From an uncultured Chloroflexia bacterium (lineage in GTDB: Bacteria > Chloroflexota > Limnocylindria > Limnocylindrales > CSP1-4), in the NCBI GenBank assembly GCA_963832105.1, contig CAWHSS010000003.1, positions 50,046-114,045 on the forward strand: a stretch of DNA of 64,000 nucleotides. The letters are read 5' to 3'. The position numbers and the translations under genes were made by a program. This document shows positions 1-64,000 of the stretch, one piece after another. Within the stretch, counting starts at the first letter, position 1. The number at the start of each line of letters is the position of its first letter. A model generated the notes under the pieces. It had not been told where the DNA came from. It made no database searches and was given only the letters and a program-made list of their open reading frames with translations.

Positions 1-187
1 GGGCGACAAGCTCGAGAGCGGCTGGACGGTCCTGTCATCCGCGATCACGGTCAGTGCCGTCGTCCCGGGCGCCACCGAGGCGAGCCTCCGCGAGGCGGCC
101 GACAAGGCGAAGGACGGCTGCCCGATCTCGAAGGCGCTGAAGGGCAACGTCGAACTCTCGGTCGAGGCGACGCTCGAGGGCGGCTGA
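1..187 (+). CDS. OsmC/Ohr family peroxiredoxin-like protein, C-terminal part (5' end outside window)
   Basis: Frame 2 reads ...KAKDGCPISKALKGNVELSVEATLEGG*. The conserved Cys and the KALKGNVE tail are typical of OsmC. Stop at 185-187. Confidence 0.6.
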   Translation, partial: GDKLESGWTVLSSAITVSAVVPGATEASLREAADKAKDGCPISKALKGNVELSVEATLEGG

Positions 188-224
188 GTCGCGGCGAGTC
201 CCGCGTCCGTCGCCTCGCCATCCG

Positions 225-400
225 TTCGCGGTTGGTCCGGCTGGCGGACCAACGGGCGAACGACATCCGCTGAATTGGTCGATTTGGGCCGGCCAACCGC
301 CGTGTGGTCCGGCTAGCGGACCAACGGGCGAACGACCCGCTGAATTCGGCCGATTTGGGCCCCGCCGACCGCCGCTTGGTCCGGCTAGCGGACCACGAAA
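225..400. repeat. About 2.3 tandem copies of a 71-bp unit, each carrying an 8-bp stem hairpin (TTGGTCCG-GCTAG-CGGACCAA)
   Basis: Direct read: ggtccggctggcggaccaacgggcgaacgacatccgctgaattggtcgatttgggcc is repeated at 233, 304 and 378. The + ORF at 304-540 (VRLADQRANDP...LVRLADH) is just a translation of this repeat. Confidence 0.8.
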
Positions 401-425
401 CTTGCCGGCTGCGTCGTCCGGGCGC

Positions 426-1371
426 TCAGCCGATCGTCAGCAGCCGCCGCGGGTTGTCGATCGTGATCGTCCGGATCTCGTCGTCCGAGACCCCCGCGGC
501 CCGGAGCCGTGGCAGGAACGCGTCGGCCAGGTACGTGTAGCCGTTGCCGCCGTAGTGGGCCAGCTGGGAGTCGTGGCAGACGTCCTGGGACAGCAGGATC
601 CGCTCGACGTGGCCCGCGGCCAGCAGGTCGCACAGCGACTCGACGATCCGGCCCTCGCCGTGGCGCTCCAGCGGCGTGAAGCTCATCCCGAGGAAGTCGA
701 ACTCGACCGACGCCCCGCGCTCCACGATCGCCCGATGGTAGGCCGGGTCGGGGTTGGAATCGGCGTGACCAATGACGACTCGTGACAGGTCGGCGCCCTC
801 CGCCTCGAATACGGTGAGCTGGTCGAGCCCGACGGTCGACTGGACCGCGTGCGTCGTGATCGCGAGCCCCGTCCGTCGCGCTGCCCGCGCGGCCGCTCGG
901 TGGACGCGTTCCTCGCGGGCCGAAAGCCACGGCTTGTCGGTGCCGATCTCGCCGATGATCCCGGCCTTGATTCCGCTCCCGGCAACGCCATCGGAGGCGT
1001 CGCGGACGATCTCGTCGGCAAGGTCGTCGACCGTTCGGCGATCGATCAGGGCCTCCGGCGGGTAGTGGGCCTCGCGATACCAGCCTGCACCCATGACGAT
1101 GTCCAGGCCGGTCGAGGCCGACAGGCCGGCCAGCCAGTCGGGGTCGCGCCCGACGCCCGGCAGGGTGAGATCGACGAGGCACGTGCCGCCCTTCTCGCCG
1201 GAACCGGGCGAGCTCGGCGGTGATGATCGGCTCGTCGCGCCGGAGCTCCCAGTAGTCCCAGCGGTTCGGGATGTGCCACAGCGCGATCGCCGTGTGCTCG
1301 TGGGGCAGCGTGAAGCCGAGGTTGCCCGGGTCGATCGGCCCGCGGACCGTCTGGACGTGGGCGTCGGTCAC
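426..1371 (-). CDS. phosphotriesterase-family (PTE/PHP) metal-dependent hydrolase; apparent frameshift near 1100-1200
   Basis: N-terminus MTDAHVQTVRGPIDPGNLGFTLPHEHT carries the PTE His-x-His metal motif. The body (ORF 426-1094: IGEIGTD..., TTHA..., LLSQDVCHDSQ) lies in a second frame. Confidence 0.7.
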
Positions 1372-2058
1372 GAAGCCCGGCTCGCCTTGAGCGAGACGTA
1401 GGGTCGCGAGGGCGCAGCCTCGAGCGGCACGGGAGGCGCCGCGTCGCGAGCCGCGAAGAGCAACTCCAGGATCGCCAGCGCCCGCTTCTCGGCGTCGTCT
1501 CGGCGGTAGGCCGGGCCGTCCTCGATCGCCTCGATCGTCAGCCCGTCGAGCAGTGCCGCGAACGCATGGGCGACGCTTTCCACGTCAAGCCATGGCGGAA
1601 GCTCACCGCGAACGACCCCCTCCTGGAGGAGCAGCGCGGTCGGGCCGACGATCTCCCGGCGCCGGCGTCGGACCATCTCCCGGATCGCCGGGTCGGCATC
1701 AACCTCGGCCCAGGCGAGCGTCATCAGGACAGACGTGCCCGTACCCGCGCGCTGCTCCTCGAACTGGTCGAAGAAGAAGCCGAGGGCCGTCGCGACCCGC
1801 TCCCGGTAGTCGGTGACGGTCGCCGAGCCGATCGCGCAGCTCGCCCAGCTCCTGGTCGGTGATGAGGTCGCAGCCCGCGAGGATCAGCTCGGACTTGCTC
1901 TTGAAATACGTGTAGATCGCGCCGACCGACAGCCCGGACTTGCGGACGATGTCCTGCATCGTCGCGCGGTGGAAGCCGTGCTCGGCGAACACCTCGATCG
2001 CCGCCCGGACGATCCGGTCGCGGACCGCTTGCTCGTGTTGAGCGCTGACGCGGGGCAT
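1368..2058 (-). CDS. TetR family transcriptional regulator; apparent frameshift about 1725-1800
   Basis: N-terminal HTH FHRATMQDIVRKSGLSVGAIYTYFKSKSEL (ORF 1699-2058), followed by a TetR C-terminal domain in ORF 1368-1724. Divergent from the MMPL gene. Confidence 0.7.
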
Positions 2059-2153
2059 GGCACCTCATCGGAAAAACGAATGGTCGCTCGCGGTAGCCTA
2101 CAGCGCCGCAATCCCAGTCCGCAACAGGAGACTGCAGTTCGGCATTGACAAAA

Positions 2154-2165
2154 CGAATGATCATT
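2154..2165. promoter_or_regulatory. perfect 12-bp palindrome GAATGATCATTC in the tetR-mmpL divergent intergenic region; candidate TetR operator
   Basis: Direct read. A partial copy, aaaacgaatggtc, sits about 80 bp upstream (2070-2086). It lies between the TetR start (2058, minus strand) and the MMPL start (2221, plus strand). Confidence 0.35.
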
Positions 2166-2220
2166 CTCTATTGTCGGCGTCGTCACGCGACCGTCTCAAC
2201 CGCACCGAAAGGCCCGATCG

Positions 2221-4593
2221 ATGCTGTTCTCTCGCTGGGGAGCGTTCGTCTACCGCTTCCGACGCCCGATCGCCATCCTCACGATCGTCCTCGCCATCGC
2301 TGCCGGCTCGGTCGCCGGTGGCGTCACGGACGCCCTGAGCGCGGGCGGCTGGCTCGATCCGAACTCGGAATCCGCGCGCGTCAGCGAGCGACTCGACGCG
2401 GAGTTCGGCGCCGGGCGCGGCTCACTGGTCGCCCTGTTCGAGGGCGAGCCGGGTAGCGACGCCCGCTCCGATGCGTTCCAGGCGGACATCGCGGCGTCGA
2501 TCGATCGGCTCATCGCCGACCCGCGCGTCGACGGCGTCGTCGGCTATGCAGAGACGCGCGACGACCGCTTCGTCAGCACCGATGGGACCTCCGCGTACGT
2601 CGTCGTCCGCCTCGCCATCACCGACGAGGAGTCGGTCGACGTGATGGACGAGCTGCGGGCGCTGTTCGACCAGCCCCAGGGCGCGAAGCTGATGCTGGCG
2701 GGCGTCGGGCCCTTCACCCAGGACCAGGCCAAGCAGTCGGAGAAGGAGCTGGTCCAGGCCGAGCTCATCTCCGGCCCTTTCGCGCTGCTCATCCTGCTCG
2801 CGGTGTTCGCCTCGGTCGTGGCCGCCGGGCTGCCGCTGCTCGTCGCCGCGCTGACGATCCCGACCACGCTGGCCGCCGTCTTCTTCGTCGCCCAGACCAC
2901 CGAGCTCTCGATCTACGTCCAGAACGTCGCGACGATGCTCGGCCTGGCGCTGGCGATCGACTACTCACTGTTCATGGTCAGCCGCTTCCGCGAGGAGCTC
3001 CGCCGCGGGCGCTCCGTCCAGGCCGCCGTCGAGATCATGGTCGCGACCGCCGGCAAGGCGGTCGCCTTCTCCGGCCTCGCCGTCGCGATCGGACTCTCCG
3101 GGCTGCTGCTGTTCGAGCCGGCCGCGCTGCGCTCGTTCGGCATCGGCGGCTCGCTCGTCGTGGCCGCCTCGGTCTTCTACGCGCTGACGTTCCTGCCCGC
3201 GGTCCTGGGCATGCTCGGGCCGCGGGTGAATGCGCTGAGCATCGCCGGACTGATCGCGATGATCCGCCGAGCCATCGGCCGCGCGCCGGCAGCGAGCGGT
3301 TCGCCTCGGACCTCACGCTGGGAGCGCGTCGCCCACACAGTGATGGCCCGGCCCTTCCTCTTCCTCATTCCGACGCTTGCCTTCCTGCTCTTCGCCGGCA
3401 CGCCGTTCCTGCGCCTGAGCCAGGGAATTCCGAACGCCTCGACGCTGCCGCCGGGTCTCGAGAGCCGCGATGCCGCGGTCGCCCTCGAGCGCAACTTCCG
3501 GCCCGGCGAGACGTCGCCGATCACGATCCTCGCGACGGTCGATGGCGACCCGACGAGCGAGGCCAACCTCACCGCGATCGCCCAGTACGCCAAGGCCGTC
3601 GACGCCGTTGATGGGATCGACCGGGTCGAGGGGCCGTTCAGCGCCCTGAGCGATCCCGAGACCGGCGTCGAGCCGACCCCGGCCGACGTCGCCGCCTTGT
3701 TTGCAACCCCGCGCGAGCAGCTCCCGCCGGAGCTCGTTGCAGCTCGCGATCAGGTCGCCGACGCGTACATCCGCGGCTCCACCGTTCGGCTCGACGCGAT
3801 CTCACCGATCGACCCGGTCAGCCCGGCCGGCACGGCCATCATTCCGTTGGTCCGGGCTGTCGGCGTGGACGGCGTGACCACCGAGGTCGGCGGCCTCGCC
3901 GCCCAGGGTCGAGACTTCATGACCAGCCAGAGCTCGACGATCCCGTGGGCCGTCGGCATCACCCTCGCGGCCAGCGCGCTGATCCTGTTCCTGCTGTTCG
4001 GCTCCGTGGTCATCCCGATCAAGGCCGTGATCATGACGCTGCTCTCGATCACCGCCAGCTTCGGGGCGCTCGTCTGGATCTTCCAGGACGGGAACCTCTC
4101 CGGGATCCTGGGCTTCGAGTCACCCGGATTCACGATCGCCGGCAACCCGATCATCATGTTCAGCGTGCTGTTCGGGCTGTCGATGGACTACGAGGTCCTG
4201 CTGCTGTCCCGGATCCAGGAGGCATACCGGCGGACCGGCGACAACACGGCGTCCGTCGCGGAGGGCCTGACGAAGACCGCCGGCGTCATCACCGGCGCCG
4301 CGCTGATCATGGTCGTCGTCTTCTCCGCATTCGCCCTGGCCGAGTCGATCACGATCAAGAGCATCGGCGTCGGAATGGCGATCGCGGTCCTGATCGACGC
4401 GACGATCATCCGGGTCCTGCTGGTCCCTGCCACGATGCGGCTCATGGGCCGCTGGAACTGGTGGGCGCCGGGGCCGCTCGGGCGGTTCGCGGACCGGCTC
4501 GGCTTCAGCCACGCCGAGGACGAGGACATCGACGACAAGGACGCCTCGGGACGACCGATCGGCGACCCGTCGGCAGGCCTGGCGAGGCCCTAG
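2221..4593 (+). CDS. MMPL family RND-type membrane transporter (790 aa, intact)
   Basis: Two blocks of 6 TM helices, each preceded by a large periplasmic loop. The length and topology match MMPL/SSD-domain proteins. Confidence 0.85.
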   Translation: MLFSRWGAFVYRFRRPIAILTIVLAIAAGSVAGGVTDALSAGGWLDPNSESARVSERLDAEFGAGRGSLVALFEGEPGSDARSDAFQADIAASIDRLIADPRVDGVVGYAETRDDRFVSTDGTSAYVVVRLAITDEESVDVMDELRALFDQPQGAKLMLAGVGPFTQDQAKQSEKELVQAELISGPFALLILLAVFASVVAAGLPLLVAALTIPTTLAAVFFVAQTTELSIYVQNVATMLGLALAIDYSLFMVSRFREELRRGRSVQAAVEIMVATAGKAVAFSGLAVAIGLSGLLLFEPAALRSFGIGGSLVVAASVFYALTFLPAVLGMLGPRVNALSIAGLIAMIRRAIGRAPAASGSPRTSRWERVAHTVMARPFLFLIPTLAFLLFAGTPFLRLSQGIPNASTLPPGLESRDAAVALERNFRPGETSPITILATVDGDPTSEANLTAIAQYAKAVDAVDGIDRVEGPFSALSDPETGVEPTPADVAALFATPREQLPPELVAARDQVADAYIRGSTVRLDAISPIDPVSPAGTAIIPLVRAVGVDGVTTEVGGLAAQGRDFMTSQSSTIPWAVGITLAASALILFLLFGSVVIPIKAVIMTLLSITASFGALVWIFQDGNLSGILGFESPGFTIAGNPIIMFSVLFGLSMDYEVLLLSRIQEAYRRTGDNTASVAEGLTKTAGVITGAALIMVVVFSAFALAESITIKSIGVGMAIAVLIDATIIRVLLVPATMRLMGRWNWWAPGPLGRFADRLGFSHAEDEDIDDKDASGRPIGDPSAGLARP

Positions 4594-4603
4594 ACTTCGG
4601 TCC

Positions 4604-5137
4604 ATGGACGACAAACGGGCTCCAAGCGACCCGACGGTCCGCGTCTACGACTGGCGCTGGGGCCCCGATGAGGAGCGCCGGCCGGGGCTGCCGTGGATCG
4701 GGGTCTTCCTGCTCGTGTTCGGCGGGATCCTGCTCGTCGAGCAGGCCCTGCCGCAGTACAGGCGGATCGGCGACACGGCACTCCTCGCGGCCGGCCTCGC
4801 GTCGCTCGCGGTCTGGGTCATGCGCCGCCGGACGATCGCCCTCTACGCGGGGGCGTTCCTGACCGCGCTCGCCCTGCCCGGCACGATCGAGGCATTCCAG
4901 GGGCGCGACCTCGGGCCGGGCTGGGGAACGCTGTTCTTCGGGCTGGCGTTCCTGTTCATCGCCTTGGTTCGGATGTCACGCGGCGGCGGACTCGGCTGGC
5001 AGGGCCTGTACGGCGGGATTCTCGTCCTCATCGGCGGCTCGCAGATCGCCAAGCCCGATCTCGCCGCGGTCGCCTGGCCGCTTCTCCTCGTCGTGGTCGG
5101 TGCCGTCCTGCTCATCCGCGGCCGCGCCAGCACCTGA
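4604..5137 (+). CDS. hypothetical integral membrane protein (4-5 TM)
   Basis: Hydrophobic helices (LPWIGVFLLVFGGILLV, LLAAGLASLAVWV, GILVLIGG). No recognisable domain. Confidence 0.5.
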   Translation: MDDKRAPSDPTVRVYDWRWGPDEERRPGLPWIGVFLLVFGGILLVEQALPQYRRIGDTALLAAGLASLAVWVMRRRTIALYAGAFLTALALPGTIEAFQGRDLGPGWGTLFFGLAFLFIALVRMSRGGGLGWQGLYGGILVLIGGSQIAKPDLAAVAWPLLLVVVGAVLLIRGRAST

Positions 5138-5140
5138 GCC

Positions 5141-6226
5141 TCAGGGAGGGGCCGGCGACACCTTCGTAGTGGCCGTGACCGGACCGGGCGCATCGACCAC
5201 CTCTGCCCCATCGATCGGCGGCGTATCGGCGGTGACGATCATGTCGTAGATCTCGACGATCGCCGGATCGAACTGCGTTCCCGCGTTCCGGTGAATCTCC
5301 TCCCAGGCCTGGTCCTCGGGGATGGACTTGCGGTAGACCCGGTCGTTCGTCATCGCGCTGAACGCGTCGGCGATCGAGATGATGCGGGCGCCGAGCGGGA
5401 TGTCGTCTGCCGGCCAGCCGGTCGGGATAGCCCGTGCCGTCGAATCGCTCGTGGTGGTGGCGAACGATCCTGGCGATGTCGGTCATCGCCTCGTGGGTCT
5501 GGACGATGGAACCGCCGATCTCGGCGTGACGCTGCATCTCGCGGTATTCCTCGTCCGTCAGCTTCCCGGGCTTCAGGAGGATCCGGTCGGCGATCGCGAT
5601 CTTGCCGACGTCGTGGAGATAGCCGCCGATCCGGATCGTCGTCCGCTCCTGCTCGGACAGGCCGAGCATCGTCGCGACCCGCTCGCCGAGCGTGCCGAGC
5701 TGCCGGCAATGGTCGCCGGTCTCGAGGTCGCGGGCCTCGATCGCCGCGGTGAGCGCGAGAGCGACGCCGTCGAGGATCGGCGTCAGCAGGCGGTACTGGA
5801 GCGCGTCGTGGCGAATCCGTGCCCGCTGCAGGGCGTTCCTGATCTCGGTCTCGAATTCCTCCGCGGTGAACGGCTTGATCAGCATCCCGGATGCGCCGTC
5901 GCGCAACGCCCGGATGGCGTTGTCGAGCGAGGCGTGGCCGGTGGCGACGATCACCGGGACCTGCGGGTCGCGAGCTCCGGATTTCGGCGAGGAACGCATG
6001 CCCATCCATGCCCGGCATCCGGATATCGGTAACGACCAGGTCGAAGTGTTCGGCGTCGAACAGGGCCAGCGCCGCGATCGGGCGTGGGCGCGGTCGATAC
6101 GTCCAGGTCCATCCGCTCGAGCAGCCTCGCGACCAGCCTGAGCAGGCCCGGCTCGTCGTCGACACACAGGACGCGCGGGCGGGGATGTCGCGTCGGGGGG
6201 CGTCGCGCCGGGGGCCGTCGGCTCAT
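5141..6226 (-). CDS. two-component response regulator with an HD-GYP c-di-GMP phosphodiesterase output domain; at least 2 apparent frameshifts
   Basis: REC domain (RVLCVDDEPGLLRLV...DLVVTDIRMPGMDGHAFLAEIRS...PVIVATGHASLDNAIRALRDGA). HD-GYP motifs HDVGKIAI and HHERFDGTGYP, with the C-terminus in ORF 5141-5353. The start ATG overlaps the kinase stop (ATGA). Confidence 0.75.
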
Positions 6227-8037
6227 GCGTGAACCGTCAGGTCGGAGGTGATCCCGGAATGGGCCGCGCCGGCCACGATCGGCAGGGTGATCTCGACGGT
6301 GGTCCCGACCCCTGGCGTGCTCTCGAGCGTGATCGTCCCGTTGTGGCTCTCGACGAGCCCCACGCTGACGGACAGGCCGAGTCCGGTCGAGCCGGCCGCG
6401 TGGCGCGCCGAGAAGAACGGCACAAAGGCCTGGGCGGCTACGCTTTGGTCCATCCCCACCCCATCGTCGATGATCCTCACGACTGCATCTGCGCCCCGGA
6501 TCGAAGTCTCGACCTGGAGCGTGCCGCCCTCTGGCATCGCCTGCATGGCGTTCGTGAGTACGTTCAGGATCACCTGCTGGATCGCTTGCGGATCGAGCTC
6601 GATGAGTGGCAGCTCGGCGTGCGACTCGCGGATGATAACCCCGCTCCGTGCGAGCGGGAAACGAACAAGTTCCAGCATGCGCCCGATCAGGTCGGGGAGA
6701 TCCGTCGGTACGAGCTGAGGTTCCTGGGGGCGGGCGAAGTCGCGAAGGGCTCGGACGATCGAGCGAGCACGCAACGCGGCATCCCGGATCTGTTCGACGT
6801 CCGGCCGGCGGGGATCCTCGGGCGCGATGTCCTCGAGCAGGATCTCCGAGAAGCCGAGGACGGCGGTCAGCGGGTTGTTCACCTCGTGGGCGACCCCTTC
6901 CGCCAGCTCGCCAACGGCCGCGAGCCGGGAAGCGTTGAGCAGCTGATCCTGCACCCGTTCGCGTTCCACGAGCTCGGCGCGGAGCTCGTCGACGAGGCGG
7001 TCGTTCTCGTCGTGGAGGGTCCGCACCTCGGCCAGGGTGTGGGTCCTCTCGCGCAGCAGCAGTGCCTGCCGGATTACGACGAGAATGCCGGTCACGAACG
7101 CGCCGATCCGGACGATTGTCGTCGACCGGTGGCGTCAGGGTGAGTAGGAGGGCGAGGAGAGAGACCGAGGCCGCCGTCGGACCGATCACCCGGGTCACGT
7201 AGCGGGTGGCCGCGACGTACCGCGGACTGTCGTCGGTCTCGTCGCGCCACGTTGCGGCACCCAACGCCGCGATCAGGGTCCCAACGGTGAACAGAACGCC
7301 GGGGATTCCGCCGGCCACTGTCCCGGTAACCGTCGGAACGATGAAACCGAGGTAGGCCAGCCCGATGATCGCGGAGCCGGCGATCAGGGCGAACCCGCCG
7401 TGCGGGGCCAGCGGCAGACCGGATCGCGCTGTTCGCCACGATGCCGGCAGCAGCGAGTCCGATGAAGGCCGTCGGAAATGCGATGGCGATGGCGCCACTG
7501 GCCGATGGAAGAGCGAGCGCGGCCTCGCCGTGGACCAGGATGAGGATCGTTCCGATGAGGATGACGAGGAGGGCCGAGTCAAAGTAGACGGCGACCTCTT
7601 CTGCGGCCGTCAGCCGACCGTGAACTGCCGTGCCCAGCATCAGGACGGCCGGCACGAAGAGGAGCCACGACAAAACTGTCGGCAATCGATGGGATCGATA
7701 TCACGTCGAGCGCGGCCAGCAGGCCCCACGTCACGTTCGCCAGCATCCACAGGCCGAAGGCGACGACGGCGAGCCGGCGGATGGTCCGGGCCCGCGGCGA
7801 TGTCCCTGGTGCCCGAGCGCCGACGATTGTGGCTGCAAACGCGACGATGCTGGCGAGGCTCCAGTGGAGGTTGTCCCAAAGGACGCTCAGCCCGCCGACA
7901 TTCGCCAGTGCCAGGATCATGAACGGTGCGGAGATCAGCACGCCGAGGAGAATCACCCGGACGGCGGGCTGCGCCAGCATCACGAACGGCGGCCCAATTC
8001 GGGCGTCGTCGTGTTCGGCGCTCTCGTGGCGAGACAT
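6223..8037 (-). CDS. membrane sensor histidine kinase (multi-TM sensor + HisKA + HATPase_c); at least 3 apparent frameshifts in the membrane part
   Basis: C-terminal 290 aa (ORF 6223-7095) show HEVNNPLTAV (H-box) and an N/G1/G2 ATPase-domain motif (GTGLGLS). ORFs 7092-7685, 7579-8037 and part of 5951-7582 contribute consecutive TM segments. Confidence 0.7.
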
Positions 8038-8072
8038 GACCCGAGACTACGGCCGGTGAGCGCGGCCTCCCA

Positions 8073-9476
8073 TCACCCGTTAGGGCGAGATTCGGGTACG
8101 GCGACCTGCGTAGTCGCGGTCAGCGTCGACTCCACCGCTTCCTCGATCGCGTCGCCCAGGACGACGGCGATCTGGCTGAGCTCGTCCTCCCCGACGACGA
8201 ACGGCGGCCCGACCAGGATCGTGTCGCCGTCGACGCCGTTCGCGTTGCCGGTCCCCGAGTAGAACAGGACGCCGCGGTCGCGTGCTGCGCGGAGGACGGC
8301 CTCGGTGAGCCGGACGGAGCGGGGAACCGGCTCCCGGGTCGCACGGTCGGCGACGAGCTCCACGCCGACGAGGAGTCCGCGGCCCCGGATCTCGCCCACG
8401 TTCGGGTGATCGCCGAGGCGTTTGCCGAGGAGCTCGCGAAGGCGCTCGCCCTTCGTCGCGCTGGCCTCGACGAGGTGTTCCTCCTCGATGATTCGGAGCA
8501 CCTCGAGGGCCGCTGCGGCGCCTGCCGGGGCGTGCGAGTAGGTGAACCCGTGGGTGAACCCGCCGCCGTTCATGACCGTGTCGTGAACCTCGCCCGACGC
8601 CGCGACGAATCCGAACGGCCAGTACCCCGACGTCGCCCCTTTGGCGGCGACGAGGATGTCTGGGCGGACGCCCCAGTGATCGAGCCCGAACCAGCGGCCC
8701 GTTCGCCCGAAGCCGGTCATCACCTCGTCGGCAATGAGCAGGACGTCGTGGCGGCGGCAGACCTCGGCGATCAGCGGCCAATAGCCGTCCGGCGGGACTA
8801 CCGCGCCGAGCGTCGCGCCGACGATCGGTTCCGCGACGAAGGCGGCCACCGTGTCAGGGCCGGCCGCCTCGATCGCCCGTTCGAGCTCCGCCGCGAGCTC
8901 CTGCGGATCCCCGAGGGCATGGCTGTCCGGCTCGCCGGCGCGGTACGGGTAGGCGGCCGACACATGACGGAAGCGACCGAGCCAGCCCTCGTACGGACGA
9001 CGAAGCGGCCGCCGCCCGGACAGGTCGAGGGCCCCGAGCGTGTTGCCGTGGTAGCTCCCCCACCGCGAGATCACGATCCAGCGGTCCGCCTGGCCGCGTG
9101 CGAGGTGGTACGCGCGGGCAAGCTTCAGGGCCGTCTCGGTCGCCTCCGAGCCGCCGCTGACCGGGTAGATCGCCGGGTCGTCGACGGGCAGCACGCGGCC
9201 GACCTCACGCGCGTAGGTCTCGATCGGCTCCGTCGTGAACACCGAACCGTGGGCGTACGCCAGGCGCGCGGCCTGGTTGCCGATCGCGTCGGCGATAGAC
9301 CGCCGCCCATGGCCGACGTTGACGACGATCGCCCCACCCGATGCGTCGAGATACGCCTTGCCCGCGGCGTCGATGATCGTCGAGCCGTGACCGTCGACGG
9401 CGATAGGCGGCGCCGGGTCGAGGGTCCGGCGGAAGACACGCCCCGAAGACGGCTCAGGCGCAACCGATGGGGACAT
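8073..9476 (-). CDS. class III (omega) aminotransferase, PLP-dependent
   Basis: 499-aa ORF with ISRWGSYHGNTLGALD...DEVMTGFGRTGRWFG...AAKGATSGY, a fold-type I class-III signature. Internal Met at 9476 is preferred over the GTG at 9572, which would overlap the divergent sigma gene. Confidence 0.8.
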   Translation of the reverse strand: MSPSVAPEPSSGRVFRRTLDPAPPIAVDGHGSTIIDAAGKAYLDASGGAIVVNVGHGRRSIADAIGNQAARLAYAHGSVFTTEPIETYAREVGRVLPVDDPAIYPVSGGSEATETALKLARAYHLARGQADRWIVISRWGSYHGNTLGALDLSGRRPLRRPYEGWLGRFRHVSAAYPYRAGEPDSHALGDPQELAAELERAIEAAGPDTVAAFVAEPIVGATLGAVVPPDGYWPLIAEVCRRHDVLLIADEVMTGFGRTGRWFGLDHWGVRPDILVAAKGATSGYWPFGFVAASGEVHDTVMNGGGFTHGFTYSHAPAGAAAALEVLRIIEEEHLVEASATKGERLRELLGKRLGDHPNVGEIRGRGLLVGVELVADRATREPVPRSVRLTEAVLRAARDRGVLFYSGTGNANGVDGDTILVGPPFVVGEDELSQIAVVLGDAIEEAVESTLTATTQVAVPESRPNG

Positions 9477-9535
9477 CCGCCCGATTGTAGTCGGGCTATG
9501 CCGCCCACCGGCGGGGAACCGAACCGACGCGGCGG

Positions 9536-10129
9536 GTGTATCGACTACGGTTGACCGTGGAGGGCCGTCCACTGGAAGACGTTGAACTCATCGAACGCGC
9601 TAGATCTGGCGAGGTCATGGCCTACGAGGAACTGGTTCGCCGATACCAGGACGTCGCCGTCCGGACCGCCCATGTCATCTCGCCGGATGGTGATGCCGAA
9701 GACGCTGTCCAGGAGGCCTTCGTCAAGGCCTATGCCGCGCTGTCGCGGTTCCGAGTGGACGCGCCGTTTCGGCCGTGGCTCCTGCGCATCGTCGCCAACG
9801 AGGCCCGCAATCGCCGGAGGTCGGCCGGGCGACGAGCCGGGCTGGCCCTCCGCGCCGCCGAGGATCGCCGGCCGGGTGATGCGGCTCCATCGCCCGAGTC
9901 GGCGGTCCTCGCCGATGAGACGCGGCGGGCGCTCCTTGCCGCGATCAACGGCCTTCGAGACGAGGACCGCGAGATCATCGGGGCGCGCTACTTCCTCGAC
10001 CTGTCCGAGGCTGAGGCCGCCGAGACACTCGGGCTCCCGCGGGGGACCGTGAAGTCGAGGCTATCCCGGGCCTTGGGGAGACTCCGCGAACAGCTCGCGG
10101 CCGCGAACGGGGGGCCGGCCCATGACTGA
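9536..10129 (+). CDS. ECF (sigma-70 family) RNA polymerase sigma factor
   Basis: Region 2 (VQEAFVKAYAALSRFRVDAPFRPWLLRIVANEARN) and region 4 (REIIGARYFLDLSEAEAAETLGLPRGTVKSRLSRA). The exact start is uncertain. Confidence 0.8.
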   Translation: MYRLRLTVEGRPLEDVELIERARSGEVMAYEELVRRYQDVAVRTAHVISPDGDAEDAVQEAFVKAYAALSRFRVDAPFRPWLLRIVANEARNRRRSAGRRAGLALRAAEDRRPGDAAPSPESAVLADETRRALLAAINGLRDEDREIIGARYFLDLSEAEAAETLGLPRGTVKSRLSRALGRLREQLAAANGGPAHD

Positions 10130-10991
10130 GTCGCGGCAGCCGCTCCACGCCATTTCGGACGAGACCCTTGGCGGTGCCCTGCGCGACCTGGGTTCGTCGC
10201 TGGCATTCCCCTCGGCGGGCGCACCGGGCCGCCCTGACCTGGCGACGATGGCGCGGGCTCGCATCGTCGAGCGCGGGATCCGCCCCTCGCAATCAGGCAC
10301 TCGCCGCTGGTTCGGCCTCGGGGTGCGGCCGATGCGTCGCAGCCTCGTCCTCGCGCTCGCGGCCCTCCTCGTGCTCGCCGCGATCGCCGGCGCGATCGGT
10401 CTTGGCCTGCCCGGGCTGCGGATCATCTTCGGCGACGTGCCGTCGCCGCGGCCCACCGCCAGCGCAACAGCACCGGGATCGGCGGGTCCGTCGGTGTCCC
10501 CATCGCCGTCTCCACTCGGCTCGGGCCTGGGTCTCGGGGCGGCGGTCACGCTCGCAACTGCGGAAGAACGCGCCGGGTTCGACCTCGTCCTGCCGCCGGA
10601 TCCGGCCATCGGCCCGCCCGACATCGCCTACGTCGTCGGCCAGCGGGTCAACCTCATCTGGGCGACCCGCCCCGGGATACCCGACACGGACGTGGACGGC
10701 GTCGGCCTGCTCATCAGCGAATTCGAGGGCCGGGTCGACCCGGGCCTCTACAACAAGATCATCGACAGCGGCTCGACGCTGACTCGTGTGACCGTCAATG
10801 GGTCGCAGGGCTGGTGGATCAGCGGAGCCCCGCACTTCTTCTACTACATCGATCCGAACGGCAAATCCGTCGAGGACAGCCATCGACAGGTCGGCGACAC
10901 GCTGATCTGGACGACCGGCGACGTCACCTATCGGCTCGAGTCGTCGCTCGGCATGGAGGCCGCGATCAGCCTGGCCGAATCGCTTCGCTGA
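10122..10991 (+). CDS. putative anti-sigma factor (single-pass membrane protein with an extracytoplasmic domain)
   Basis: ATGA overlap with the sigma stop. Cytoplasmic N-terminus, one TM (LVLALAALLVLAAIAGAIGLGL), a Pro/Ser linker, then a 150-aa C-terminal domain. Confidence 0.6.
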   Translation: MTESRQPLHAISDETLGGALRDLGSSLAFPSAGAPGRPDLATMARARIVERGIRPSQSGTRRWFGLGVRPMRRSLVLALAALLVLAAIAGAIGLGLPGLRIIFGDVPSPRPTASATAPGSAGPSVSPSPSPLGSGLGLGAAVTLATAEERAGFDLVLPPDPAIGPPDIAYVVGQRVNLIWATRPGIPDTDVDGVGLLISEFEGRVDPGLYNKIIDSGSTLTRVTVNGSQGWWISGAPHFFYYIDPNGKSVEDSHRQVGDTLIWTTGDVTYRLESSLGMEAAISLAESLR

Positions 10992-11034
10992 GGCGCCGGA
11001 ACCCGCCCCAGACCAGCGGTGTACTACGGATGAG

Positions 11035-12384
11035 ATGCGAAACGATCGAGCGCTTCCGCGAATCCTGATCGCCCTGGCGATTGCCGGCCTCGCCGGTTGT
11101 TCCGGGTCAGGCCCATCGCAGCGACCATCGCCTTCCGCCGTCGTTCCGGCGACAGCGCCTGCTCCCCCATCCGCTAAGGCGATCGACGAAGCCCACGACG
11201 CCTGGCTGGCAGTCGGTCGTCGAGGCGACGCCGGCGTCGAGGTGATCCTCGCCAGCACCGCCGAGAAGCTGATCGCCCTGCCCGTCGGCGTCCCCGACCA
11301 GACGTGGGGCAACCAGGTGAGCGCAACGTCAGACGGGTCGACCACGACTCTGACCTTCCTCGCCGTCCAACCCGGCTTCGGCGGCTGGAAGACCGAGGTC
11401 GACGGTGTCTGGCGCCTGCCGACGATCGGTCTCGAGCCGATTCCGGCCGGGGTCTCGGCCAACGTCGCCGAATCGCCGAACAAGTCGACGACCGTCCTCG
11501 TCGAGGACACGCGGGGCGGAACGCCCGGGACCACTCGGTTCGCCGTCGTCCGCCGTGACCCAATGGGCGGATCCGCATCGAGCGTCATCGAGCTGACCGG
11601 ATCGTTCGAATACGACGCGATCTCGCCCGACGGCTCGATCCTGTACGTCGTCGAGCATCTCGGCGGTGAGCCGGAGGGTCGCTATCAGGTCCGAGCGATC
11701 GACGTCGCGTCGGGCGTACTGCGGGACACGATCATCACCGACAAGCGCAACATTGGCGAGGAGATGGCCGGCTGGCCGATCGGTCAGCTCCGACGCCCCG
11801 ACGGCATGGTCTTCACGCTCTACCGCGGGGCCGAGCACCCGTTCATTCATGCGCTGAACACGACCGAGGCGTGGGCGGTCTGCATCGATCTGCCGGCTAT
11901 CCGAGCCGACGATGAGATGGCAGCGCTCGACTGGGGTCTCGCCGAGGCCCCGAACGGGCAGGCCGTCTATGCGGTCAACGCGACCCTGGGGCTCGCGGTG
12001 GACGTCGATCCGAGCGAGCTCAGGGTCCGCCGCACCGCCGCCCTCGGGCCCGTCGCGGCAGTGTCGATCGTCCTTGCCAAGTTCGGTCACTCAGATCTGG
12101 GTCCGGCCGGTCGGCGCGTCGTGATCGCCCCCGACGGCAAGACGATCTTTGCGGCGGGCTCGACCGGCATTCTCGTCGTCGATGCGGCCGGTCTCACGAA
12201 GAGTCGCGGCTTCCTGGAGGGGACCTCCGTCGGGGGCCTCGGATTGAGGCCGGATGGCGGGACGCTCTTCGCCCTCGAATCGGCGGGCGGGGAAATCGTC
12301 GCGCTCGATACCGGTTCCGGAGCGATCGTCGGGCGGGTACCGGCGGACGGATTCGACCGACTCGTCGCCGTCGCCCCCTGGTAG
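11035..12384 (+). CDS. secreted lipoprotein, predicted beta-propeller (YVTN/WD40-like repeats)
   Basis: Signal peptide with lipobox LAGCSG. Repeated ...DG..L/V.V..... blocks (SPDGSILYVVEH, APDGKTIFAAG, RPDGGTLFALES). Confidence 0.6.
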   Translation: MRNDRALPRILIALAIAGLAGCSGSGPSQRPSPSAVVPATAPAPPSAKAIDEAHDAWLAVGRRGDAGVEVILASTAEKLIALPVGVPDQTWGNQVSATSDGSTTTLTFLAVQPGFGGWKTEVDGVWRLPTIGLEPIPAGVSANVAESPNKSTTVLVEDTRGGTPGTTRFAVVRRDPMGGSASSVIELTGSFEYDAISPDGSILYVVEHLGGEPEGRYQVRAIDVASGVLRDTIITDKRNIGEEMAGWPIGQLRRPDGMVFTLYRGAEHPFIHALNTTEAWAVCIDLPAIRADDEMAALDWGLAEAPNGQAVYAVNATLGLAVDVDPSELRVRRTAALGPVAAVSIVLAKFGHSDLGPAGRRVVIAPDGKTIFAAGSTGILVVDAAGLTKSRGFLEGTSVGGLGLRPDGGTLFALESAGGEIVALDTGSGAIVGRVPADGFDRLVAVAPW

Positions 12385-12418
12385 TCGCTCTTCGCGGCCG
12401 ACTAACTCGTGTCGAGCG

Positions 12419-13868
12419 TCAGGCGACGAGTCCCGCGAGTGCATCCACGGCGTCGGCCGCCAGGTGGTCCCCGATCTCCTCGCGCATGATCGCCATCGCT
12501 CGATCCGGCGGCATCGCCGGCCGATAGGGCCGATCGGCCGACAGCGCCTCCCAGACGTCGGCGACCGCGACGATCCTCGCCCCGAGCGCGATCGATGGCG
12601 CCGTCAGGCCGCGGAAGTAGCCGCGCCCGTCGAGCCGCTCGTGATGGCACGCCGCGAGCTCCGCGACGGTGCTGAACGTTGGGATCTGCGACAGGATCCG
12701 CATGGGTCAGCTCCGGGTGCCGCTTGATGATCTCGAACTCGGCGGGCTCGAGGCGAGCCGGCTTGTCCAGGATCATGTTCGGGACGCCGAGCTTGCCGAT
12801 GTCGTGAAGGAGTCCCGCCCGCCGAACGTCGACGACGTCCTCGGCCGGGAGGCCCATTCGTGCCGCCACGCCACCTGCCAGCCCGGCCACTTGCTGCGAG
12901 TGGAGGCCGGTAAACGGGCTCTTCGCGTCGACGATGTCGGCGAAGGCGCCGGCGATCCGGTCGACGGCTGCGTCGTCGGCCAGTCGGATCACGCTGTCCG
13001 GCTCGAACGCCATCGTCCGCCCGACGAGGTCGGGGGCGGCGACGTCCTCGAGCAGGCCGCGGTTCGTCAGATCGAGCAGCACGCCGACGATCTCCGGGTC
13101 GTACCAGCGGCCACGCCGGTCGGCGAGGACCCGGACCGCCTCGGCCTTGCCCTGGGTCGAAACGAAGACGTCGAGGCCCGCGCACGCGGCGATGATCCGC
13201 CCGAACGGGTCGATCGCCTCGCCGCGAAGCCCGCGCGGGTGACCCCCGCCATCCCAGTGCTCGTGGACGTCGTGGACCGCCTTCGCGACCGGCTCGCCGA
13301 AACCGGCCTTTCGGGCGATCGTGGCGCCGCGCTCGCAGCGGATCTGCTCGATCGCGCGACGGGCCGTCCGCCCGGACAGCCCGATCCGGATGAGGCGCCG
13401 CAGCCGGAGCGGGAGCGGCTCGGCGTCGGGCAAGTTGCGGATCGTGAAGGCCGCGTAGGCGACGATCGACCGATCGATCGTGGCTTGTCGGCCCTTGAGG
13501 GCGATCTCGTCGACGCCGAAGATCTGCGTGATGGATGCCGCGTTCGACGAGCAGCCGGCATCCTTGAGGAAGGCCGCGAAGAACAGGGTCTCGCGATCCG
13601 CCTCGGACAGGCCGAGCGCGCCGGCGACTCGCATGGCGAGGAAGCACGTTCGGAGCGAGTGGCCGGGCAGCTGGCCTTCGGTCAGGTCGAGGGCCGTCGA
13701 CAGGGCCGCGAGCAGGCGGCCCGTCTGGATCGCCTCGCGGCCGACGAGCGAGAGGTCCGCCCGAGCCGGCGACGCGGATCGGACGGGATCGGACATCGTC
13801 GAGCCGTCGAGGTAGCGGATGACGAACGGGTCGACCGGATCGCCATCCGATCGGTGCGGGAGTGCCAT
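12419..13868 (-). CDS. tandem HD / HD-GYP domain protein (degenerate N-terminal HD plus canonical C-terminal HD-GYP); apparent frameshift near 12700
   Basis: First domain HDVHEHWDGGGHP. Second domain LLHDIGKLGVPNMILDKP...HHERLDGRGYFRGL (ORF 12419-12703). Start MALPHRS at 13868. Confidence 0.7.
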
Positions 13869-13929
13869 GGCTCGATGATCCGGGCTGGGCGCGCGATCCC
13901 GGACCCACCCGAAGGTCCGCCCGGCCGGA

Positions 13930-14714
13930 CTACTTCGTGTAGGCGCCGCCCGGATCCAGCTCTTCGCGGATGAGGCGCAGCTCCTCGTCGGTGGGCGCGG
14001 AGGTGGTCGCGATCGACGTCGGCGACCCGGAGCGGCCAGCCGATCGTCTCCTTGGCCCCGTCGAGCGTCGCGCCCGGGTGGAGCGAGTCGAGGCGCATCT
14101 CGCCGTCCTCGTCGAAGTGGTAGATGCCGAGGTCCGTGACGACGACCGTCGGGCCGCGCCCGAGCCAGCCCTGCTCGCGCCGGATCCGCTCGCTCTGCTC
14201 GGCGCCGCCGAGGTTGCCCGGGCTCGTCCGGAAGTCGATCTTCTCGACGAAGCTCCGGGTCGACTGGCGCATGATCACGAACACCTGGCGGGCGTTGATC
14301 GCGATCTCGCAGGCACCGCCGCTCCCCGGGAGACGCGTCTTCGGGGCGTCGTAGTCGCCGATCACGGTCGTGTTGATGTTGCCGAAGCGGTCGATCTGCG
14401 CCGCGCCGAGGAACCCGACGTCGATGAGGCCGCCCTGGAGGTAGAACGCGAAGAGCTCGAACATGCTCGTCACCGCGGTCGCGCCGGTCACGATCGTCGG
14501 GTCGCCGATGCTCAAGCGGGAGGCGGGCCGGCCGCGCTCCGAAGACCCCGGCCTCGTAGACGAGCTCGAGGTCCGGTGCCACGGTCCGCTTGGCGAGGTT
14601 GACCGCGATGTTCGGCAGGCCGACACCGACGAAACAGACATGCTGGCCGGCGAGCTCGCGCGCGGCCGCGACGATCATCATCTCGGACTGGGTGAAGGTC
14701 GTCGCGTCGTTCAA
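13930..14714 (-). CDS. CoA-transferase subunit B (3-oxoacid/glutaconate CoA-transferase family); at least 2 apparent frameshifts
   Basis: N-terminus TTFTQSEMMIVAAARELAGQHVCFVGVGLPNIAVNLA; middle SMFELFAFYLQGG...GSGGACEIA (ORF 13682-14641); C-terminus ...TDEELRLIREELDPGGAYTK* in a third frame. Confidence 0.7.
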
Positions 14715-14739
14715 CCTGCCCGCTCGTCCGCTGGCGGAC

Positions 14740-14930
14740 CGACGGGCGGGCCGAACGATCGAAGATCGGCCTACATTCGGACGCTCCTCCGCCGCCTCGT
14801 CCAGCCGACGGACGAACCGGCGGATGCGGGCCGAACGTCGTCGGACGACGACTCCTCCTCCGCTGGTTGGTCCGTGCTGGCGGGCCAGCGGGCGCGAGAC
14901 GGCCGACTCATCGGTACTCCCCGTAATCGA
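14740..14930. repeat. two copies of a REP-like hairpin element (same family as 225-400) in the CoA-transferase A/B intergenic spacer
   Basis: gtccgctggcggaccgacgggcgggccgaacgatcgaagatcggcc and ccgctggttggtccgtgctggcgggccagcgggcgcgagacggcc share the ggtccg...gctggcgg...acgggcg..acga core with the 71-bp tandem unit. Confidence 0.45.
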
Positions 14931-15842
14931 CGGACCCGGACGGTGCCGGCGCCGACGGCCGGAGCGAGTCGAGCCGCTCGGTTCCGAGCTTCTTCGCGTA
15001 GTCCGCACGCCCGCCCAGGTCGTAGACCCAGTCCCGCAGCCAGGCCTGGGTCTTCTCCTCGTCTCGGGAGATCGGATCCCAGTCGAGGTAGAAGCGGTTG
15101 TCCCGATCGTACGAGCCCTGGACGTACGAGGGGTGCGCGCCCCACGGCTCCTCGACGACCGCGTCGACGATCAGGCCCGGGATGATCGTCCGGTTAGGGT
15201 CGGCCCGGATCACCGCGTCGGGAACGACCTCCTCGACGACGACGATCACCCGATCGGCCGCGAAGGCCGCTTCCTTCTGGCAGCCGAGCAGGCCCCAGAC
15301 CTGGGTGTCGCCGCTCTCCGACGCGCGCTGGGCGTGGACGATCGTCACGTCCGGGCGGAGCGGCGGCACCGCGTAGACCTTCCCGTCGCCGTACGGCGAA
15401 TCGATCTCGCGGATGAGCGGGTTGACCTTCGGCAGGTCGGACTCGAAGTAGGAGCGGAGCGGGAAGAACGGCAGGTTCGCCGCTCCGGCCGTGTACCGCC
15501 CGACCATCCCGAAGTGGCTGTACTCCTCGACCTCGAGCGCCGCTCGCCCGTGGCGGCGACCGGCTCGGCCTCGATCCGGCGCCGGATCGCGTTCAGTCCG
15601 CCGACGCCCGGATTGCCGAGCCACGAGAAGATCAGCTTCCGGGCGACGCCGCCCGCGACCATCTGGTCGTAGATCACGTCGGGGGTCAGCCGGGCGAGCG
15701 TCAGGTCGCGCTTCCGCTGGCGAATGATCTCGTGACCCGCCGAGAAGCAGATCAGGTGGGTGAACCCCTCGATCGCGACCGTGTCGCCGTCGCGGACGAG
15801 GTCGCGGATCGCGTCCGCCATCGACGCGACTTTGGAAGTCAT
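14908..15842 (-). CDS. CoA-transferase subunit A; apparent frameshift about 15500-15560
   Basis: N-terminus MTSKVASMADAIRDLVRDGDTVAIEGFTHLICFSAGHEIIRQ (ORF 15345-15920); C-terminal half in ORF 14908-15624 (VYAVPPLRPDVTIVHAQRASESGD). Confidence 0.7.
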
Positions 15843-15870
15843 GAGCGCAGTATCGGGGAGCGGCGCAGCC

Positions 15871-17239
15871 TCAACCCGCCGCTTCGACGCCGGTGATCGC
15901 GTGGGCAGCCTCCGCGGCATCGTGGAGCTTGTGATGCTCGCCCGCCACGTCGCCGACGGCCTCGCCGAAGATTCGGAGCGCGGTCGCCATCTCGGCCTCC
16001 GAGACCGTCAGCGCCGGCGACATCCGGACCGACGTCTTGCCACATTCGAGGACGAGGAGGCCGCGCTGGAAGGCGGCCCACTGGACCTCCTCGGCGTGCT
16101 CGGCCGTGTCGAACTCGATCCCGATCATCAGCCCGCGGCCGCGGACGTCAGTGATGAGCCCCGCGAAGCGGCTCCTGAGCTGGCCGAGCCCGGCGAACGC
16201 CTGCTCCCCGCGGACCCGGGCGTTCTCGACGAGGCCGCCCTCGAGGAGGTCGATCGTCGCGAGGGCCGCGGCACACGCCACCGGATTGCCGCCGTACGTC
16301 GAGCCGTGCGCGCCCGGCCCCCACGATTTCGAGCAGGTCGGCCCGACCGATCAGCGCCCCCAGCGGCATCCCCGACGCGATCCCCTTGGCCGACAGCACG
16401 ACGTCCGGCTTCACGTCCCACTGCTCGGCGGCCCACATCGTCCCGGTCCGCCCGGCGCCCGACTGGATCTCGTCGAACACGAGCACGATGCCGTGGCGGT
16501 CGCAGATCTCGCGGAGGCCGGCGAGGAACCCGTCCTCGGGGACGACGTAGCCGCCCTCGCCCTGGATCGGCTCGACGATGATCGCGGCGACCTCGTTCGC
16601 CGGGGCGAGCTTGTCGAACAGGACGTCGTCGAACCAGCGGAGGTCCTCGACGCGCCCGAACGGCGCGTGGAAGACGCCCGGCAGGAGCGGCCCGAACCCG
16701 GCGTGGTACTTCGCCTTGGACGCGGTCAGCGAGACCGAACCGTACGACCGGCCGTGGAACGCGCCGAGGAACGCGACGACGTACGGCCGCTTCGTCGCGT
16801 GGCGGGCGAGCTTGATCGCGGTCTCGACGACCTCCGTCCCGCTGTTGCCGAGATAGACGCGGGCCTTGCCACCGGCGATCGGCGTGATCTCGGCCAGGCG
16901 TCGGCAGACCTCGGGGTAGATCGGCAGGTAGAAGTCGGACGCCGAGAAGTGGATCAGCTCGGCCGCCTGCTCCTTGATCGCGGCCACGACCTGCGGGTGC
17001 GAGTGGCCGGTCGAGTTGACGGCGATGCCGGCGGCGAAGTCGAGGAAGAGGTTGCCGTCGATGTCCTCGATCGTCAGGCCTTCACCGCGGACGGGGACGA
17101 TCGGGTAGGCCCGCGGGAGGCTCGGCGACGTCCACGTCTCGTCGAAGGCGACGTGGGCCCGGGCCTTCGGGCCGGGGAGCTCCGTGATGATGTCGGGAAC
17201 GGGTCGCGATTCGGCAAGTCGTGCGGGAACAGCGGCCAC
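15871..17239 (-). CDS. gabT: 4-aminobutyrate aminotransferase (class III); apparent frameshift about 16280-16330
   Basis: ELPGPKA near the N-terminus; LDFAAGIAVNSTGHSHPQVVAAI and DEIQSGAGRTG...SAKGIASG are close to E. coli and M. tuberculosis GabT. GTG start. C-terminal domain in ORF 15871-16281. Confidence 0.75.
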
Positions 17240-17900
17240 GTGGGCACCTCGAGCGCATAGGAAGTATGCAGACTGGATATTCGATCGGCAGTCTAGCAGA
17301 GGCTCCGACGCGCTCGAGGGCGGTTGCGAGGGTCAGGCCAGGCGACGCCGACGGTTCATCGGCAGCAGCTCCGACACCGAGGCCCGCGAGAAGCCCGAGC
17401 CCGCCGGCAGCGAGGTACGGGACGGGCGAGTTGTCGTCCGATGCCGGCGCGGCGGGCGTGGTCGCTGAGACCGGCGTGATGTCGGCCGCGTCGGCGGTAT
17501 CGGCCGCCCCGGCGGCGACCGGCGCTCCGACGACGACGACGCCGGCCATCCCAGGATGGAGGCTGCACGAGTACGGATAGACGCCCGCGGTCCGGAATCG
17601 GGTCACGTAGCTCGCGCCGACGCCGAGGCTCGCCGTGCCCCACTCGCGATTGCGACCGGTCACGTCATGAGGAGAAACGGACGTATTGAGGAATGTGACC
17701 TCGGCCCCGAGCGGGACGCGCGTCACCGACGGGGCAAACGTGCAGCCGTCGATCTTCACGACCGTCGCCGAGCCCTCCGTCGCGGTCGTCCCTTCACCGC
17801 CATGACAACCACCGCCCGCCAGCGCGACCCCGGCCGCGGCCCAACCAAGAACCAGGATGAATGGAAGGAGCGCGAGAGAGACAGCGATCGTGCGGCGCAT
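17082..17900 (-). CDS. secreted cupredoxin (plastocyanin/azurin-like type-1 copper protein); the 3' part of the ORF is probably read-through
   Basis: Signal peptide; Cu ligands in SPHDVT...YPYSCSLHPGM (His, Cys, His, Met). The last 70 aa are a translation of a low-GC intergenic-looking stretch (17250-17300) and overlap the gabT start, so the true stop is probably near 17300. Confidence 0.55.
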   Translation of the reverse strand: MRRTIAVSLALLPFILVLGWAAAGVALAGGGCHGGEGTTATEGSATVVKIDGCTFAPSVTRVPLGAEVTFLNTSVSPHDVTGRNREWGTASLGVGASYVTRFRTAGVYPYSCSLHPGMAGVVVVGAPVAAGAADTADAADITPVSATTPAAPASDDNSPVPYLAAGGLGLLAGLGVGAAADEPSASPGLTLATALERVGASARLPIEYPVCILPMRSRCPRGRCSRTTCRIATRSRHHHGAPRPEGPGPRRLRRDVDVAEPPAGLPDRPRPR

Positions 17901-17991
17901 CGGGTTGTCCTCCGAGGTTAGACGTTCGGTGTTGATACACCGGCCCCGCTTGAGAGGTTCCCGTTGGCTCGCTCAGCGTCCTGTCACCGCG

Positions 17992-19575
17992 CTAGTCGAC
18001 GACGGTGTGGCTCTGCTCGCGGAGGAACTGGGCTACGTAGTACATCGAGAGGCCGGCCTTGCCCGTTGAGCCCGAGCCCTTCCAGCCGCCGAACGCCTGG
18101 ACGCCCGGCCACGCACCGGTCGTCGCGCCGGCGCGGCGATTCACGTACGTGACGCCGGCCTCGATGTTGTCGAGGAACCGCTGGACCTCGCCGGGATCCT
18201 CGCTGTAGACGCCGGCCGTCAGGCCGTAGACGGAATCGTTCGCGAGGCGAAGTCCCTCGTCGAACGTGTCGACCGCGTGGACGGCGGTGAACGGCGCGAA
18301 GAGCTCGTCGCGGAACAGGCGATGGTCCGCCGGCAGGTCGCCGACGACCGTCGGCTCGACGTAGTAGCCGCGGTCCATCCCGCGGTCGGTCAGCCGCTCG
18401 CCACCGACGAACACCCGGCCGTCCTTGCGGGCATCGGCGACCGCGGCCTGGTGCCGATCGACCGCCTTCTGGTCGACGATCGGGCCGAGCCAGTTCTCGC
18501 GGAGCAGCGGGTCGCCGATCGTGATCGCCTCGGTCTTCTCGACGAGCAACCTGATCAGCTCGTCGTGGGCCGGCTTCTCGACGTAGACCCGCGAGTTGGC
18601 CGAGCACTTCTGCCCGCCGAACCCGAACGCGCTCCGGACGATGCCCTCGGCCGCCTCCTCGAGGTCGGCCGTCCGCGAGACGACCGCCGGGTTCTTGCCG
18701 CCCATCTCGACGATCGTCGGCTTCGGGAAGCGCTTCGAGAACGTCCGATACAGGTCCATCCCGACCTCGTACGAGCCGGTGAAGACGATCCCGTCGATGC
18801 CGTCGTTCTCGCGCAACTCGGCGCCGACGCTGTCGCCCGGGCCCATGACGAGGTTGACGACGCCGTCGGGGATGCCCGCATCGCGGTAGGCCTCGATCGA
18901 GCTTGACGCCCGACATCGGCGCGGCCGAGCTGACGGCTTGAAGACGACGGTGTTGCCGGCCATGAGCGCGGCCGCGGTCGGGCCGGCGGCGAGGGCCATC
19001 GGGAAGTTGAACGGGCTGATGACCGCGAAGACGCCGTGCGGTCGGAGGATCGAACGGGTGTGGACGGCCGCGTCGCCGAGGTTGTCCATCGGGTGGTCGT
19101 AGCCGTCGTTGTCCTCCATCGTCTGGGCGTAGTAGCGGAGCAGGTCGGCCGCCTCCTCGACCTCGCCGAGCGCCTCGAGCCGGTTCTTGCCGACCTCGAT
19201 CGCCATCAGCCCCGCGTACCGCATCTGGCGCTCGCTGATGAGATCGGCGGCCTTGCGAATGAGCTCGAGGCGGTCCTTCCACGGCTTCGCGGCCCAGGCC
19301 GGCTGGGCGCTGCGGGCGGCCTTGACCGCGTCGCGAACGTCCTCGCGGGTCCCGCGGGCGAAGTGCCCGAGGATGAGATTCCGATCGATCGGCGAGGCCA
19401 CGGTCATCTCGCCGTCGCCCGCCCGGTCGCGGCCGTTGACGACGTTCAGGTGGTGCCCACCGAGCTCCTTCTTGGCCTCTTCGAGGCCCGTCTCGTAGAG
19501 CTTGTGCAGCTCCTCGTTGTCGGCCCGAAGCGTGGCGTAGGTGATCTTGAGACGCGGCTTCGATTCGGTGGTCAT
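17992..19575 (-). CDS. rocA: L-glutamate gamma-semialdehyde (1-pyrroline-5-carboxylate) dehydrogenase, RocA/PruA-type aldehyde dehydrogenase
   Basis: Intact 527-aa ORF. AIEVGKNRLEALGEVEEAADLLRYYAQ and C-terminal GAWPGVQAFGGWKGSGSTGKAG align with Bacillus RocA. ALDH catalytic Cys (FGFGGQKCSA) and Glu (EMGGKN) present. Confidence 0.85.
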   Translation of the reverse strand: MTTESKPRLKITYATLRADNEELHKLYETGLEEAKKELGGHHLNVVNGRDRAGDGEMTVASPIDRNLILGHFARGTREDVRDAVKAARSAQPAWAAKPWKDRLELIRKAADLISERQMRYAGLMAIEVGKNRLEALGEVEEAADLLRYYAQTMEDNDGYDHPMDNLGDAAVHTRSILRPHGVFAVISPFNFPMALAAGPTAAALMAGNTVVFKPSARPRRCRASSSIEAYRDAGIPDGVVNLVMGPGDSVGAELRENDGIDGIVFTGSYEVGMDLYRTFSKRFPKPTIVEMGGKNPAVVSRTADLEEAAEGIVRSAFGFGGQKCSANSRVYVEKPAHDELIRLLVEKTEAITIGDPLLRENWLGPIVDQKAVDRHQAAVADARKDGRVFVGGERLTDRGMDRGYYVEPTVVGDLPADHRLFRDELFAPFTAVHAVDTFDEGLRLANDSVYGLTAGVYSEDPGEVQRFLDNIEAGVTYVNRRAGATTGAWPGVQAFGGWKGSGSTGKAGLSMYYVAQFLREQSHTVVD

Positions 19576-19620
19576 CTGGAGGGAACCTCGGTTGGGCGGA
19601 AGGTCTGGGAAATGGGTCGT

Positions 19621-20472
19621 TCAGTCTAGCGCGGCCACGATCTCGACCAGCGATTCGGCGACGGCCGTCGGGCGCGTGCCGACCGGCCCGGCCATGGCGG
19701 CTTGCGCCGCGCGCGTCGTCGACCTTGCCGGTGAGCACGAGGATCCCGCGCATGCCGACATCGAGGGCGCCGCGCGATGTCCGCGATCGGGTCGTCCCCG
19801 ACCATGGCCACGTCGTTCGGCTCGAGGCGCTCGACGCCGAGGTCCGCCGCAAGGCCGGCCAACGCCTGTTCGAAGACGACCGGCGATGGCTTGCCACAGA
19901 CCACGGGCGTCCGGCCGGTCGCGACCTCGAGGCCCGCGACAAACGCACCCGCGTCGATCGTCTCGCCACGCGGCGTCAGCCACCACGGGTTGCGGTGCAT
20001 CGCCACGAACTCCGCGCCGCGCCGGATCGCCCGGAACGCGACGTTCATGTTGCGGTAGCTGAGCTCGTCGCCGCCATCGCCGATGACGACGGCGGCCAGC
20101 TCACCCGGCGCGGCGGCGTCGGCCTCGTCCGCCGACACGAGCGTCTGCCCGTCGAACTCGCGCAGCGCGTCGGGGGCGGAGATCACGAAGAGGCGGCCGC
20201 CCGGCGTGATGGCTCGCGGTGTATGCGGCGGCCGCGGAGGCGGCCGTGATGAACTGCTGGGCGGGCACGGCGCCGTCCCCGAACCGCGCCGACAGCGTCT
20301 CGCGATGGGCCGCCGAGAAGTTCGTGACGATCCGGAACGGGATCCCGATTCTCGCGAGCCGCGCGAGCGCATCGGCCGCCCCGGGCAGCAGCTCGCCCTT
20401 GAAGACGATCACGCCGTCGGCGTCGAGAACGAACCCGCGGACGCCCGCGAGTGCCTTCGAGAGATCGGTCAT
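19621..20472 (-). CDS. HAD-superfamily subfamily IIA hydrolase (NagD-like sugar phosphatase); 2 apparent frameshifts
   Basis: N-terminus FVLDADGVIVFKGELLPGA (motif I DxDG); middle in ORF 19626-20372 (GKPSPVVFE...VAMVGDD); C-terminus GILVLTGK... in a third frame. Confidence 0.65.
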
Positions 20473-20512
20473 CGCGTCATGCTAGGTCGTATGCTCCGAC
20501 CGGGAGGTGCTG

Positions 20513-21294
20513 ATGGGCCTGCTTGACGGCAAGACCGCGCTGATCTTCGGCGTCGCGAACGATCACTCGATCGCCTGGGGGATCGCCCAGGCCTTTCACG
20601 CCGAGGGCGCGACGATCGGCTTCTCGTCGGTCGAATCGCTGATCGAGCGACGCGTCCGGCCGCTCGCCGAGTCGATCGGATCGACGTTCATCGAGCCGTG
20701 CGACGTCCAGGACGACGAGCAGATCAAGCGGGTCTTCGCGAAGTGGGCCGAAACGCACGATTCGCTCGACATCCTCGTCCACGCCCTCGCCTTCGCCAAG
20801 CGCGAGGACCTCGAGGGCGGCTTCACCGACGACGTCCCGCGAGGGCTTCGCGCTCGCCCTCGACGTGTCCGCCTACTCGCTCGTGGCCCTGACCCGCGAG
20901 GCGCGGCCGCTCCTGCGACCCGGATCCTCGATCCTGACGCTGACCTACTACGGCGCGGAGAAGGTCGTCGCGAACTACAACGTCATGGGCGTCGCCAAGG
21001 CCGCGCTCGAGGCGTCCGTTCGCTACCTGGCCGCGGATCTCGGGCCGGACGGCATCCGGGTGAATGCGATCTCAGCGGGCCCGATCCGGACGCTCGCGGC
21101 GGCAGGCATCGCCGGCTTCAAGAAGATGTACGGATCATTCGCCGAGACCGCGCCGCTGCGGGCGAACATCACGCCTGAGGACGTCGGGCGGGCGGCCGTC
21201 TTTCTCGCGTCCGACCTGTCGCGGCGCGGTGACCGGCGAGGTCATCTACGTGGACGGTGGGTTCAACGTCGTCGGGGTGCCGGTCGCGGACTGA
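20513..21294 (+). CDS. fabI: enoyl-[acyl-carrier-protein] reductase (NADH); 2 apparent frameshifts
   Basis: [33 protein letters not shown] (Rossmann motif); [29 protein letters not shown] (catalytic Y-x6-K); C-terminus [23 protein letters not shown] 6 bp upstream of the ATG at 20513. Confidence 0.8.
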
Positions 21295-21316
21295 CCGGCG
21301 GGCGCGTTGGTCGGCG

Positions 21317-21892
21317 CTAGTCGGCGACGGTGCCGGTGAAGTCCTTGACGTAGCGCGTCCGGGTGTCGGTCGCCTCGGGCTTCGCCTCGTCGTCGTCGTC
21401 CTCGACCTCGGGCAGGATCTCGATCCAGCTCGCCCGGGCGCGATTCACGAGGATCGTCTCGTGCGATTCCGTGGTCGCGACGCCGGCGCACTCGTAGGTG
21501 ATCGACGCGTCGGTGAAGGCGACGAGGATGTCGCGGCCGGCAAGGATTGCGGCCGGGTCGCCGCGCTGCGGCAGGTCGCCGCCGGACGGGTCGACATGGA
21601 GGCTGCCGACAACGGTGTATCGGCCGAGGCCGACAGTTACCCGCCGGACCGACGTCCTGCGCCGCCGCATCTCACTGCCCCGGCGACCGCTCCCGACGAC
21701 CGCGACCAGCTCGCCGACCGGGAGTGTCACGTCGCCGGTCAGCGGCATTCCGCCCTCCGCCAGATCGCCGACGACGGCGTCGCGCAGGACGACCCGGGTG
21801 ACGGAATTGAGCATGTCGCTGAGCCGGTCGTCGGCCAGCGGAATCATGGCCGTGATCTTGCGGTCAACCGTGAATCCGACGAACTCGATGGG
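21317..21892 (-). CDS. hypothetical protein (about 190 aa, acidic C-terminus), probably co-transcribed with the upstream coiled-coil gene
   Basis: Protein-like portion of ORF 21317-22198 starting at [13 protein letters not shown]. The upstream 100 aa of that ORF are a low-complexity read-through. Confidence 0.45.
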
Positions 21893-21992
21893 CATGCCGT
21901 CAGCCTGAGGCGGAGGTGCCGAGATGACTATTGGCCGTTGGTAATGGGACCCGTTGGCACTCCGGTCCGGGCCGTCGGATCGCGGGCCTCGG

Positions 21993-22988
21993 TCAGCGGG
22001 CCTGGGCGCCTTTTTCGGGCATGTCCCCGTCGGCTTGAGTTGTCCACGGCGCAATGGAGCGCAGCAGTCGGACGGCCACGTTGGAATGGTCGGCCGACTC
22101 CGCGACGGCCACCTCGACGCCCTCGTCGGCCTCGACGTGCAGGGCGTCTGCCGGGGGCGCCGTGGCTGATGTGGGAGCAGGCTCGGCCTCGTCCTCACCT
22201 AGGTCGGCGGCGGGTAGATCGTCCGACCGGCCGACGGCATCGGGATCCATGACACCCAGGCCTGCGCCGGGCTCGGCCGACGTCGTCTCCATGTCGGGTG
22301 ACCCAACCTCGCTCTCGGGCGACGCTTCAACTCCTGCGGCGGAGTCGGGCCGCGACGAGGAATCGGCCCCTTGGTCGTCCGCGTCGTGGTCCGGCACGTT
22401 CGCTAGCTCCGCCACCGCGCCGGCCCGCGCTGCGGCCCTGATCTCGTCGAGATCCGGCGGCGTCGGGAGCGAATCGGCACGTCGGACGATCTCGGTCGGG
22501 TTGGTCGAGCTCGTGAGCTCATCGAAGAACCGGTCCAGCTCCGCCCGGTAGCCGCGGATGGCCACGTCGACGCCGCCGATCTCGGTCGCGATGATCGACT
22601 CGTGCTTGGCGAGGTAGACCTCGAGGCTCTTGCGGCGCTCGTCCGTGCGCCGGTCCGCATCACGGCGGATCCGCTCGATCTCGGTCTTCGACCAGTCCTT
22701 GATGCGGGCCACGTCTTCTTCGGCCAGCCGGCTCAGCTCCTCGGCCTCGGCAGCCGCCCTCGTGCGCGCCTTCTCGACGTGCTCGGCGGCGTCCTGCGCG
22801 ACGACCTCGGCAATGCGGTCACGTTCCCGCACCGCGGCGGCTTGCATGGCACGCGCCAGCTCCGCCAGGAACGCCGGCAGGATGCTCGTGGCGCCTCCGG
22901 CGTCGTCCGGCCTCTCCACGGTGGCGATCATCGGACTGGCGACGGGCGCTTCAGGGTCGGTCGGCTTGCTCTGGTACATCTGGGGCAC
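21993..22988 (-). CDS. acidic coiled-coil protein of unknown function (paralog of 35186-36183)
   Basis: 331 aa: a roughly 140-aa charged helical core (ELARAMQAAAV...AIRGYRAELDRFFDEL) followed by a D/E/P/A-rich tail with a GVMDP motif. Confidence 0.55.
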   Translation of the reverse strand: MPQMYQSKPTDPEAPVASPMIATVERPDDAGGATSILPAFLAELARAMQAAAVRERDRIAEVVAQDAAEHVEKARTRAAAEAEELSRLAEEDVARIKDWSKTEIERIRRDADRRTDERRKSLEVYLAKHESIIATEIGGVDVAIRGYRAELDRFFDELTSSTNPTEIVRRADSLPTPPDLDEIRAAARAGAVAELANVPDHDADDQGADSSSRPDSAAGVEASPESEVGSPDMETTSAEPGAGLGVMDPDAVGRSDDLPAADLGEDEAEPAPTSATAPPADALHVEADEGVEVAVAESADHSNVAVRLLRSIAPWTTQADGDMPEKGAQAR

Positions 22989-23113
22989 CTCGTTGGCAGC
23001 CGAACGTACTGCCGTTCCGTGCGACTACGCAACGGCCGCCCGGAGTTTCCGGTGCAGGCGGGAACCGCTGCCCACCACCTCGCCCGGCCCGATGCGCCGC
23101 CTGGGCTGACCCG

Positions 23114-23839
23114 TCAGTCGGTGCCGCGGATCTCGTACGTTGCGAGTCGGACGCTGCCGAGCGCGATCGCGAGAACCAGCGCGAAGGCCGCGTAGAGGAA
23201 CCCGCCCGCCCCGATGATCGAGTCGGCGACCGCCCCGGGAGCGAGGGCCTCGGCGATGCCGCCGATGTATTCCCGGACGCTGAAGACCTGGGTCCCCGGC
23301 AGGAGCCCGGACAGCAAGCCCTCCCAGATCAGCGAATAGGCCAGGCCGATGATCAGGCCGCGCGATGTCACGACGCTCAGCACCAGGAAGATCGCCACGT
23401 AGAGGAACGACCCGACGAGGTTCGCCAAGGCGAACGCGAACGTGACCGCGATGTTGTCCGAACCGAAGCCGCCCAGAAGGAACCCTGCCACGACCGTCGA
23501 TGGCACGACGAGCGCGGCGGTGAGCATGCCGGCGACGGCGATCTTCGCCGCGACGATCGTCCAGCGGCTGATCGGCTTCGTGAGGATGTGGATTGCGGTC
23601 CCGTCATCCAGCTCCGAGCCGAGCGCCGCGGTTCCGAACACGAGGGCGACGACCGGCAGGACGATGCGGACGACGAAGCCGTCGATCGTCGGGCCGATGT
23701 TGTCCAGCTCCGAGTCGTTGGCGCGGACGAGCAGCCCGAGCAGGACCGGCGTGCCGGCCAGCAGGACCATGAGCAGCGTCCGTCGCCGGCCGAGCAGGGC
23801 CCGCATCGTGACGCCGGCGATCGTCGCGAAGATCGTCAT
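23114..23839 (-). CDS. ABC-2 type transporter permease
   Basis: 241 aa, 6 TM. ATGA overlap with the upstream ATPase stop. Confidence 0.75.
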   Translation of the reverse strand: MTIFATIAGVTMRALLGRRRTLLMVLLAGTPVLLGLLVRANDSELDNIGPTIDGFVVRIVLPVVALVFGTAALGSELDDGTAIHILTKPISRWTIVAAKIAVAGMLTAALVVPSTVVAGFLLGGFGSDNIAVTFAFALANLVGSFLYVAIFLVLSVVTSRGLIIGLAYSLIWEGLLSGLLPGTQVFSVREYIGGIAEALAPGAVADSIIGAGGFLYAAFALVLAIALGSVRLATYEIRGTD

Positions 23840-24827
23840 CGGCGGGAGACCAGGTAGGCGAAGACGCTCTCGAGCGAGTCGTCGGTCGGGGCGACCTCGT
23901 ACAGCGTCACCGACGCGTCGCGGGCGACGCGGGCGACGGCGCGGGTGAAGCCGGCGAACTCGGCGACCCGGACCGTCAGGCGGTTCTCGCGGAGCTCCGT
24001 TCCGAAGACCGCCGGCTCGGCCATGAACGCGGCGGCCAGCCGGCGATCGTCCGACGAGCGGACGAGGAACGTGTGCGGCCGGTCGGTCATGAGCCGCCGG
24101 ATCTCGCGGAAGTCGCCGGCCGCGGCGAGGCGGCCCGCGACGATGACGAGGACGCCGTCGGCGAGCCGCTCGACCTCCTCGAGGATGTGCGACGAGAAGA
24201 GGATCGTCCGCCCGGCCGCGGCCATCGACCGGAGGAGATCCATCATGTGCAGCCGCTGGCGCGGGTCCATCCCGTTGAACGGCTCGTCGAGCAGGAGGAT
24301 CGCCGGATCGTGGACGAGCGCGGCCGCGATCTTGGCCCGCTGGCGCATGCCCTTCGAATAGGTCCCGATCGGGCGGTCGGCGGCGGCTTCGAGGTCGACG
24401 GTCCGCATCGCCCGGGCGGCGGCCGCCGCGGGATCGGGAAGGCGCTGGAGGCGCGCGGCGAGCGCGGCGAACTCCCGGCCGGTCAGGAACGAATGAACCG
24501 CCTCGCGCTCGGGCACGAGGCCGATCGATCGGTAGACGTCGGGGTTGCGCCAGGCCGACTGGCCCGCGACCCGGATCTTGCCGCTCGACGGCCGGAGAAG
24601 GCCCGCGAGCATGTGCAGCAGGGTCGTCTTGCCGGCGCCATTCGGGCCGAGGAGGCCGGTGATCCCCGGCGCAAGCGCGAACGAGATGTCGTTGACGGCG
24701 ACGACGTTGCCGTACCAGCGCGAGACGCGCTCGAGGATGATCGCCGGCTCCGACGCGGACGCCGCCGGCGCGCGAACGGCGGGGCGGTGGCGTCGACGGC
24801 GGCCGGCGTCGCGTCGGGGGCGGTCAT
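23836..24827 (-). CDS. ABC transporter ATP-binding protein (ABC-2 exporter type); apparent frameshift in the first 20 codons
   Basis: Walker A GPNGAGKTT, signature YSKGMRQR, Walker B ILLLDEP, H-loop. The ATG at 24825-24827 overlaps the upstream permease stop (ATGA) but is out of frame with the body. Confidence 0.8.
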
Positions 24828-25742
24828 GCGGTGTACCGGGCGAAGCGTCGGATCGTGATCGCGATTGACCCGACGATGCCCGCGATCGCCGCCGCGAAAT
24901 ACGCGATGTCGGGCAGGCTGATGAAGAAGAACTCCGAGCCCAGCTGGGTCCCGAACAGGGCCGCGTTCGTCCCATCCAGCACGGACGACGGGCTCGTGAG
25001 GAAGAGCCAGTTGCCGATGTCCGACGATCCGAGCCCGGCGATGACCCCGGCGACGATTCCCGGGATCACGAACAGGGCGATGATCCCCGCCGTGGCGTAG
25101 GCCCGACGCGGCGTGAAGGCCGAAATCACCATCGCCAGCCCGCCGAGGAGCCCGGCCGACAGGAGCCCCTGGATGAGGATCGGCGGGACCGACGGGAGAT
25201 CGTTCCGGACCGCCGCGACGACGTCCGGCGACAGCAGGGCGCGCCCGATGAACAGCACGAGCTGGGGCACGAGCTCCATGATGAGAAGCGCGGCGACGAA
25301 GCCGCCGACGCGGGCGAGGGCGTAGTCGGATCGGCGGAGCGCGCGGGCGAAGTACAGCGACAGGATCCCGTAGCGCTGGTCGCGGCCGAACAGCTCCGGG
25401 GCCTGGGCCGCGCAGAACAGGGCGACGATCGTCGAGATCGTGCTGAAGTACGTGTCGTAGCGGATCGGTGACTGCTCCGCGAGCTGCTCGCCGGCGCCGA
25501 ACCGCATGGCCAGCGTCAGGACGCCGACGATCGCGAGCGCCGGGAGGATCGCCAGCGCCCCGAGGATGAACGGCGCGATCTTGGCCCGACCGCCGCGGCC
25601 GATCCCGTAGGCAGTCCGAAGGCTGTGGAGGAACAGCGAGCGGATCGCGTGCGCGCGACCGAGCCGGGGGCCCTTCGTAGCCGCGATAGCCGATGTCGTA
25701 GATCGAGCCGGTCGGGGTGCCGACCGAGATCGGGGCCGTCAT
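24824..25742 (-). CDS. ABC-2 type transporter permease; apparent frameshift near 25500
   Basis: N-terminus MTAPISVGTPTGSIYDIGYRGYEGP in the long 24483-26735 frame; TM body in ORF 24824-25507. ATGA overlap with the upstream ATPase stop. Confidence 0.65.
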
Positions 25743-26735
25743 CGGGCGGCCTCGTCGGGGTCGGGCGGCGGCGCGGCTGGGGCCGGCGCCGCCGGCGGCG
25801 GTCGCCGCCGGAGTCTCCGCCCCGGGCGGGATCGGCATGTCGCGGAAGAGGTCCTCGAGCTTGTGGCGCCGCTGCTCGATCCGGACGAGCGCGAGGCCGA
25901 GGTCGACGATCGTGTCCCGGACGATGTCGTAGGGCCGCTCGTCGGTGAGGGCGATGAGGACCGCCCTTCCGTCGGCGATCGCCTCGAGGCCCTGGGCGGT
26001 GAGCCGCGCAGCGAGCGCCTCGCTCCCCTCCTCCACCTCGACCGCGAGCGTTCCGGTCTGCTCGGTGAAGGAGCACGAGCGGCGCGGCGCGGAGGAGCCG
26101 GCCGCCCTCGATGGCAACGAGGAAGTCGCAGACGCGTTCGATCTCACCGAGCAGGTGCGAGGCGACGATCGTCGGCGATGCCGAATACGGTGCCCGTGCG
26201 CTGAATCAGCTCGAGCATCTCGTCGCGGCCGGCCGGATCGAGCCCGTTCGTCGGCTCGTCGAGGAGCAGGAGGCGTGGGTCGTGGACGAGCGCCTGGGCG
26301 AGCTTGACCCGCTGCTTCATCCCCGTCGAGTAGCCGCCGATCGCCCGGTAACGCTCCTCGTACAACCCGACGTGCCGCAGGACCTCGGCGGTTCGCTCGC
26401 GGGCGGCCGCCCGCGGGAGCCCCGACATGAGCGCGAGATGCGAGACGAAGTCGGTCGCCGATGCGTCGGGCGGCAGGCAATCGTGCTCCGGGCAGGTAGC
26501 CGACGAACTGGCGGATGTCGGTGCCGCGGGTCCGGACGTCCATGTCGAAGACGGTCGCCTCGCCGGACGTCGGGTCGATGAGCCCGAGGAGGATCTTGAG
26601 CAGGGTGCTCTTGCCGGCGCCGTTCGATCCGACCAGCCCGACGATGCCGCGCTCGATGTCGACCGTCAGGCCGTCGAGCGCGGTTACGCCGCCCGGATAG
26701 CGCTTCGTGAGCGATCGGATGGAGACGAGGGCCAC
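25739..26735 (-). CDS. ABC transporter ATP-binding protein (second copy); at least 2 apparent frameshifts
   Basis: MALVSIRSLTKRYPGGVTALDGLTVDIERGIVGLVGSNGAGKSTLL (Walker A); signature and Walker B in ORF 26144-26428 (YSTGMKQRVKLAQALVHDPRLLLLDEPTNGLD); C-terminal regulatory domain back in the first frame. Confidence 0.75.
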
Positions 26736-26787
26736 GTTCGAAGGGTACCCGAGCGAACCGGCTGCGCGGCTCTGGCCTCGCTAGTCC

Positions 26788-27571
26788 TCAGCGGAGCGCA
26801 GCCTCCAGCGCGACCCGGGCGTCGGTGCCCTCGTCGCGGTGCTTGACGATGATCGCCGTCGCGATCGACAGCCCGTGCTCCGACGCGAACGCGCCGGCCG
26901 CCGGCCTCGCGCCGGGAACGACGACGGCGCCCGCCGGCACGGCGAGAGGCTCGTCGACGGTCCCGACGAGAATCTCGTCGCGGGTCAGGTCGTAGATCCG
27001 CGACGTCCCCGTCAACGTGACGCCCGCCCCGATGACGGCGCCGCGGGCAACGAGCACGCCCTCGAGGAGGACGCTCCCGGCCCCGACGAAGGCACCGTCC
27101 TCGACGATGACCGGCCGCGCGCCGGCCGGTTCGAGGACGCCGCCGATCAGGACGCCGGCCGCAAGGTGCACGTCCGAGCCGACCTGGGCGCACGAGCCGA
27201 CCAGCACATGGCTGTCGACCATCGTCCGCTCGCCGACCCACGCCCCGATGTTCACGTACGACGGCGGCATGACGACCACGCCCTCTCCGAGGTGAGCGCC
27301 GGCGCGGATGCTCGTGCCGCCGGGGACGATCCGCCAGGGTCCGTCGCTCAACGCTCGCGGCGGGACCGAGGCGCGGTCCCGGAACCAGAACGGCCCGACC
27401 GTCCAGTCCTGCGTCGTCCGATCGGCGAACCGGGCAAGGATGGCGGCCTTCACGTCGGGTCGGACGCGCCAGCCGCCGGGCGCCGGCAGGATCCGGTTCG
27501 GCCGCCCTGATCCGACCGCTCTCGAGATCCTCGAGCAGCGTCGCCTCGTCGATGTCCGTGAGCGCAATCAC
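26788..27571 (-). CDS. dapH: 2,3,4,5-tetrahydropyridine-2,6-dicarboxylate N-acyltransferase (hexapeptide-repeat DapH/DapD family); apparent frameshift near 27480
   Basis: Left-handed beta-helix repeats GAWVGERTMVDSHVLVGSCAQVGSDVHLAAGVLIGGVLEP...PVIVEDGAFVGAGSVLLEGVLV align with Bacillus DapH. GTGA overlap with the dapA stop. Confidence 0.7.
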
Positions 27572-28553
27572 GCCACTGCCTCCTGGGCCTGGCCGGCCAT
27601 CCGACCGCCGGACGCCTCGACGAGGCCCGTCGCCCGGAGCACGTCGGCCAGCCGAGCTCGCGCCGCGTCGTCGAGCGAGAGGAGTGGCGCCCGGACCGCG
27701 TCGCCGTCCAGGAGTCCCATCATCGCGAGCGCCGCTTTGACCGGGACCGGGTTCGGGCCGCCACGGAAGTTCGCGAGGAAGAGCGGCAGCCAGCGCTCGT
27801 GATGGTGCCGCGCACCGTCCCAGTCGCCCGCCCGGGCGGCGGAGCAGAGAGCTGCCATCTCCCCGGGGATCTCGTTCGAGGCGACCGAGATGACGCCGTC
27901 GCCACCGAGCGCGAGGACCGGCAGGGTCCAGGCGTCGTCGCCGGCGAGGACCGCGACGTCGCGCGGCCGCTCGCGGCAGATCCGGGCGATCTGCTCGAGA
28001 TTTCCCGAAGCCTCTTTGATGGCCACGACGCGCGGGTGTTCGGCGAGCCCGAGAAACGTGTCGGCGTCGACGTTCGTGCCGGTTCGCGACGGGACGTTGT
28101 AGACGACGATCGGCAGGCCGCCGTCATCGGCGATCGCGCGGAAATGCGCCGCGAGCATGCGCTGATCGGGACGGTTGTAGTACGGAGCGACGACGAGCGC
28201 GGCGTCGGCGCCGAGGTCTGCCGCCCGCCGCGTGGCGCGGACCGTCGCCGCGGTGTCGTTGGTACCCGTTCCGGCGACGACGGCGACCCGGCCGCGCGAC
28301 GGTCGCTCGCCGACGGTCTCGACGGCGATGGCGATGAGCCGGTCGCGCTCGGACTCGGAGAGCGTCGGGGCTTCCCCTGTCGTCCCGACCGGGACGAGGC
28401 CGTCGATGCCGGCAAGAACCTGCCACCGGACGAGCCGGCGGAACGCGGCCTCGTCGACGTCGCCATCGGCCGTGAACGGCGTGACGAGGGCGGTCAACGC
28501 GCCCCTCAACGCAGGGCGGCTCGGAGCCTGTGGGTGCGGACGATCGTGGTCAT
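27568..28553 (-). CDS. dapA: 4-hydroxy-tetrahydrodipicolinate synthase; apparent frameshift within the first 15 codons
   Basis: LTALVTPFTADGDVDEAAFRRLVRWQ...GVDGLVPVGTTGE...VIAGTGTNDT...PYYNRP...KEASG (catalytic Lys). ATG at 28553 with an AAGGAG RBS 8 bp upstream. Confidence 0.8.
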
Positions 28554-28580
28554 CGGAGGATCTCCTTGTCTCTGTTCGGA

Positions 28581-29307
28581 TCAGGCGGTTGCGGCGAGGG
28601 CCGGAGCCGCGAGCAGCTCGTCGACGACCTCGTCGAATTGATGGATTCCGGGCGATCTGGGCGTCGCGCGACAGCCAGTCGGCGGCGGCGAGCGCGCCGG
28701 CGGCATAGGCCGATCGGTCCCGCGCCGTGAGGCGCAGCTCGATCGTCTCGCCGGGCGAGTCGAACCCGACGAGGTGCATCCCGGGCGACGCGCCGGCCCG
28801 GATGACGGCGACCTCGAGGTCGCGCGGGGCCGGCGACGCGGCGGCGATGCGCCGGGCGAGCTCGCGGGCCGTGCCCGACGGGCGATCCCGCTTCGACCGT
28901 CGGTGCCACTCGAGCAGGTAGGGCTCGAAGTCGTCGATCGGGCCGAGCAGTTCCGACGCCCGCTCGACGAGCCGGAAGAAGAGCGCCGCCCCGATGCTGA
29001 GGTTCGGCGCCACGACGGCTGCGGCTCCGTGGGCCCGGAGGTCGGCCTCGACGGCCGGCCGATCGGGGTCCCAGCCGGTCGTCGCGATCACGAAACGGCG
29101 GCAGCCGGCAGCGAGCGCGGCCGCGACGTTGTCGCGGACCGCGTCGGACCGGGACGCCTCGATCGTCAGGCCGGGAGTGCCGAGGTCCGTGCGGTCGCGG
29201 GCCCGGCCCGCCGGCCGGCCGAGCAGCAGCGCCTCCGTGCCACGTCCGCGGAAGGCAGTCGCGATCGCCGCTCCGAGCGGGCCGTCGCCGAGAATGATCG
29301 TGTCCAT
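28581..29307 (-). CDS. dapB: 4-hydroxy-tetrahydrodipicolinate reductase; apparent frameshift near 28660
   Basis: LEWHRRSKRDRPSGTA matches the DapB E(A/W)HH..K.DAPSGTA motif. C-terminus ...GIHQFDEVVDELLAAPALAATA* is recovered in the +1 frame. In the 601-aa ORF it is fused in-frame to dapA only because of the shift. Confidence 0.8.
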
Positions 29308-29370
29308 CGCTGGTCCCTCGCTAGGTTGCCGAGGGGCCTTCGCGTGTCGGGGGCAACAAAAAACCGCGGT

Positions 29371-29409
29371 CACCGTTTGGTGTCCGCGGCCCCTGGAGCC
29401 TCCGATCCC
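29371..29409 (-). terminator. rho-independent terminator candidate after the ftsH / small-protein operon
   Basis: Minus-strand reading: ccgcggacaccaaacggtgaccgcgg hairpin (10-11 bp stem) followed by TTTTTTGTT. A second hairpin gcctccg-atcc-cggaggc lies adjacent. Confidence 0.45.
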
Positions 29410-29608
29410 GGAGGCCCATGTCGGTCGTCGTCAGTACGCGCCGTCAGAGCCCCAGGACCCGTGCCTCCCGGCAGGGCCGCAAGAGCTTCTTCTTGGCCTC
29501 GTTGGTCATGAAGTGATTGCGCACGGTGCAAGTCTTGCGCATATCACCCGATCCTTGCAACCCCCGAACCGAAATGGCTCCGTGCCGCAACCCTCGCCGG
29601 CGAGGAGC

Positions 29609-30178
29609 CTAGGCCGACAACCTCGCGGATCGCTGGTAGCGCTCCATCAGCTCGGCGATGACCTGGCGCGCTTCGCGCCACTCCTGCTGATCGCCGAAGA
29701 TCTCGGCGTCCTTGCCCCATCGGCCGAGCTGGGCCATGGCCGTGACGATCGCCGAATGCTGGTACGAGCGACGGCGCCCGCCATCGATTGCGCCGGTCAC
29801 GAGGTATCGGCGGACCAGGTCGAACGGCGCCTCCCATCGACCGATCCTGATTCGGTCGCCGATGCGCATCGACTCGAGCAGATCGTCGTCGCCGACCGGG
29901 AACTGGTCGTGCTCCTCCATGTGGGCGACGAGGTCGACCCGACCGAGGTTCGGCCGGTGAGACGGCAATCGTCCGTCGTCGCCGACCGTCTGGTAGCAGC
30001 TCGGGCAGCTCGGCAGCGCCGCGTCGGATCGTGGCTGGTCCCCGAAGGGCAGGCCGCACCGACGGCAGAAGGTGATGTCAGGCGTCGGCGCGGCCGTCCC
30101 GCACTGGAGGCAGACGTTGCCCTGGCTGCCCGATGGCCGACCAGAACCCTGGCCTCCGAGCGAGAACGACAACTTCAC
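29609..30178 (-). CDS. hypothetical protein with a double zinc-ribbon N-terminus and an alpha-helical C-terminal domain
   Basis: CLQCG...FCRRCG and CPSCYQ Cys pairs. GTG start with a GAGAGGAAG RBS. 4-bp overlap with the upstream small gene. Confidence 0.55.
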   Translation of the reverse strand: MKLSFSLGGQGSGRPSGSQGNVCLQCGTAAPTPDITFCRRCGLPFGDQPRSDAALPSCPSCYQTVGDDGRLPSHRPNLGRVDLVAHMEEHDQFPVGDDDLLESMRIGDRIRIGRWEAPFDLVRRYLVTGAIDGGRRRSYQHSAIVTAMAQLGRWGKDAEIFGDQQEWREARQVIAELMERYQRSARLSA

Positions 30179-30582
30179 GAATACTTCCTCTCGGTGGTCA
30201 TGCGGATCAGTCTTGGGGGCTTGGCGTTCGCTCGAGCCTGGGCGGAATTGGCGATCAGCCGCCGAAGCGTGACCAGTCCATCGAGAGCGGCGCCGACCTG
30301 GCCCCGTTCGAGGATCAGGATCGGCAGCGGGTCAGATCGGTGGGAGAGCTGAAGGAGGATCACCGGCAACGATCCGTAGTTGCCGATCGAAGCGCCACCG
30401 AGGTCGTCATACGACCAGGGCTCTCGGGGAACACGCCGGACGAGCGACGGGCCGCCGCAGCGGCAAACGGTGAGCTGGTCGAGGCCGACGAGGACAGTGG
30501 ATCCGGCCGCACCCTGAATTCGGGCAACGACGTTTCCGACGTCCTTGGCGCAGGTACAAATGGAGCTGCCGGCAATTGCCAT
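30175..30582 (-). CDS. small Cys-containing hypothetical protein (135 aa)
   Basis: Protein-like tail of the 968-aa read-through ORF, starting MAIAGSSICTCAKDVGNVVARIQG with a CxC...CRCGG motif. AAGGA RBS 7 bp upstream of the ATG at 30582. Confidence 0.5.
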   Translation of the reverse strand: MAIAGSSICTCAKDVGNVVARIQGAAGSTVLVGLDQLTVCRCGGPSLVRRVPREPWSYDDLGGASIGNYGSLPVILLQLSHRSDPLPILILERGQVGAALDGLVTLRRLIANSAQARANAKPPRLIRMTTERKYS

Positions 30583-30999
30583 GGGTGTCCTTGGGGATGA
30601 GTGCTTGGTCGTAGCCCAACCGTAGGCGACTGGGCTCGAATCCGGCATCACCGCCTCGGGGATTCCCGGTGGCAGAACGTCCCGAAAGCAACTGCGGTGT
30701 CTGTACCAGATGGGAGTTGCGAACCAGCCTAGAGCTGGTCGCCCTCTGGCTCGGTCGAGCGCAGCCAGGTGTGGGCACGCTCCAATACCCCGACCGCTAC
30801 GTTCCGCAGCCGGCGCGAGGCGACGGCACGCCGTCCCGTTGACGGGCGTCGCTGTGGCGAAGCCGGCGGGGGCACGAGTCTGGCGGGGCGCGATCGAGGC
30901 CACGCTCGCGCGGGCGGGTGCGACGGCGGGCAACACCTGGGCACCGGTGATGGCCGACGCCTCCAGCTCCGCGGCGACGACGGCCGCGATCACCGGGGC

Positions 31000-33081
31000 C
31001 GGCCGGACACGATGCGCCGCGAGGTCGACCACTTCGCCCCAGGCGCGAGGTCGGGCCGTCGCGGCGCGCCACTCGTCACCTGCGTTGTGGACGACCCGGC
31101 GGCCATCGAAGAGCTCGTCGAACGTCTCGCCGTCGACCCGCTCGTGCTCGACGAGGTACGCGGCGAGCCGGCGGAGCGTGTCCATGTTGTCGATCAGCGT
31201 CCGACAGGCCTCGGCGTACGCGCCGTCGAGGATCGAGCGGATCGCGCGCGTGGCCGCGGCCTGGACGTCCGACGGCAGGCTTCGGCCGCCTGGCAGCGGG
31301 ACGAGGAACGACAGGCTGCCGCGGCCGGAGACGCCGTGATCGCTGGCCTCGGGGTCGCGGCCCATGCCCCATCGGGTGACCATCGCGACGGCGATCTTGT
31401 TCGCCTCCTCGAAGTCGTTCGAGGCGCCGCCCGTGACCTCGTGGAAGAGGAGCTCCTCGGCCGCCCGGCCGCCCATCAGCGCGACGAGCCGAGCCCGCAG
31501 GTCGGACTCGGACGGCAGGTCGTTGTCCTCCTGGCTGCTGACGGTGACGCCGAGCGCCTCGCCGTGGGCGAAGAGCGAGATCTCCTCGACTCGGCGCTTG
31601 TCGCCGTGGACCTTGCCGCAGATGGCGTGACCGACTTCGTGGGCCGCGATGATCGACCGCTCGCGCTCGTCCATCGACCGCCGGCGGGACGTCCCGACGG
31701 CGACCTTGAGCCAGCCGCCGTGGAGGTCCTCGGTCTGGATCGAGCTCGCCGGATCGGCGGGCCGCGAGGATCGCGGCCTCGTTGAGCAGGTCGGCGAGCA
31801 TGCGCCCCGGAGAAGCCGTAGGTCTTGCGGGCGAGTGTCCTCGAGGTCGATCGTCGGGGCCAGCGGCTTGTTCCGGGCGTGGACCGCGAGGATCGCCTTG
31901 CGGCCGGCGACGTCGGGCAGGCCGACGTGGATCTTGCGGTTGAAGCGGCCCGGTCGGAGGACGGCCGGGTCGAGGATGTCGAGCCGGTTCGTCGCGGCGA
32001 TGACGATGACGTCGTCGGTCGTCCCGAAGCCGTCGAGCTCGACGAGCAGCTGGTTGAGCGTCTGCTCGCGCTCCTCGTGGCTGTTCGGGCCGCCGCGGGC
32101 CTTGCCGATGGCGTCGAACTCGTCGAAGAAGATGACGCCGCGGCCGAGCTTCCGGGCCTGCGCGAACAGGTCGCGGACGCGCCGCGCGCCGACGCCGACG
32201 TACTTCTCGACGAACTCGGAGCCCGAGGCGTGGTGGAACGGCACGCCGGCCTCGGCCGCGACGGCGCGGGCGAGCATCGTCTTGCCGGTGCCGGGCGGGC
32301 CGTAGAGCATGATGCCGCGCGGAATGCGCGCGCCCAGCTTGTGGAACCGCTCCGGTGACTTGAGGAACTCGATCGTCTCGGTCAGCTCGAGCTTCGCTTC
32401 GTCGCAGCCGGCGACGTCGTCGAGGCGGACCGCGACGATGAGCGGGTCCACGACGGGCGGCTCGACCGAGCCGTCCGCGCGTGGGGCCCCCGGCATGATC
32501 GTCCGGAATGACGAGCTCTCGCGCTGCCCCGAGCCGTTCCGGCGGGACATCCGCAGGACGAGCATGAGCGTGATCACCAGGATCCCGACCGGCAGGACGA
32601 TGCCCATGATGTTCAGGCCCGACTCGGTCCGAGGCCTGCTGACCTCGAGGGCCTCGGTCGTCAGGAGATTGCTGTAGCCGAGCGCGGTGAGCGCCGAGAC
32701 CGCTTCTCCGGCGGTGACCGTCAGGTCGACGGGAATGACCTGGCCGTCCTTCGTCCGGACGAGAAGCGTCTGGGTCGGCTGGCCGGAAGGCCCGGTCGCC
32801 TCGGCGGCGGTGATCGCCGTGACCTCGCCTGCCTCGACGTGCCGCTGGAGCTCGACGAGCGACCAACCCTCGACGAACGTGAACGTCGGCGCGGTGACGG
32901 TCGAGCCCGCGGGCGCGGGCGGGTTGGCGCGGAGCAGGTACAGGGACGTCACGGCGGCGATGGCGAGAACTGCGGCGACGGTCACGACGGCGGCTGCCCA
33001 TGGCCGGCGGCGGACCGCGGCGGTACCGCGTACCGAGAGTCGACGGAGGTTGCGCTGGAGGCGGCGAGGATCGGGGGTCAT
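31000..33081 (-). CDS. ftsH: ATP-dependent zinc metalloprotease FtsH; at least 1 apparent frameshift near 31900 and an uncertain 3' end
   Basis: Two N-terminal TM helices; AAA+ Walker A GPPGTGKT, Walker B VIFFDEFDA, SRH ATNRLDILDPAVLRPGRF; HEVGH zinc motif. LADLLNEAAILAARR is in the alternate frame (ORF 31076-33001). No in-frame stop before 30175, so the real terminus is presumably reached through another shift. Confidence 0.8.
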
Positions 33082-33318
33082 GGCATCGCGGTGTGACGGA
33101 TCAGAAGCTTCCCGATCGTGGCCGATCCCTGGCCCGCTCGAACATCACCCGATTGGGTGATGACCCCTGCGTCATCTGACGGATATGCGCAGGAGCTCGC
33201 GCGCTTCGGCAACCGGCCAAGACGTTTGGCGGAGGATACTCCGAGTCCCCCGGGGCTTGCACAGCGCGGCGGTTGCGGGACGGATTCCGTTGAGGAACCG
33301 CGGATCAGAAAAGGGGGG

Positions 33319-33394
33319 TGGAGCGGGAGACGAGGTTCGAACTCGCGACATTCAGCTTGGAAGGCTGACGCTCTGCCAACTGAGCTACTCCCGC
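33319..33394 (-). tRNA. tRNA-Gly (anticodon TCC), 76 nt with encoded CCA
   Basis: Minus strand reads GCGGGAGTAGCTCAGTTGGCAGAGCGTCAGCCTTCCAAGCTGAATGTCGCGAGTTCGAACCTCGTCTCCCGCTCCA. It has a 7-bp acceptor stem, D-loop AGCTCAGTTGG, anticodon loop CTTCCAA and T-loop GTTCGAA. Confidence 0.9.
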
Positions 33395-33515
33395 CCGGCT
33401 CGGCCCCAAGAGGATACTCGACTCAGGCGAGGGTTCAGGACCCTGCCCTCTGGTCGAGCGTCGCGTCCGGACGTAAGGTGCAGGGACTTGCCGGGGGTGC
33501 GGAAGGAGGTCACTC

Positions 33516-33896
33516 ATGAAGCTCAGCAACCTGCTCATGGTTGCGGCCGTGATCGGCGCGGTCTTCGGAGTGGGGTTCGTGGTCGCCAGCGGACCGCTGC
33601 TGGCGATCTACGGCATCACCCTGGACAAGGCGGGAACGCTCGTCGCGCAGCTCTTCGGCGCCGCGCTGATCTCCTTGTCGGTGCTGAACTGGTTCGCCCG
33701 CAATGTCACCGACCCGGAAGCGCGGCGAGCGGTAGTCCTCGCGAACCTGGCCGGTGACGTCGTTGGATTCGTCGTGATCCTGCTTGGCCAGCTGGCGGGC
33801 ATCTCGAACGCCCTCGGCTGGTCGAACGTCGCCATCTACCTCCTGCTGGCCCTTGGATTCGCCTACGTCCAGTTCATGGAGCCGCGCCGCACCTGA
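33516..33896 (+). CDS. small integral membrane protein (4 TM), hypothetical
   Basis: GGAAGGAGG RBS 6 bp upstream of the ATG. 126 aa, four hydrophobic helices. Confidence 0.6.
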   Translation: MKLSNLLMVAAVIGAVFGVGFVVASGPLLAIYGITLDKAGTLVAQLFGAALISLSVLNWFARNVTDPEARRAVVLANLAGDVVGFVVILLGQLAGISNALGWSNVAIYLLLALGFAYVQFMEPRRT

Positions 33897-34092
33897 GGGC
33901 GAACCAACAAGGCCGCCACGGATAAGGCAGCCGGGGCCGCGTCCGCCCTGCCTTTGAGGCGTCTGTTCGGAGAGGCGTGAGGATTCCGCCCGATGGCAGC
34001 GACCTCGGGCGAATTGAGGATGTGGACATCGAACGGCTCCGGTCCTCAGGCTCCGAACGTTTCGGAGCGGGCCGGGTCCACAGGAGGGACTG

Positions 34093-34410
34093 ATGTCCGC
34101 ATCAACCCGCACCGTCCAGCAGACGCTGGGCACCACTCGCCAGATGGCCGCGGCACTCGTTGCCGTCGCGCTGGCGATCGTCCTCGCCGCCGTCCTGGCC
34201 TTCAGCCAGATCGCGGCACCGCAGGCCAAGACTGCGCCGGCTGCCGGCACGGCTCCGGTGTTCGTCGACCACGGCTCACGCGACGAGATCACGTGGCCCG
34301 GCTCCGTCATCGGCGTCGACCGGGGATACAGGGACTACGGCCCGACGAGCAACGCCGCCAAGGGCGAGCTCAACTTCGGATCGACCGGCCCCGGCCCTCA
34401 GCCGCGGTAA
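34093..34410 (+). CDS. small secreted/anchored hypothetical protein (105 aa)
   Basis: CAGGAGGG RBS. N-terminal signal-anchor MAAALVAVALAIVLAAVLAF. Convergent with the CHRD gene. Confidence 0.45.
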   Translation: MSASTRTVQQTLGTTRQMAAALVAVALAIVLAAVLAFSQIAAPQAKTAPAAGTAPVFVDHGSRDEITWPGSVIGVDRGYRDYGPTSNAAKGELNFGSTGPGPQPR

Positions 34411-34465
34411 TCGCGTCAGCGGGCCGATCGCGCTGATCGGCCCGCTGAAATTCTGCCGGAGCTCC

Positions 34466-35012
34466 TAGTCGTCGTCGCCGTCGACGGCCCTGATCTGGGC
34501 GCGGATCTCGCCGCCCGGGAACTTCGTCGAATGGACGTTGACGTAGGCGTGTCCGGCGCGCATCGCCTTGATGAGCTCGCGAACGCCCCTGCCTCGATCC
34601 CCTGCACGGCCGGTCCGACGACGTCACTCGCGTCGACATCGCCGGTCACCGTGCCCGAGGTCGGGCACATCGGCGGGTTGGTGCCGGCCGGCGCGGGAGC
34701 TGCTGCCGTCTGGCACAGCCAGATCGAGATCCCGCCGTTGACCGCCCGCTTTCCGAAGTGGATATGGGACTGGGTTACGGCCGCCTCGAGGCGAGAGAAA
34801 CGGAGCTCGTAGTGGAGCGTGGTGCCGTCGCTGGAGAGCCTCGCCTCGAACGATCCGCGCGCGACCGTCGAGATGTCCGGGTTCTCTTCGTAGCCATTGA
34901 GCGGACTCGCCTTGAAGTTCCTGGCCTCGCCACCAGCCAGGGCATTCGCGCCGACCACGATGAGCAATGTGAGGGCTCCGAGAGCCACGGCACGGAGCGT
35001 ACGTTTCGACAT
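34466..35012 (-). CDS. secreted CHRD domain-containing protein; apparent frameshift about 34560-34600
   Basis: Signal peptide; HIHFGKRAVNGGISIWL is the CHRD signature. C-terminus ...GHAYVNVHSTKFPGGEIRAQIRAVDGDDD* is recovered in a second frame. GAGGAGG RBS upstream of 35012. Confidence 0.7.
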
Positions 35013-35185
35013 TCCAGCCTCCTCTTCCGTCGGACCTCCTGAGGCGGCTCGAACTCTCGAGGCAGCCTCATAGGGTCATACGGAGAGGATCTGGATCCGG
35101 TTTTGCCGCCGCTGCGCGGCGAGCGACTTCGGAGCGCCAGTCAGAGGCGTGTCGGAAAGGCCGTGGCGAAGGGCGCCGTCTCGAC

Positions 35186-36183
35186 CTAGTCCTCGCTTCG
35201 TCGCAGCCAGCTCATCGGCCGCTTGGCGGGGATCGACTGGAGGAGGGCGCCGGTGCCGCCGACCGTCCGGCTCACCGCGGCCGTGACCGTGTCATCGGAG
35301 ACGCTCACTGGCTCATCGGCTCGGGTGGCCGCGCCGGCCTGATCGGCATCGACGGAGGATTTCGACGGGGTCGGGCGTGGAGATAGCCTCGGGCGCGGCT
35401 GCCCACGACTCGACCGGCTCCGCCGGTGCCGCCGGATCCATGACGCCGACGACCTCGGGCTCGTCCGCGGAGGCGGGCTCCACCACGGCCGTATCCGTGT
35501 CCGCCGGCGCCTCGGCGGCGACGGCTCCGCCAACCGCATCGAGTGCCGGGAAGGCCGGGCGCAGGGCCGCCTTCTGGGCGATGAGGATCGGGTCCGTCTC
35601 GCGGTCCAGGTTTTCGAAGTAGGCCGAGACCTCCGCTCGATACGTGGCGATCGCCGCGTCGATGCCTTCGATCTCCTTGTCGATCTTCGAGCCATGCTCC
35701 GCGAGGCTCGCCGCGAGATCCTCGCGGACTGCCGTCGCCCGACGCTCACGCTCGAGGTGGATTTCGAGCCGTCTCGCGGTCGACCCACGCGTCGATCGCG
35801 GCCATGTCCTCGTCGGCGAGCTCGCGCATGCGATCGGCTTCGGACGCCTTCCGGGCATGGACCCTGTCGATCTCATCCTGTCGCCGGCGATCGATGTCCT
35901 CGCTGATCCTGATGCGCTCCAGGCCGGCCGTCGCCTGCATGGCCCGAGCGAGCTCGGCGATGAACGCTGACCCGTCATCGGCGGCCAGGGAGTCGCCTCC
36001 GATTTCGGGCGTCTGCGCGCGGGGTCTCGGCTACTACGGAGACAGGGGCGTCCTCGTCGATGACCTCTTCGGCGGACGGCGTGCCGTCACTCAGCTCAGC
36101 GTCGGTCGCCGCGGCCACATCGCCGAGCGGCTCCGCAATGCCGACGGCATAGTCCGGGCTTACGCCGTTCGCGCTCGAATTCA
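35186..36183 (-). CDS. acidic coiled-coil protein of unknown function (paralog of 21993-22988); at least 2 apparent frameshifts
   Basis: Assembled from ORFs 35975-36349 (MNSSANGVSPDYAVG...), 35746-35940 (...AELARAMQATAGLERIRISEDIDRRR...), 35313-35978 (LEIHLERERR...AIATYRAEVSAYFENL...VGVMDPAAPAEP) and the tail of 35186-35788. Confidence 0.5.
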
Positions 36184-36411
36184 TCGGTCGCTGTTGACTC
36201 CAGATTGCTCTGCTCGGAGTCGAACTGTGACCACTGGTCAGACACGTCAGAACCCTCCCCTGTCTCGCCGCTACCGACGCTCCCGGCTCGTCGCGCGCTA
36301 CGACCGGGTGGCAGATGTTAACGAGGGTGCTGATAGGAAGCAATGCCAAAGATTTGAGATTCGTTGAAATTGCGCGCCGCAGGTCGAAAACGAGGGCGGC
36401 CGGCGGTCACG

Positions 36412-38055
36412 TCAGCCCTTGACCTTGCTGCGGTCCTTGAGGATCTGGCCGGCGGCCAGTTTGCCGGGAGCACCCATGACGCAGCCACCGGGATGCGTCC
36501 CCGAGCCGCACTGGTAATAGCCGTCGATCGGGGTCCGGTATTGCGACCAGCCCGGGGCGGGGCGGAAGAAGAACATCTGCGGCGCGAGGAACTCGCCGGC
36601 AAAGATGTTGCCCTCCGACAGGCCGACCGTCCGCTCGATGTCGAGCGGCGTCCGGATCTCGCGCTGGAGCACGAGCTTTCCGAAGCCCGGGAAGAACGAC
36701 TCGAGCGTCCGCTGGACGTTGTCGGCCATGTTCTCCCGCTCCGTGTCCCAGTCGCTCTCGCGGAGCTTGTACGGCGTGTACTGGACGAAGCAGCTCATGA
36801 CGTGCTTGCCGGGCGGCGCCATGTCCGGATCGATCGTCGACTGGATCGCGCAGTCGAGATACGGCCGCGTGCTGTACCAGCCGTACTTCGCGTCGTCGAA
36901 GGCGCGCTCGAGGTACTCCATCGTCGGGCCGATGTTGGTGAAGCCGCGGTACTGGTCGCCGCGGTCCGCGAGGGCCGGGTACGTCGGAAGGCCGTCGAGG
37001 GCGAAGTTGACCTTCGACGACGTCCCCTGGAAGCGGAACCGCCGGATGTTGTCGACGAGGTCGGTCGGCAGCTCGAGCGGGTCGACGAGCTCGAGGAAGG
37101 TCCGCCGCGGGTCGATCGCCGAGACGACGATGTCGGCGTGGTACTCGCCGCCGTCGGCGAGCGCGACGCCCGTCGCCCGGCCGTTCTTGGTGATGACATT
37201 CGCCACTGGCGACTCGAGGGCGATCTCCGCCCCGAACGCGCGGGCCGCCCGGGCCAGCACCTGGGTGAAGCCGCCGTTGCCCCGCTTGTGGAACGCCCAC
37301 GCGCCGAAGACGCCGTCGTGCTCGCCGATGAAGTGATAGAGCAGGACGAGCCCTGAGCCCTGCGAATACGGCCCGACCTTGGTCCCGATGATGCTCGACG
37401 AGGCGAGGTAGCCCTTCAGGATGTCCGACTCGAAGTAGTCGTCGAGGAAGTCGGCGGCGGAGCCGGTCAACAGCCGGACGGCATCGTGGAGCACCTTCGG
37501 CTCGAGATCGCGGAAGCGTCGCCCCAGCCTGGCCAGGGCGAGAAGCTCCGCGGGATCATTGCTGAAGATGTCGGGCGGGACCTCGTCGAGGAGCGGCTTG
37601 ATGACCTGGAGGACCTTGGTGATGTCGTGCTCGAACGCGTCGTAGGCGTCGGCGTCGTGCTTCGAGTGGCGGGCGATCTCGCGGATGTTCTCGCCCCGGT
37701 CCTGGCCGAGGAGGAGATAGTCGCCGTTCTCCATCGGGGCGAACGTCGAGGGCATCAGCAGCGGCATGAAGCCGTGCTTCGTCAGCTCGAGGTCGTGGAT
37801 GATGTCCGGACGGAGGAGGCTGAGGGCGTACGAGAAGGTCGTGAACCAGAAGCCCGGCCGGAGCTCCTCGGTGATCGCCGCCCCGCCGACCACGTTGCGC
37901 CGCTCGAGGATCAGCGTCCGGAGGCCGGCCTTGGCGAGGTAGGCGCCGTTGGTCAGCCCGTTGTGGCCGCCGCCGATGACGATCGCGTCGTAGCGCCGGT
38001 CGGTTGACGTCGCCTTCGTCGTCGAGGTCTTCTTCGGTGATGTCGTCGTCGGCAT
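36412..38055 (-). CDS. NAD(P)/FAD-dependent oxidoreductase, phytoene-desaturase (CrtI)/amine-oxidase family
   Basis: Intact 547 aa. YDAIVIGGGHNGLTNGAYLAKAGLRTLILERRNVVGGAA dinucleotide-binding fold; C-terminal GSGTHPGGCVMGAPG, typical of the CrtI family. Confidence 0.85.
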   Translation of the reverse strand: MPTTTSPKKTSTTKATSTDRRYDAIVIGGGHNGLTNGAYLAKAGLRTLILERRNVVGGAAITEELRPGFWFTTFSYALSLLRPDIIHDLELTKHGFMPLLMPSTFAPMENGDYLLLGQDRGENIREIARHSKHDADAYDAFEHDITKVLQVIKPLLDEVPPDIFSNDPAELLALARLGRRFRDLEPKVLHDAVRLLTGSAADFLDDYFESDILKGYLASSSIIGTKVGPYSQGSGLVLLYHFIGEHDGVFGAWAFHKRGNGGFTQVLARAARAFGAEIALESPVANVITKNGRATGVALADGGEYHADIVVSAIDPRRTFLELVDPLELPTDLVDNIRRFRFQGTSSKVNFALDGLPTYPALADRGDQYRGFTNIGPTMEYLERAFDDAKYGWYSTRPYLDCAIQSTIDPDMAPPGKHVMSCFVQYTPYKLRESDWDTERENMADNVQRTLESFFPGFGKLVLQREIRTPLDIERTVGLSEGNIFAGEFLAPQMFFFRPAPGWSQYRTPIDGYYQCGSGTHPGGCVMGAPGKLAAGQILKDRSKVKG

Positions 38056-38056
38056 G

Positions 38057-39256
38057 TCAGGCCGTCCTTCGCTCGGGGTTGTACAGGGGCAGTCGTGTCA
38101 CGTGGGCGTCGAAATACTCGTAGCGGTGGCTCACCGCGAGCTCGAGCTTCACTCGCGAGCCCGGCGCCGTCCGGTCGAGCGGCACGCGGGCGAGGGCGAT
38201 GTGGCGCTGCAGCATCGGCGAATACATGAGGCTCGTCGCGTAGCCAAGCTGCTTGAGATCGTCGTCATAGATGTAGTACTCGTCCTCGATCGGCGTGTGG
38301 TCCTTCGGCGGGATGAGCCCCGCCTCGTCGAAATGCCGGTCGTATTCGCGCCAGTCGAGGACGAGACCGGTGAGCTTCCAGCGAGACGTCTTGTCGGCGA
38401 TCTCGCGGGCGATCGCTTCACGGCCGAGGAACGCTCGGTCGTTGCTCGCGAGGTCCTTGAACATCCAGCCGAGGCCGAGCTCGATCGGGGTAGAGCGGTG
38501 GGCGTCCGTCCAGGCGAACCGGCTCGACTGAAAGTCGACGTCGAGCAGCAGCAGCCCCGCTTCGATTCGGGCCATGGACAGGGCCGTCAGCCCGAACGGG
38601 ATCACGCCGCGCCCTTTCGACGCCTCGACGACCGCATCCCAGACGGCGACCGCGTCGTCGGCGGCCGTCCAGATCTCGAAGCCGAGATCGCCCGTGTAGC
38701 CGGTCCGCGACACGGTCACCGGCACGCCACCGACCTTCGCCTTCGTCAGTCCGAAATACTCGAGCTTGCCGACTCGCGGATCGAGCCCGGCCAGGATCGT
38801 CCGCGAGCTCGGGCCCTGGACGGCGAGGACGCCGAACTGCTCGGAGACGTCCTCGATCTCCACGCGGTGGCGGCCGACCGCGTCGGCGAAGTAGGCGAAG
38901 TTCGGCTCGGCCGACGTCAACATGTAGTCGTCGGCTGCGTGGCGGAGGACGACGCCGTCCTCGACGACGTAGCCCCGTTCGTCGCACCAGATCGTGTACT
39001 GGCCGTGCCCGACCGGACACGCCCGGATGTCGCGGGCCAGGATGCCGGCCAGGAATTGCTCCGCATCGGGCCCGTGGATCCGGTACTTGAAGAGCGGTGA
39101 CGAGTCGAACAACCCGGCGCTGTTGCGGATCGCGAAGTACTCGAACTTCTCCGAGATCTGGTACTTCGCGGCAGACAGGTAGCCCGACCAGTGCGCCCAC
39201 AGGCCGGTCTCGTTCGCGGCGCTCGTGCGCTCGTGGAAGGGCGAGGTTCGGATCAT
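38057..39256 (-). CDS. aminomethyltransferase (glycine-cleavage T-protein, GcvT) family folate-binding protein
   Basis: FDSSPLFKYRIHGPDAEQFL...GYTGDLGFEIW are GcvT-family motifs. Internal Met at 39256 is preferred, giving about 400 aa. Confidence 0.8.
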   Translation of the reverse strand: MIRTSPFHERTSAANETGLWAHWSGYLSAAKYQISEKFEYFAIRNSAGLFDSSPLFKYRIHGPDAEQFLAGILARDIRACPVGHGQYTIWCDERGYVVEDGVVLRHAADDYMLTSAEPNFAYFADAVGRHRVEIEDVSEQFGVLAVQGPSSRTILAGLDPRVGKLEYFGLTKAKVGGVPVTVSRTGYTGDLGFEIWTAADDAVAVWDAVVEASKGRGVIPFGLTALSMARIEAGLLLLDVDFQSSRFAWTDAHRSTPIELGLGWMFKDLASNDRAFLGREAIAREIADKTSRWKLTGLVLDWREYDRHFDEAGLIPPKDHTPIEDEYYIYDDDLKQLGYATSLMYSPMLQRHIALARVPLDRTAPGSRVKLELAVSHRYEYFDAHVTRLPLYNPERRTA

Positions 39257-39337
39257 TTTGGCGGCATGTCTCCGGACGGTCCGGCGACGATAACGGCTAT
39301 TGGACGAATGCGCAATATCGTCTAGTCTGGTGGGACG

Positions 39338-39952
39338 ATGGCCCGACTCAGCCGATCCGACCGGCGCGAAACGATCGTCGCTGCGGCCCTCGCCGTGGCT
39401 CGCCGGAAGGGACTGGCCGCCACGACCGTCCGGGACGTCGCCGCCGAGATGGGCACGTCGAGCGGCCTCGTTCACCACTACTTCGAGAGCATGGACGACG
39501 TCCTCGCGGCGGCCTTCGCCCAGGTCGCCGAAGCCGATCTCGCCCGGTCCGCCGCGGAGATGGCGGCGGCCGAAGGTCCGGTCGCGGCGCTCGCCGCGTT
39601 CTTCCGGACCTACGCACCAGCCGACGCCGACTGGGCGTTTCAGCTGTGGCTCGACGCCTGGGCAGAGGCCGCCCGGCGGCCGGCTATCCAGGCCACGTCG
39701 CGCCGGCTCAATCTCGCCTGGCAGAGCCTCCTCGAGAAGGCGATCGAGGATGGCGTGGCCGCTGGCACGTTCGCCACGGCGGATCCCGGGGCCGCGGCCT
39801 GGCGGATCCTGTCACTCGTCGACGGACTCGCCCTCCAGGTCGTCGCCCACGGAACGACCATTGGACGGGATGACGTGGAGCGCTGGGCGGCGAGGGCCGC
39901 GGAGCTGGAGCTTGGCCTGGAGCCTGGGACGCTCGGCGGCGAGGCGGGCTGA
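39338..39952 (+). CDS. TetR family transcriptional regulator
   Basis: HTH ATTVRDVAAEMGTSSGLVHHYFESMDDVL. Divergent from the GcvT-like gene, 81-bp spacer. Confidence 0.8.
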   Translation: MARLSRSDRRETIVAAALAVARRKGLAATTVRDVAAEMGTSSGLVHHYFESMDDVLAAAFAQVAEADLARSAAEMAAAEGPVAALAAFFRTYAPADADWAFQLWLDAWAEAARRPAIQATSRRLNLAWQSLLEKAIEDGVAAGTFATADPGAAAWRILSLVDGLALQVVAHGTTIGRDDVERWAARAAELELGLEPGTLGGEAG

Positions 39953-39995
39953 GGAGGCGGGCTGAGCTTGTTCGCGGGCGCGGGCGCGCCTTCGC

Positions 39996-40388
39996 TCAGC
40001 GCTTGCGCTCGAGGATCGGGCGGGCGCGGTCAGGATCGTCGACGACGAATGCGAACATCGCCCGATCGCCCCATCGGCCGAGGAACAGGTGGCCGTAGAT
40101 GTTGACGCCGGCATCGGCGAGCTGTCGCGACAGCGCCGCCATGCCGCCCGGCCGGTCGTCGACCTCGGTGAGGATCGACTCGCCCTCGATGAACGTGTAG
40201 CCGCCCTCCTCGAGGACTGCCTTGGTCGTGTCGTCGTCGGCGGTCGTCATGATCACGTGGCCCGAGTCGCCGATCCCGCCACCGCCGATCGCCCGAAGGT
40301 CCACGCCACGCGCGGCGAGCGCCTCCGCCAGGTTCGCCATCGCACCGGGCTCGTTCTTCAGCTGGACGACGAACTGGTTGGCCATCAA
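39996..40388 (-). CDS. ACT domain-containing protein (tandem ACT)
   Basis: 130 aa, two beta-alpha-beta-beta-alpha-beta ACT-like halves (FVVQLKNEPGAMANLAEALAARGVDLRAI... / TEVDDRPGGMAALSRQLADAGVNIYG). Confidence 0.7.
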   Translation of the reverse strand: MMANQFVVQLKNEPGAMANLAEALAARGVDLRAIGGGGIGDSGHVIMTTADDDTTKAVLEEGGYTFIEGESILTEVDDRPGGMAALSRQLADAGVNIYGHLFLGRWGDRAMFAFVVDDPDRARPILERKR

Positions 40389-40698
40389 ACCCTCCGACGG
40401 TTGCGGTGGAGGGCGATTCTAGCGCCGCGGGTCGTCGCACCGTTGGCGGCCGCGGTGCGGACGGCACGCCGCGGAGAACCTAGGCCGCCGGCAGCTTCGC
40501 GAGGATGGCGAGGACGATCAGCACGGCGAGGAGGAGCAGGCCCTCCACCATCTCCCGGCGTCGGGCAGTTCGTGGGGCGTGCCGGTTCTGATCCGATCCG
40601 CTCCGCTTCGTCGTCGCTTCCATGCGCGAACGCTAGGCTCGGGCCAAAACCGCTGGCTATGGTACGTTCCGGCCAGGGTCGGAGGGCCCGATCTTCGC

Positions 40699-41598
40699 GA
40701 GGCAAGATGACCGACACGAGCGCGACGGCGACCACCGGCGGGGCGGAGAACCTGGCGCCCGACGTGGCCGCTGCGTTGGCCGCACCGGCGCCGCCGTCGG
40801 AATTGACGGTCGAGGCCGCCGGCATCCCGTTCCACGCCCTCGCCTGGGGAGCCCCCGACGCGCCTCCGGTCCTCCTGCTCCACGGAGTCACCTCGGCCGC
40901 GAGGACCTGGTGGCGCGTTGGACCGGCGCTCGCTGCCGCCGGGTTCCGCGTCGTCGCGCCGGACCTGCCGGGCCACGGCGAGACGAAGCACTGGCTGGGC
41001 CACCACCGGTTCGGCGACAACGCGGCGGATCTCGTTGCGTTCGCCAGGGCAGCCGGCCTGGAACGCCCCGACCTCCGGATCGTCGGCCACAGCTGGGGAG
41101 CGATGACCGCGGCCGCAATGCCGGCGGCGGGCCTCATTCCCGCCACGCTGGTCCTGATCGATCCGCCGGCCATCCCGCTCCCCGCCCTCAAGGCCATGCT
41201 CGAGGACCCGGTCGAACGCGCCTACGACGACCTCGACGAAGCGGTCGCAACGGTCGGTCGCCTGAATCCGACGTGGCCGTACGGCGACGTCCTCGCCAAG
41301 GCCGAGGGCCTGACCCAGTTCGACGAGGCGGCCGTGCGCGCCGTGCTCACCCAGAACGGCGACTGGGACGGCGGCCTCGGCGCGTCTGGCCGATCCCGCC
41401 GCGCAGGACGTGCCCGTCTGGCTGATCCGCGGCGATCCGGCGTTCGGCGGCTACGTCCCGGACGCCGTCCTTCCTGACTTCGCGGCGCGCCTCGGTGCGG
41501 AGCGGATCATCACGATCGCGCGGCGCGCCCGCACTCGCCGCAGCGGACGCACCCCGAGGCGCTGGTCGCGGCCCTGCTGCGCGCGCTCGAGGGCTGAA
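40699..41598 (+). CDS. alpha/beta-fold hydrolase; 2 apparent frameshifts near the 3' end
   Basis: PVLLLHGVTSAARTWW...GHSWGAM nucleophile elbow (G-H-S-W-G). C-terminus continues in ORF 41410-41685 (VWLIRGDPAFGGYVPD), then a third frame up to ...LLRALEG*. Confidence 0.65.
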
Positions 41599-41626
41599 CG
41601 GCCGCGCCCCTCGGGCCCTCAACAAT

Positions 41627-41782
41627 GGCCAGATATTCCTCGGGGGACTACTAGGCCGACATGGCCTCAGGGATCCCGGGTCTAACCCTGATTCGTTAGC
41701 CGTTGATGACTGACTGAGACCGACCCCAGGTCGATTCGGGCGCTTCAAGCGGGCCTAATAGTCTGTGGGCGAATATCTGGCC
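41627..41782. repeat. 155-bp lower-GC non-coding element bounded by perfect 12-bp inverted repeats (GGCCAGATATTC / GAATATCTGGCC)
   Basis: Direct read. Internal palindromes AGGCC-gacat-GGCCT and GGGATCCC. No ORF longer than 12 codons. Located between convergent hydrolase and glgA genes. Confidence 0.5.
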
Positions 41783-41802
41783 GATTGCAGGGGGAAGAGG
41801 GC

Positions 41803-43284
41803 TCAGCGCCGGCGGCGAATCTGAACCGCCCGCTCGTACATGTCGACGTACTGCGGCGCCGAGCCGGTCGTCCAGTCGAAGTCGACCGCCATTCCCCGCT
41901 CGATCAGGCCCGCCCACGCGGGGCCGCCGGCGGCGCGCATCGCGATCGCCGCCTCGCACGCGTCGGCCAGCGCGTCCGGCGTCGCCGCGTCGAAGGCGAA
42001 CCCCGTGCCCTCGCCCGGGAAGCGCAACTCGTCGATCACCGAGTCGGCCAGGCCGCCCGTCCGCCGGACGATCGGTGGCGTGCCGTAGCGCAGCGCCGAT
42101 CATCTGGCCCTGCCCGCACGGCTCGAACCGCGACGGCATCAGGAAGAAGTCGACGCCGGCGTAGATGCGGCGCGCCATCGCCCGGTCGAATCGCTCGAGC
42201 AGCGCGACCCGGTCCGGACTCCGCTCGGCGAGGCCGCGCAGGTCGGCCGCGATCCGCGGGTCCCCGCTGCCGAGTACGACGAGACGGCAGCCGGCCGCGA
42301 GGAGGCGCGGGGCCGCGTCGGCCAGGAGATCGAAGCCCTTCTGCGGATCGAGCCTGCCGATCATCCCGAGAACCGGCCCGTCGTCCGTCGGGTCGAACCC
42401 GACCCGAGTCAGCAGGTCGGCCCGGCAGGTCGCCTTGCCGGTCAGGTCATCGGCCGAATAGGTCGCCGCGAGGTCGGCGTCGGTCGCCGGGTTCCAGACC
42501 TCGGTGTCGAGGCCGTTGAGGATGCCGAGGTAGCGGTCGCCCTTCGCCCGGAGTTCCCCGTCGAGCCCGAAGCCAAGCTCCGGGGTCAGCGACTCGCGGG
42601 CGTAGCCGGGGCTGACGGTGTTGACCATCTCGGCCCGCTCGATGCCGGACGCCAGGAGGTCGATGCCGACTGCGTCCGGATCGACGATGCCGTCGCCCGG
42701 CGCCAGCCCGAGCTGGCCGAGCGACTCGAGCGGCGTCCAGCCGTGATACGCGAGGTTGTGCAGCGTCAAGACCACGGCCGCCCGACCGAGCACCGGGTCG
42801 TCCCGATACCAGCGGTCGCGGAAGATCGGGGCGGGGCCGGCGTGCCAGTCGTGGATATGGATCACGTCGACGGGTCGGTCGCTCTCCGCACGCAGCGTCT
42901 CAAGGGCGGCTCGGCAGAGAAGCCCGAACCGCCACGGGTTGTCGGCGAAGTCGCCGCCGCTGGGCGACCCGTACAGCCCGTCGCGGTCGAAGGCCGCGGG
43001 ATGGTCGACGAGACGCAGCCGATAGCCGTCAGCCTCGACGTCGATGAGCGCTGAGCTCGACCGATCCGCCGAGGGAATGCGGGTCCGGCACCCGCAGCGG
43101 CGTGCCCCGTCCAGCGGACGCCGGAACGGGCACGGACCGGTATCTCGGCAGGAAGACGTCGACGAGGCCATCGGTCGCCCCGGGCACCCTGCGCCAGGGA
43201 GCGGGCGAGGGCGTCGACCACGTCGCCGAGTCCGCCGGTCTTCGCCCACGGCTCGCACTCGGCGGCGATGAACGCAATGCGCAT
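41803..43284 (-). CDS. glgA: glycogen (starch) synthase, GT5 family; at least 2 apparent frameshifts
   Basis: N-terminus [26 protein letters not shown] (ORF 42862-43290); middle and C-terminus in ORF 41696-43363 and ORF 41803-42039 (...[21 protein letters not shown]...). Confidence 0.8.
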
Positions 43285-43381
43285 CGGCATCGGGCCATGG
43301 TAGCGACGGGCCCGGCGCGGTACCGAACCGTGCGCCAGACCGGTTCAGGGAGCCCGGCGGCAAACGTTATCATCGCCGGAC

Positions 43382-45589
43382 ATGCACCCCGCGCCACAGG
43401 TTCCCTCGATTCCGGCGGCCAGCTTCCGCCTCCCGCCACCACTCGAAGGCCTTCGCCGCCTCGCCTACAACCTGTACTGGTGCTGGCACCCGCGGGCGAG
43501 GACGATCTGGAGCCGGATCGATCGCGACACGTGGACGCGTCACCGCAACCCGATTCCCGTCCTGAGCGGGCCCGGTCGACTGGACCCGGCTCCTCGACGA
43601 CACGACGTTCATGGCCGAGGTCAAGGGCGTCCTCCGCGACTTCGATCATTACCTCGCCAACGGCTCTGACAACTGGTTCCAGCGCAAATACCCGGACGTG
43701 CCGGCCGGCCCGATCGCCTACTTCTGCGCCGAGTACGGGTTCTACGAGTCGCTCGGGATCTACTCGGGCGGCCTGGGCGTGCTCGCCGGCGACCACACGA
43801 AGACCACGTCCGACATGGCCCTGCCCTTCATCGGGGTCGGGCCTCATGTATCGCAACGGCTACTTCCACCAGACGATCGACGCCGACGGCCACCAGGAGC
43901 ACGCCTACCCGGACTACGACCTGTCGCGGCTGCCGATCAGCCGGGTCCAGGGCCCGGACGGCGAACCACTCCAGGTCTGCGTGGAGCTGCCGGGCCGCGA
44001 CCTCCAGGTCGCCGTGTGGTGCGCCCAGGTCGGCCGGACGCCGGTCCTGCTCCTCGACACCGACATCCCCGAGAACGGCGACGCCGACCGGCCGATCACC
44101 CACATCCTCTACGTCCGCGGCCGCGAGATGCGGCTCCACCAGGAGCTGGTGCTGGGCGTCGGCGGGGTGCGGGCGCTGCGGGCGCTCGGGATCGATCCGT
44201 CGGTCTGGCATCTCAACGAGGGCCACTCCGCGCTGCTCCTCGCCGAGCGCGCCCGCGAGTACGTCGCCGCGGGCATCGACGCTCGACGAGGCCTGGGACC
44301 GCGTCCGGACCGACAGCGTCTTCACGATCCACACGCCCGTCTCCGCGGGCAACGAGCGGTTCGCCGTCGACCTCGTCCGCCGGCTCGCGGGTCCGCTGCT
44401 CGACGGCGACGGCCGGCCGACGACCGGCGGCGTCCCGATCGACAAGGTCCTCGAGCTGGGCGTCGGGGTCGAGGGCGACCGGACCGAGTTCGACATGACC
44501 GCCTTCTCGCTGCGGCTCACGCGGCGGGCGAATGCCGTCAGCCAGCTCCACGCCGCGACCGCGGACGCGACCTGGCGGGGAGTCTCGCCGCGGGAGATCA
44601 TCGGCGTCACGAACGGCGTCCACATGCCGAGCTGGATCGGGCACGCGATGGGCGAGACCCTGTCCGGCAGCCTGCGGGCCGACCTCGACAACCTCGACGC
44701 GGAAGGCGCACGAGGCCACTTCTGGGAGCGGCTCGACAAGCTCCCGACGGACGAGCTGTGGGAGGCCCACCAGCGCCAGAAGCTCGAGCTGGCGATCTTC
44801 GCCCGCCGCCGGCTGCGGAACCAGTTCGCCCGCCACGGCGAGGCACCGATCGTCCTCGATTCGGTCGAGGCGGCGCTCGATCCCGACATCCTCACGATCG
44901 GCTTCGCCCGCCGCTTCGCGACCTACAAGCGGGCGGGCCTGCTGTTCAGCGACGTCGACCGGCTCGCGCGGCTGCTGTGGGACGAGAACCGTCCCGTCCA
45001 GATCGTGTTCGCGGGCAAGGCCCACCCGGCCGACCGGCCGGGGCAGCAGGTCATCCAGGAGATCTTCGAGCGCTCCCGGTCCGAGCAGCTCCACGGTCGG
45101 GTCTTCATCCTCGAGGACTACGACATCCGGATGGCGCGCTACCTCGTCGCCGGCGTCGACATCTGGCTCAACAACCCCCGTCGTCCGCTGGAGGCGTCCG
45201 GGACGAGCGGGATGAAGGCCGCGGCGAACGGCGTCGTCAACGTCAGCGTCCTCGACGGCTGGTGGGACGAGGGCTGGACCGGCGACAACGGCTGGGCGAT
45301 CGGTGGCCGGGAGACGAACCCCGACGAGAAGGCGCAGGACTGGGCCGACGCCCAGGACCTGTACCGGATCCTCGAGGAGGAGGTCGTGCCGCGCTACTAC
45401 GAGCGCGGCGCCGACGGCCTGCCCGAGACCTGGGTGGACCTGATGCGACGCTCGATGGGCTCGACGCTCTGGCGGTTCTCGACGACGCGGATGCTCCACG
45501 AGTACGTCGAGCGGATGTACCTGCCGGTCGGCGAAGAGGCGTCCGACGACGCGGCGACCCAGCCGGCGACGGTCTCAGCCGAGTCGTAG
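43382..45589 (+). CDS. glgP: alpha-glucan (glycogen/maltodextrin) phosphorylase, GT35; at least 3 apparent frameshifts
   Basis: N-terminal DUF3417-type LAYNLYWCWHP...; CAEYGFYESLGIYSGGLGVLAGDH; C-terminal 364 aa (ORF 44495-45589) with EASGTSGMKAAANG (the pyridoxal-Lys motif). Confidence 0.8.
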
Positions 45590-45599
45590 ACCACGCGGT

Positions 45600-47094
45600 C
45601 AGCTCGACGAGCACCGCCGAACCCAACGCCGGCAGAACAATCGCCCCGCCGCCATCCGTGAGTCTGGCTTCCGTCCCAGCCAACTCCAGCCAGCGGAGCC
45701 CCTCCCCGCCGCCGCTTGAGCTGAGATCGAGCTCGGCGGTGTCCTCCCCGGCGTTGACCGCGACGATCGCCCTCCGATCGGCGGCCAGCCGCGCAAGCGC
45801 GATCGACCGCTCGCCCGCGGCCGCGACCCGCACCTCCCCGACCCGCAGCGACTCGTGTGCCGCGCGCGCGCGGAGCAGGTCGCGGACGAATGCTCGCGTC
45901 GCGAGCGCGTCCAGCATCGAGCTCCGCGCCGATGGGCGGATAGGCTCGGCGGCAATCGGGGTCAGCCGCCCCGGCCATCGCCACCTCGTCGCCGTAGTAG
46001 ATCGACGGTGCGCCGGGCAAGGTCAGCTGGAGCGCCATCGCCAGGCGGAGTCGCGCCGGATCACCGCCCATGACGGTCCGCGCGCGAGGCGTGTCGTGAC
46101 TCCCAAGGAGATTGAACTGCGCGGCGGTCACCTCCGGGTCGAAGGGCCGTCATCAGGTGCTCGAGCTGCGCCACCGAACTGCCGCCCATCGAGGGCAACG
46201 AGCTCGCGCCGATAATTCGCCTGACCGGCGATGACGGCCAGGTCGAGATGGTCGCCGCCGACAAACCCCAGGATCGCCAGGGCGAGCGGGTAGTTCATGA
46301 CGGCATCGAAACGGTCGCCCGTCAGCCAGTCCGGCGCCTCTTCCCAGATCTCGCCGAGGAGGTATGCGTCGGGGTTGACGGCCCTGACCCGGTTGCGGAA
46401 CTCGGGCCAGAACGTCTCGTCCTCGATGTCCTCGGGCACGTCCAGACGCCAGCCGTCGATCCCGAACCGGAGCCAGTGCTCGGCGACGCCGAAGAGGTAC
46501 TCCCGGACATCGGGATGCTCGACCCGCAGCTTCGGCAGGGACGGGAGGTCCCACCAGCTCCGGTAGCCGAGTCGCGCGGGCACTGCCCCGTCGCGGCCGT
46601 CGTCGTAGGCGCCCAGACCGCGCCGATGGGTGAGCACATCACCGTCCAGGTAGAACCAGTCGCTGTACGGCGAGGCGCCGCCAGCTTCCATGACGTGGTG
46701 GAAGGGCCAGAACCCGCGTCCGGTGTGATTGAAGACGCCGTCGAGGATGACCCGGATGCCGCGCGTATGGGCATCGTCGAGCAGCTCGCGGAAGGCCGCG
46801 TCACCGCCCAGCATCGGGTCCACCGACAGGTAGTCGTAGGCGTTGTAGCGATGGTTCGAGGCGGCGCTGAAGATCGGGATTCAGGTAGATCGCCGTGATC
46901 CCGAGGTCAACGAGCTCGTCGAGACGCTCGGCGAGGCCGAGCAGATCGCCGCCCTTGTAGCCGTCGAACGTCGGCGGCGCCGACCACGGCTCGAGGGCGC
47001 CCGGTTTTCGGACGCGCGCGCTCGAGGCGAAGCGGTCGGGAAAGACCTGGTAGAAGACGGCGTCGCGAACCCAGGCGGGCGGATCGATCGTCAC
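45600..47094 (-). CDS. GH13 alpha-amylase family glycosidase (cyclomaltodextrinase/neopullulanase-like catalytic core); at least 2 apparent frameshifts, 3' end uncertain
   Basis: N-terminus WVRDAVFYQVFPDRFASS...GGDLLGLAERLDELVDLGITAIYLNP (region I); GWRLDVPEDI (region II Asp); EIWEE (region III Glu); FNLLGSHDTPR (region IV). C-terminal beta-sandwich in ORF 45243-45917. Convergent with glgP. Confidence 0.7.
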
Positions 47095-47175
47095 AGAGAC
47101 CTCGACTCGGGTTGGTAGGTCAGACGGTACCGCTCCGCCGAGGATGTGACTGCAAGGGCCCGAAGGCACATCCGC

Positions 47176-47529
47176 TCAAGAGTCCGCGCGGCCCGTAGGC
47201 CAGTCGGGGGCCACGCGTTCGAGCGATTGCACCGCATCGGCCGTCTCCTCAATCGGCTCGGCCGTCTCCTCAATCGGACCGCCGGGCATCGCGACGTCGG
47301 CCGCCTCCGCGGTCGCATCCGCGACGTCGGTCGCCCCTGCGGTCGCATGGTCGGGCTCGCCGGTCATCCGCCAGTCTCGGAACCCCGACACGATCCCGCC
47401 CAGGGCACTGTCCCGCGACGCGTCGATCGTCCAGTCGAGTGCCTTCAGTGCCAGGCCGAACAGGACGAGGGTGCCGCCTAGAACAGCGAGGGCGAGAAGA
47501 AGGCCGGCCGGGACGAATGGGAGCTCCAT
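47176..47529 (-). CDS. small single-pass membrane protein containing an in-frame 21-bp tandem duplication
   Basis: TM LLLALAVLGGTLVLFGLAL. Nucleotides 47238-47279 are two copies of a 21-bp unit (g[ac]tcggccgtctcctcaatcg), encoding EP/TAEPIEETA repeats. Confidence 0.35.
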   Translation of the reverse strand: MELPFVPAGLLLALAVLGGTLVLFGLALKALDWTIDASRDSALGGIVSGFRDWRMTGEPDHATAGATDVADATAEAADVAMPGGPIEETAEPIEETADAVQSLERVAPDWPTGRADS

Positions 47530-47544
47530 CGCTGTACCGGCGCG

Positions 47545-48490
47545 TCAGCCCTTCACCCCGCCGACCGCGAGGCCGCCGACGATGTACTTCTGGAAGAAGA
47601 AGAACACGATCGAGACCGGCGCCGCGAACAGGATCGAGAATGCGGCGAAGTCGGACCACGGCGTCTGTCCGAACGCGCCCACCATCTTGTTGAGCGCGAG
47701 CGACAGGGTGAAACCCTGGCTCGGGTCGTTGAGGAAGATCGAGACGAAATAGAACTCGGTCCAGCCGGCAACGAAGCCGAGGAAGCCGGTCACGGCGAGC
47801 GCCGGCGTCGCCAGCGGCAGGACGATCTTGAAGAAGGACTGGTTGCGAGTGCAGCCGTCGACGGCGGCGGCCTCCTCGAGCTCTTTCGGGATCGTGTCGA
47901 GATAGCCCTTGAGGTTCCAGATCGCGAACGGCAGCGTCCCCGAGACGACGGCCAGTCCGACCCCGATGAGCGACTGGCGGAGGTTGAACTCGCCCAGGAG
48001 CGGCAGGTCAAGCCGGATGCTGTTGAGCATGATGAAGAGCGGCGCGATCGTCGCCACCGCGGGCAGCATCAGAACGCCCAGGATCGCGATCATCAGGACC
48101 TCGCGGAAGCGGAACCGGAGGCGCGAGAACGCGTAGGCGGCGAGGACGCCGATCGCGACCGAGAACAGGGCCACGCTCGATGCCAGCAGGAAGCTGTTCC
48201 GCGCCAGTTCGAGGAGGCTGATCTCGTCGCTCGTCGGCTGGGCGATGACCCGGGCGAACGCGTCGAGCGACGCGCCCGGCGGGATCAGGCTGTCGGGCCG
48301 CGACAGGTTCCGCGGGTCGAGAGCCAGCGAGAAGATCCACAGGATCGGGAAGAGCACCGTGGCCGTGATCAGGAGGCAGATGACCTGGAGGCCGAGCTGC
48401 TGCCGGCCGGTGAGCCGGCCGCGGCCGGACCGCCGGGTTCGCTTGGCTGCCGACGGGCCGGACCGCGTCGGCGCTGGCGGCGGCTGTCAT
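47545..48490 (-). CDS. carbohydrate ABC transporter permease (MalG-like); apparent frameshift near the 5' end
   Basis: 270-aa ORF with the EAA loop IPKELEEAAAVDGCTRNQSFFKIVLP. Extended N-terminus from the ATG at 48490 (GGGAGGA RBS) is in another frame. Confidence 0.8.
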
Positions 48491-48525
48491 CGGATCCTCC
48501 CGCGTCGAGACTCGGCTGACGGCGC

Positions 48526-49609
48526 TCAGTCGGCATAGCTCGCAGTCGCTTGCGCCAGCCGGTTCGTCACCAGCGTGATCGCCAGAAGGAGGAAGAACAG
48601 GAGCACGGAGAAGGCCGCCGCGACGCCGTATAGCTGGAAGTCGTTGACCAGCTTGTAGGCCTGGGTCACGAACAGCTCGGTCCGCCCGAACGGACCGCCG
48701 CCCGACATGAAGAACGAGAGGTAGAAGAGGTTGAACGTCACGACGAAGCCATAGATCGCGTACGGCAGCATCGCCGGCCGGAGGAACGGGAGGGTCACGA
48801 CCTTGAACTTCTGCCAGCGCGTTGGCGCCGTCCATCTCGGCTGCCTCGTACAGGTCGGGCGGGACGCTCTGGAGCGCCCCGGTCGCGACGACCGCGTTGA
48901 GCGGCCAGCCGAGCCATGTGTTCGCCGCGAGCAGCGCGAAGTAGGCCAGCGGCAAGGGGATGAACGAGATCGGATCGTCGACCTGGCCGAGCCAGTCGAT
49001 CTTGAAGGCGTCTGGCGGGATCTTGAACAGGACGCCGATCCCCTGGAGCGCCATGTTGATCGCCCCGTTGTCCTCGTCGAACAGGTGCCGCCAGACCGTC
49101 GCCACGATGATCGGCGGGATGATCACCGGGAGGATGAACAGGGCCCGGTAGACCTTCTTGAAGCGCAGCCCGTTGACGTTGAGGACGAGGGCGATGGCGA
49201 CGCCGAGGACGACGTGGATGACCACGTTGGAGAAGGCCCAGAAGAGGTTGAAGAAGAGCAGCCGCAGGAACTCGAAGTTCGGGATGTTCAGCTTGCTCGT
49301 GACGATCTGTTCGTAGTTGTCGAGGCCGACGACGTTGGGCGGGACCTTGCCGCTGAGGTTTCCCAGGCCGAAGTCCGTGAACGACATCCAGGTCTGGAAG
49401 AGCAGCGGATAGAACGTGATGATCCCCATCACCAGGAACGCCGGCAGCAGATAGAGCACGCGGTCCGCGTGTCCGGTGTCAGACGCCTTCGGCGGCGCGG
49501 CTGGGGGATCGGAAGCGGGACGGCTGGGGCGGTCATCGCGTGAGCTCCTCGTGACCGGCGTCGATGATGATCCGCGGCGGCTGGCCACCGCTGGGGCTGG
49601 GATCAACAA
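48526..49609 (-). CDS. carbohydrate ABC transporter permease (MalF-like); apparent frameshift about 48800
   Basis: TM core plus EAA loop YEAAEMDGANALAEV in the 48008-49609 frame; C-terminal 90 aa in ORF 48526-48798. Confidence 0.75.
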
Positions 49610-49685
49610 GGACGTGCGAGTTGATCGTACGTCCCGGAGCGAGGGGAAGACCCGGGCGCCGGCGGTGCCGGCGCCCGGGTGACTG

Positions 49686-50949
49686 CTACTGGATCTTGTT
49701 CGCCTTGTTCATCGCGGCGCACGCGTCGGTGGCCGCCTTGGCCGGATCCTCGTTCTTCTGGATGACGAGGTTCAGCGCGTTGTCGAAGTTGCTCCAGAAG
49801 TTGTCGAGCTGCGGAACCTGCGGCCGCGGGAAGCCGGTGGCCACCGCCTCGCCGAACTTCTGGGTGATCGGATCGCTGATCGTGATCGTCGTGTCGGCCG
49901 GGATGTGGCCGGCAGTGTCGACGAAGACCTGCTCGTTCTCGGGCTTGACCATCTCGAGGGCGAAGTTGACCGCGAGCGCGGCATCCTTCGTGTTGGTGTT
50001 GATGTACCAGCCGTCGACGCCGGTCAGCGGCTTCGAGGGGCCCTTCGGGCCGGCCGGCATCGGCGCGACGGCGAGGTTGTCCTTCGAGCGCGTCCTTGTA
50101 GCCACCCGAGGCCCACGGCCCGTCGACGATCAGGTCGATCTTGCCCGACTTGAAGTCGCTGGCGAGGTCGTCGTACTTGTCGTACCACTTGGCGCCGGCG
50201 GTCTGGAGGTCCTGGAAGTACTTGTAGGCGTCGGCGACACCGGTCGTGTCGGCGACGCACTTGCCCGTGTCGTCCATGAGCTTGCCGCCGAAGCGCAGCC
50301 CACCAGCCGAACGAGTGATACGACGAGTGGGCGTCGAAGCCGGCCTTGATCTTGCCGTCCTTGACAGCCGCCGAGAGCTCATCGGTCGTCGCCGGCGGGG
50401 TCGCGATCTTCGACTTGTCGTAGTACATCGCGACGGCCTTGAGCGACTCGGGGACCATGTAGAGCTTGCCGTCGACCTTGCTGCCCTCGATGGAGACCTC
50501 GGAGGCGTTGGCGAGCTTGCCTTCGAGCATGCGAGCTGACGTCGAGGAAGAGCTTGGCGCGGGCCTCCTTGCCGAGGCTGTCGTTCGGGGCGATGAAGAG
50601 GTCCGGCCCGCCGCCGCTCGCGGCTTCGAGCTCGAACTTCTTGAACAGGTCGTCGAACTTGACGTCCTGGATCGTGAGCTTGAGGTCTGGGTTGGCGGCC
50701 TTGATCTTGTCGGTGACTTTCTTGAGGGCAGTGGCCTCGGTGCCGGCTCCCGAGCCGTAGGAATGCCAGACCGTGAGGCTGCCCTTCAGTGCCGCGCTCG
50801 GCTGTCGCCCGTGCCGCCGCCGGGGGCTGCACGCGGTTGGAGTGTTCGGCGATGCGGCCGCGCCGCTGCCGCCGGGGGCGCTGCTGCATGCGCCGCAGCA
50901 TGATGGTGAGGCTGGCGAGGACGCCGAGCACTCGGAGCTTGCTGTTCAT
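49686..50949 (-). CDS. carbohydrate ABC transporter substrate-binding protein (maltodextrin-type); at least 3 apparent frameshifts
   Basis: Signal peptide MNSKLRVLGVLASLTIML with a GGAGGAG RBS. SBP body distributed over ORFs 49603-51096, 50024-50530 (GKLYMVPESLKAVAMYYDK) and 49686-50105. Confidence 0.75.
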
Positions 50950-51036
50950 CTCTGTCGATTCTCCTCCACATTCTTTGATGGTGGCCGGCGGGGCCGGCCC
51001 TCTGGTCGTCCGCTCGACGGCGGATCCGGGCGATCG

Positions 51037-51048
51037 TTTGCGACGCAA
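51037..51048. promoter_or_regulatory. inverted repeat TTTGCG-A-CGCAA(A) between lacI-family gene and SBP gene; candidate LacI-family operator
   Basis: Direct read of atcgTTTGCGaCGCAAtgc, about 100 bp upstream of the SBP start. Confidence 0.25.
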
Positions 51049-51092
51049 TGCCCGGCGGGCCGCGTCTCGCATGGACCTCGGTCTGGCCCCGT

Positions 51093-52149
51093 TCACCTCC
51101 CTTGCTGAGCGGGCGCCGGTCCTGTCGACGCCCGGACGATGAGTCGAGTCGCCAGCCGCCGGTGTCCCGGCGGCTCGCTCGTGCCTGCGATGACGGCGAG
51201 AGCAGGCGGGCAGCCTCCTCGCCCTTGCCGCGAATGGGTTGGTGGACGGTGGTGAGTGGCGGGTCCGTGGTCTGGGCGAGCTCGATGTCGTCGAAGCCGA
51301 CGACGCTCACGTCGCGCGGGATCGAGAGGCCATGGTCGCGGAGCGCCCGGATCGCACCGATCGCGATCGCGTCGCTCATCGCCAGGACCGCCGTCGGCCG
51401 GCGACCGGCCTCCCAGGCTCGTTCGAATGCGGCGACGCCGCCGCGCGAAAGTGGCCGGGCTGACGATGACGTCGCCATCCGCGTATCGTCGACGCCGACG
51501 GCGGTCAAGGCCGTGCGATAGCCGCGCAGCCGGCGCGCCACGACGTCCTCGGCGCCGCTCGGGGCATGCTCGGCCCGCTCGATCCCGACGACCACGACGT
51601 CGCGATGGCCCAGCTCGATCAGGTGTTCCGCGGCGGCCCGCGCCCCGCCCTCGTCGTCGACATCGACCGAGGCGACCTTGTCGAACGGGTCGGAGTCGAC
51701 CGTCGTCATCGGCAGGCCGGCGCGCGGATCTCCGCGATCTCCGGATGGTCCGCGGCCAGACCGATGGCGACCACACCGTCGACGGTCGCCCGAGCGATCG
51801 CCCGCGACAGGGAGCCGTGCAGCGGCGAGATGAAGTGGAGCCCGTAGCCGGCTTCCTCCGCGACCGCCGCGACCCCGGCGCTGAACATCCCGAAGAACGG
51901 GTTGGAGAAGATCGACGCCAGCGCCTGCGGCGTGAGCAGGCCGATCGTCCCGGTTCGCCGCTGGGTGAGCATCCGGGCGACCGGATCCGGCCGATAGCCG
52001 AGCGAATCGGCGATCTCCATGATCCGCGATGCCGTGTCCACGTTCAGCCGACCCGGATTGTTGAACGCGAACGACACGGCGGTCTTCGATACGCCGGCGG
52101 CTTCCGCCACGTCCGCGATCGTCACCCGTCGCGTGACTTGCTGCTCCAA
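51093..52149 (-). CDS. LacI family transcriptional regulator; apparent frameshift about 51700
   Basis: HTH VTIADVAEAAGVSKTAVSFAFNN (ORF 51706-52149); periplasmic-binding-fold effector domain in the 50786-52699 frame; C-terminus ...RLATRLIVRAST in ORF 51093-51776. Confidence 0.8.
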
Positions 52150-52340
52150 GCTGCCTCCTCAGGGCCAGGAACCTGCCGTCGGTCACACCGGTCTGGTCCG
52201 CAGCCTCGCGGCTGTGTATGATCCGGGGAACGTTGCGGCAAACCGGTTTAGCAAACCGGTTTAGGCACCGTACCAGAGTCGCGGTCGCAACGTCAATACG
52301 GTCGAATCGAAACCGTTCTGATCCCCGCCCAGCAGCAAGG

Positions 52341-54514
52341 ATGGCCGAACCTGTCCGGTCGGATCTCACTCGCCCTGACGCTCCACAACCACCAGCCCGT
52401 CGGCAACTTCGGCTGGGTGATTGCCGAGACCTACGAGCGCGCCTACCTGCCCGATGCTCGAGGCCCTCGAACGCCACCCGGGCGTCCACCTCGCCCTCCA
52501 CTACACCGGTCCCCTCCTCGACTGGATCGCCGCCGAGCGGCCCGACGTTCTCGACCGCCTCGCCGCGCTCGTCGGCGCGCGGCCAGGTCGAGATCGTCGG
52601 CGGCGGCTGGTACGAGCCGGTCCTGGCCGCCCTGCCCGAGCGCGACCGGGTCGGCCAGCTCGTCCGGATGGCCGACGAGCTCGAGCGCCGCTTCGGCACG
52701 CGGCCGCGCGGCGCGTGGCTCGCCGAGCGGGTCTGGGAGCCGGACCTGCCGACCGTCGCTCATCACGGCCGGCTACGGCTGGACGGTCCTCGACGACGCC
52801 CACTTCCGGGCGGCGGCGATCCCCGAGGAGGCGCTCTGGGGCCCGTACACGACCGACGACCAGGGCAAGGTCCTGACGGTCTTCGGCACGGAGCAGGGCC
52901 TCCGCTACCGGATCCCGTTCTCCGAGGTCGAGCGACGTCATCGGCTACCTCCGCGACCACGCGACCGAGGCGGGCGACCGGGTCGGGACGATGGGCGACG
53001 ACGGCGAGAAGTTCGGTGGCTGGCCGAAGACCTTCGAGCACTGCTGGGGTCGATCCGGCTGGGTCGACGAATTCTTCACGGCGCTCGAGGCGAACGCCAG
53101 ACTGGCTGACGACCATCACGCCGTCGGGCTGGCTGGACGGCCACGGACCGGTCGGTCGGGTCTACCTGCCGACCGGGCTCCTACGCGGAGATGGGCGAGT
53201 GGGCACTGCCAGCCGACGAGGCGCTCGCGTTCGCCCGCGCCGTCAAGGAGGCCAAGGCCGCCGGGCCGGCCCGAGGCACGCTGGCTGCGCGGCGCGATCT
53301 GGCGCAACTTCCAGATCAAGTACCGCGAGGTCAACGACCTCCACAAGCAGATGCTCCGCGTCAGCGACCTCGTCGAGGCGATGCCGCGAGGCAGCGCCCG
53401 CGACGCCGCCCGCGACCACCTCTACGCCGGCCAGTCGAACGATCCTTACTGGCACGGCCTGTTCGGCGGGATCTACCTGCCCGACCTGCGGGTCGCGGCC
53501 CTCCGTCACCTGATCGCCGCCGAGGATCTCGCGCTTGGCGGCCCCGGTGCCCCGCGTCGCGTCCGGATTGCTCGTCGACCTCGATCTCGACGGGACCGAC
53601 GAGGTGCTTCTCGTCGGCGACGGCCAGATCGTCGCGGTCAAGCTCGATGAGGGGGCGGGCATCGGCCGCTGGGATCTGCGCGCCGCGCGGCACCCGCTGG
53701 CGGCGGTGATGCGGCGCCGACCGGAGGCCTACCACGAGAAGCTCCGCGAGCACGATCGAGCTGGCGGCACTCCGCCCCGGCGATCCGAGCGACGCCGAGT
53801 GAGCCCGCCTCGATCCACGACATCGTCATGGTGAAGCAGGAGGGCCTGTCGGAGCTCCTCCACTACGACCGATACGAGCGGCGATCCGGGCTCGTTCGCC
53901 TCCTCCCGACCTCGGCGACGGCGGCCGACTTCGATACGGGCACGCGCTCGCGACCTCGTGGCGGCGCCGGACGGGCCGTGGACTCTCGACTCGATCGGCC
54001 CCGACGAGGTCTCGGCGTCGTTCAGCGAGGGGCCTGTCGAGATCCGGAAGACGATCCGGATCGGTGGCGGACGGCTCGATCCGTCGCTCGCGGTCGAGGT
54101 CGAGGTCGCGAACACCTCCGGCAATCGCCTGGACGCGCTGCTCGGCATCGAATTCGCGGTCATGCTTCTCGGAGGCGGACACAATCCGGCGGCCTTCCAC
54201 GAAGTCGACGGACGGAAGATCGCCCATGACGAGCGGCTGGAGGTACGCGACATCGAACGCCTCGCGTCCGGCAACGAGCAGCTCGGCGTCGGGCTCGAGA
54301 CCGCGGTCGGACGGGCCGGTCAGACGCCTGGATCGCCCCGATCGAAAGCGTGTCGAACTCGGAGGCCGGCTTCGAGCTCGTCTACCAGGGCAGCGCCATC
54401 CTGCTGTTCCGCCCCATCGCGCTCGCCCCCGGTGAGCGCACCTCGCTGCGGGTCGACCAGCGCGTGACCGTGCGAGCGGACGTCTCGGCCCCGGAGGCCG
54501 CGGCCCGTCCGTGA
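52341..54514 (+). CDS. GH57 family alpha-amylase/4-alpha-glucanotransferase-like protein with a C-terminal DUF1925/1926-like domain; at least 5 apparent frameshifts
   Basis: LALTLHNHQPVGNFGWVIAETYERAYLP and GDDGEKFGGWP are GH57 motifs; YWHGLFGGIYLPDLR; C-terminal beta domain in ORF 53958-54467. Stop overlaps the next gene's GTG (GTGA). Confidence 0.7.
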
Positions 54515-55925
54515 CCCGCGGCCGTCTCGCCGTTCACGCCCACTTCTACCAGCCCTCCCGGGTCGATCCGTGGACCGGCCAGGTGCCGGTAGAGCCGTCG
54601 GCGGCGCCGTTCCACGACTGGAACGAGCGGGTCGATGCGGAGTGCTATCGACCGAACGCTGCGCGGGGCAACCTCGAGCGGATCTCCTGGGATCTCGGGC
54701 CGACGCTCGGATCGTGGCTCGCGGCCGAGGACCCGGCGACCCACGGTGCCTTCGTCGCGGCCGCGGCCGGCGGCGATGCCATGGCCCAGGCGTTCCATCA
54801 CTCGATCCTGCCGCTCGCCTCGGCCGCCGATCGACGGACGGAGATCCGGTGGGGCCTGCGCGAGTTCGAGATCCGCTTCGGCCGGCGCGCCGGCCGGGCT
54901 GTGGCTGCCCGAGACGGCCGTCGACCTGCCGACCCTCCGGATCGCGGCCGAGGAGGGCGTGCGCTACACGATCCTCGCCCCGTGGCAGACCGACTGACCC
55001 GGGGATCGATACCCGCCGGCCGTATCGCGTCGACGTCGGCGGCGGCCGCTTCGTGGTCGTGGTCTTCTACGACGCCGGGCTGTCGACGTCGGTCTCGTTC
55101 GAGCCGGAGGCGACGTCCGACGCGGACCGTTTCGCCCGCGAGCGGGTCGCCGCGCGGCTGGGCGGTGGCGACGTGGCGGACGGCCTGCCGCCGCTCGCGC
55201 TCATCGCGTCAGACGGCGAGCTCTACGGCCACCACCAGCAGTTCCGCGACCTCTTCCTCCAGCGCCTCGTCTCGCCGGAACCGGGATCCGCGGATCGCGG
55301 CTTCGACGTCGTCCGCCTCGCCGAGGCGATCGCCGAGGAGCCGGGCCGCCCTCACCCGGTCATCCGTATCGCGGATCGGACGTCGTGGAGCTGCCACCAC
55401 GGGGTGCTGCGCTGGTGGGCCGAATGCGCCGACGCGGCCGACGGCCGCTGGAAGGGTCCGCTGCGGGCGGCCTTCGAGCGGCTCGCCGGCGGGATCGACG
55501 TCGCCACCGAGGTGGCCTTCGATCGCCTCCCGGGTGCGCCCGACCCGTGGGCGCTGCGCGACGCCTGGGTCGATGTCGTGGTCGGGGCGACGACCGCCGA
55601 GGCGTTCGTGGCGGAACATGCGCCGGCCGTGACGACCGAGGCGGATCGCGGAATGATCGAGAGCCTGCTCGAGGCCCAGCGCTGGCGGCTGGCGATGTTC
55701 GCGAGCGACGGCTGGTTCTGGGACGACCCGATCCGCGTCGAGACCCGCCAGGTGCTGCGGGCCGCTGCCCGCGCGGCGCAGATCGTCGACGGCGTCGCCG
55801 GCACGACCCTGGAGGCCCGCCTCCTCGATGACCTGTCGCTGCTCGTCTCGCCATCGCGCGGCTTCGACGGCGCCGAGATCTACCGGATTGCCCTGGCCGA
55901 TGTCGGCCAGCCCGCGCCGGGGTGA
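54511..55925 (+). CDS. second GH57-like protein (DUF3536 family); at least 1 apparent frameshift about 54900-55000
   Basis: LAVHAHFYQPSR...PFHDWNERV...AFHHSILPLA is a GH57-like N-terminus. DUF3536-type C-terminus in ORF 54570-55925. Confidence 0.7.
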
Positions 55926-56027
55926 TCCGCTCAGCGCAAACGGCGGCGAGGAATCAATCAGCCCGCGGCCTGCGCGCCACGGGCTGATTGGGTGCGCCGG
56001 ACTATCCGGCGGGAAGTGGACGAGGGG

Positions 56028-56162
56028 TCAGGACAGGCCGACCGGGGTGGCCGGGCGTCGTGGATCCGACGATGAGTCGCTCGAGTCGACACCGAACTGG
56101 GTCGCAAGGATGCCAAGCATCGCCAGGAGCAGAATGACGATCAACATTTCGATACCGGCCAT
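56028..56162 (-). CDS. possible 44-aa single-TM small protein, divergent from the GntR gene
   Basis: ATG preceded by AAGAAGGGA at a 7-bp spacing. MAGIEMLIVILLLAMLGILATQFG then a Ser/Asp-rich tail. Confidence 0.3.
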   Translation of the reverse strand: MAGIEMLIVILLLAMLGILATQFGVDSSDSSSDPRRPATPVGLS

Positions 56163-56226
56163 CCGAGTATCCCTTCTTGGTATAGTTGGCTAGGCCAAAT
56201 CGGATCGTAACTTGGACTAGAGTACT

Positions 56227-57258
56227 GTGTCAACAGACGAAATCGAACTACCGCCACCTCAGCAACCGGCCTCCGGCAGCGAGCTCGATGTCGAGCGCGA
56301 TTCCGATGTTCCTATCTCGACTCAGATCTTCTGGCAGCTCGCCTATCAGATCGATTCCGGTCGGCTGCTGCCCGGTGCCCGCCTCGCGCCGGTGCGCGAA
56401 TTGGGTGCCGCACTCCGAGTAAACCCCAACACGATCCGGGCGGTCTATCGGCGTCTGGCCGACGCGGGCTACGTCACAAGTCGCCATGGCGCCGGGACAC
56501 ATGTCGCCGACCGCCCGCCCCAGCGCCGCGGCGCCGAGGCGCTGGCCGGCATCGTCGCGGAGATGCTCCGGCGCGCCGCCCAGGCCGGCTTCACGGCCGA
56601 CGAGGTCGCCGCTGCCGCGTTCGCCGCGGCCACGGAGCGGAAGCGGCCGGGGGCCCGCGTCCAGGTCCTGTTCGCGGAGTGCACGAACGCCGATGCCGGC
56701 TACGACGCGGCGCGGCTCGTCGACGCCTTCCCCGGCCAGATCGATGCCGAGGGAACGCTCCTCGACGACCTCCCGGATCGGCTCGAGCGGTTCCACTACG
56801 ACCTCGTCGCCACGACGACGTTCCACGCCGACGAGGCCCAGGCGCTCGTCCACGGCCGCGTCCCGGTCGTCGCGATGCTCGTCGGCCCGGGCTACGTCGA
56901 GCTCGTCCACGAGATCGCCGGCCTGAAGGCGGGCTCCCGGATCGGTCTCGTGTGCGCATCCGAGCGCGGGGCGGAGAACATGGCCGAGACGCTCGCGCTG
57001 TCGGGCACGACCGGCATCGAGCTGATCAGCGCGCCGATGGACGACGAAGCGGGCATCGCGCTGGTCGACCGGACCGCCGACGTGATCCTGCTCTCCCGCG
57101 AGGCGTTCGCGAAGGGCCTCGACAAGCGGTTCGAGCGGCCGGAGCGGATCCGCCAGTGGTCGTACGAGTTCGACCCGTCGGGCCTCGAGTTCCTGCGGCG
57201 CGCCGTCGAGCACGTCATCGCCACGCGGCGCACCGAGGCGGTCCCCGCCGGAGCGTGA
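56227..57258 (+). CDS. GntR family transcriptional regulator with a roughly 230-aa C-terminal sensor domain
   Basis: Winged-HTH VPISTQIFWQLAYQIDSGRLLPGARLAPVRELGAALRVNPNTIRAVYRRLADAGYV. Intact 343 aa. Confidence 0.8.
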   Translation: MSTDEIELPPPQQPASGSELDVERDSDVPISTQIFWQLAYQIDSGRLLPGARLAPVRELGAALRVNPNTIRAVYRRLADAGYVTSRHGAGTHVADRPPQRRGAEALAGIVAEMLRRAAQAGFTADEVAAAAFAAATERKRPGARVQVLFAECTNADAGYDAARLVDAFPGQIDAEGTLLDDLPDRLERFHYDLVATTTFHADEAQALVHGRVPVVAMLVGPGYVELVHEIAGLKAGSRIGLVCASERGAENMAETLALSGTTGIELISAPMDDEAGIALVDRTADVILLSREAFAKGLDKRFERPERIRQWSYEFDPSGLEFLRRAVEHVIATRRTEAVPAGA

Positions 57259-57270
57259 CATCCTGTTCCG

Positions 57271-60200
57271 ATGCGGGAGCTGCGTGTCGGCAAGTCGTCA
57301 CGGAAGCGATACGACCTCGACGGCCGTCATCTCGGCTCGGACGGCCAGCTCCTCGTCGATGAGGTCGCCGCCGCCCGCCGGCTTGCCGCGCGGCTGAACG
57401 AGCGGGCAGCCGGCGGAGCCCCGAGCGCCCACGCCGGCGAGATCGTCGCCCTGGGGCTCCTCCACGAGATCGGCCACGCGCTCATCGACAACTACGAGCA
57501 GGAGGTCGCGCCGAACGTCTTCGGCGACGCCCTGGCCGAGCTCGACACGCAGCTCGGGCGGCGGAGCGTCGACGACGTCCTCGATCGGCTGTCCGCGGAG
57601 TTCGGTGCGGAGCCGGGTCGCCCGGACCTCCTCGAGTCGCTCCTGCTCCTCGACGTCGCCGCCGCGAACCCCGCGAGCCAGCCACTCCATCCGCTCGTCG
57701 ACCCGGGGCCTGTCGCCAAGGCCAAGGCGTACGCGGCGCTGACGAGCGGCATCGACGGCGTCTTCCGGGTCGACGGCGACCCGGCGGGCGGCGGCGAGAC
57801 GCTCGTCGATCTGCTCCGCGCGCCCGCGCGCCACTCGCCGACCTCGCTCGCGGGCCAGCTGCGGTACGCCCGCGACCGCTGGGGGAGCATCCTGCCGCCG
57901 GAGCTCGCGGCGCGCCTCGTCGCGGGCGAGGACCTGCTGGCGGAGGAGGAACGGGCCCTTCACCTGCGGTTCGGTGGCGGCGGCGGGGGCGGACCGGGCA
58001 CCGCGGAGGCGCCGTCCTTCGCCGGCGCCGACGTCGAGGCCGAGCGGTTCAGCGACGATCGCGACTGGATGCCGCGCCTCGTCCTTGCCGCCAAGAGCAC
58101 GTACGTCTGGCTCGATCAGCTGTCGCGTGGCTACGGCCGCGAGATCCGGACGCTCGATGCGATCCCCGACGAGGAGCTCGATCAGCTCGCGCGACGCGGG
58201 ATCACGGGGCTCTGGCTCATCGGCCTGTGGGAGCGCTCGACGGGCATCCGAGAAGATCAAGCGCTGGCGCGGCAACGAGGATGCCGTGGCCTCGGCGTAT
58301 TCCCTCGACGACTACCGGATCGCCGCCGACCTCGGTGGAGATGCTGCTCACGCGAACCTTCGCGATCGGGCCGCTGCGCGCGGCATCCGACTCGCGTCGG
58401 ACATGGTGCCCAACCACATGGGGATCGACTCGCGCTGGGTGATCGATCACCCGGATCGATTCATCTGGGTGCCCGAGCCGCCGTTCCCCGCCTACACGTA
58501 CACCGGCGACAACCTGGCCGACGACGATCGCGTCGAGATCCGCCTCGAGGACCACTACTGGAACGACACCGATGCCGCCGTCGTATTCGAGCGGCGCGAC
58601 CGGGCGACCGGCGACGTTCGGTACGTCTATCACGGCAACGACGGGACGAGCTTTCCGTGGAACGACACGGCCCAGCTCGACTACCTCAAGGCCGACGTCC
58701 GCGAGGCCGTCATCCAGACGATCCTCGAGGTCGCCCGGCGCTTTCCGGTGATCCGCTTCGACGCCGCGATGGTCCTCGCGAAGCGGCACATCGAGCGCCT
58801 CTGGTGGCCCGAGCCCGGCCAGGGCGGGGCGATCCCGTCGCGGAGCCACTACGCGATGACGAAGGCGGCGTTCGATGCGCTCATGCCCGACGAGTTCTGG
58901 CGCGAGGTCGTCGATCGGGTCGCCGCGGAGGCCCCGGACACGCTCCTCCTGGCCGAGGCCTTCTGGATGATGGAGGGCTACTTCGTCCGGACCCTCGGCA
59001 TGCACCGCGTCTACAACAGCGCGTTCATGCACATGCTCCGCGACGAGGACAACGCGGGCTACCGCAAGGTGATCCGCGACACCCTCGAGTTCGACCCCGA
59101 GATCATCAAGCGCTACGTGAACTTCATGACGAACCCGGACGAGGAGACGGCGATCGAGCAGTTCGGGACCGGCGACAAGTACTTCGGCGTGGCCACGCTC
59201 CTCGCGACGCTGCCCGGGCTGCCGATGATCGGCCACGGCCAGATCGAGGGCTTCGGCGAGAAGTACGGCATGGAGTTCCGCCGGGCCCGCCTCGACGAGC
59301 AGCCGAACGAGGAGCTGATCGCCCGGTTCGAACGGGAGATCGTGCCGCTCCTCCACGAGCGGGCGGCGCTACGCCGGCGCCGCCGACTTCCACCTCTACG
59401 ACGTCACGGGCGACGACGGGGCGATCGTCGACGACGTCTTCGCCTACTCGAACGGGCGCGGGCCGGATCGCTCGCTCGTCGTCTATCACAACCGGTTCGG
59501 GACGGCCGCGGGCTGGATCCGGGATGTCGGTGCCGTTCGCTCGCAAGGCCGGCGACGGGTCGAAGGCGCTCGCGACCGCCACGCTCTCCGGGGCATTCGA
59601 GATCCCGAGCGACCCCGACGTCTTCGTCGCCTTCCGGGAGGCGCGCTCCGGCCTCGAGTACCTGCGACCCGCCCGGGAGGTGGTCGAGCGCGGGCTCTTC
59701 GTGGAGCTCGACGCCTACCGCTGCCTCGTCTTCGGCTCGTTCAGGGAGCTCCGCCACGCGCCGGAGGAGCGCTGGGCAGAGCTGGCGGCGAGACTCGGCG
59801 GGGACCGGTGTGCCGTCCCTCGACGACGCCCTCGCCGACGTCCGGCTGGCACCCGTCCATGGCGCCGTCGCGGCGCTCCTCGCGCCGGATCTGGAGCCCG
59901 CCGAGGTCGCGCGTCGCCGAGCGGTGCTGATGGAGCGGGCGGGCCTGCCGGCCGAAGCGGCTGCCACCACGGTTCGCCGAGGTGCCACTCCCACTCCCCC
60001 ACCGTCCGACCTCGACCCGGCCGCTCGGGCGGCGGCACTGCTTCGGCCGATCGACAGGGCCCAGTTCGACGAACTTCGGCTTGGAAAGGCGCTCCGAGCG
60101 ATCGGTTTCGACGCGTGGGCCGTCGCGCGGATTCGGATCGCCCTGGGGCTCGCTCGGCCGTCGCAGGTCCGCGACCCGGCCCGGCTCGCCGCCGCGTGGC

Positions 60201-60433
60201 TCGACGACCACGAGATCCGGGCGTTCCTCGGTGTCAACACGTGGGAAGGCGTCGAGTGGTTCTCGAAGGAATCCTTCGAGACGCTGCTTGACCTGGCGGT
60301 CGCGCTCGATCGGGCCGACGGCGTCAGCCGGACCTCACCCGCGGTCGGCAAACTGCGGCGCGCGGCGGAGGCGGCCGGGTATCGGGTCGATCAGTTCCTC
60401 GCCGCGCTCCAGGCGCCGGCGAAAGCCGTCTAA
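57271..60433 (+). CDS. large (about 1050 aa) GH13 alpha-amylase-family protein with a roughly 300-aa N-terminal extension; at least 5 apparent frameshifts
   Basis: ELDQLARRGITGLWLIGLWERS (barrel beta-2-like); DMVPNHMG (region I, the TreY-like VPNHM form); AEAFWMMEGYF; GHGQIEGFGEKYGMEFRRARLDE; long C-terminal helical domain ending ...AALQAPAKAV*. Confidence 0.75.
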
Positions 60434-60485
60434 GCCGCCGGCAAGAAGGCACCGCGGCCTCGCTCGTCCTGACCTGTCGTCGGCC

Positions 60486-62284
60486 TCAGTCGCCGAGGAC
60501 AAGCCGCCGCAGGATCGGGATCGGTGGCGTGCCGTGGGCGAGGACGGATTCGAGGTGCTCCCGGTAGACGAAGCCGGGAGTCTCGCCGAGACCGCCGACG
60601 ACCCGCGGTTCGGGCACCGCGTCGGCGCCGCGCGCATCGCCCGACGCGGCGGCCAGCCGGCGCCGCCGTTCGCGCTCGAGATCCCACATCGCCATCGAGC
60701 CGACGAAGTACGTGCAGAGCTGGGTCGACGACAGCCGCGCGCGGTCGTACTTCGCCCGCGCCTCGGCCTCCTCCTGGAAGCCGCCGTCGACCATCAGCGA
60801 GACCGCCTCGTCCTCGGTCATGCCGGCCGTGTGGATCCCGACGTCGATCATCGCGTTCGTGACCGCCCGGAGGTAGAACTTCCAATGGGTCAGCAGCAGC
60901 GCCGGGTCGTCCGCCCCGTAGCCCTGCGTCGAGCATGACCTGCGTGACGTACACGGCCCAGCCCTCGGCGAACACGCCGCTGCCGAAGATGCTCCGCGCG
61001 ATCGAGGGGCAGCGGTTCGCGTAGACGCCCTGGAGGTAGTGGCCGGGCACCGCCTCGTGAATCGTCAGCAGCCGGAGCATCCGGTCGTTGTCCTCGCGGA
61101 GATACGACTCGGCCTGCTCGGCGGACCAATCGTCGGGGATCGGCGTCACGGAGAAGAACGTCTTCTGGCCCTTGTCGAGCGGTCCGGGCGAGTCGAGCAT
61201 CGCGCCACCGAACGACCGCATGAAAACCGGCGTCCAACGGATCTCGAGCGGGTCGTCGGCCAGGCCGATGAGATCGCGGTCCCGGCAGAACGCCTCGATC
61301 CGACCGAGCTCCTCGCGGCAGAAGTCGAGGATCGCCTCGCGCTCCGGATGCTCGAGGGCGATCGCGTCGAGCACCTCCCGGACCGCCGCCGAGTCGTCGT
61401 CCGGCACCGGGCCGTCCTTGAGCCACTGCGGCCCGATCTCGCGGGCGATCCGGACCATCTCGGCCCGGACCGCGGCGAACTCGGCGGCCGACTGCTTCGA
61501 GACGGAGTCGATCGTCACCTCGTCCGATCCGAACGTGTGGAACAGCTTCCGGGCGAACAGGTCGGCGCCCAGCCGGCCCTCCCCGTCCGAACCGGGCAGA
61601 ACCCCTTCTCGGAGATGGCGTTCGAACCCGGCGAGGGCCGTCCTCGCGACCTCTGCGGCCGCCCTGAGACGTGGGGCGACGGCGGCGACGGCCGAGTCGG
61701 TCGGCTCCGCGGCGGCCGCCGCGCCAAGCGCGTCGTCGATGAGCTCGGGGATGCCGGGGAGCTGGGCGATCGCCTTCTCCGTGTGGAATCGAGCCACCGG
61801 CCGGCCGTCGTGGCCGACGAGCGCGTCGCGCGCGGCGGACAGGACGAGCGGCATTCCCTCCAGGCGCCCGGCCACCGACGCGAGGCGATCGGCGAGCGGC
61901 GCAAAGTCGCGGGCGATCAGCGGGAAGATGCCGTCGCCGAGCAGATAGATCCAGTCGAGCGGGTTCCAGCGGTCCTCCCGCAGGTCCACCTCGCTGAACC
62001 GGTGGGCGTCGAGCACGGCCAGCAGGAGGTCCCGGTCGGCCCGCTCGTCGGGCGTCACCTGGGCTTCGTCGGACGCCTTGAGCTCCTCGCTCCAGCGGTC
62101 GTAGAAGGCCAGCCGCGCCTCTCGGCCGCCTTCGGTCAGGTCGGGCCAGCGGCCGTCGTGGTCGTGCATGCCGGCAGCCGTCGCGGCCAGCGGCAGGAGG
62201 CTGAAGTACTCGGCGAGAAACGCGTCGACGCGTGCGGAGAAGTCGGACACGGTGCCTCCGTCGAACATTGCGGGTGGAGGCCAT
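60486..62284 (-). CDS. DUF885 family protein (putative metallopeptidase-like); apparent frameshift about 60880
   Basis: HEAVPGHYLQ is the DUF885 signature. C-terminal 120 aa in ORF 60486-60851. Confidence 0.75.
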
Positions 62285-62298
62285 CGTACGATCCCGCG

Positions 62299-62895
62299 GT
62301 GACCGACGCCCTCCGCATCGAACCCGTGACCCTCGAGGGCCGCATCGTCCGGCTCGAGCCGCTGACGCTCGACCACATCCCGGGCCTCGCCGAGGTCGGG
62401 CTCGACGAGGAGATCTGGCGCTGGACGCTAGCCCGGCCGCGGTCGGAGGCGGACCTGCGCGAGTGGGCCGCCTCGACGATCGCGGCCCGCGACGCCGGCA
62501 CGGAGCTGCCGTTCGCCACGATCGACGCGGCGACGGGCCGCCCGATCGGCTCCAGCCGGTACCTGAACATCGTCATGGAGCACCGCCGGCTGGAGATCGG
62601 CTGGACGTGGGTGGCGCCGCCCTGGCAACGAACCGGCGCCAATCGAGAAGCGAAGCTGCTGATGCTGGAGCACGCGTTCGATCGCCTCGGCTGCCGGCGG
62701 GTCGAGTTCAAGACCGACTCGAACAACGAGAAGTCGCGCACGGCGCTGCTGGGCATCGGCGCTGCGTTCGAGGGCATCTTCCGCAATCACATGGTCACGC
62801 CCGGCGACGGGACGCGGCACTCCGCCTGGTACAGCGTGATCGACGAGGAGTGGCCGGCCGTTCGAGCGAGGCTCGAGGCGTCTCTCGGGCGCTGA
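62299..62895 (+). CDS. GNAT family N-acetyltransferase (RimJ/RimL-like)
   Basis: Tail of ORF 61039-62895, from a GTG start: IVRLEPLTLDH...YLNIVMEHRRLEIGWTWVAPPWQRTGANREAKLLMLEHAFDRLGCRRVEF is an acetyl-CoA-binding core. Confidence 0.75.
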   Translation: MTDALRIEPVTLEGRIVRLEPLTLDHIPGLAEVGLDEEIWRWTLARPRSEADLREWAASTIAARDAGTELPFATIDAATGRPIGSSRYLNIVMEHRRLEIGWTWVAPPWQRTGANREAKLLMLEHAFDRLGCRRVEFKTDSNNEKSRTALLGIGAAFEGIFRNHMVTPGDGTRHSAWYSVIDEEWPAVRARLEASLGR

Positions 62896-62992
62896 GGGAC
62901 GTCTCGTCCGCCCGCAACGTGCGGCGGGCCTCGCCAGCGCCCCCGGCGTCTGCCATCATCGCGCCACCGTCCGCACAGAGGGAGACGCACCA

Positions 62993-63403
62993 ATGGTCGA
63001 GCTGATCATCCGGATCCTCGTCAACGCGGCCGCCGTCTGGGTCGCGGTCCAGGTCCTGCCCGACAACCTGCTCTCGTTCGACTTCGGCAACGACTGGTGG
63101 AAGCTGCTCGCGGTTGCCCTGGTCTTCGCCCTGATCAACAGCTACATCAAGCCGATCGTCAAGGCCCTGTCGTTCCCGATCAGCATGATGACCCTCGGGC
63201 TCGTTGCCTTCGTCATCAACGCCTTGATGCTCCTCGTCGTTGCCTTCATCTCGGGCCAGCTGAAGCTCGGCTTCAAGGTCGGCGACTTCCCGCCGGACCT
63301 CGCGTCCTCCGACACGCTGGTCGGGGCGCTCGTCGCCTCGCTGATCATCAGCGTCGTCTCGACGCTCGCCAGCATCGCCTTGACGCCGCGCAAGCTCCTG
63401 TAG
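62993..63403 (+). CDS. phage-holin-family (4 TMS) membrane protein
   Basis: GAGGGAG RBS. 136 aa with four TM helices, the typical mycobacterial 4-TMS holin superfamily layout. Confidence 0.6.
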   Translation: MVELIIRILVNAAAVWVAVQVLPDNLLSFDFGNDWWKLLAVALVFALINSYIKPIVKALSFPISMMTLGLVAFVINALMLLVVAFISGQLKLGFKVGDFPPDLASSDTLVGALVASLIISVVSTLASIALTPRKLL

Positions 63404-63406
63404 GGC

Positions 63407-64000
63407 GTGGCCCGGATCGCGCGGAGCGCGAACGAGGGGGATCAGGACCGCCTCGCGGCCGTGGCCGGCGCGTTGCGCGAGGCCGCCGCCCGGCACGGGA
63501 CGCCCGCCTACGTCACTGACGCGGCCACGCTCGTGTCCGCCGGCCTCGAGCTGCGGGCCGCGTTCCCGGACCCGTGGATCCGCCAGTACTCGGTCAAGGC
63601 GAACGACGTTCCGGCGATCATCGCCGCGGTCGCTCAGAGCGCGGCGGCGGGCGCGAACGCCGTCTCGCGCGGCGAATGGGCGCTTGCCAGCCGCGCCGGA
63701 CTGCCGAACGCGGCGATCACGCTCGAGGGGGTCGGCAAGTCCGACGCGGACCTGCGGGCGGCGGTCCGAGCCGCCGCGGACGGCGATCCACTCCGCTGGG
63801 TTGCCGTCGAATCGGAGGCCGAGGTCGCGGTCCTGGCGGCGCTCGCCCGGCGAGCCGGCCTCGGGCGTGACGGCCGGCCGGCCCAGGACGTCCTGTTCCG
63901 GCTCAACCCGGACGTCGCCCCGGAAACCCATGCCGGATTGGCCGTCGGCGCCGGCGGCTCGAAGTTCGGCATGACCGAGGCCGAGCTGGCCGCCGCGCTG
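63407..64000 (+). CDS. lysA: diaminopimelate decarboxylase, N-terminal part (3' end outside window)
   Basis: Open frame from the GTG at 63407. HGTPAYVTDAATL...YSVKANDVPAII (PLP Lys)...GANAVSRGEWALA...LEGVGKSDADL matches the LysA N-terminal TIM-barrel. It is not in the supplied ORF list because it runs off the window. Confidence 0.8.
   Translation, partial: MARIARSANEGDQDRLAAVAGALREAAARHGTPAYVTDAATLVSAGLELRAAFPDPWIRQYSVKANDVPAIIAAVAQSAAAGANAVSRGEWALASRAGLPNAAITLEGVGKSDADLRAAVRAAADGDPLRWVAVESEAEVAVLAALARRAGLGRDGRPAQDVLFRLNPDVAPETHAGLAVGAGGSKFGMTEAELAAAL

Follow-up and report, generated by a model that had tools for sequence, protein, structure and literature searches.

Introduction

Bacterial genomes that have recently become host-restricted, such as those of Mycobacterium leprae and Sodalis, exhibit stop codons, deletions, IS expansion, relaxed dN/dS, and a deletion bias, whereas their essential genes stay intact. 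A bias toward deletion is a known property of bacterial pseudogenes. Programmed +1 ribosomal frameshifting of the prfB type occurs at single sites that are defined by a motif and conserved in orthologues. Residual indels in unpolished long-read assemblies lead to truncated or fragmented gene calls, which are what the IDEEL test measures (PMC9262707). For Nanopore bins with less than about 40x coverage, short-read polishing is needed against indel-driven gene truncation (PMC9262707).

The window examined here, by which we mean the whole stretch of 64,000 nucleotides, has a GC content of 70% and resembles genomes of the Mycobacterium leprae and Sodalis type in that a large share of its genes is interrupted by frameshifts. 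Unlike those genomes, it has no internal stops or large deletions, its dN/dS is unchanged, its bias is toward insertions, and essential genes are hit. It shares with prfB-type frameshifting a single-nucleotide +1 offset between gene halves, but there are approximately 70 such sites, with no common slippery motif and none shared with relatives. As in Nanopore-only or otherwise unpolished assemblies, the frameshifts lie inside conserved genes whose two halves are both homologous, without stop accumulation and with essential genes affected. Furthermore, they are absent from short-read relatives, their rate would suit a low-coverage consensus, and the same kind of event is found in a sibling Nanopore-only metagenome-assembled genome (MAG), L001. 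In contrast to classical long-read errors, which are indels, often deletions, in homopolymers, approximately 92% of the window's events are insertions that mostly extend no run, and a third of the events create GCGC.

We are confident that the breaks are residual indel errors of a long-read, probably Nanopore-only, consensus and that the genes are intact in the organism. The frameshifts are almost certainly a data-quality problem rather than new biology. The source would be a deposited metagenome-assembled contig from soil 'Ca. Limnocylindria' (Chloroflexota), probably built from Nanopore reads only. Its consensus would have kept spurious single-base insertions placed almost randomly with respect to homopolymers, each shifting the frame, such that ORF-based calling would fragment, fuse, or scramble roughly two in three genes. 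In the organism, the underlying genes would be intact and under purifying selection.

Detection and scale of the frameshifts

Frameshifts were located with a protein-to-DNA aligner that has explicit frameshift states and was written for this analysis. Intact orthologue proteins from syntenic contigs served as references, drawn from JGI (L082, L083, and L086), ENA (L081 and L084), and the MAG L001. Left-end genes without close references were tested by the continuity of Pfam profiles across frames. Frameshift-aware alignment to orthologues, which the preliminary description had proposed as a way to locate the indels, placed 79 events (68 of them robust) in 41 genes and 15,318 aligned codons. 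With nine further events backed by Pfam or GC3, there are approximately 88 in the window, 77 of which are robust. This corresponds to about 1.7 events per kb of coding DNA. The same description had claimed that at least 30 conserved genes are split across reading frames. Indeed, the aligner, the frame model based on GC3, and the continuity of Pfam profiles agree on one or more frameshifts in 33 of the approximately 52 genes that could be assessed. Every family that it listed is affected, although one of the two Aminotran_3 genes is free of shifts.

An independent, reference-free GC3 frame switch lies within 40 nt of 55 of the 79 reference-based events, and Viterbi segmentation by codon-position GC, which likewise needs no reference, divides the window into approximately 124 segments and reveals dozens of frame changes within the same strand. 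Corrected translations agree with the references without a mismatch as far as each junction. When the same aligner was applied to controls, it reported no events for JGI against JGI, none for L081, and two for L001 in genes that carry about 20 in the window.

Affected genes at the left end

All of the affected left-end genes are on the minus strand. The phosphotriesterase (PTE) family gene (429..1480, upper coordinate approximate) has one +1 event near 1197, where GC3 switches from frame -0 to -2. Its C-terminal fragment matches positions 50-298 of the Pfam PTE profile. A profile search gave no Pfam match for the N-terminal fragment in the other frame, whose GFTLPHEH motif we take, alongside the GC3 switch only, to assign it to PTE. 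The TetR regulator (1368..2058) is split by a +1 event near 1831 into TetR_N in frame -0 and TetR_C_6 in frame -2. In the response regulator with an HD-GYP domain (5141..6226; +1 near 6077, 5970, and 5407), the Response_reg profile is spread over three frames (1-31, 33-67, and 71-110) and HD_5 over two (7-120 and 120-170). The adjacent sensor histidine kinase (6223..8037) is probably split by +1 events near 7676, 7417, and 7115 in its membrane N-terminal part, as suggested only by GC3 switches and plausible transmembrane-like translations in three frames. The Aminotran_3 gene at 8082-9437 is intact. A second HD-GYP protein (12419..13880, upper coordinate approximate) has one +1 event near 12702 that divides HD_5 into 3-85 and 87-165 in two frames.

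Affected genes in the central region

Genes in this region are on the minus strand except where noted. Subunits A (14911-15842; +2 at 15537) and B (13933-14696; +1 at 14515 and 14016) of a CoA-transferase are 84-89% identical to L083 proteins and have GC3 switches within 26 nt. The second Aminotran_3 gene, which is gabT-like (15874..17239), has a +1 event at 16326; its ORF spans only positions 10-281 of the 403-position Pfam profile, and the L083 reference has 455 aa at 86% identity. A copper-binding, cupredoxin-like protein (17336..17843), 92% identical to its L081 counterpart, has a +1 event at 17359, where a DNA gap against L081 is also found.

The aldehyde (P5C) dehydrogenase gene (17995..19575) carries a compensated pair, +2 at 18931 and +1 at 18897, on which three references agree. 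Eleven codons are scrambled between the two events, so that the conserved FKPSSAAPM-SGVKL gives way to the out-of-frame, Arg-rich FKP-SARPRRCRASSS and the protein has 527 aa rather than the 526 aa of all relatives. Outside this segment, it is 98% identical to protein P0002. If the indels had been added after deposition by data handling or simulation, they should be missing from the public record. However, the 527-aa dehydrogenase with its scrambled 11-residue segment is present verbatim as the public protein P0001, which speaks against such an origin for the two dehydrogenase events. Nothing specific favours it, and we regard it as extremely improbable. At 1,385,240 bp, the NCBI/ENA contig that carries P0001 points to a long-read assembly.

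The HAD hydrolase gene (19624..20472; +1 at 20201, 19771, and 19710) encodes a protein that is 99% identical to that of L081 after correction, with GC3 switches within 9 nt. On the plus strand, an adh_short/FabI-like reductase (20513..21291; +1 at 20829 and 21226) is 95% identical to an L082 protein, and its GC3 switches are within 8 nt. The ABC genes comprise an ATPase (23839-24827; +2 at 24771), an ABC-2 membrane protein (24827-25742; +1 at 25672), and another ATPase (25732-26771; +1 at 26491, 26172, and 26075, and -1 at 25764). Their products are 91-96% identical to L082 proteins, and the same single-base gaps appear against L001. Alignments to L082 and L001 proteins reveal shifts in dapH (26791-27571; +1 at 27477), dapA (27571-28553; +2 at 28530), and dapB (28584-29307; +1 at 28664).

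Three +1 events within 90 nt (31832, 31801, and 31743) leave the frame of ftsH restored (30651..33144; Pfam AAA and Peptidase_M41), and single-base gaps are seen against the L001 ORF, which is 87% identical. A -2 event at 30713 near the C-terminus, which is less certain because it lies in a divergent tail, lengthens the ORF to 968 aa (30175-33081). The CHRD-domain protein (34468..35075) is 91% identical to an L001 ORF, an orthologue that matches Pfam CHRD, and has a -1 event at 34578 with a GC3 switch 2 nt away. A low-complexity, coiled-coil-like protein (35189..36297; 72% identity to an L001 ORF) has a +1 event at 35762, and possibly further ones; a single-base gap against L001 lies at 35764 and a GC3 switch 8 nt away.

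The glycogen and maltooligosaccharide region

An alpha/beta hydrolase (40722..41588, plus strand) aligned to L086 has +1 at 41386 and +2 at 41520, with GC3 switches within 13 nt; its L001 counterpart carries four different +1 events. Glycogen synthase, glgA (41809..43344, minus), has +1 events at 43190, 43048, and 42096, for which L001 and L086 give agreeing positions. These two references also agree on glycogen phosphorylase, glgP (43400..45613, plus; +1 at 43569, 43840, and 44276-44282), where tblastn runs through frames 2, 3, 1, and 2 and GC3 switches lie within 5 nt. A GH13 alpha-amylase of the 491-aa class (45606..47097, minus; 89% identity to L001) has +1 events at 46877, 46171, 46140, and 45911.

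The maltooligosaccharide-type ABC transporter genes (47548..50949, minus strand) are 84-92% identical to L086 references. They encode permease 2 (47548-48490; +1 at 48477), permease 1 (48529-49536; -1 at 49459 and +1 at 48816), and a solute-binding protein with six events (49689-50949). Four more proteins (P0259-P0262) give exactly the same positions for the permease 1 events, and identity reaches 96% once these are corrected. The LacI-family regulator (51096..52143, minus; 70% identity to L086) has -1 events at 51724 and 51200, both within 7 nt of GC3 switches, and weak +2 and +1 calls near 51485 and 51445.

With L086 and L084 as references, two plus-strand GH57 genes, one of the 776-aa class (52360-54512; 12 events) and one GH57/DUF3536 (54511-55919; +1 at 54890 and 54993), have a GC3 switch within 40 nt for 12 of their 14 events. 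A large GH13-family protein of about 1,060 aa (57271..60440, plus; 62-77% identity to L086, L085, and L084) has robust +1 events at 58241, 59364, 59527, and 59801, all within 8 nt of GC3 switches, and several weak calls. Finally, a DUF885 protein (60354..62250, minus; 64% identity to L084) has a robust +1 event at 60923, another at 60458, and a weak -1 at 60567, with GC3 switches within 9 nt for both +1 events. For the glycogen/maltooligosaccharide cluster (48-60 kb), references are only 62-70% identical, some calls are weak, and dN/dS is uninformative. The densest events fall in this one functional cluster, a pattern that, taken alone, could be read as selective decay.

Selection and the state of the genes

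As the preliminary description had maintained, stop codons have not accumulated: none is internal to the 15,318 aligned codons. No large deletions were found, and the references are covered over practically their whole length. Among shifted genes, dN/dS is 0.04 for HAD, 0.02 for the aldehyde dehydrogenase, 0.09 for glgP, 0.12 for glgA, and 0.08 for one ABC ATPase, which is comparable to the intact amine oxidase (0.09) and GCV_T (0.21) genes. Despite its three frameshifts, the HAD gene differs from that of L081 by 18 synonymous and two non-synonymous changes. The L081 contig, which is 96% identical to the window in nucleotide sequence and to judge from this is probably of the same species, has intact aldehyde dehydrogenase, HAD, and copper-binding genes at the sites of seven of the window's events. 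Also in keeping with the earlier claim that essential genes are affected, ftsH, dapA, dapB, and the fabI-like gene are all shifted.

These data bear on the possibility that the frameshifts are present in the DNA and reflect very recent mass pseudogenisation, as might follow from host restriction or a population bottleneck. Such decay could account for dense frameshifts that affect most genes and for a density peak in one dispensable-looking carbohydrate cluster. We nevertheless judge it very improbable, given the lack of stops and large deletions, the unchanged dN/dS (exemplified by HAD), the shifts in essential genes, and a 12:1 insertion bias that is the opposite of the deletion bias of bacterial pseudogenes. 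Furthermore, the window is 70% GC, its contig of 1.39 Mb belongs to a soil lineage, and none of its shifts occurs in relatives. The central proposal of the preliminary description, namely sequence or assembly indel error rather than pseudogenes, is therefore supported, albeit indirectly, by the missing stops and large deletions, the unchanged dN/dS, the intact L081 genes, the shifts in essential genes, and the same insertion-only signature at other sites in Nanopore-only L001. That genome has six events of its own, all +1, and comes from the MFD-LR catalogue, which is Nanopore-only and was assembled with Flye and one round of Medaka (PMC12313526).

Signature of the events

Robust events comprise 71 insertions and six deletions. 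The homopolymer-type errors that had been expected were not borne out: only five of 32 well-localised +1 events lie in runs of at least three, the added base differs from both neighbours in 19 of the 32, and insertions rather than deletions predominate. The run-length profile of the +1 events fits random insertion, for which the null has 49% at run length 1. Homopolymer slippage is excluded because it would have every event extend an existing run. A GCGC context was unexpectedly frequent, with eight of 23 events compared with 1.07 expected (p = 6e-6); roughly a third of the events generate this tetramer. Along the window, the events are unevenly distributed (chi-square p = 2e-5), and their density peaks in the 48-60 kb cluster. 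Uneven density and the GCGC bias fit a technical process that depends on context and coverage.

The almost uniform +1 direction might also be expected if the organism tolerated or used widespread +1 shifts through ribosomal frameshifting or transcript slippage. However, the site contexts are heterogeneous and share no slippery or stop-codon motif, close relatives have unshifted orthologues, conserved residues are lost to scrambling in compensated clusters, and +2 events are frequent, with some -1. We know of no bacterial precedent for recoding at such density and consider it vanishingly improbable.

Within the preferred explanation of consensus error, the extra bases are presumably absent from the real DNA and may stem from low coverage or from strain variation that was collapsed when the consensus was built or polished. 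An unpolished long-read assembly is a plausible source type. Because the insertion-dominated, non-homopolymer profile differs from the textbook Nanopore profile, the exact mechanism is uncertain. One tentative and on balance unlikely proposal is that the consensus or polishing step kept both alleles at strain SNPs (C/G becoming 'CG') beside variable third positions. This would suit the non-homopolymeric insertions, their composition-like bases, and the marked changes in event density along the contig, which strain heterogeneity would also show. Moreover, 13 of 16 uniquely placed insertions adjoin codon position 3, and 11 of these 13 would be synonymous alleles. Yet 10.7 of the 16 are expected, a difference that is not significant, third-position synonymy is expected anyway in genes of 70% GC, and the GCGC bias points at least equally to a context effect of the basecaller or polisher.

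Long ORFs and coupling overlaps

The very long Arg/Pro-rich ORFs had been described as read-through artefacts, which holds for only a few chimeras. Open frames of at least 250 codons number 18 per 10 kb in the window, and intact relatives assembled from short reads have 16-22 per 10 kb. Most of the long Arg/Pro-rich ORFs are ordinary off-frame ORFs of 70% GC DNA. True frameshift chimeras are the 601-aa dapB-dapA ORF at 27568-29373, which joins DapB_C to DHDPS, and the 968-aa ftsH ORF. Six of the seven translational-coupling overlaps noted earlier are exact (6223, 23836, 24824, 25739, 27568, and 54511), whereas the seventh is no 4-mer at 10126 but the 8-nt overlap ATGACTGA at 10122-10129.

Detection of frameshifts in the window

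The window has a GC content of 70% along its whole length, and a reference-free Viterbi model of codon-position GC content (GC3) identifies dozens of same-strand frame switches. Between 52369 and 55922, the model moves to a new frame every 100-300 bp. Because blastn gap lists against relatives of 75-85% identity are too noisy for counting frameshifts, we wrote an aligner that matches proteins locally to DNA and models frameshifts of +/-1 and +/-2 as explicit states. The references were intact orthologs on syntenic contigs, drawn from three JGI contigs with complete gene calls (L082, L083, and L086), two ENA contigs (L081 and L084), and the related Nanopore-only MFD-LR MAG L001, which is 87% identical to the window at the nucleotide level over 25.8-48.2 kb. 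L084 is itself fragmented and therefore served as a reference only where no better one was available. Stop-to-stop ORFs from L001 generate spurious events upstream of true starts, and these were left out of the counts (-1 at 38058 in the amine oxidase gene; +1 and -1 at 43356 and 43379 in glgP).

Frameshift-aware alignment reveals 79 events across 41 genes and 15,318 aligned codons, of which 68 are robust. The alignments cover the references end to end, the switches are located inside conserved domains, and a single ortholog matches both sides of each switch. For 55 of the 79 events, a GC3 switch is located within 40 nt. As controls, comparisons of JGI contigs with each other and of L081 both yield zero events, and L001 yields only two, in genes that carry about 20 in the window.

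Close references are lacking for the left end, and we therefore used Pfam profiles there to examine the continuity of single domains across frames. Response_reg is matched at profile positions 1-31, 33-67, and 71-110 in three frames, and TetR_N and TetR_C_6 fall in two. Two genes each carry a divided HD_5 domain (7-120 and 120-170 in one; 3-85 and 87-165 in the other). The PTE body covers profile positions 50-298 and is detached from a 74-aa N-terminal fragment that bears GFTLPHEH and has no Pfam match. These profile checks contribute nine further events in five genes, and the split of the sensor kinase has only composition and plausible transmembrane translations as its basis. The two HD_5 genes, at 5141-6226 and 12419-13880, encode HD-GYP-type signaling proteins, one of which is a receiver-domain fusion translationally coupled to a histidine kinase.

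Overall, frameshifts affect 33 of the roughly 52 genes that could be assessed. Thus, codon-position composition, frameshift-aware alignment, and Pfam continuity independently confirm the proposal of the preliminary description that genes in the window are split across reading frames. Every gene family it had listed is affected, including the CHRD gene at 34468-35075 (by alignment and Pfam), although a shift is present in just one of the two Aminotran_3 genes. Likewise, six of the seven translational-coupling overlaps it reported are placed correctly, and the seventh is instead an 8-nt ATGACTGA overlap at 10122-10129.

The very long Arg/Pro-rich ORFs had also been attributed to read-through of shifted frames, and this explanation holds for only a few of them. 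Open frames with 250 or more codons number 18 per 10 kb in the window and 16-22 per 10 kb in intact short-read relatives, which rules out the possibility that all long off-frame ORFs are such artifacts. Most are the usual off-frame ORFs of DNA with 70% GC. The exceptions are chimeras created by frameshifts, such as the 601-aa ORF at 27568-29373, which joins DapB_C to DHDPS, and the 968-aa ftsH ORF, in which a C-terminal shift carries the frame beyond its normal end.

Sequence error versus gene decay

Frameshifts in so many genes could in principle signify genuine pseudogenes in a reductive genome. The one feature usable in favor of decay is that events accumulate in a large block of glycogen and maltooligosaccharide genes at 41.8-60.4 kb, where frameshift density is the highest in the window. 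This cluster, whose gene order is kept in the JGI contig L086, comprises glgA, glgP, a GH13 gene, two permease genes, and genes for a solute-binding protein and LacI, together with two GH57 genes (one with DUF3536), GntR, and a GH13 gene of about 1,060 aa. However, glgA, glgP, and GH13 in this cluster exhibit low dN/dS values relative to a close relative (0.12, 0.09, and 0.12, respectively).

More generally, the stops, deletions, and relaxed selection expected from decay are absent from the disrupted genes. The 15,318 aligned codons contain no internal stop, and frameshift-aware alignment to the references reveals no large deletions across the aligned genes. The dN/dS values of shifted genes (0.02-0.2, including 0.02 for the aldehyde dehydrogenase and 0.08 for one ABC ATPase) equal those of intact genes (0.09 for the amine oxidase, 0.09 for the TetR gene at 39326-39949, and 0.21 for GCV_T), although dN/dS is saturated and uninformative for GH57, the large GH13, and DUF885, whose references are 62-70% identical. 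The HAD gene has three frameshifts relative to L081, yet the two copies differ by 18 synonymous and only 2 non-synonymous substitutions (dN/dS of 0.04). Real neutral decay is an unlikely source of this pattern because 3-12 indels per gene should be accompanied by many non-synonymous changes and stops.

Comparisons with relatives point in the same direction. L081, which shares 96% nucleotide identity with the window and probably represents the same species, is intact in genes that hold seven of the window events, and the three JGI contigs are intact at the shifted genes. Corrected translations match their orthologs perfectly as far as each junction. After correction, for example, permease 1 reaches 96% identity to its reference P0259 across the full 336 residues, and both of its events are placed at the same positions by four references. 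The disrupted genes are not limited to dispensable functions, since they include ftsH, dapA, dapB, dapH, and a fabI-like gene, all of which are generally regarded as essential. Real bacterial pseudogenes exhibit a deletion bias. Among 77 robust events in the window, 71 are insertions and 6 are deletions, and this 12:1 bias, opposite to that of pseudogenes, points to error.

Programmed +1 frameshifting is not supported either: the contexts of the sites are heterogeneous and carry no defined slippery or stop-codon motif, and the orthologs are unshifted. If the extra bases were genuine, this would imply either that a burst of insertion-biased mutation took place extraordinarily recently or that +1 shifts are read through across the genome. 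We consider it very improbable that a free-living soil member of the Chloroflexota with 70% GC truly carries single-base insertions at about 1.7 per kb in genes that are otherwise under strong purifying selection. On the basis of these sequence comparisons, we conclude with high confidence that the frameshifts are sequence errors, plausibly indel artifacts of a long-read consensus, as the preliminary description had suggested, and that the genes themselves are almost certainly intact. Thus, the frameshifts are not a biological feature, and almost certainly no biological discovery is to be found in them.

Two local observations concern the reference contigs. The window contains a 45-bp stretch (23068-23112, an in-frame length) that L082 lacks, located just downstream of the stop codon of the ABC-2 membrane gene. 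In L083 (3900-4679), a short-chain dehydrogenase/FabI-like gene is called as pieces of 102 aa and 144 aa, which may reflect either an error in this reference contig or a genuinely disrupted copy.

Spectrum and context of the insertions

The insertion class comprises +1 events as well as +2 events, which at the DNA level resolve into two nearby +1 events. By frame order, as calibrated with the HAD gene, each of the nine left-end shifts is also +1. To position each extra base, we maximized nucleotide identity to the reference codons. Among 32 insertions that can be placed well in this manner, 19 are at run length 1, meaning that the inserted base is unlike both of its neighbors, and 8, 4, and 1 are at run lengths of 2, 3, and 5, respectively. 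A random-insertion null predicts 49%, 32%, 15%, and 4% for run lengths of 1 through 4, and a slippage model predicts no run-1 events at all. The observed distribution fits the former and is incompatible with the latter. Homopolymer slippage is therefore ruled out, and with it the homopolymer origin that the preliminary description had put forward as one possibility.

For the 23 best-localized events, the inserted bases track genome composition (10 G, 7 C, 3 T, and 3 A). In this small sample, 8 of the 23 inserted bases lie within a GCGC tetramer, compared with 1.07 expected (binomial p = 6e-6). The typical event of this kind is a complementary base that splits a CC or GG pair, and the best-localized sites include 19771, 19710, 21226, 31801, 43190, 43048, and 50292. 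This bias may be a context effect that originates in basecalling, in polishing, or in methylation.

Event density is uneven along the window (chi-square p = 2e-5), ranging from zero in 8-12 kb and 36-40 kb to 10-14 per 4 kb in 48-60 kb. Some events form clusters that restore the frame, as in the aldehyde dehydrogenase gene (+2 and +1 spaced 34 nt apart) and ftsH (three +1 events inside 90 nt). We estimate that such clusters are roughly expected by chance at the observed rate.

The insertions could stem from low coverage, from strain variants collapsed together, or from a basecaller or polisher bias linked to GCGC, each of which would be compatible with the observations. If both alleles of unresolved strain variants had been retained in the consensus, extra bases might be expected to favor certain codon slots. 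In a codon-slot test, 13 of 16 insertions adjoin the third codon position, compared with 10.7 expected, and this excess is not significant. Perhaps the insertions represent an under-described, GCGC-context mode of consensus error in Nanopore/Medaka assemblies of high-GC genomes. If so, this mode is introducing scrambled and fused proteins into public protein databases.

Few differences fall in a long homopolymer; one that does is at 29358, in an intergenic A-run upstream of dapB (A6 in the window and A7 in L001). Either true variation or a homopolymer error of the classical type could account for it.

Nanopore-only relatives and public proteins

A protein-guided scan of species-representative genomes assigns the window to the Chloroflexota, within "Ca. 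Limnocylindria / Limnocylindrales", and indicates that the closest genomes are mostly "MFD...bin" MAGs with Flye-style contig names. The MFD-LR catalogue, which is the source of relatives such as L001, is Nanopore-only and was produced by Flye assembly and one round of Medaka, and its authors report a search for Nanopore-associated errors in lower-coverage MAGs (PMC12313526). Earlier work from the same group found that Nanopore bins below about 40x need short-read polishing to counter indel-driven gene truncation (PMC9262707). Relative to the JGI references, L001 has six frameshifts of its own (L001:6437-7207, L001:118, and L001:20602), with four in an alpha/beta hydrolase gene, one in a permease gene, and one in dapH. 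Each of the six is a +1 shift, and the window is not shifted at any of these sites. Thus, the signature is common to the assemblies, and the sites are not common to the lineages.

At least some of the errors have entered public protein collections. The aldehyde dehydrogenase encoded on the minus strand at 17992-19575 of the window has exactly the sequence of the public protein P0001, for which the NCBI and ENA sources give a 1,385,240-bp contig. The sequence FKPSSAAPM-SGVKLIEAYRDAG, conserved in all compared relatives, is replaced by FKP-SARPRRCRASSSIEAYRDAG in the window protein. The SARPRRCRASSSIEAYRDAG portion consists of 11 out-of-frame, Arg-rich residues, and the remainder of the protein is 98% identical to the protein P0002. 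Because this scrambled protein is already in a public collection, at least its two indels were in the deposit and are not later additions.

Compared with the initial reading, then, the main corrections are that insertions, and not homopolymer indels, make up the errors, that they are biased toward GCGC, that their density varies strongly along the contig, and that they have spread into public protein sets. ORF-based annotation of this contig will yield fragmented, fused, or locally scrambled genes, which affects metabolic reconstruction, completeness estimates, and pseudogene counts. Since the error profile is insertion-dominated, non-homopolymeric, and enriched for GCGC, tools focused on homopolymers would miss most of these errors, and the remedy required is short-read polishing or a homology-guided correction that allows for frameshifts.

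Several other public sequences are noteworthy. Protein P0124, a cluster mate of P0001 from another contig of 797 kb, is 790 aa long compared with 526 aa in relatives and looks like a read-through fusion. On long ENA contigs, homologs of the large GH13 protein vary widely in length, from 357 to 651 aa, which suggests that the same fragmentation is widespread. Finally, the ABC-2 membrane protein at 23114-23839 of the window has an identical counterpart on a 1.5-kb Logan contig of run ERR11593883, and this run may contain reads of the same strain.

Follow-up and report, generated by a model that had tools for sequence, protein, structure and literature searches.

A dispersed intergenic repeat family of palindromic triplets phased at 72 bp in uncultured Chloroflexota

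In this work, we analyzed a 64,000-nucleotide stretch of an uncultured Chloroflexia genome (the window) and found that a hairpin array near its beginning belongs to a dispersed family of intergenic repeats, in which the element is usually a triplet of 19-bp palindromic cores phased at 72 bp and not a free 71-bp tandem unit. We interpret this family as a lineage-specific, DNA-level element of the REP/BIME/NIME type whose core would be read by a putative protein partner, and we put the probability of this reading at roughly 45%. The finding places REP-like "genomic punctuation"—three invariant palindromes in a 72-bp phase—in an uncultured, abundant soil lineage of a phylum that, to our knowledge, has almost no genetics. 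The elements can stay in place through genus-level divergence, yet they drive copy-number change and gene-sized insertions or deletions inside operons. The 19-mer provides a clean clade marker in metagenomes and is a likely hot spot for misassembly and frameshifted gene calls. Should a dedicated protein prove to act at the core, this would also offer a handle on chromosome organization or recombination in these bacteria.

At positions 233 to 395, Tandem Repeats Finder reports by far the highest-ranking tandem array of the window (period 72, 2.3 copies, 89% matches, score 250); the exact hairpin GGTCCG-N5-CGGACC occurs there at 234, 306, and 378, and a 32-nt core-plus-tail motif is present twice compared to 0.00 occurrences expected from shuffles. 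The tandem hairpin array described in an earlier, sequence-only reading of this DNA is thus real and has the 2.3 copies given there, but its period is 72 bp rather than 71 bp. Its order is b'-H1-seg1-H2-seg2-H3, with three TGGTCCG-GCTNG-CGGACCA hairpins (H, 19 bp) exactly 72 bp apart and separated by 53-nt segments (seg) that open with ACGGGCGAACGA. All three hairpins are exact core matches on the + strand: H1 (TGGTCCG-GCTGG-CGGACCA) at 233 to 251, H2 (TGGTCCG-GCTAG-CGGACCA) at 305 to 323, and H3, of the same sequence as H2, at 377 to 395. Seven base pairs of stem are common to the three copies, whereas the 8-bp stem originally reported holds for copies 1 and 3, which carry an extra T-A pair. 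Segment 1 (252 to 304, +), which corresponds to the Tandem Repeats Finder unit, has a GAATTGG/GATTTGGGCC sub-repeat region in its middle and a C-rich end, and it aligns without gaps to the 53-nt segments of other loci; segment 2 (324 to 376, +) is also 53 nt long, and profile matches span 233 to 323 (E = 3e-16) and 305 to 395 (E = 2e-17). H3 lacks the ACGGGCG tail, which is absent after the terminal core in most arrays of the family.

Upstream of H1, the palindromic extension b' (CCGTTCGCGGT, 222 to 232, +) pairs with 252 to 262 (ACGGGCGAACG). Since b' is complementary to the segment tail, H1 can be extended to a 16-bp interrupted stem, and the fold of 221 to 268 reaches −29.4 kcal/mol (z = −4.5), with −11.7 kcal/mol (z = −3.4) for the core alone. 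A C-rich 5' extension before the cores is a family-wide feature. The interval between a pair of convergent stop codons, at 187 (+) and 426 (−), is taken up by the array, in a window whose overall G+C content is 70.2%: the 3' end of an OsmC-like gene (2 to 187, +; Pfam OsmC, E = 3e-5) stops 45 nt before H1, and a phosphotriesterase (PTE) family gene (426 to 1094, −; Pfam PTE, E = 1e-50), the reading frame of which is broken further upstream, has its stop 30 nt after H3.

A genome scan with TGGTCCGGCTNGCGGACCA, using one genome per species, returned at least 117 stretches. Among the matches listed, the core lies at no fewer than 46 loci in at least 12 high-GC Chloroflexota MAGs, and 31 soil contigs from an independent scan of metagenomes carry it as well; the genome-wide motif search that had been suggested for copy number thus confirmed a dispersed, intergenic hairpin repeat family of the REP/BOX type. 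The MAGs comprise five Microflora Danica "uncultured Chloroflexia" bins, three Ca. Limnocylindrales bins, OTE_51, MGR_bin115, MDV bin47, and BP_600, and the nearest relatives of the window are MAGs labeled 'uncultured Chloroflexia' or Ca. Limnocylindrales. A single MAG carries at least 11 loci, and the window holds two elements in 64 kb. Outside the Chloroflexota, most of the matches listed are single coding coincidences: about 30 Saccharibacteria matches to the 19-mer are an RNase HII coding motif (DEVGRGPLAGP), and some actinomycete matches are a dapA peptide (LVRLADH); one exception is an Actinoplanes locus with a hairpin cluster that has the same stem. The one match in a scan of viral contigs was rejected as a collagen-like coding repeat.

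Three cores are the modal cluster size in both data sets, accounting for 31 of 56 clusters among the genome matches listed (two cores in six, four in six, and five in two) and for 11 of 24 complete clusters in the metagenome scan. Among the genome matches listed, consecutive cores are exactly 72 bp apart in 57 of 94 cases, and in the metagenomes this holds for 32 of 42. Minor classes of ∼51, 61, and 82 bp correspond to an ∼11-nt GGCCGGAATCG-like sub-repeat being present 0, 1, or 3 times, according to a segment layout of ACGrGCGrAsGA, zero to three (usually two) such sub-repeats, and yTCGTTCGyCCGT. The 51/61/72/82 series follows mechanically from sub-repeat number, and 72 bp is only approximately seven helical turns; given this dependence on sub-repeat copy number, the phasing need not reflect selection. 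In the Chloroflexota loci, the stem hardly varies, and in the loop, GCT-N-G, it is the middle base that is free, an asymmetric arrangement with a conserved flanking G/G mismatch; the core measures 19 bp, or ∼41 bp with its palindromic extension. Within every cluster, all cores share the same loop polarity, forming head-to-tail arrays. Ten dispersed triplets have position-specific signatures in common, with the middle loop being GCTAC or GCTGC (8-bp stem) and the last core ending in CGGACCG in most of them, which implies that a composite of ∼180 bp was dispersed, rather than a single unit or an array grown site by site.

The second element of the window lies between two CoA-transferase genes, both matching CoA_trans and both on the − strand, in a spacer (14715 to 14907) bounded by the stop codon of gene A (14908 to 14910) and the TTG start of gene B (14712 to 14714). 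The sequence-only reading had seen two dispersed copies here in a 170-bp spacer; the spacer does contain a genuine relative of the array, but it is 193 bp long, and the two matches are the outer hairpins of one decayed three-hairpin element (14724 to 14887). The BLAST matches are individually weak (E = 0.011 and 0.045), whereas a profile of 43 units, all taken from other genomes and none from the window, matches 14728 to 14813 (E = 2.7e-5) and 14799 to 14886 (E = 3.8e-5) in + orientation and finds nothing else in the whole 64 kb beyond this element and the 233-to-395 array. On the + strand, H1' (TCGTCCG-CTGG-CGGACCG, 14724 to 14741), recognized by its profile match, is followed by the ACGGGCG tail; H2' (TCGTCCA-GCCGA-CGGACGA, 14797 to 14815), aligned to the middle cores of the triplets at loci L117 and L142, is strongly degenerate, with a 5-bp stem left; and H3' (TGGTCCG-TGCTGG-CGGGCCA, 14868 to 14887), placed by BLAST, profile, and alignment, retains its stem through a G-T wobble pair on the + strand. 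The cores start at 14724, 14797, and 14868, giving spacings of 73 and 71 bp, and the element is collinear with intact triplets in the same spacer of these two relatives. The partly conserved hairpins, the profile score, and the intact relatives argue against chance GC-rich similarity, which had been named as a possible explanation of the 14.7-kb matches. The copy in the operon spacer had also been taken as a recent insertion; it is the most decayed copy we have seen, so not every copy is maintained.

Comparison with the two relatives reveals an indel bounded by the repeats. The window is syntenic with L117 over 14029 to 19616 and with L142, a soil contig, over 14059 to 14698. Between CoA-transferases B and A, L117 has a triplet, a gene of ∼119 amino acids, and another triplet. 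The L142 contig is short and breaks off within the same gene, so that the B-side triplet and the gene are what can be seen of it. The gene has no Pfam match and is frameshifted in the L117 assembly. In the window it is absent, and a single hybrid triplet stands in its place, with the left flank of the B-side triplet and the right flank of the A-side triplet. Judging from these junctions, the hybrid is the product that would be expected of recombination between two direct triplets, or of the reverse event, an insertion. At another locus, L034, an HTH gene lies between two direct triplets.

The elements are old at their sites. Window positions 1 to 2535 are 88% identical to locus L012 and positions 1 to 814 are 85% identical to L049, two independent MAG assemblies that both have a three-core array at the orthologous site. 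The presence of the same array in three independent assemblies excludes an assembly artifact or collapse as well as a recent insertion, and the recent mobility proposed in the sequence-only reading does not agree with these data; orthologous sites retain an element at 95%, 85 to 89%, and 77% flank identity. The window copies are therefore old and positionally stable, not recently mobile. The number of cores does change: one orthologous site has three in L055, one in L065 (with 95% identical flanks), and three in both L108 and L110, and other orthologues differ by one versus four (L037 and L088) and four versus three (L024 and L078).

Conservation within these sites is concentrated in the cores. 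Across nine orthologous pairs, cores are 91 to 100% identical in eight and 76% identical in the most distant one (L055-L110), segments are 69 to 91% identical (about 78%), adjoining nonrepeat intergenic DNA is 40 to 87% identical (about 68%), and coding flanks are mostly 77 to 92% identical. Selective constraint on the segments was rejected, given that their ∼78% identity is near that of other intergenic DNA. We also rejected locus-specific compensatory stems and hairpin selection within the segments, as the controls for both pairing and folding were null: symmetric pairing inside a segment is no better than between loci (10.9 versus 12.0 pairs), and the 53-nt segments fold like their shuffles (mean z = −0.4), with chimeric segments folding equally well. 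Within many arrays the segments are nearly identical (89% Tandem Repeats Finder matches in the window and 100% in L012), and the two segments of one array share species-specific changes, as in L049, which indicates that segments have been homogenized within each array. Where the core stem varies, the change is as a rule a single mismatch, the terminal pair being affected most frequently, and in over 150 copies representing no fewer than 12 species we found no compensatory double substitution. Constraint thus appears to act on the sequence of the 19-bp core and not merely on its ability to pair.

The absence of compensatory stem changes, while the loop center and the segments drift, suggests a protein recognition site instead of a generic RNA stem. 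We therefore propose that the core is the working part of the element and that it is kept constant by a trans-acting protein that would read its sequence, in the form either of a double-stranded palindrome or of a single-stranded hairpin. The asymmetry of the loop and its uniform polarity suggest that such a putative reader distinguishes strands, and the conserved asymmetric loop would fit strand-specific hairpin recognition better than a symmetric, duplex-binding dimer. The elements would be inherited vertically over long periods, with the number of cores changing between one and five through recombination or slippage between cores, and two elements could serve as substrates for the deletion or insertion of the DNA between them. 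That these elements persist at fixed sites, vary in copy number, and bound an indel suggests that their present-day dynamics consist of recombination between cores. By analogy with REPs, co-transcribed stem-loops, being stable, may secondarily act as mRNA 3'-end or intercistronic hairpins. Protein recognition, the original spread of the family, and any such RNA-level effect are what we infer, and the invariance of the core could alternatively come from gene conversion among copies or from the relatively recent spread of a master copy.

A bolder version of a protein-read core, which we hold to be quite unlikely, would make the triplets polar, helically phased landing pads for a predicted Chloroflexota DNA-binding protein or recombinase, with three identical asymmetric sites about seven turns apart acting as chromosome-organizing or recombination sites. 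If this were true, the minor classes of 51, 61, and 82 bp would be whole-turn differences, the conservation of positions across genera would go together with long same-direction runs along the chromosome, and triplets could bracket cassettes, such as the 119-amino-acid gene of L117 and L142 that is missing in the window.

Several other explanations compete with a protein-read DNA element. In classical REPs or REPINs, single-stranded DNA hairpins are cut and pasted by a RAYT, an IS200/IS605-type Y1 HUH transposase, here encoded elsewhere. Such a system would produce short GC-rich hairpins that are dispersed, intergenic, and multicopy, with a conserved strand asymmetry of the loop, uniform polarity within arrays, and ends without target-site duplication, and indeed no direct repeat flanks any of 10 aligned elements. 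Replication-coupled transposition of single-stranded DNA would also be expected to give same-orientation neighbors, which prevail on Mb-scale contigs (15 same versus 6 different, with at most two switches per MAG); however, this run is marginal (p ∼0.04, or ∼0.17 without close pairs), and orientation correlates neither with local GC skew (r = 0.00) nor with local gene strand (r = −0.15, p = 0.33). Moreover, no GTAG or CGTC tag adjoins the stem, the arrays run head to tail as opposed to the head-head/tail-tail dimers of REPs, and elements that hold their positions down to 77% flank identity would be unusual among REPs in active transposition. Across the window and 149 loci (∼1 Mb, with ∼80 family loci included), there is no HUH-Y1 motif, and tblastn with approximate query sequences gave no match to IS200 TnpA or E. 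coli RayT. All 40 of the 40 codon-supported window ORFs with a Pfam match are ordinary metabolic, transport, or regulatory genes, without any transposase family among them, and the protein families recurring next to elements are housekeeping orthologues only. We found no evidence for current transposition, and the missing tag and the array order speak against the classical REP membership that had been considered, making a RAYT-driven origin unlikely. A second rival explanation is an element at the RNA level, with hairpins selected as terminators or as barriers to 3' exonucleases (mRNA stabilizers) in 3' untranslated or intercistronic regions. The stability of the core and extended H1 stems agrees with this, as do the window copy between convergent genes, a distance of usually 12 to 95 nt where a stop codon faces the element, and a palindrome that would function in both directions of transcription. 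The invariant stem without covariation does not: in an RNAalifold analysis of nine triplets, one long hairpin with the middle core at its apex can be drawn, but the covariation term is +0.63 and no core-stem pair shows a two-sided change. On both strands, the fold of the complete intergenic region is only slightly more stable than that of shuffled sequences (z = −1.7), whereas that of the segments, as described above, is not. An intrinsic (Rho-independent) terminator was rejected for want of a U-tract after the stem, with no terminator-like site in window positions 1 to 700 and no T run after any core, and Rfam 15 returned nothing but a tRNA for the whole window at the gathering threshold and a best E of 0.5, far below gathering scores, for positions 1 to 700 at E up to 10. 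Elements show no preferred orientation relative to flanking genes (10 versus 12 and 12 versus 10), and copies are found in divergent intergenic regions and inside operons as well. By two crude codon-GC methods, which are noisy because of frameshifted genes in the window and the MAGs, about one-half of the contexts are tandem, convergent and divergent ones each make up about a quarter, and neither method shows a strong enrichment of convergent or tandem ones. We consider selection at the RNA level doubtful as the primary explanation.

Site-specific recombination is the third mechanism to be weighed, with a dedicated recombinase acting on the core to insert and excise gene-plus-triplet circles, so that the elements would bound mobile gene cassettes in the manner hypothesized for dRS3/NIME or for pdif modules. 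The gene between triplets in L117 (and, as far as its contig extends, in L142) versus the single hybrid triplet of the window, the HTH gene of L034, and the form of the core (two 7-bp arms around 5 nt, the central one of which is free) would all suit such sites. Yet these are two cases in ∼80 loci, about what chance proximity would give; homologous recombination of the ordinary kind, acting on direct repeats of 160 bp, accounts for the indel just as well; we saw no recombinase gene in the vicinity of the elements; and tyrosine recombinases do not typically use a central region of 5 nt, which leaves cassette sites very unlikely in our judgment. As for a null explanation by local slippage duplication (a VNTR) combined with chance GC-rich similarity at 14.7 kb, or by an assembly artifact, the mere 2.3 copies of the array and the weak BLAST matches might have hinted at it, but it is refuted by the recurrence of core and architecture at dozens of loci in MAGs and metagenome contigs, by profile matches of E ∼3e-5 at 14.7 kb with intact orthologous triplets in L117 and L142, and by the same array in three independent assemblies.

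Neither the core sequence nor Limnocylindria repeats were found described in the literature that we searched, and the comparison with known systems is therefore one of architecture. The closest system is that of the neisserial intergenic mosaic elements (NIME), in which dRS3, a core of ∼20 bp with short terminal inverted repeats and a free center, alternates in direct order with RS segments of 50 to 150 bp; these arrays are syntenic in related genomes with differing repeat number, can flank genes, and have been proposed as recombination substrates or recombinase sites (PMC1797815). Our family likewise has a core (7-5-7) whose central base is free, segments of 53 nt, and direct arrays, and its syntenic arrays differ in repeat number (L055/L065/L108/L110, L037/L088, and L024/L078). 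On a role of the core as an integration or recombination site for a phage- or IS110-type recombinase, which belongs to the NIME picture, the gene indel between triplets bears only indirectly. The sequences differ (ATTCCC-N8-GGGAAT in dRS3 versus TGGTCCG-N5-CGGACCA here), dRS3 carries a CGTC tag (CGTC-1 family) that the Chloroflexota core lacks, and NIME arrays form long, irregular series drawn from more than 100 RS families (19 to 214 bp), in contrast to the single, diverged segment family, the constant 72-bp period, and the mode of three cores seen here. NIME is thus an analogue and not a homologue.

Tagged REPs are palindromic units of 20 to 40 bp, dispersed and mostly intergenic, whose superfamilies have an unpaired GTAG or CGTC tetranucleotide at one stem end and a RAYT gene flanked by repeats; they occur mostly as single units or head-head/tail-tail dimers and rarely head to tail (PMC3733652). 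The family described here resembles the REPs, BIMEs, and REPINs of Enterobacteria and Pseudomonas in being made of short GC-rich extragenic palindromes in many copies, often just downstream of genes and sometimes in operons, and the whole triplet can be drawn as one long hairpin, as in a REPIN. It differs in its head-to-tail organization, in positions conserved across deep divergence, and in the flanks of the core, which read CCGT/CGCT before it and ACGG/ACGA after it; being mutually complementary, these flanks are paired and do not form a tag. A REP family has been reported from the phylum Chloroflexota, GTAG-23 of Thermomicrobium roseum, which is GTAG tagged and mostly clustered, inserted in small CCGSSCC-N3-4-GGSSCGG palindromes and forming large blocks at a few loci (PMC3733652). 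It shares with our family the phylum, a GC-rich genome, and clustered elements, but our family is untagged and dispersed as small triplets.

Modularity links the family to BOX and MIRU elements, although the sequences are unrelated. Both BOX of Streptococcus pneumoniae (with boxB) and the mycobacterial MIRUs (units of 46 to 100 bp) are modular intergenic elements with variable internal tandem units, often found in the intercistronic spacers within operons. Small overlapping ORFs are a feature of MIRUs, and the units of neither are built on an invariant palindrome at a fixed phase. A CRISPR mini-array would also show a partly palindromic repeat, a constant period of ∼72 bp, and more variable sequence between the repeats. 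A CRISPR array was rejected because the "spacers" here are homologous within and between arrays, and in many loci nearly identical within one array, and because Pfam finds no cas domains in the window; the dozens of three-repeat arrays in ordinary intergenic regions, conserved between species, differ from CRISPR as well. We likewise rejected a MITE, as the elements end in short palindromic extensions of their outer cores and lack target-site duplication, and, on anatomy, an integron attC site. Taken together, the family is of a known kind, that of dispersed intergenic palindromic repeat arrays; it adds a family sequence for which we found no published description, and its architecture is unusually regular.

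At the spacer that separates CoA-transferase gene B from gene A, the window and two relatives, the syntenic locus L117 and the soil contig L142, differ by a repeat-bounded indel within the operon. Both relatives carry an additional gene of ~119 aa in the region orthologous to window ~14715-14907 (L117 6740-7110; L142 1-290); the gene has no Pfam match. In L117 this gene is frameshifted, and a pair of triplets in direct orientation flanks it; L142 shows the B-side triplet only, because the contig terminates within the gene. The window is without the gene at this position and retains a single hybrid triplet. A second case of one gene bracketed by elements is found at another core-matching locus (L034 6254-7302), where two direct triplets ~720 bp apart enclose a 220-aa HTH_31 (XRE-like) gene.

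On Mb-scale contigs, adjacent elements among the matches listed have the same orientation in 15 pairs and different orientations in 6, with at most two switches between neighboring elements per MAG (loci L001-L117, on MAG contigs CAWBHP010000013, CAVSAP010000005/6, CAVRFC010000005, and others). This tendency (p of ~0.04, or ~0.17 without pairs less than 15 kb apart) may reflect replichore polarity; element orientation correlated neither with local GC skew nor with gene strand.

Several genes of the window are broken across reading frames, namely, those encoding a PTE family protein (426-1371), a TetR protein (1368-2058), a class III aminotransferase (15874-17332), and a DUF885 protein (60433-62427), which suggests either indel errors of a long-read assembly or pseudogenes. 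Unlike the window copy, the orthologue of the PTE gene in the relative L012 is a single ORF. Within the DUF885 gene, the repeat-unit profile built from other genomes has a weak match (61120-61187; E = 0.45) that is probably due to chance. Further along, an ORF at 62840-63400 has a Pfam match (E = 1e-21) to Phage_holin_4_2, the Mycobacterial 4-TMS holin superfamily IV; its neighbors are ordinary metabolic genes, and no other phage genes were seen. The sole Rfam match in the window is a single tRNA gene on the minus strand (33322-33394), adjoining an FtsH-like gene (30178-33144).

The core 19-mer also occurs within coding sequence: among the matches listed, it falls in the RNase HII motif DEVGRGPLAGP of Saccharibacteria (L002, L013, L017, and about 30 others), and it encodes LVRLADH in actinomycete dapA (L014/L094) and lies inside a collagen-like GPTGPAGGPTG repeat on a viral contig (L149 2960-3000). 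All of these are coincidences, by chance or at the codon level, and do not belong to the family. Separately, Actinoplanes sp. NPDC049316 carries a cluster of six to seven hairpins (L031 6717-6911) that shares the stem TGGTCCG/CGGACCA, and the core palindrome therefore builds repeat clusters in an actinomycete too. Compared with the Chloroflexota family, the stem is the same, whereas the Actinoplanes hairpins have variable loops of 4 to 5 nt and an irregular spacing of 23 to 42 bp.

Follow-up and report, generated by a model that had tools for sequence, protein, structure and literature searches.

What are the two highly charged helical proteins encoded about 14 kb apart in the genome of an uncultured soil Chloroflexota bacterium, and are both of them real? 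The stretch of DNA analysed here (the window, 64,000 nucleotides) carries two such genes, copy 1 and copy 2, which an earlier sequence-only reading had described as divergent paralogues of an unknown family, suggesting a conserved structural or scaffolding function. All the strings quoted in favour of their kinship were present in the sequence: AELARAMQA, the core segments AIRGYRAELDRFFDEL versus AIATYRAEVSAYFENL, EEDVARIKDW versus DEDMAAIDAW, and GVMDP in both tails. Kinship was also borne out statistically. A tblastn comparison with compositional adjustment matched copy 1 to copy 2 at E 5e-18, with HSPs in frames -2 and -3, and hhalign of the subfamily 1 (copy 1) and subfamily 2 (copy 2) alignments gave a probability of 99.9% (E 4.2e-33) over 151 gap-free columns at 40% identity. 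The cores are equal in length and lack gaps in either subfamily. Across both subfamilies 11 columns were invariant and another 28 near-invariant, H, W, Y and P among them. With a core that is 44% charged residues and 18% Ala, and with low-complexity tails, the likeness might be thought to reflect charged-helix composition only, with no real family behind it. The composition-adjusted search, the profile comparison and the column conservation refute this, as do the 853 clusters recovered at E<=1e-10, and we give it practically no credence. As judged from these comparisons, the two copies are true divergent paralogues, products of an ancient duplication.

The family to which they belong is large and narrowly distributed. 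Copy 1 had 161 homologues (best 96% identical) and the reconstructed copy 2 protein 193 (best 89% identical at 99% coverage), and the family amounted to about 1000 clusters at 50% identity. It was restricted to uncultured soil Chloroflexota of the class Limnocylindria. At least two paralogues are retained per genome, and the two subfamilies were found together, sharing contigs and a MAG. The two-copy arrangement is likewise kept in related genomes, where paired copies also lie ~14-15 kb apart (loci L007 and L010 on one contig, L008 and L039 on another). The longest family members, which look like frameshifted or over-extended gene calls, contained no domain fusions. Promoter and terminator scans around both genes found nothing, and our literature search found no paper joining Limnocylindria with coiled-coil proteins.

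The two genes differ in their state of preservation. The open frame reported for copy 1 (21993-22988) is intact, and its start is most likely the ATG at 22979, given a GAGG 9 nt upstream and the fact that all homologues begin M[Y/D]Q. A length of about 330 aa had been assigned to both proteins; this stood for copy 1 (328 aa) and not for copy 2, which lacks a continuous ORF and has 351 codons if repaired. Copy 2 had been read as a single ORF at 35186-36183, whereas its homology jumps through frames 2, 0, 1, 2 and 0, so that a protein read by eye from the window crosses four frameshifts. DNA alignment with a reference orthologue (L006/P0121; intact, 351 aa, 95% identical to copy 2, from a short-read assembly) located four 1-nt insertions, near 36177, 36024, 35764 and 35362. 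The gene starts with GTG, with the Shine-Dalgarno sequence GGGGAGGG upstream.

Copy 2 could therefore be read as a decaying pseudogene, leaving one functional family member at the locus. Its four frameshifts in 1.06 kb somewhat exceed the local average of ~1-2 single-base indels per kb and lie towards the top of the error range seen locally. We consider decay rather unlikely. All four lesions are 1-nt insertions, two of them in the identical context TCG[A]AATCC, and a third site of this type elsewhere in the window also has an extra A. Removing the four bases leaves no in-frame stops, with the start, Shine-Dalgarno sequence and C-terminal motif intact, and dN/dS against L006 was 0.42. Neighbouring genes bear the same kind of damage, and orthologues are intact in short-read assemblies and other genomes. 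Indels abound throughout the window (61, most of them of 1 nt, in 20.6 kb relative to a 97%-identical relative), so the frameshifts are probably long-read assembly errors, and the organism itself most probably has an intact copy 2. The relatives are MAGs built from Nanopore reads only, with a single round of Medaka polishing (PMC12313526). It follows from the four frameshifts that gene calls in this Nanopore-type assembly need frameshift-aware handling. The features of both genes and their surroundings are collected in Table 1.

Table 1 Coordinates of the two paralogous genes, their parts and their neighbours in the window.
Feature	Position	Strand	Basis or remark
Adjacent 192-aa gene, Sm/LSm-like beta fold, acidic tail, C-terminal YVKDFTG	21317..21895	-	Neighbour, not component
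Copy 1 (subfamily 1) CDS, 328 aa + stop	21993..22979	-	Intact ORF
Copy 1 acidic tail, disordered, rich in Ala, Pro, Asp and Glu, residues 195-328, net charge -25	21996..22397	-	pLDDT 35-50, composition
Copy 1 C-terminal amphipathic motif VRLLRSIAPW	22044..22073	-	A1 conservation, AF2, hydrophobic moment
GVMDP short linear motif, copy 1 tail	22242..22256	-	Conservation across both subfamilies
Copy 1 helical cap, residues 157-194, LPxPPDLDxxR motif	22398..22511	-	AF2, A1 conservation
Copy 1 long continuous helix, residues 37-156, FLAELARAMQ...FFDELT	22512..22871	-	AF2
Copy 1 N-terminal variable acidic segment, residues 1-36	22872..22979	-	Predicted disordered, pLDDT below 50
ABC-2 permease	23114..23839	-	Pfam ABC2_membrane_2/4
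ABC ATPase	23836..24975	-	Pfam ABC_tran
CHRD-domain gene, downstream of copy 2	34416..35012	-	Pfam CHRD E 3e-12, positions 3-81 of 117
Copy 2 (subfamily 2) gene, 351 codons once four 1-nt insertions removed	35186..36245	-	Three-frame translation
Copy 2 C-terminal motif ALLQSIPAKRPMSWLRR	35198..35248	-	A4 conservation
Copy 2 GVMDP, then conserved ESWAA	35433..35447	-	Sequence
Copy 2 helical core, homologue of copy 1 residues 38-181, with a change of frame near 35764	35538..35970	-	tblastn, hhalign

Both proteins are built around a rod, an uninterrupted helix of ~120 residues. The copy 1 protein is acidic (pI 4.4, net charge -35), has no predicted transmembrane segment (maximum 19-residue Kyte-Doolittle mean 1.24) and begins with a segment that is poorly conserved in alignment A1. 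Its AF2 monomer model has a single helix at 35-159 (ORF numbering; pLDDT 95-99) followed by cap helices at 163-170 and 179-195 (pLDDT above 90), in which P174, P177, D178, L179 and R183 are invariant in A1. The proteins had been described as coiled coils, with ELARAMQA quoted as a shared heptad. A heptad register does not agree with the hydrophobic periodicity of the rod, which peaked at 3.67 (11/3, hendecad; power 61 versus 2.3 at 3.5), a value reached by 4 of 1000 shuffles; with this peak and no signal at 3.5, a heptad coiled coil is rejected. Shuffling gave significance to the periodicity of the whole set and of subfamily 1; that of subfamily 2 alone, whose signal was reached by 243 of 1000 shuffles, was not significant. 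The hydrophobic seam is narrow, with three core positions per 11 spaced 4-4-3 and many Ala, and along the helix near-invariant seam residues are accompanied by many invariant polar ones. A single-alpha-helix (ER/K) reading was judged unlikely, as only 44% of the core is charged and the near-invariant hydrophobic seam is present.

The tail varies in length across the family and is unalignable outside its motifs. Within it, the V and M of GVMDP are invariant and the D and P at least 90% conserved in both subfamilies, and a GVMDP-like pattern occurred in 295/371 family proteins, fragments included. In the subfamily 1 C-terminal motif A, R, L, R and W are invariant (alignment A1). This motif is modelled as a short helix (303-311) with a hydrophobic moment of 0.64, equalled by 1.8% of shuffles, and is followed by ~16 more polar residues. 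The subfamily 2 motif has invariant S, P and R and near-invariant R, W and R (alignment A4), and its amphipathicity was not significant relative to shuffles. Such strict residue conservation of the C-terminal motif fits protein docking at least as well as lipid binding.

Gene context gave little further guidance. The acidic gene beside copy 1, put at 190 aa (21317-21892) and taken for its partner, does adjoin copy 1, with a start at 21895 and a length of 192 aa. It is not a dedicated partner, since its family (at least 405 homologues) sits directly after ftsH in other Chloroflexota with no coiled-coil family gene nearby. At locus L045 a membrane protein and Fur stand in place of the coiled-coil gene, and more distant members of the coiled-coil family are without the 192-aa neighbour altogether. 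The 192-aa protein superposes on Sm proteins, with a helix leading into a bent beta-sheet of five strands. Several of its homologues carry precomputed PF20660 matches, which makes it a probable divergent relative of DUF6812; its own match (16.3 bits, E 0.01) is below the 27.1-bit gathering threshold. From both Sm/LSm proteins and DUF6812 it differs in being two-lobed and in its acidic tail and conserved C-terminal YVKDFTG. Our literature search found no paper mentioning DUF6812. The ABC-2 exporter does lie upstream of copy 1, in a linkage that is clade-specific, the adjacency being kept only in the closest clade. The CHRD gene beside copy 2 was confirmed; its tail appears frameshifted, and the same neighbour is present at L007. 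Recurring neighbours of the family (ABC transporter, CAP, phosphoglucomutase, SDR and cold-shock genes) offered no consistent functional clue. ORF clustering around 40 loci, noisy in this 70% GC, indel-rich DNA, returned only ABC transporter, phosphoglucomutase, SDR, FtsX-like permease and cold-shock genes, and no operon partner emerged from it.

The view that no described family fits was upheld, with DivIVA, ATP synthase b, V-ATPase E and FliH all failing in HMM tests. Pfam and NCBIfam searches with copy 1, the 192-aa neighbour and the copy 2 fragment gave nothing significant, and among 35 aligned members Pfam (E<=0.1) returned only weak Apolipoprotein matches. No structural match was obtained either: Foldseek of the AF2 model against the PDB had a best E of 2, and a profile search of PDB sequences with alignment A2 gave one chance match (E 1.3). 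DivIVA (PF05103) did not match copy 1 at E<=1 nor any of the 35 members at E<=0.1.

[quoted passage not shown] Hendecad periodicity is shared with F-type b and A/V-type E/G stalks, as is the Ala/Glu/Arg/Leu-rich helix; in rotary ATPases hendecad seams give right-handed two-helix stalks, and in A/V-ATPase E-G two different chains of matched length pair (PMC6131620), a pair that the two paralogues could mimic. Sub-threshold NCBIfam matches to a b/delta fusion, FliH and b were also seen (E 0.055-0.35), some JGI records are named 'ATP synthase subunit b/b'', and a Mycobacterium smegmatis b-delta chain and an ATP synthase b chain appeared in weak structural lists. The scores, however, were 10-13 bits against cut-offs of 65-328 bits: 10.7 versus 65.5 for TIGR01144, 12.6 versus 328 for PRK13428 (b-delta) and 11.5 versus 200 for FliH (NF005198). 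Pfam ATP-synt_B (PF00430), vATP-synt_E (PF01991) and FliH (PF02108) matched none of the 35 members at E<=0.1. There is no N-terminal membrane anchor as in subunit b, the copy 1 N-terminus being acidic and disordered, and after the rod come a 38-residue helical cap and then disorder, with no C-terminal globular head-binding domain as in E/FliH. The long disordered tail with its short linear motifs is foreign to stalk subunits. No atp genes occur in the window or in five related loci, and the neighbourhoods with listed gene content contain neither ATPase nor export-apparatus genes. Profile scores, the missing anchor and gene context largely refute a stalk identity, which we hold to be highly improbable; the shared periodicity is a physical feature and not evidence of homology.

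The helix might instead be an apolipoprotein-, perilipin- or LEA-like 11-mer amphipathic helix that would lie flat on lipid or become ordered on drying rather than form a coiled coil. A periodicity of 3.67 is the 3-11 helix signature, and the host lineage is soil-dwelling. Weak Apolipoprotein (PF01442) matches were found in 22/35 members, the best of which (E 1e-6) was still sub-threshold, and were seen among precomputed matches as well; copy 1 scored 11 bits against a 90-bit gathering threshold. The hydrophobic stripe is too narrow and Ala-rich to sit easily with this reading, and the sequence is unique and strictly conserved by position rather than a reiterated 11-mer. The remaining helix surface bears invariant charged residues, which suggests specific protein contacts. 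A lipid-binding or desiccation role thus appears quite improbable. Somewhat less so, though still unlikely in our view, is a lineage-specific division or polarity element functionally like DivIVA, FilP/Scy, PopZ or an FtsZ membrane tether, in which self-assembly of the rod would be combined with binding of the C-terminal W/R helix to membrane or a divisome protein. The order of rod, flexible linker and terminal amphipathic peptide is compatible with this, as are the several paralogues per genome, and the C-terminal SWLRR and SWLRW motifs recall the FtsA membrane-targeting helix. Against it, neither DivIVA nor another division-family HMM matched, and no dcw-cluster or division genes lay nearby in the listed loci. 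It is also a special case of a rod-shaped scaffold rather than an independent explanation.

We tentatively favour a Limnocylindria-restricted family of cytoplasmic rod-plus-tail adaptors or scaffolds, with a dimeric non-heptad rod and docking tails, a reading that falls somewhat short of even confidence. The modelled architecture makes the structural or scaffolding function proposed earlier plausible. Two helices would pair in register, as a homodimer or as a subfamily 1/subfamily 2 heterodimer, to form a non-heptad coiled coil of ~18 nm, straight or with a slight right-handed twist; its likeness to the b2 or E-G stalks would be one of geometry only. The flexible acidic tails may serve as tethers whose conserved peptides dock on one or more conserved partner proteins; alternatively, the C-terminal amphipathic helix might dock on a membrane surface. 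With an in-register rod and tethering tails, the pair would organise or position something at a fixed distance. An anionic membrane would repel the acidic tail, which speaks against the scaffold, as do the non-significant periodicity of subfamily 2 alone and its not clearly amphipathic C-terminal motif. A bolder and unlikely version makes subfamilies 1 and 2 an obligate in-register heterodimeric right-handed rod, its E/G-like geometry evolved independently, at the core of a Limnocylindria-specific cytoskeletal or membrane-tethered organiser in which GVMDP and the C-terminal W/R peptides would recruit conserved machinery. The machinery recruited might be, for example, that of division or envelope synthesis. 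The gap-free, equal-length cores and the co-occurrence of the subfamilies were counted as indirect support for a pairing of the two paralogues with each other.

Limnocylindria are abundant in soil and freshwater; to our knowledge they have never been cultured and nothing is known of their cell biology. Given a large class-restricted family with at least two paralogues per genome, a fixed-length rod and conserved docking peptides, the family is a reasonable candidate for a lineage-specific structural organiser. What has been found amounts to an annotated hypothetical family and falls short of a discovery. A Pfam entry for the family would be warranted, and its long rod with an 11-residue hydrophobic seam provides an example outside the rotary ATPases.

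Among known systems, apolipoproteins A1/A4/E share the 11-residue periodic amphipathic helix with the family, which differs from them in its narrow seam and in lacking 11/22-mer sequence reiteration. Rotary ATPase stalks (Escherichia coli b2; E-G) are alike in having a long (at least 120-residue) Ala/Glu/Arg/Leu-rich hendecad helix and a small domain after the rod. The family differs from them in showing no significant sequence or fold match, no membrane anchor and no place in an ATPase operon, and the stalks are without its ~130-residue disordered acidic tail and conserved peptides. The tethered-peptide recruiters, which include the FtsZ linker and C-terminal peptide, the SSB acidic tail and the ribosomal stalk proteins P1/P2 or L7/L12, have in common with it an oligomeric core (inferred for the present proteins), a flexible linker that varies in length and, at the terminus, a short and strictly conserved peptide for docking partners; their cores are unrelated, and GVMDP, LLRSxAPW and PMSWLRR match none of their peptides. 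DivIVA, crescentin, FilP/Scy and PopZ are alike in being cytoplasmic, rod-dominated and lineage-restricted, with acidic or Pro-rich flexible regions and a presumed structural role, and Scy and FilP also use non-heptad, hendecad-containing repeats. The family has no homology to these proteins, and differs from them in its single fixed-length rod, as opposed to their long repetitive rods, and in its defined pair of terminal and tail short linear motifs.

Composition-adjusted comparison supported the proposal of the sequence-only reading that the two long-helix acidic proteins, copy 1 and copy 2, are paralogs; on this sequence evidence the relationship is real. Residues 38-181 of copy 1 matched the copy 2 region with 40-43% identity (tblastn with compositional adjustment, E 5e-18). 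Alignments of their respective groups, subfamilies 1 and 2, matched each other with a probability of 99.9% (E 4.2e-33) over 151 columns with zero gaps. Across 35 sequences from both subfamilies, 11 columns were invariant and 28 were conserved at ≥90%; conserved columns included H128, W98, Y146, P174, P177 and the V-M of GVMDP. All the motifs quoted in the earlier reading were real, and copy 1 was indeed a single intact ORF in this ~70% G+C window (see table below). Its coding sequence likely starts at ATG 22979, since every homolog opens with M[Y/D]Q and this codon is preceded, at a distance of 9 nt, by a GAGG.

Searches with copy 1 returned 161 word-indexed homologs (top one 96% identical), and the reconstructed copy 2 returned 193 (top one 89% identical, covering 99% of copy 2). 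A profile of both subfamilies recovered 976 clusters (50% identity) at E ≤ 1e-3 and 853 at E ≤ 1e-10, with nearly all members annotated 'hypothetical protein'. Among loci from species-representative genomes, 32/35 came from MAGs labelled Limnocylindrales, Chloroflexota or 'uncultured Chloroflexia'. Acidimicrobiales and Verrucomicrobiia bins (L040, L042; contigs of 8-20 kb) were among the other three, and here mis-binning is probable and likelier than lateral transfer. One MAG carried both subfamilies (locus tags VFY18_07490 and VFY18_01090), which also lay ~15 kb apart, the same as in the window, on CAVRFC010000005 (L007 and L010) and CAWBHP010000016 (L008 and L039). In other genomes, a second family paralog was located 3-4 kb from the first, in L014, L015, L019, L022, L031 and L036. 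A phosphoglucomutase gene recurrently adjoined family genes (12 loci), lying between the two copies in L014, and a cold-shock-domain gene was found upstream in ~8 loci.

Copy 2 had been described as a ~330-aa ORF at 35186-36183, which does not hold for the DNA as sequenced. Translation gave many stops and only fragmentary ORFs, and the homologous protein passed through frames 2, 0, 1, 2 and 0. Alignment with a 95%-identical short-read contig (P0121/L006), encoding an intact 351-aa ortholog, revealed four 1-nt insertions near 36177, 36024, 35764 and 35362, two of which shared the context TCG[A]AATCC. The start was GTG 36245, preceded by GGGGAGGG. Read at face value these disruptions would make copy 2 a pseudogene, which we consider unlikely. 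Once the four bases were removed the gene was stop-free with its terminal motifs intact, and dN/dS against L006 was 0.42; for these reasons copy 2 is probably intact in vivo.

Indels were also frequent elsewhere in the window. Comparison with L001, a related locus (97.3% identical), identified 61, mostly single-base and inside genes, across 20.6 kb (12400-33000), and the broken CHRD gene probably reflects another. The window's relatives are Microflora Danica ('MFD') MAGs, which are Nanopore-only assemblies with one round of Medaka polishing (PMC12313526). The ratio of TCGAAATC to TCGAATC stood at 3:9 in the window, compared with 9:38 for long-read loci from MFD and 2:31 for short-read ones; the window's third TCGAAATC site, at 16325, had its extra A relative to L001. 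The extra A may have been inserted in error by Nanopore sequencing in this particular context, which is perhaps a modified motif. Gene calls in the window require frameshift-aware handling.

Features of the window and of the copy 1 protein. Residue ranges are from an AF2 model (26-sequence alignment as input), numbered on ORF 21993-22988.
Feature	Position	Strand	Observation
TCGAAATC sites	16325, 35358, 35760	minus	3/3 in window with extra A relative to close relatives
Copper-binding ORF	17082-17900	minus	plastocyanin/azurin-type domain (E 2e-6); downstream of SDR/HAD/aldehyde dehydrogenase block
SDR gene	20507-21178		frameshifted-looking; profile matched only at 1-91 of 236
Partner gene	21317-21895	minus	predicted two-lobed Sm/LSm-like fold, acidic tail
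Copy 1 ORF	21993-22988	minus	uninterrupted
Copy 1 CDS (likely)	21993-22979	minus	328 aa
ABC ATPase ORF	24483-26735		disrupted, frameshifted-looking
DapB and DapA	27568-29373		merged into one ORF
FtsH ORF	30175-33081		frameshifted-looking; length 968 aa (766-813 aa in genomes of other Chloroflexota)
CHRD gene	34416-35012	minus	Pfam profile matched only at 3-81 of 117; N-terminus signal-peptide-like; C-terminal third resembles out-of-frame sequence
N-terminus	residues 1-30		disordered
Rod	residues 35-159		single unbroken helix, pLDDT 95-99
Cap	residues 163-170, 179-195		two short helices around invariant LPxPPDLDxxR
Tail	after 179-195 helix		pLDDT 35-50
C-terminal helix	residues 303-311		short

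The adjacent partner gene belongs to a well-conserved family (~193 aa, at least 405 homologs) with an invariant 11-residue segment and a C-terminal YVKDFTG. Its pairing with copy 1 downstream of an ABC-2 exporter had suggested a dedicated partner and a shared operon, and synteny argued against this. Only the clade closest to the window (L001, L003, L008, L010, L012) had the partner gene behind the coiled-coil gene; in other Chloroflexota it had ftsH immediately upstream and the same SDR/HAD/aldehyde dehydrogenase genes downstream, and no coiled-coil family gene occurred near it in those loci. In L045 a membrane protein and Fur came after the ABC-2 genes instead, and more distant family members were stand-alone genes beside CAP, phosphoglucomutase or SDR genes. 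Neither partner nor exporter is a conserved companion of the family. The ftsH-partner linkage recurred in two genome contexts independent of each other, on five contigs in all, and may itself be functional.

The copy 1 protein is strongly acidic (pI 4.4, net charge -35, the tail by itself contributing -25) and has no transmembrane segment or membrane anchor. Along the 120-residue helix, the spectrum of alignment-averaged hydrophobicity peaked sharply at a period of 3.67 residues (11/3; power 61 vs 2.3 at 3.5), which rejects a heptad coiled coil for the rod. This peak was equalled by 4/1000 shuffles for the whole set and 2/1000 for subfamily 1 alone; subfamily 2 alone likewise peaked at 3.67, at a level that was not significant. 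Three of every 11 positions were hydrophobic (spacing 4-4-3), many being Ala in the rod's first half. Conservation in the tail was confined to two islands, GVMDP (followed by ESWAA in subfamily 2) and a C-terminal peptide, variants of which among 371 family proteins included AAVRLLRSIAPWT, PMSWLRR, GAGSWLRWPN and AARFLRSLTxWG. The subfamily 1 peptide was amphipathic (muH 0.64, equalled in 1.8% of shuffles); amphipathicity was not clear for subfamily 2.

The family combines a rod, cap, disordered tail and two conserved peptides with co-occurring subfamilies of exactly equal core length. The rod would pair with a second helix along a narrow conserved seam of 120 residues. Such a seam calls for a partner, so the proteins are probably dimers, either homodimers or heterodimers of subfamilies 1 and 2 (1:2), and the pair would make up a rod ~18 nm long that is straight or has a slight right-handed twist. 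The acidic tails could act as flexible tethers, whose peptides would link the rod to clients, or whose C-terminal helix would link it to a membrane. The residue-by-residue conservation of the peptides would suit docking onto a specific protein no less well than generic attachment to a membrane. As a whole this scaffold or adaptor picture, drawn from architecture, is tentative, and any specific cellular process would be far more doubtful.

Membership in every known family considered was rejected, in agreement with the earlier failure to place the proteins. DivIVA, ATP-synt_B, vATP-synt_E and FliH gave no Pfam match in copy 1 or the 35 aligned members, NCBIfam scores were 10-13 bits vs cut-offs of 65-328, a PDB sequence profile search found nothing, and the top Foldseek hit against PDB had E 2. 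Together with the missing anchor and the lack of ATPase genes near family genes in the neighbourhoods examined, these negative results decided the matter. The sole database echoes were sub-threshold NCBIfam matches to ATP synthase b/delta, FliH and b, JGI records naming some homologs 'subunit b/b'', and weak matches to PF01442 Apolipoprotein in 22/35 members; all are explained by the hendecad periodicity of the rod. The 3-11 amphipathic helices found in apolipoproteins are built on hendecad seams. Such seams also give rotary ATPases their right-handed two-helix stalks (b2, E-G; PMC6131620). The family is genuine, class-restricted and previously undescribed, with an unusual register and an architecture of a familiar general kind. 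Its geometry is like that of peripheral stalks, a comparison that states only what the protein works like.

Follow-up and report, generated by a model that had tools for sequence, protein, structure and literature searches.

REPINs are composed of two inverted REP sequences, each an imperfect palindrome, which flank a less conserved spacer at preferred spacings and have the potential to form a hairpin (PMC3116915, PMC3337134; Bertels & Rainey 2011), and their conservation has been attributed to recognition in trans by a RAYT dimer (PMC3116915, PMC3337134). The element described here is a previously undescribed hairpin-forming DNA element of ~200 bp that is found in a few soil Chloroflexota, and in its anatomy it is a close match to the published REPINs. 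It too has two inverted imperfect palindromes, here called arms, an unconserved spacer and complementary ends that could form a long hairpin as single-stranded DNA or as RNA; it shares the preference for discrete inter-arm spacings, a class of ~110 bp included, and it is extragenic and non-coding, encodes no enzyme and has arms that are more conserved than their surroundings. There are also clear differences. REPINs are present in tens to hundreds of copies per genome, whereas one or two copies of the element are detected, the arms of the element are longer (31 nt with a 7-nt centre), and the centres of the two arms in type-1 copies are both G-rich on the same strand and do not pair, rather than being complementary. 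A REP-RAYT system has one RAYT gene, for a Y1 HUH transposase, in the genome, and the same REPs usually lie on either side of it. No RAYT gene is seen beside any copy or in the window, by which is meant the whole 64-kb stretch of DNA that was analysed, and the host belongs to another phylum.

Other small palindromic elements bear comparison. The Correia/NEMIS elements of Neisseria and the ERIC/IRU elements of enterobacteria are intergenic, non-coding imperfect palindromes of 100-200 bp, often located at the 3' ends of genes, that show presence/absence polymorphism and are conserved across species at non-orthologous sites. They have a TA target-site duplication and are mostly multi-copy, with ERIC being low-copy in some hosts. 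The element is likewise an intergenic non-coding palindrome that is polymorphic between related genomes, but neither a regular duplication nor a multi-copy population was found for it.

The integron attC site and the attP(+) hairpin of the CTX phage have two paired boxes around a spacer of 6-8 nt that is largely unpaired, beyond which the terminal structure varies, and in both the structure is conserved more than the interior sequence. In its hairpin form the element would also have paired boxes around a central spacer and a variable interior, but neither the R''/R' consensus (RYYYAAC/GTTRRRY) nor the dif-like core ATAA-N6-TTAT is present in its boxes, it has no prophage, integrase or cassette array nearby, and type-2 copies have a central 7 nt that is for the most part complementary. 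The attC comparison was made by reading the sequence: the arms end in GGCC...GGCC without AAC/GTT boxes, and the element is not in a cassette position, being surrounded by housekeeping genes that element-free relatives also have.

With Y RNA and 6S RNA the element shares a length of ~160-200 nt, a conserved stem formed by the ends, a variable remainder and about one copy per genome. It differs from them in having no Rfam match, the 6S and Y families included, no strand preference, and neither a structured interior nor a central bubble that is conserved across copies; no Ro/Rsr gene was seen near the copies.

The Limnocylindria and their relatives among the Chloroflexota are abundant, uncultured bacteria whose mobile DNA and non-coding elements are, to our knowledge, essentially undocumented. 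The family presented here has the anatomy of REPINs and MITEs without their copy number.

The element in the hydrolase/glgA spacer

The element lies between two convergent genes that had been taken for a hydrolase gene and glgA, and both identities are confirmed (Table 1), with the glgA product having 93% identity to starch/glycogen synthases of Limnocylindrales-like MAGs. The hydrolase gene is broken by two frameshifts in the assembly and glgA is also frameshifted; orthologues of the hydrolase are intact in L002, L005, L006 and L008 (related loci are given L numbers throughout).

The original prediction was of a segment of about 55% GC at 41627-41782, bounded by a perfect 12-nt inverted repeat. 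The repeat is as described, with GGCCAGATATTC (41627-41638) being the exact reverse complement of GAATATCTGGCC (41771-41782), and so are the small internal palindromes AGGCCgacatGGCCT and GGGATCCC and the lack of coding capacity, no coding-like ORF being present in the segment. The GC content was put too low and measures 59.0%, against 70.2% for the window, a value among the lowest 1% of 156-nt windows. The extent given to the repeat was also too small, as it is bounded not by 12-mers but by imperfect arms of 31 nt, which are 77% complementary when the repeat is extended without gaps.

By itself a perfect 12-nt inverted repeat is unremarkable in the window, where there are 68 inverted-repeat pairs with a seed of >=12 at a distance of <=300 nt, and where the 12-mer inverted-repeat pattern with <=2 mismatches gives 6 matches against 2.3 expected. 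The abundance of such exact repeats would allow the element to be an ordinary AT-richer spacer that contains an inverted repeat by chance. Its arm pair is the longest of the 68, and the feature is counted as real because the arms extend beyond the 12-mers and are conserved in other genomes. Ten sequences of other genomes contain homologous arms, close relatives lack the spacer and the covariation of the arms exceeds that of all 500 shuffles, which refutes the ordinary spacer and leaves it with next to no probability.

In the predicted fold the pairing goes on past the arms into the sequence on either side, and the arms together with these pairing flanks therefore take the element across the entire 205-nt gap between the stop codons. 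The four flank pairs adjoining the arms are 70% paired over 11 copies, and a flank resembling the left outer flank (CCCC..ATCT) is seen in other copies. The right arm is the most conserved portion of the family, and in the interior it is the length class alone that appears to be constrained.

Table 1. Features of the hydrolase/glgA spacer and its two flanking genes (positions in the window)
Feature	Position	Strand	Remarks
Alpha/beta hydrolase gene	40707..41597 (start approximate)	+	Abhydrolase_1, 2e-18; stop TGA 41595-41597
Whole spacer	41598..41802		205 nt from hydrolase stop to glgA stop, filled by element and flanks
Left outer flank (CCCCTCGGGCCCTCAACAAT)	41607..41626		Predicted to pair with right outer flank, lengthening the stem
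Left arm, 31 nt	41627..41657		Imperfect 12-7-12 palindrome; self-complementarity 8/12 vs 3.1 in shuffles
Left arm, first half-site	41627-41638		GGCCAGATATTC
Left arm, centre	41639-41645		CTCGGGG, G-rich, 7 nt
Left arm, second half-site	41646-41657		GACTACTAGGCC
Interior spacer, 94 nt	41658..41751		Sequence not conserved, not significantly structured
Right arm, 31 nt	41752..41782		Self-complementarity 9/12
Right arm, first half-site	41752-41763		GGCCTAATAGTC
Right arm, centre	41764-41770		TGTGGGC, 7 nt
Right arm, second half-site	41771-41782		GAATATCTGGCC
Right outer flank (GATTGCAGGGGGAAGAGGGC)	41783..41802		Other copies also have the motif (A)GAT-TGCRAGGGG on their right side
Glycogen synthase gene glgA	41803..43300 (5' end approximate)	-	Stop TCA 41803-41805 as read on + strand

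Filled and empty sites in related genomes

Eight loci syntenic with the hydrolase/glgA region were compared, and the glgA homologues place the window in Limnocylindria-like Chloroflexota. Only one of these relatives, L005 (GCA_046716065.1), is filled, with a spacer of 215 nt compared with 205 nt in the window. Its arms are recognisably the same as those of the window copy, and its interior is almost unalignable. In L001, L002, L004, L006, L007 and L008 the site is empty, with the two stop codons just 9-26 nt apart. This presence/absence polymorphism at orthologous sites (2 filled and 6 empty loci) is a feature expected of a MITE.

The filled state is polyphyletic in a neighbour-joining tree of glgA, where L004 is the sister of the window and L001 that of L005, both of these sisters being empty, and thus either two gains in the same spacer of ~17 nt or at least 4 clean losses are required. 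In L005 the extra DNA is surrounded by a 6-bp direct repeat that matches at 5/6 positions (GTCGCC/GTCACC), with the empty L001 having a single GTCGCC; no such direct repeat surrounds the element in the window copy.

Further copies and their sites

Beyond the window copy ten more were found, in Limnocylindria-like Chloroflexota MAGs and in metagenome contigs; eight of these belong to type 1 and two to a diverged type 2. A scan of 185,579 species genomes with the arm pattern gave eight matches, three of which are true (L009, L011 and L016), all in MAGs labelled uncultured Chloroflexia and with one match per genome. The same kind of scan of the JGI metagenome collection gave three true matches (L017, L019 and L020), and the copy in L021 was found through synteny around an aminotransferase gene. 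The remaining genome matches (L010 and L012-L015) and a metagenome match (L018) are unrelated or AT-rich sequence with a lone arm-like match, and were taken as chance because they have no partner arm. As both collection scans used exact patterns, arms below ~90% identity are missed, and the one or two copies counted per genome are a minimum. A scan of viral contigs with the pattern gave 0 matches, and distant-mode BLAST of plasmid and phage collections with the spacer found no match.

The copies occupy at least 6 intergenic positions with unrelated neighbours. Site A, between the convergent hydrolase and glgA stop codons, holds the copies of the window and L005. Site B, with a small Zn-ribbon gene on one side and a class-III aminotransferase gene on the other, is filled in L009, L011 and L019, and site B', the divergent promoter region between the start of the Zn-ribbon gene and that of a GNAT gene, is filled in L017. 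Site C lies between a cupredoxin gene and a malectin-domain gene (L016), and site D is flanked by the genes for a histidine kinase and an epimerase (L020). L011 and L021 each also have a full-length diverged type-2 copy at B', which in L011 gives two copies 0.5 kb apart, and in L021 the type-1 copy begins just 10 nt to the right of the end of the type-2 copy. L022, L023-L032 and L033 retain the Zn-ribbon and aminotransferase genes without the element. The majority of copies are 7-60 nt from a stop codon.

The small ORF (62-101 aa) that lies directly upstream of the class-III aminotransferase gene is present throughout the clade, with copies of the element on either side of it. It has an arginine-rich N-terminus and a C-terminal CxxxxC...CxxC motif that is zinc-ribbon-like, without a Pfam match, and is located at 2076-2378 in L011, 884-1177 in L019 and 2465-2764 in L021, being present also in L022 and L023-L033. 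The spacer between this gene and the aminotransferase gene, which is the one filled in site-B genomes, contains 3-4 short repeats of AATCGGAC(T/G)A in L021 (2800-2900). What seemed in L021 to be a remnant, a relic arm in the empty spacers upstream of the aminotransferase gene, was rejected, with local alignments no better than those of shuffles.

The range of sites bears on the proposal that the element is a bidirectional terminator, or an mRNA-stabilising hairpin, serving the hydrolase and glgA genes. It does lie between convergent stop codons in the window, L005, L016 and L020, and a long hairpin is possible on either strand, but an intrinsic terminator, with a G+C-rich hairpin followed by a T-run, was searched for in 41300-42100 with 0 sites found. 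Moreover, six relatives manage the same convergent genes with the short spacers described above and no hairpin element, some of the other copies are found upstream of a gene or have divergent starts on their two sides, and termination does not need a conserved arm sequence of 31 nt. Termination as the primary function is thus largely refuted, and a role of this kind is very improbable.

Copy number, duplication and the search for an enzyme

The proposal of a MITE has fared better, in that there is a family of short non-coding segments bounded by terminal inverted repeats, with polymorphism at the original site and copies at other sites, but the target-site duplication and the multi-copy population of a MITE are wanting. 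No target-site duplication of fixed length was found, and in 9 copies the flanks proved to be inverse-complementary and not direct repeats. In the three MAGs scanned whole there is one pattern match per genome, where a MITE would have multiple similar copies. A fuzzy search for arms and half-arms was run over 272 kb, made up of the window and related loci; it found no second copy, arm or half-arm in the 64-kb window and none beyond the copies given above in the ~200 kb of related loci, and the maximum seen is two copies of different subtypes in one neighbourhood. With no multi-copy population and no regular target duplication, the element cannot be classed as a standard MITE or REPIN.

No autonomous relative with the same terminal repeats is present among the exact-pattern matches, and neither a transposase, an integrase nor a Y1/HUH gene was found among the ~35 coding-like ORFs of the window or beside any copy.

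Conservation and covariation of the arms

The arms are conserved in all 11 copies, with identities of 70-95% in all pairs. The interiors, which vary from 91 to 115 nt across the family, are 50-55% identical, against a shuffled mean of 50.3 (sd 2.5), the exception being the site-B clade. Six of the copies were found with a right-arm pattern, which inflates the apparent conservation of that arm, yet the left arms are as conserved as the right. The pair of type-2 orthologues in L011 and L021 was found by synteny alone and serves as a control for this ascertainment, having arms that are 77-87% identical and an interior that is 52% identical. Arms conserved at orthologous positions speak against dead copies and for arms that are kept intact by selection. 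The type-2 interiors share a small hairpin, GATGCG-N6-CGCATC (at ~2610-2630 in L011), which is the sole conserved piece of these diverged interiors.

The complementarity of the arms is maintained through double substitutions. In the alignment of the arms of 11 copies, 81% of cells pair and 15 of 35 pairs are altered on both sides, with most of the double changes coming from type 2, e.g. ATATCC/GAATAT to ACTTGC/GCAAGT. When the partner arm is slid by 1-3 columns pairing falls to 28-42%. The covariation score is 0.254 compared with 0.158 for shuffles, 0 of 500 of which are as high. Such covariation is expected of an RNA helix, and it is equally expected of two ends that match one protein or that pair as single-stranded DNA.

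A structured RNA was among the original predictions for this segment, and the covariation would recommend a clade-specific structured non-coding RNA gene, or an RNA derived from a 3' UTR. In such an RNA the ends would form a protein-binding closing stem, with two 12-bp helices around a conserved 7x7 internal loop, and leave the apical 90-115 nt free to vary, as in Y RNAs; the pseudo-symmetric stem might be recognised by a dimeric RNA-binding protein or RNase III. A lower GC content is usual for RNA genes where the genome is GC-rich, and that of the element is below the value for its genome. Its one or two copies per genome and its conservation across the clade would suit an RNA, as would arms that are conserved at orthologous positions, and the short distance of most copies from a stop codon makes read-through transcription possible.

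On both strands a region of 211 nt has a better fold than its shuffles (z = -3.2 and -3.8), but this is due to the arms, as the interiors alone fold no better than shuffles (z between -2.0 and +0.9, with -0.17 for the window copy). Nor is there a consistent strand. In the 11-copy alignment G.U and A.C mismatches are balanced at ~7 versus 10, and the more stable strand is plus in 6 of 9 copies and minus in 3 of 9, with no consistent preference in folds of the arms only or at full length. Rfam 15, which covers 6S, Y RNA, SRP, riboswitches and ribozymes among others, searched with cmscan at E<=1 over 41000-42400 gives no match overlapping the element, and no sigma-70-like promoter was found at the element to go with a terminator, itself missing. 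The gene contexts are also inconsistent, being convergent 3' ends, spacers between co-directional genes and a divergent promoter region, and palindromic arms with spacing classes ~10 bp apart have no obvious meaning for an RNA. The structured RNA is weakened by these results and we consider it unlikely.

At gathering score the sole Rfam match in the whole window is a tRNA, tRNA-Gly (TCC) at 33319-33394 on the minus strand, which is also the sole ARAGORN match.

Palindromic arms and their spacing

Every arm is itself an imperfect 12-7-12 palindrome, with a mean self-complementarity of 7.4/12 compared with 3.1 for shuffles, and the half-sites GGCCAAATATTC and GGCCTAATAGTC are identical at 10 of 12 positions. 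The start-to-start distances between arms are 122, 124, 125, 126, 126, 134, 134, 135, 135, 135 and 146 bp and fall into classes of ~125 (122-126), 135 (134-135) and 146 bp, as if the spacing were quantised by the helical repeat of DNA. The periodicity at ~10.5 bp has R = 0.80, which random lengths equal in 0.0003 of trials, or in 0.003 with the site-B clade collapsed, in a statistic for which kinship is only partly corrected and the period was examined after the fact. The type-2 orthologues have a net length difference of 11 bp after several indels. Together the palindromic arms and spacing classes point to action as DNA.

This could be action on behalf of the host, with the element a cis-acting DNA site made up of two dyad-symmetric protein-binding sites of 31 bp that share a face of the helix at a distance of 12, 13 or 14 turns and are bound by a dimeric or tetrameric protein. 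That protein might be a site-specific recombinase forming a synapse, a looping regulator or a chromosome-maintenance protein, and the position of the site would drift between lineages via rare rearrangement. The dyad symmetry and near-identical half-sites of the arms, the helical periodicity, an interior free in sequence and constrained in length, the low copy number, purifying selection on the arms in place and the lack of strand bias are all in keeping with such a site. Yet it would have no consistent neighbouring gene or promoter to control, it is absent from many close relatives with the same genes, and two copies of different subtypes occur in one neighbourhood. The arms are also, by eye, unlike the dif and attC consensus sequences. 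A replication terminus or fork trap was considered and rejected, with cumulative GC skew turning only broadly at 40-52 kb and gene orientation opposite to that predicted for a terminus at the element. An invertible switch was likewise rejected, the interiors of orthologous copies aligning better direct than reverse and so not being inverted. We consider a host site of this kind improbable, at the same level as a structured RNA.

A mobile element fits the insertion polymorphism, the many sites and the copies side by side. Our preferred reading, held tentatively and with a little less than even confidence, is that the element is a low-copy REPIN- or MITE-like doublet that is recognised by a protein encoded elsewhere. 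The element would be a small non-coding unit that acts at the level of DNA, with a trans-encoded protein binding the arms, possibly when these are folded as hairpins in single-stranded DNA. A candidate for this protein is a dimeric transposase or recombinase, e.g. a RAYT-like HUH enzyme, which may occasionally move or copy the unit into spacers between genes, leaving no regular target-site duplication. The unit would often land just past stop codons or beside an older copy, and there may be an effect on read-through transcripts of the flanking genes. Against the doublet stand its very low copy number, the lack of a consistent target-site duplication and the lack of an enzyme gene in the window or beside the copies. 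Arms conserved in place are also unexpected for a purely selfish, immobile copy, with the caveat that the search pattern inflates this conservation for the right arm.

A more speculative proposal, and a doubtful one, is that the element, rather than being a transposon in decay, is a palindrome of palindromes that is maintained vertically at one or two copies under purifying selection, with arms that are matched and integral helical turns apart. It might then be a new cis-site for a dimeric recombinase or for the organisation of DNA, or else a REPIN-like replicator at the low-copy limit. If confirmed, the family would offer a tractable case in which to study the persistence of a non-autonomous palindromic element at such a low copy number, one or two per genome, and the protein that reads it. 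The element is in addition a marker of insertion polymorphism between closely related MAGs, and its annotation would prevent it being mistaken for a terminator or an sRNA.

Neighbouring genes and other features of the window

The element lies within a glycogen/maltodextrin cluster (41.8-53.5 kb of the window) that is syntenic in relatives and contains glgA, glgP, alpha-amylase-family genes, a GH57 gene, a sugar ABC transporter and a LacI regulator. At 40.7-45.6 kb and 15.9-17.3 kb the genes for the hydrolase, glgA, glgP (alpha-glucan phosphorylase) and a class-III aminotransferase are each split across two or three frames. Orthologues of these split genes are intact in relatives, with L001 having the same frameshift problem, and the splits look like the product of an indel-prone long-read MAG assembly rather than pseudogenes.

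Two further stretches of low GC content are found in the window. The region at 56095-56250 has the lowest GC of the window (48.7%), contains TTGGTATAGTTGGCTAGGCCAAATCGGATCGTAACTTGGACTAGAGTACTGTGTCAACAG and is located just upstream of a gene for a GntR-family regulator (56221, plus strand); it is probably a promoter/operator region. At 2155-2166 a low-GC patch holds the perfect 12-nt palindrome GAATGATCATTC, with the fragment of a TetR-family gene (1371-1883, minus strand) on one side and the gene for an MMPL transporter (2161-4590, plus strand) on the other, and it is plausible that this palindrome is a TetR operator.
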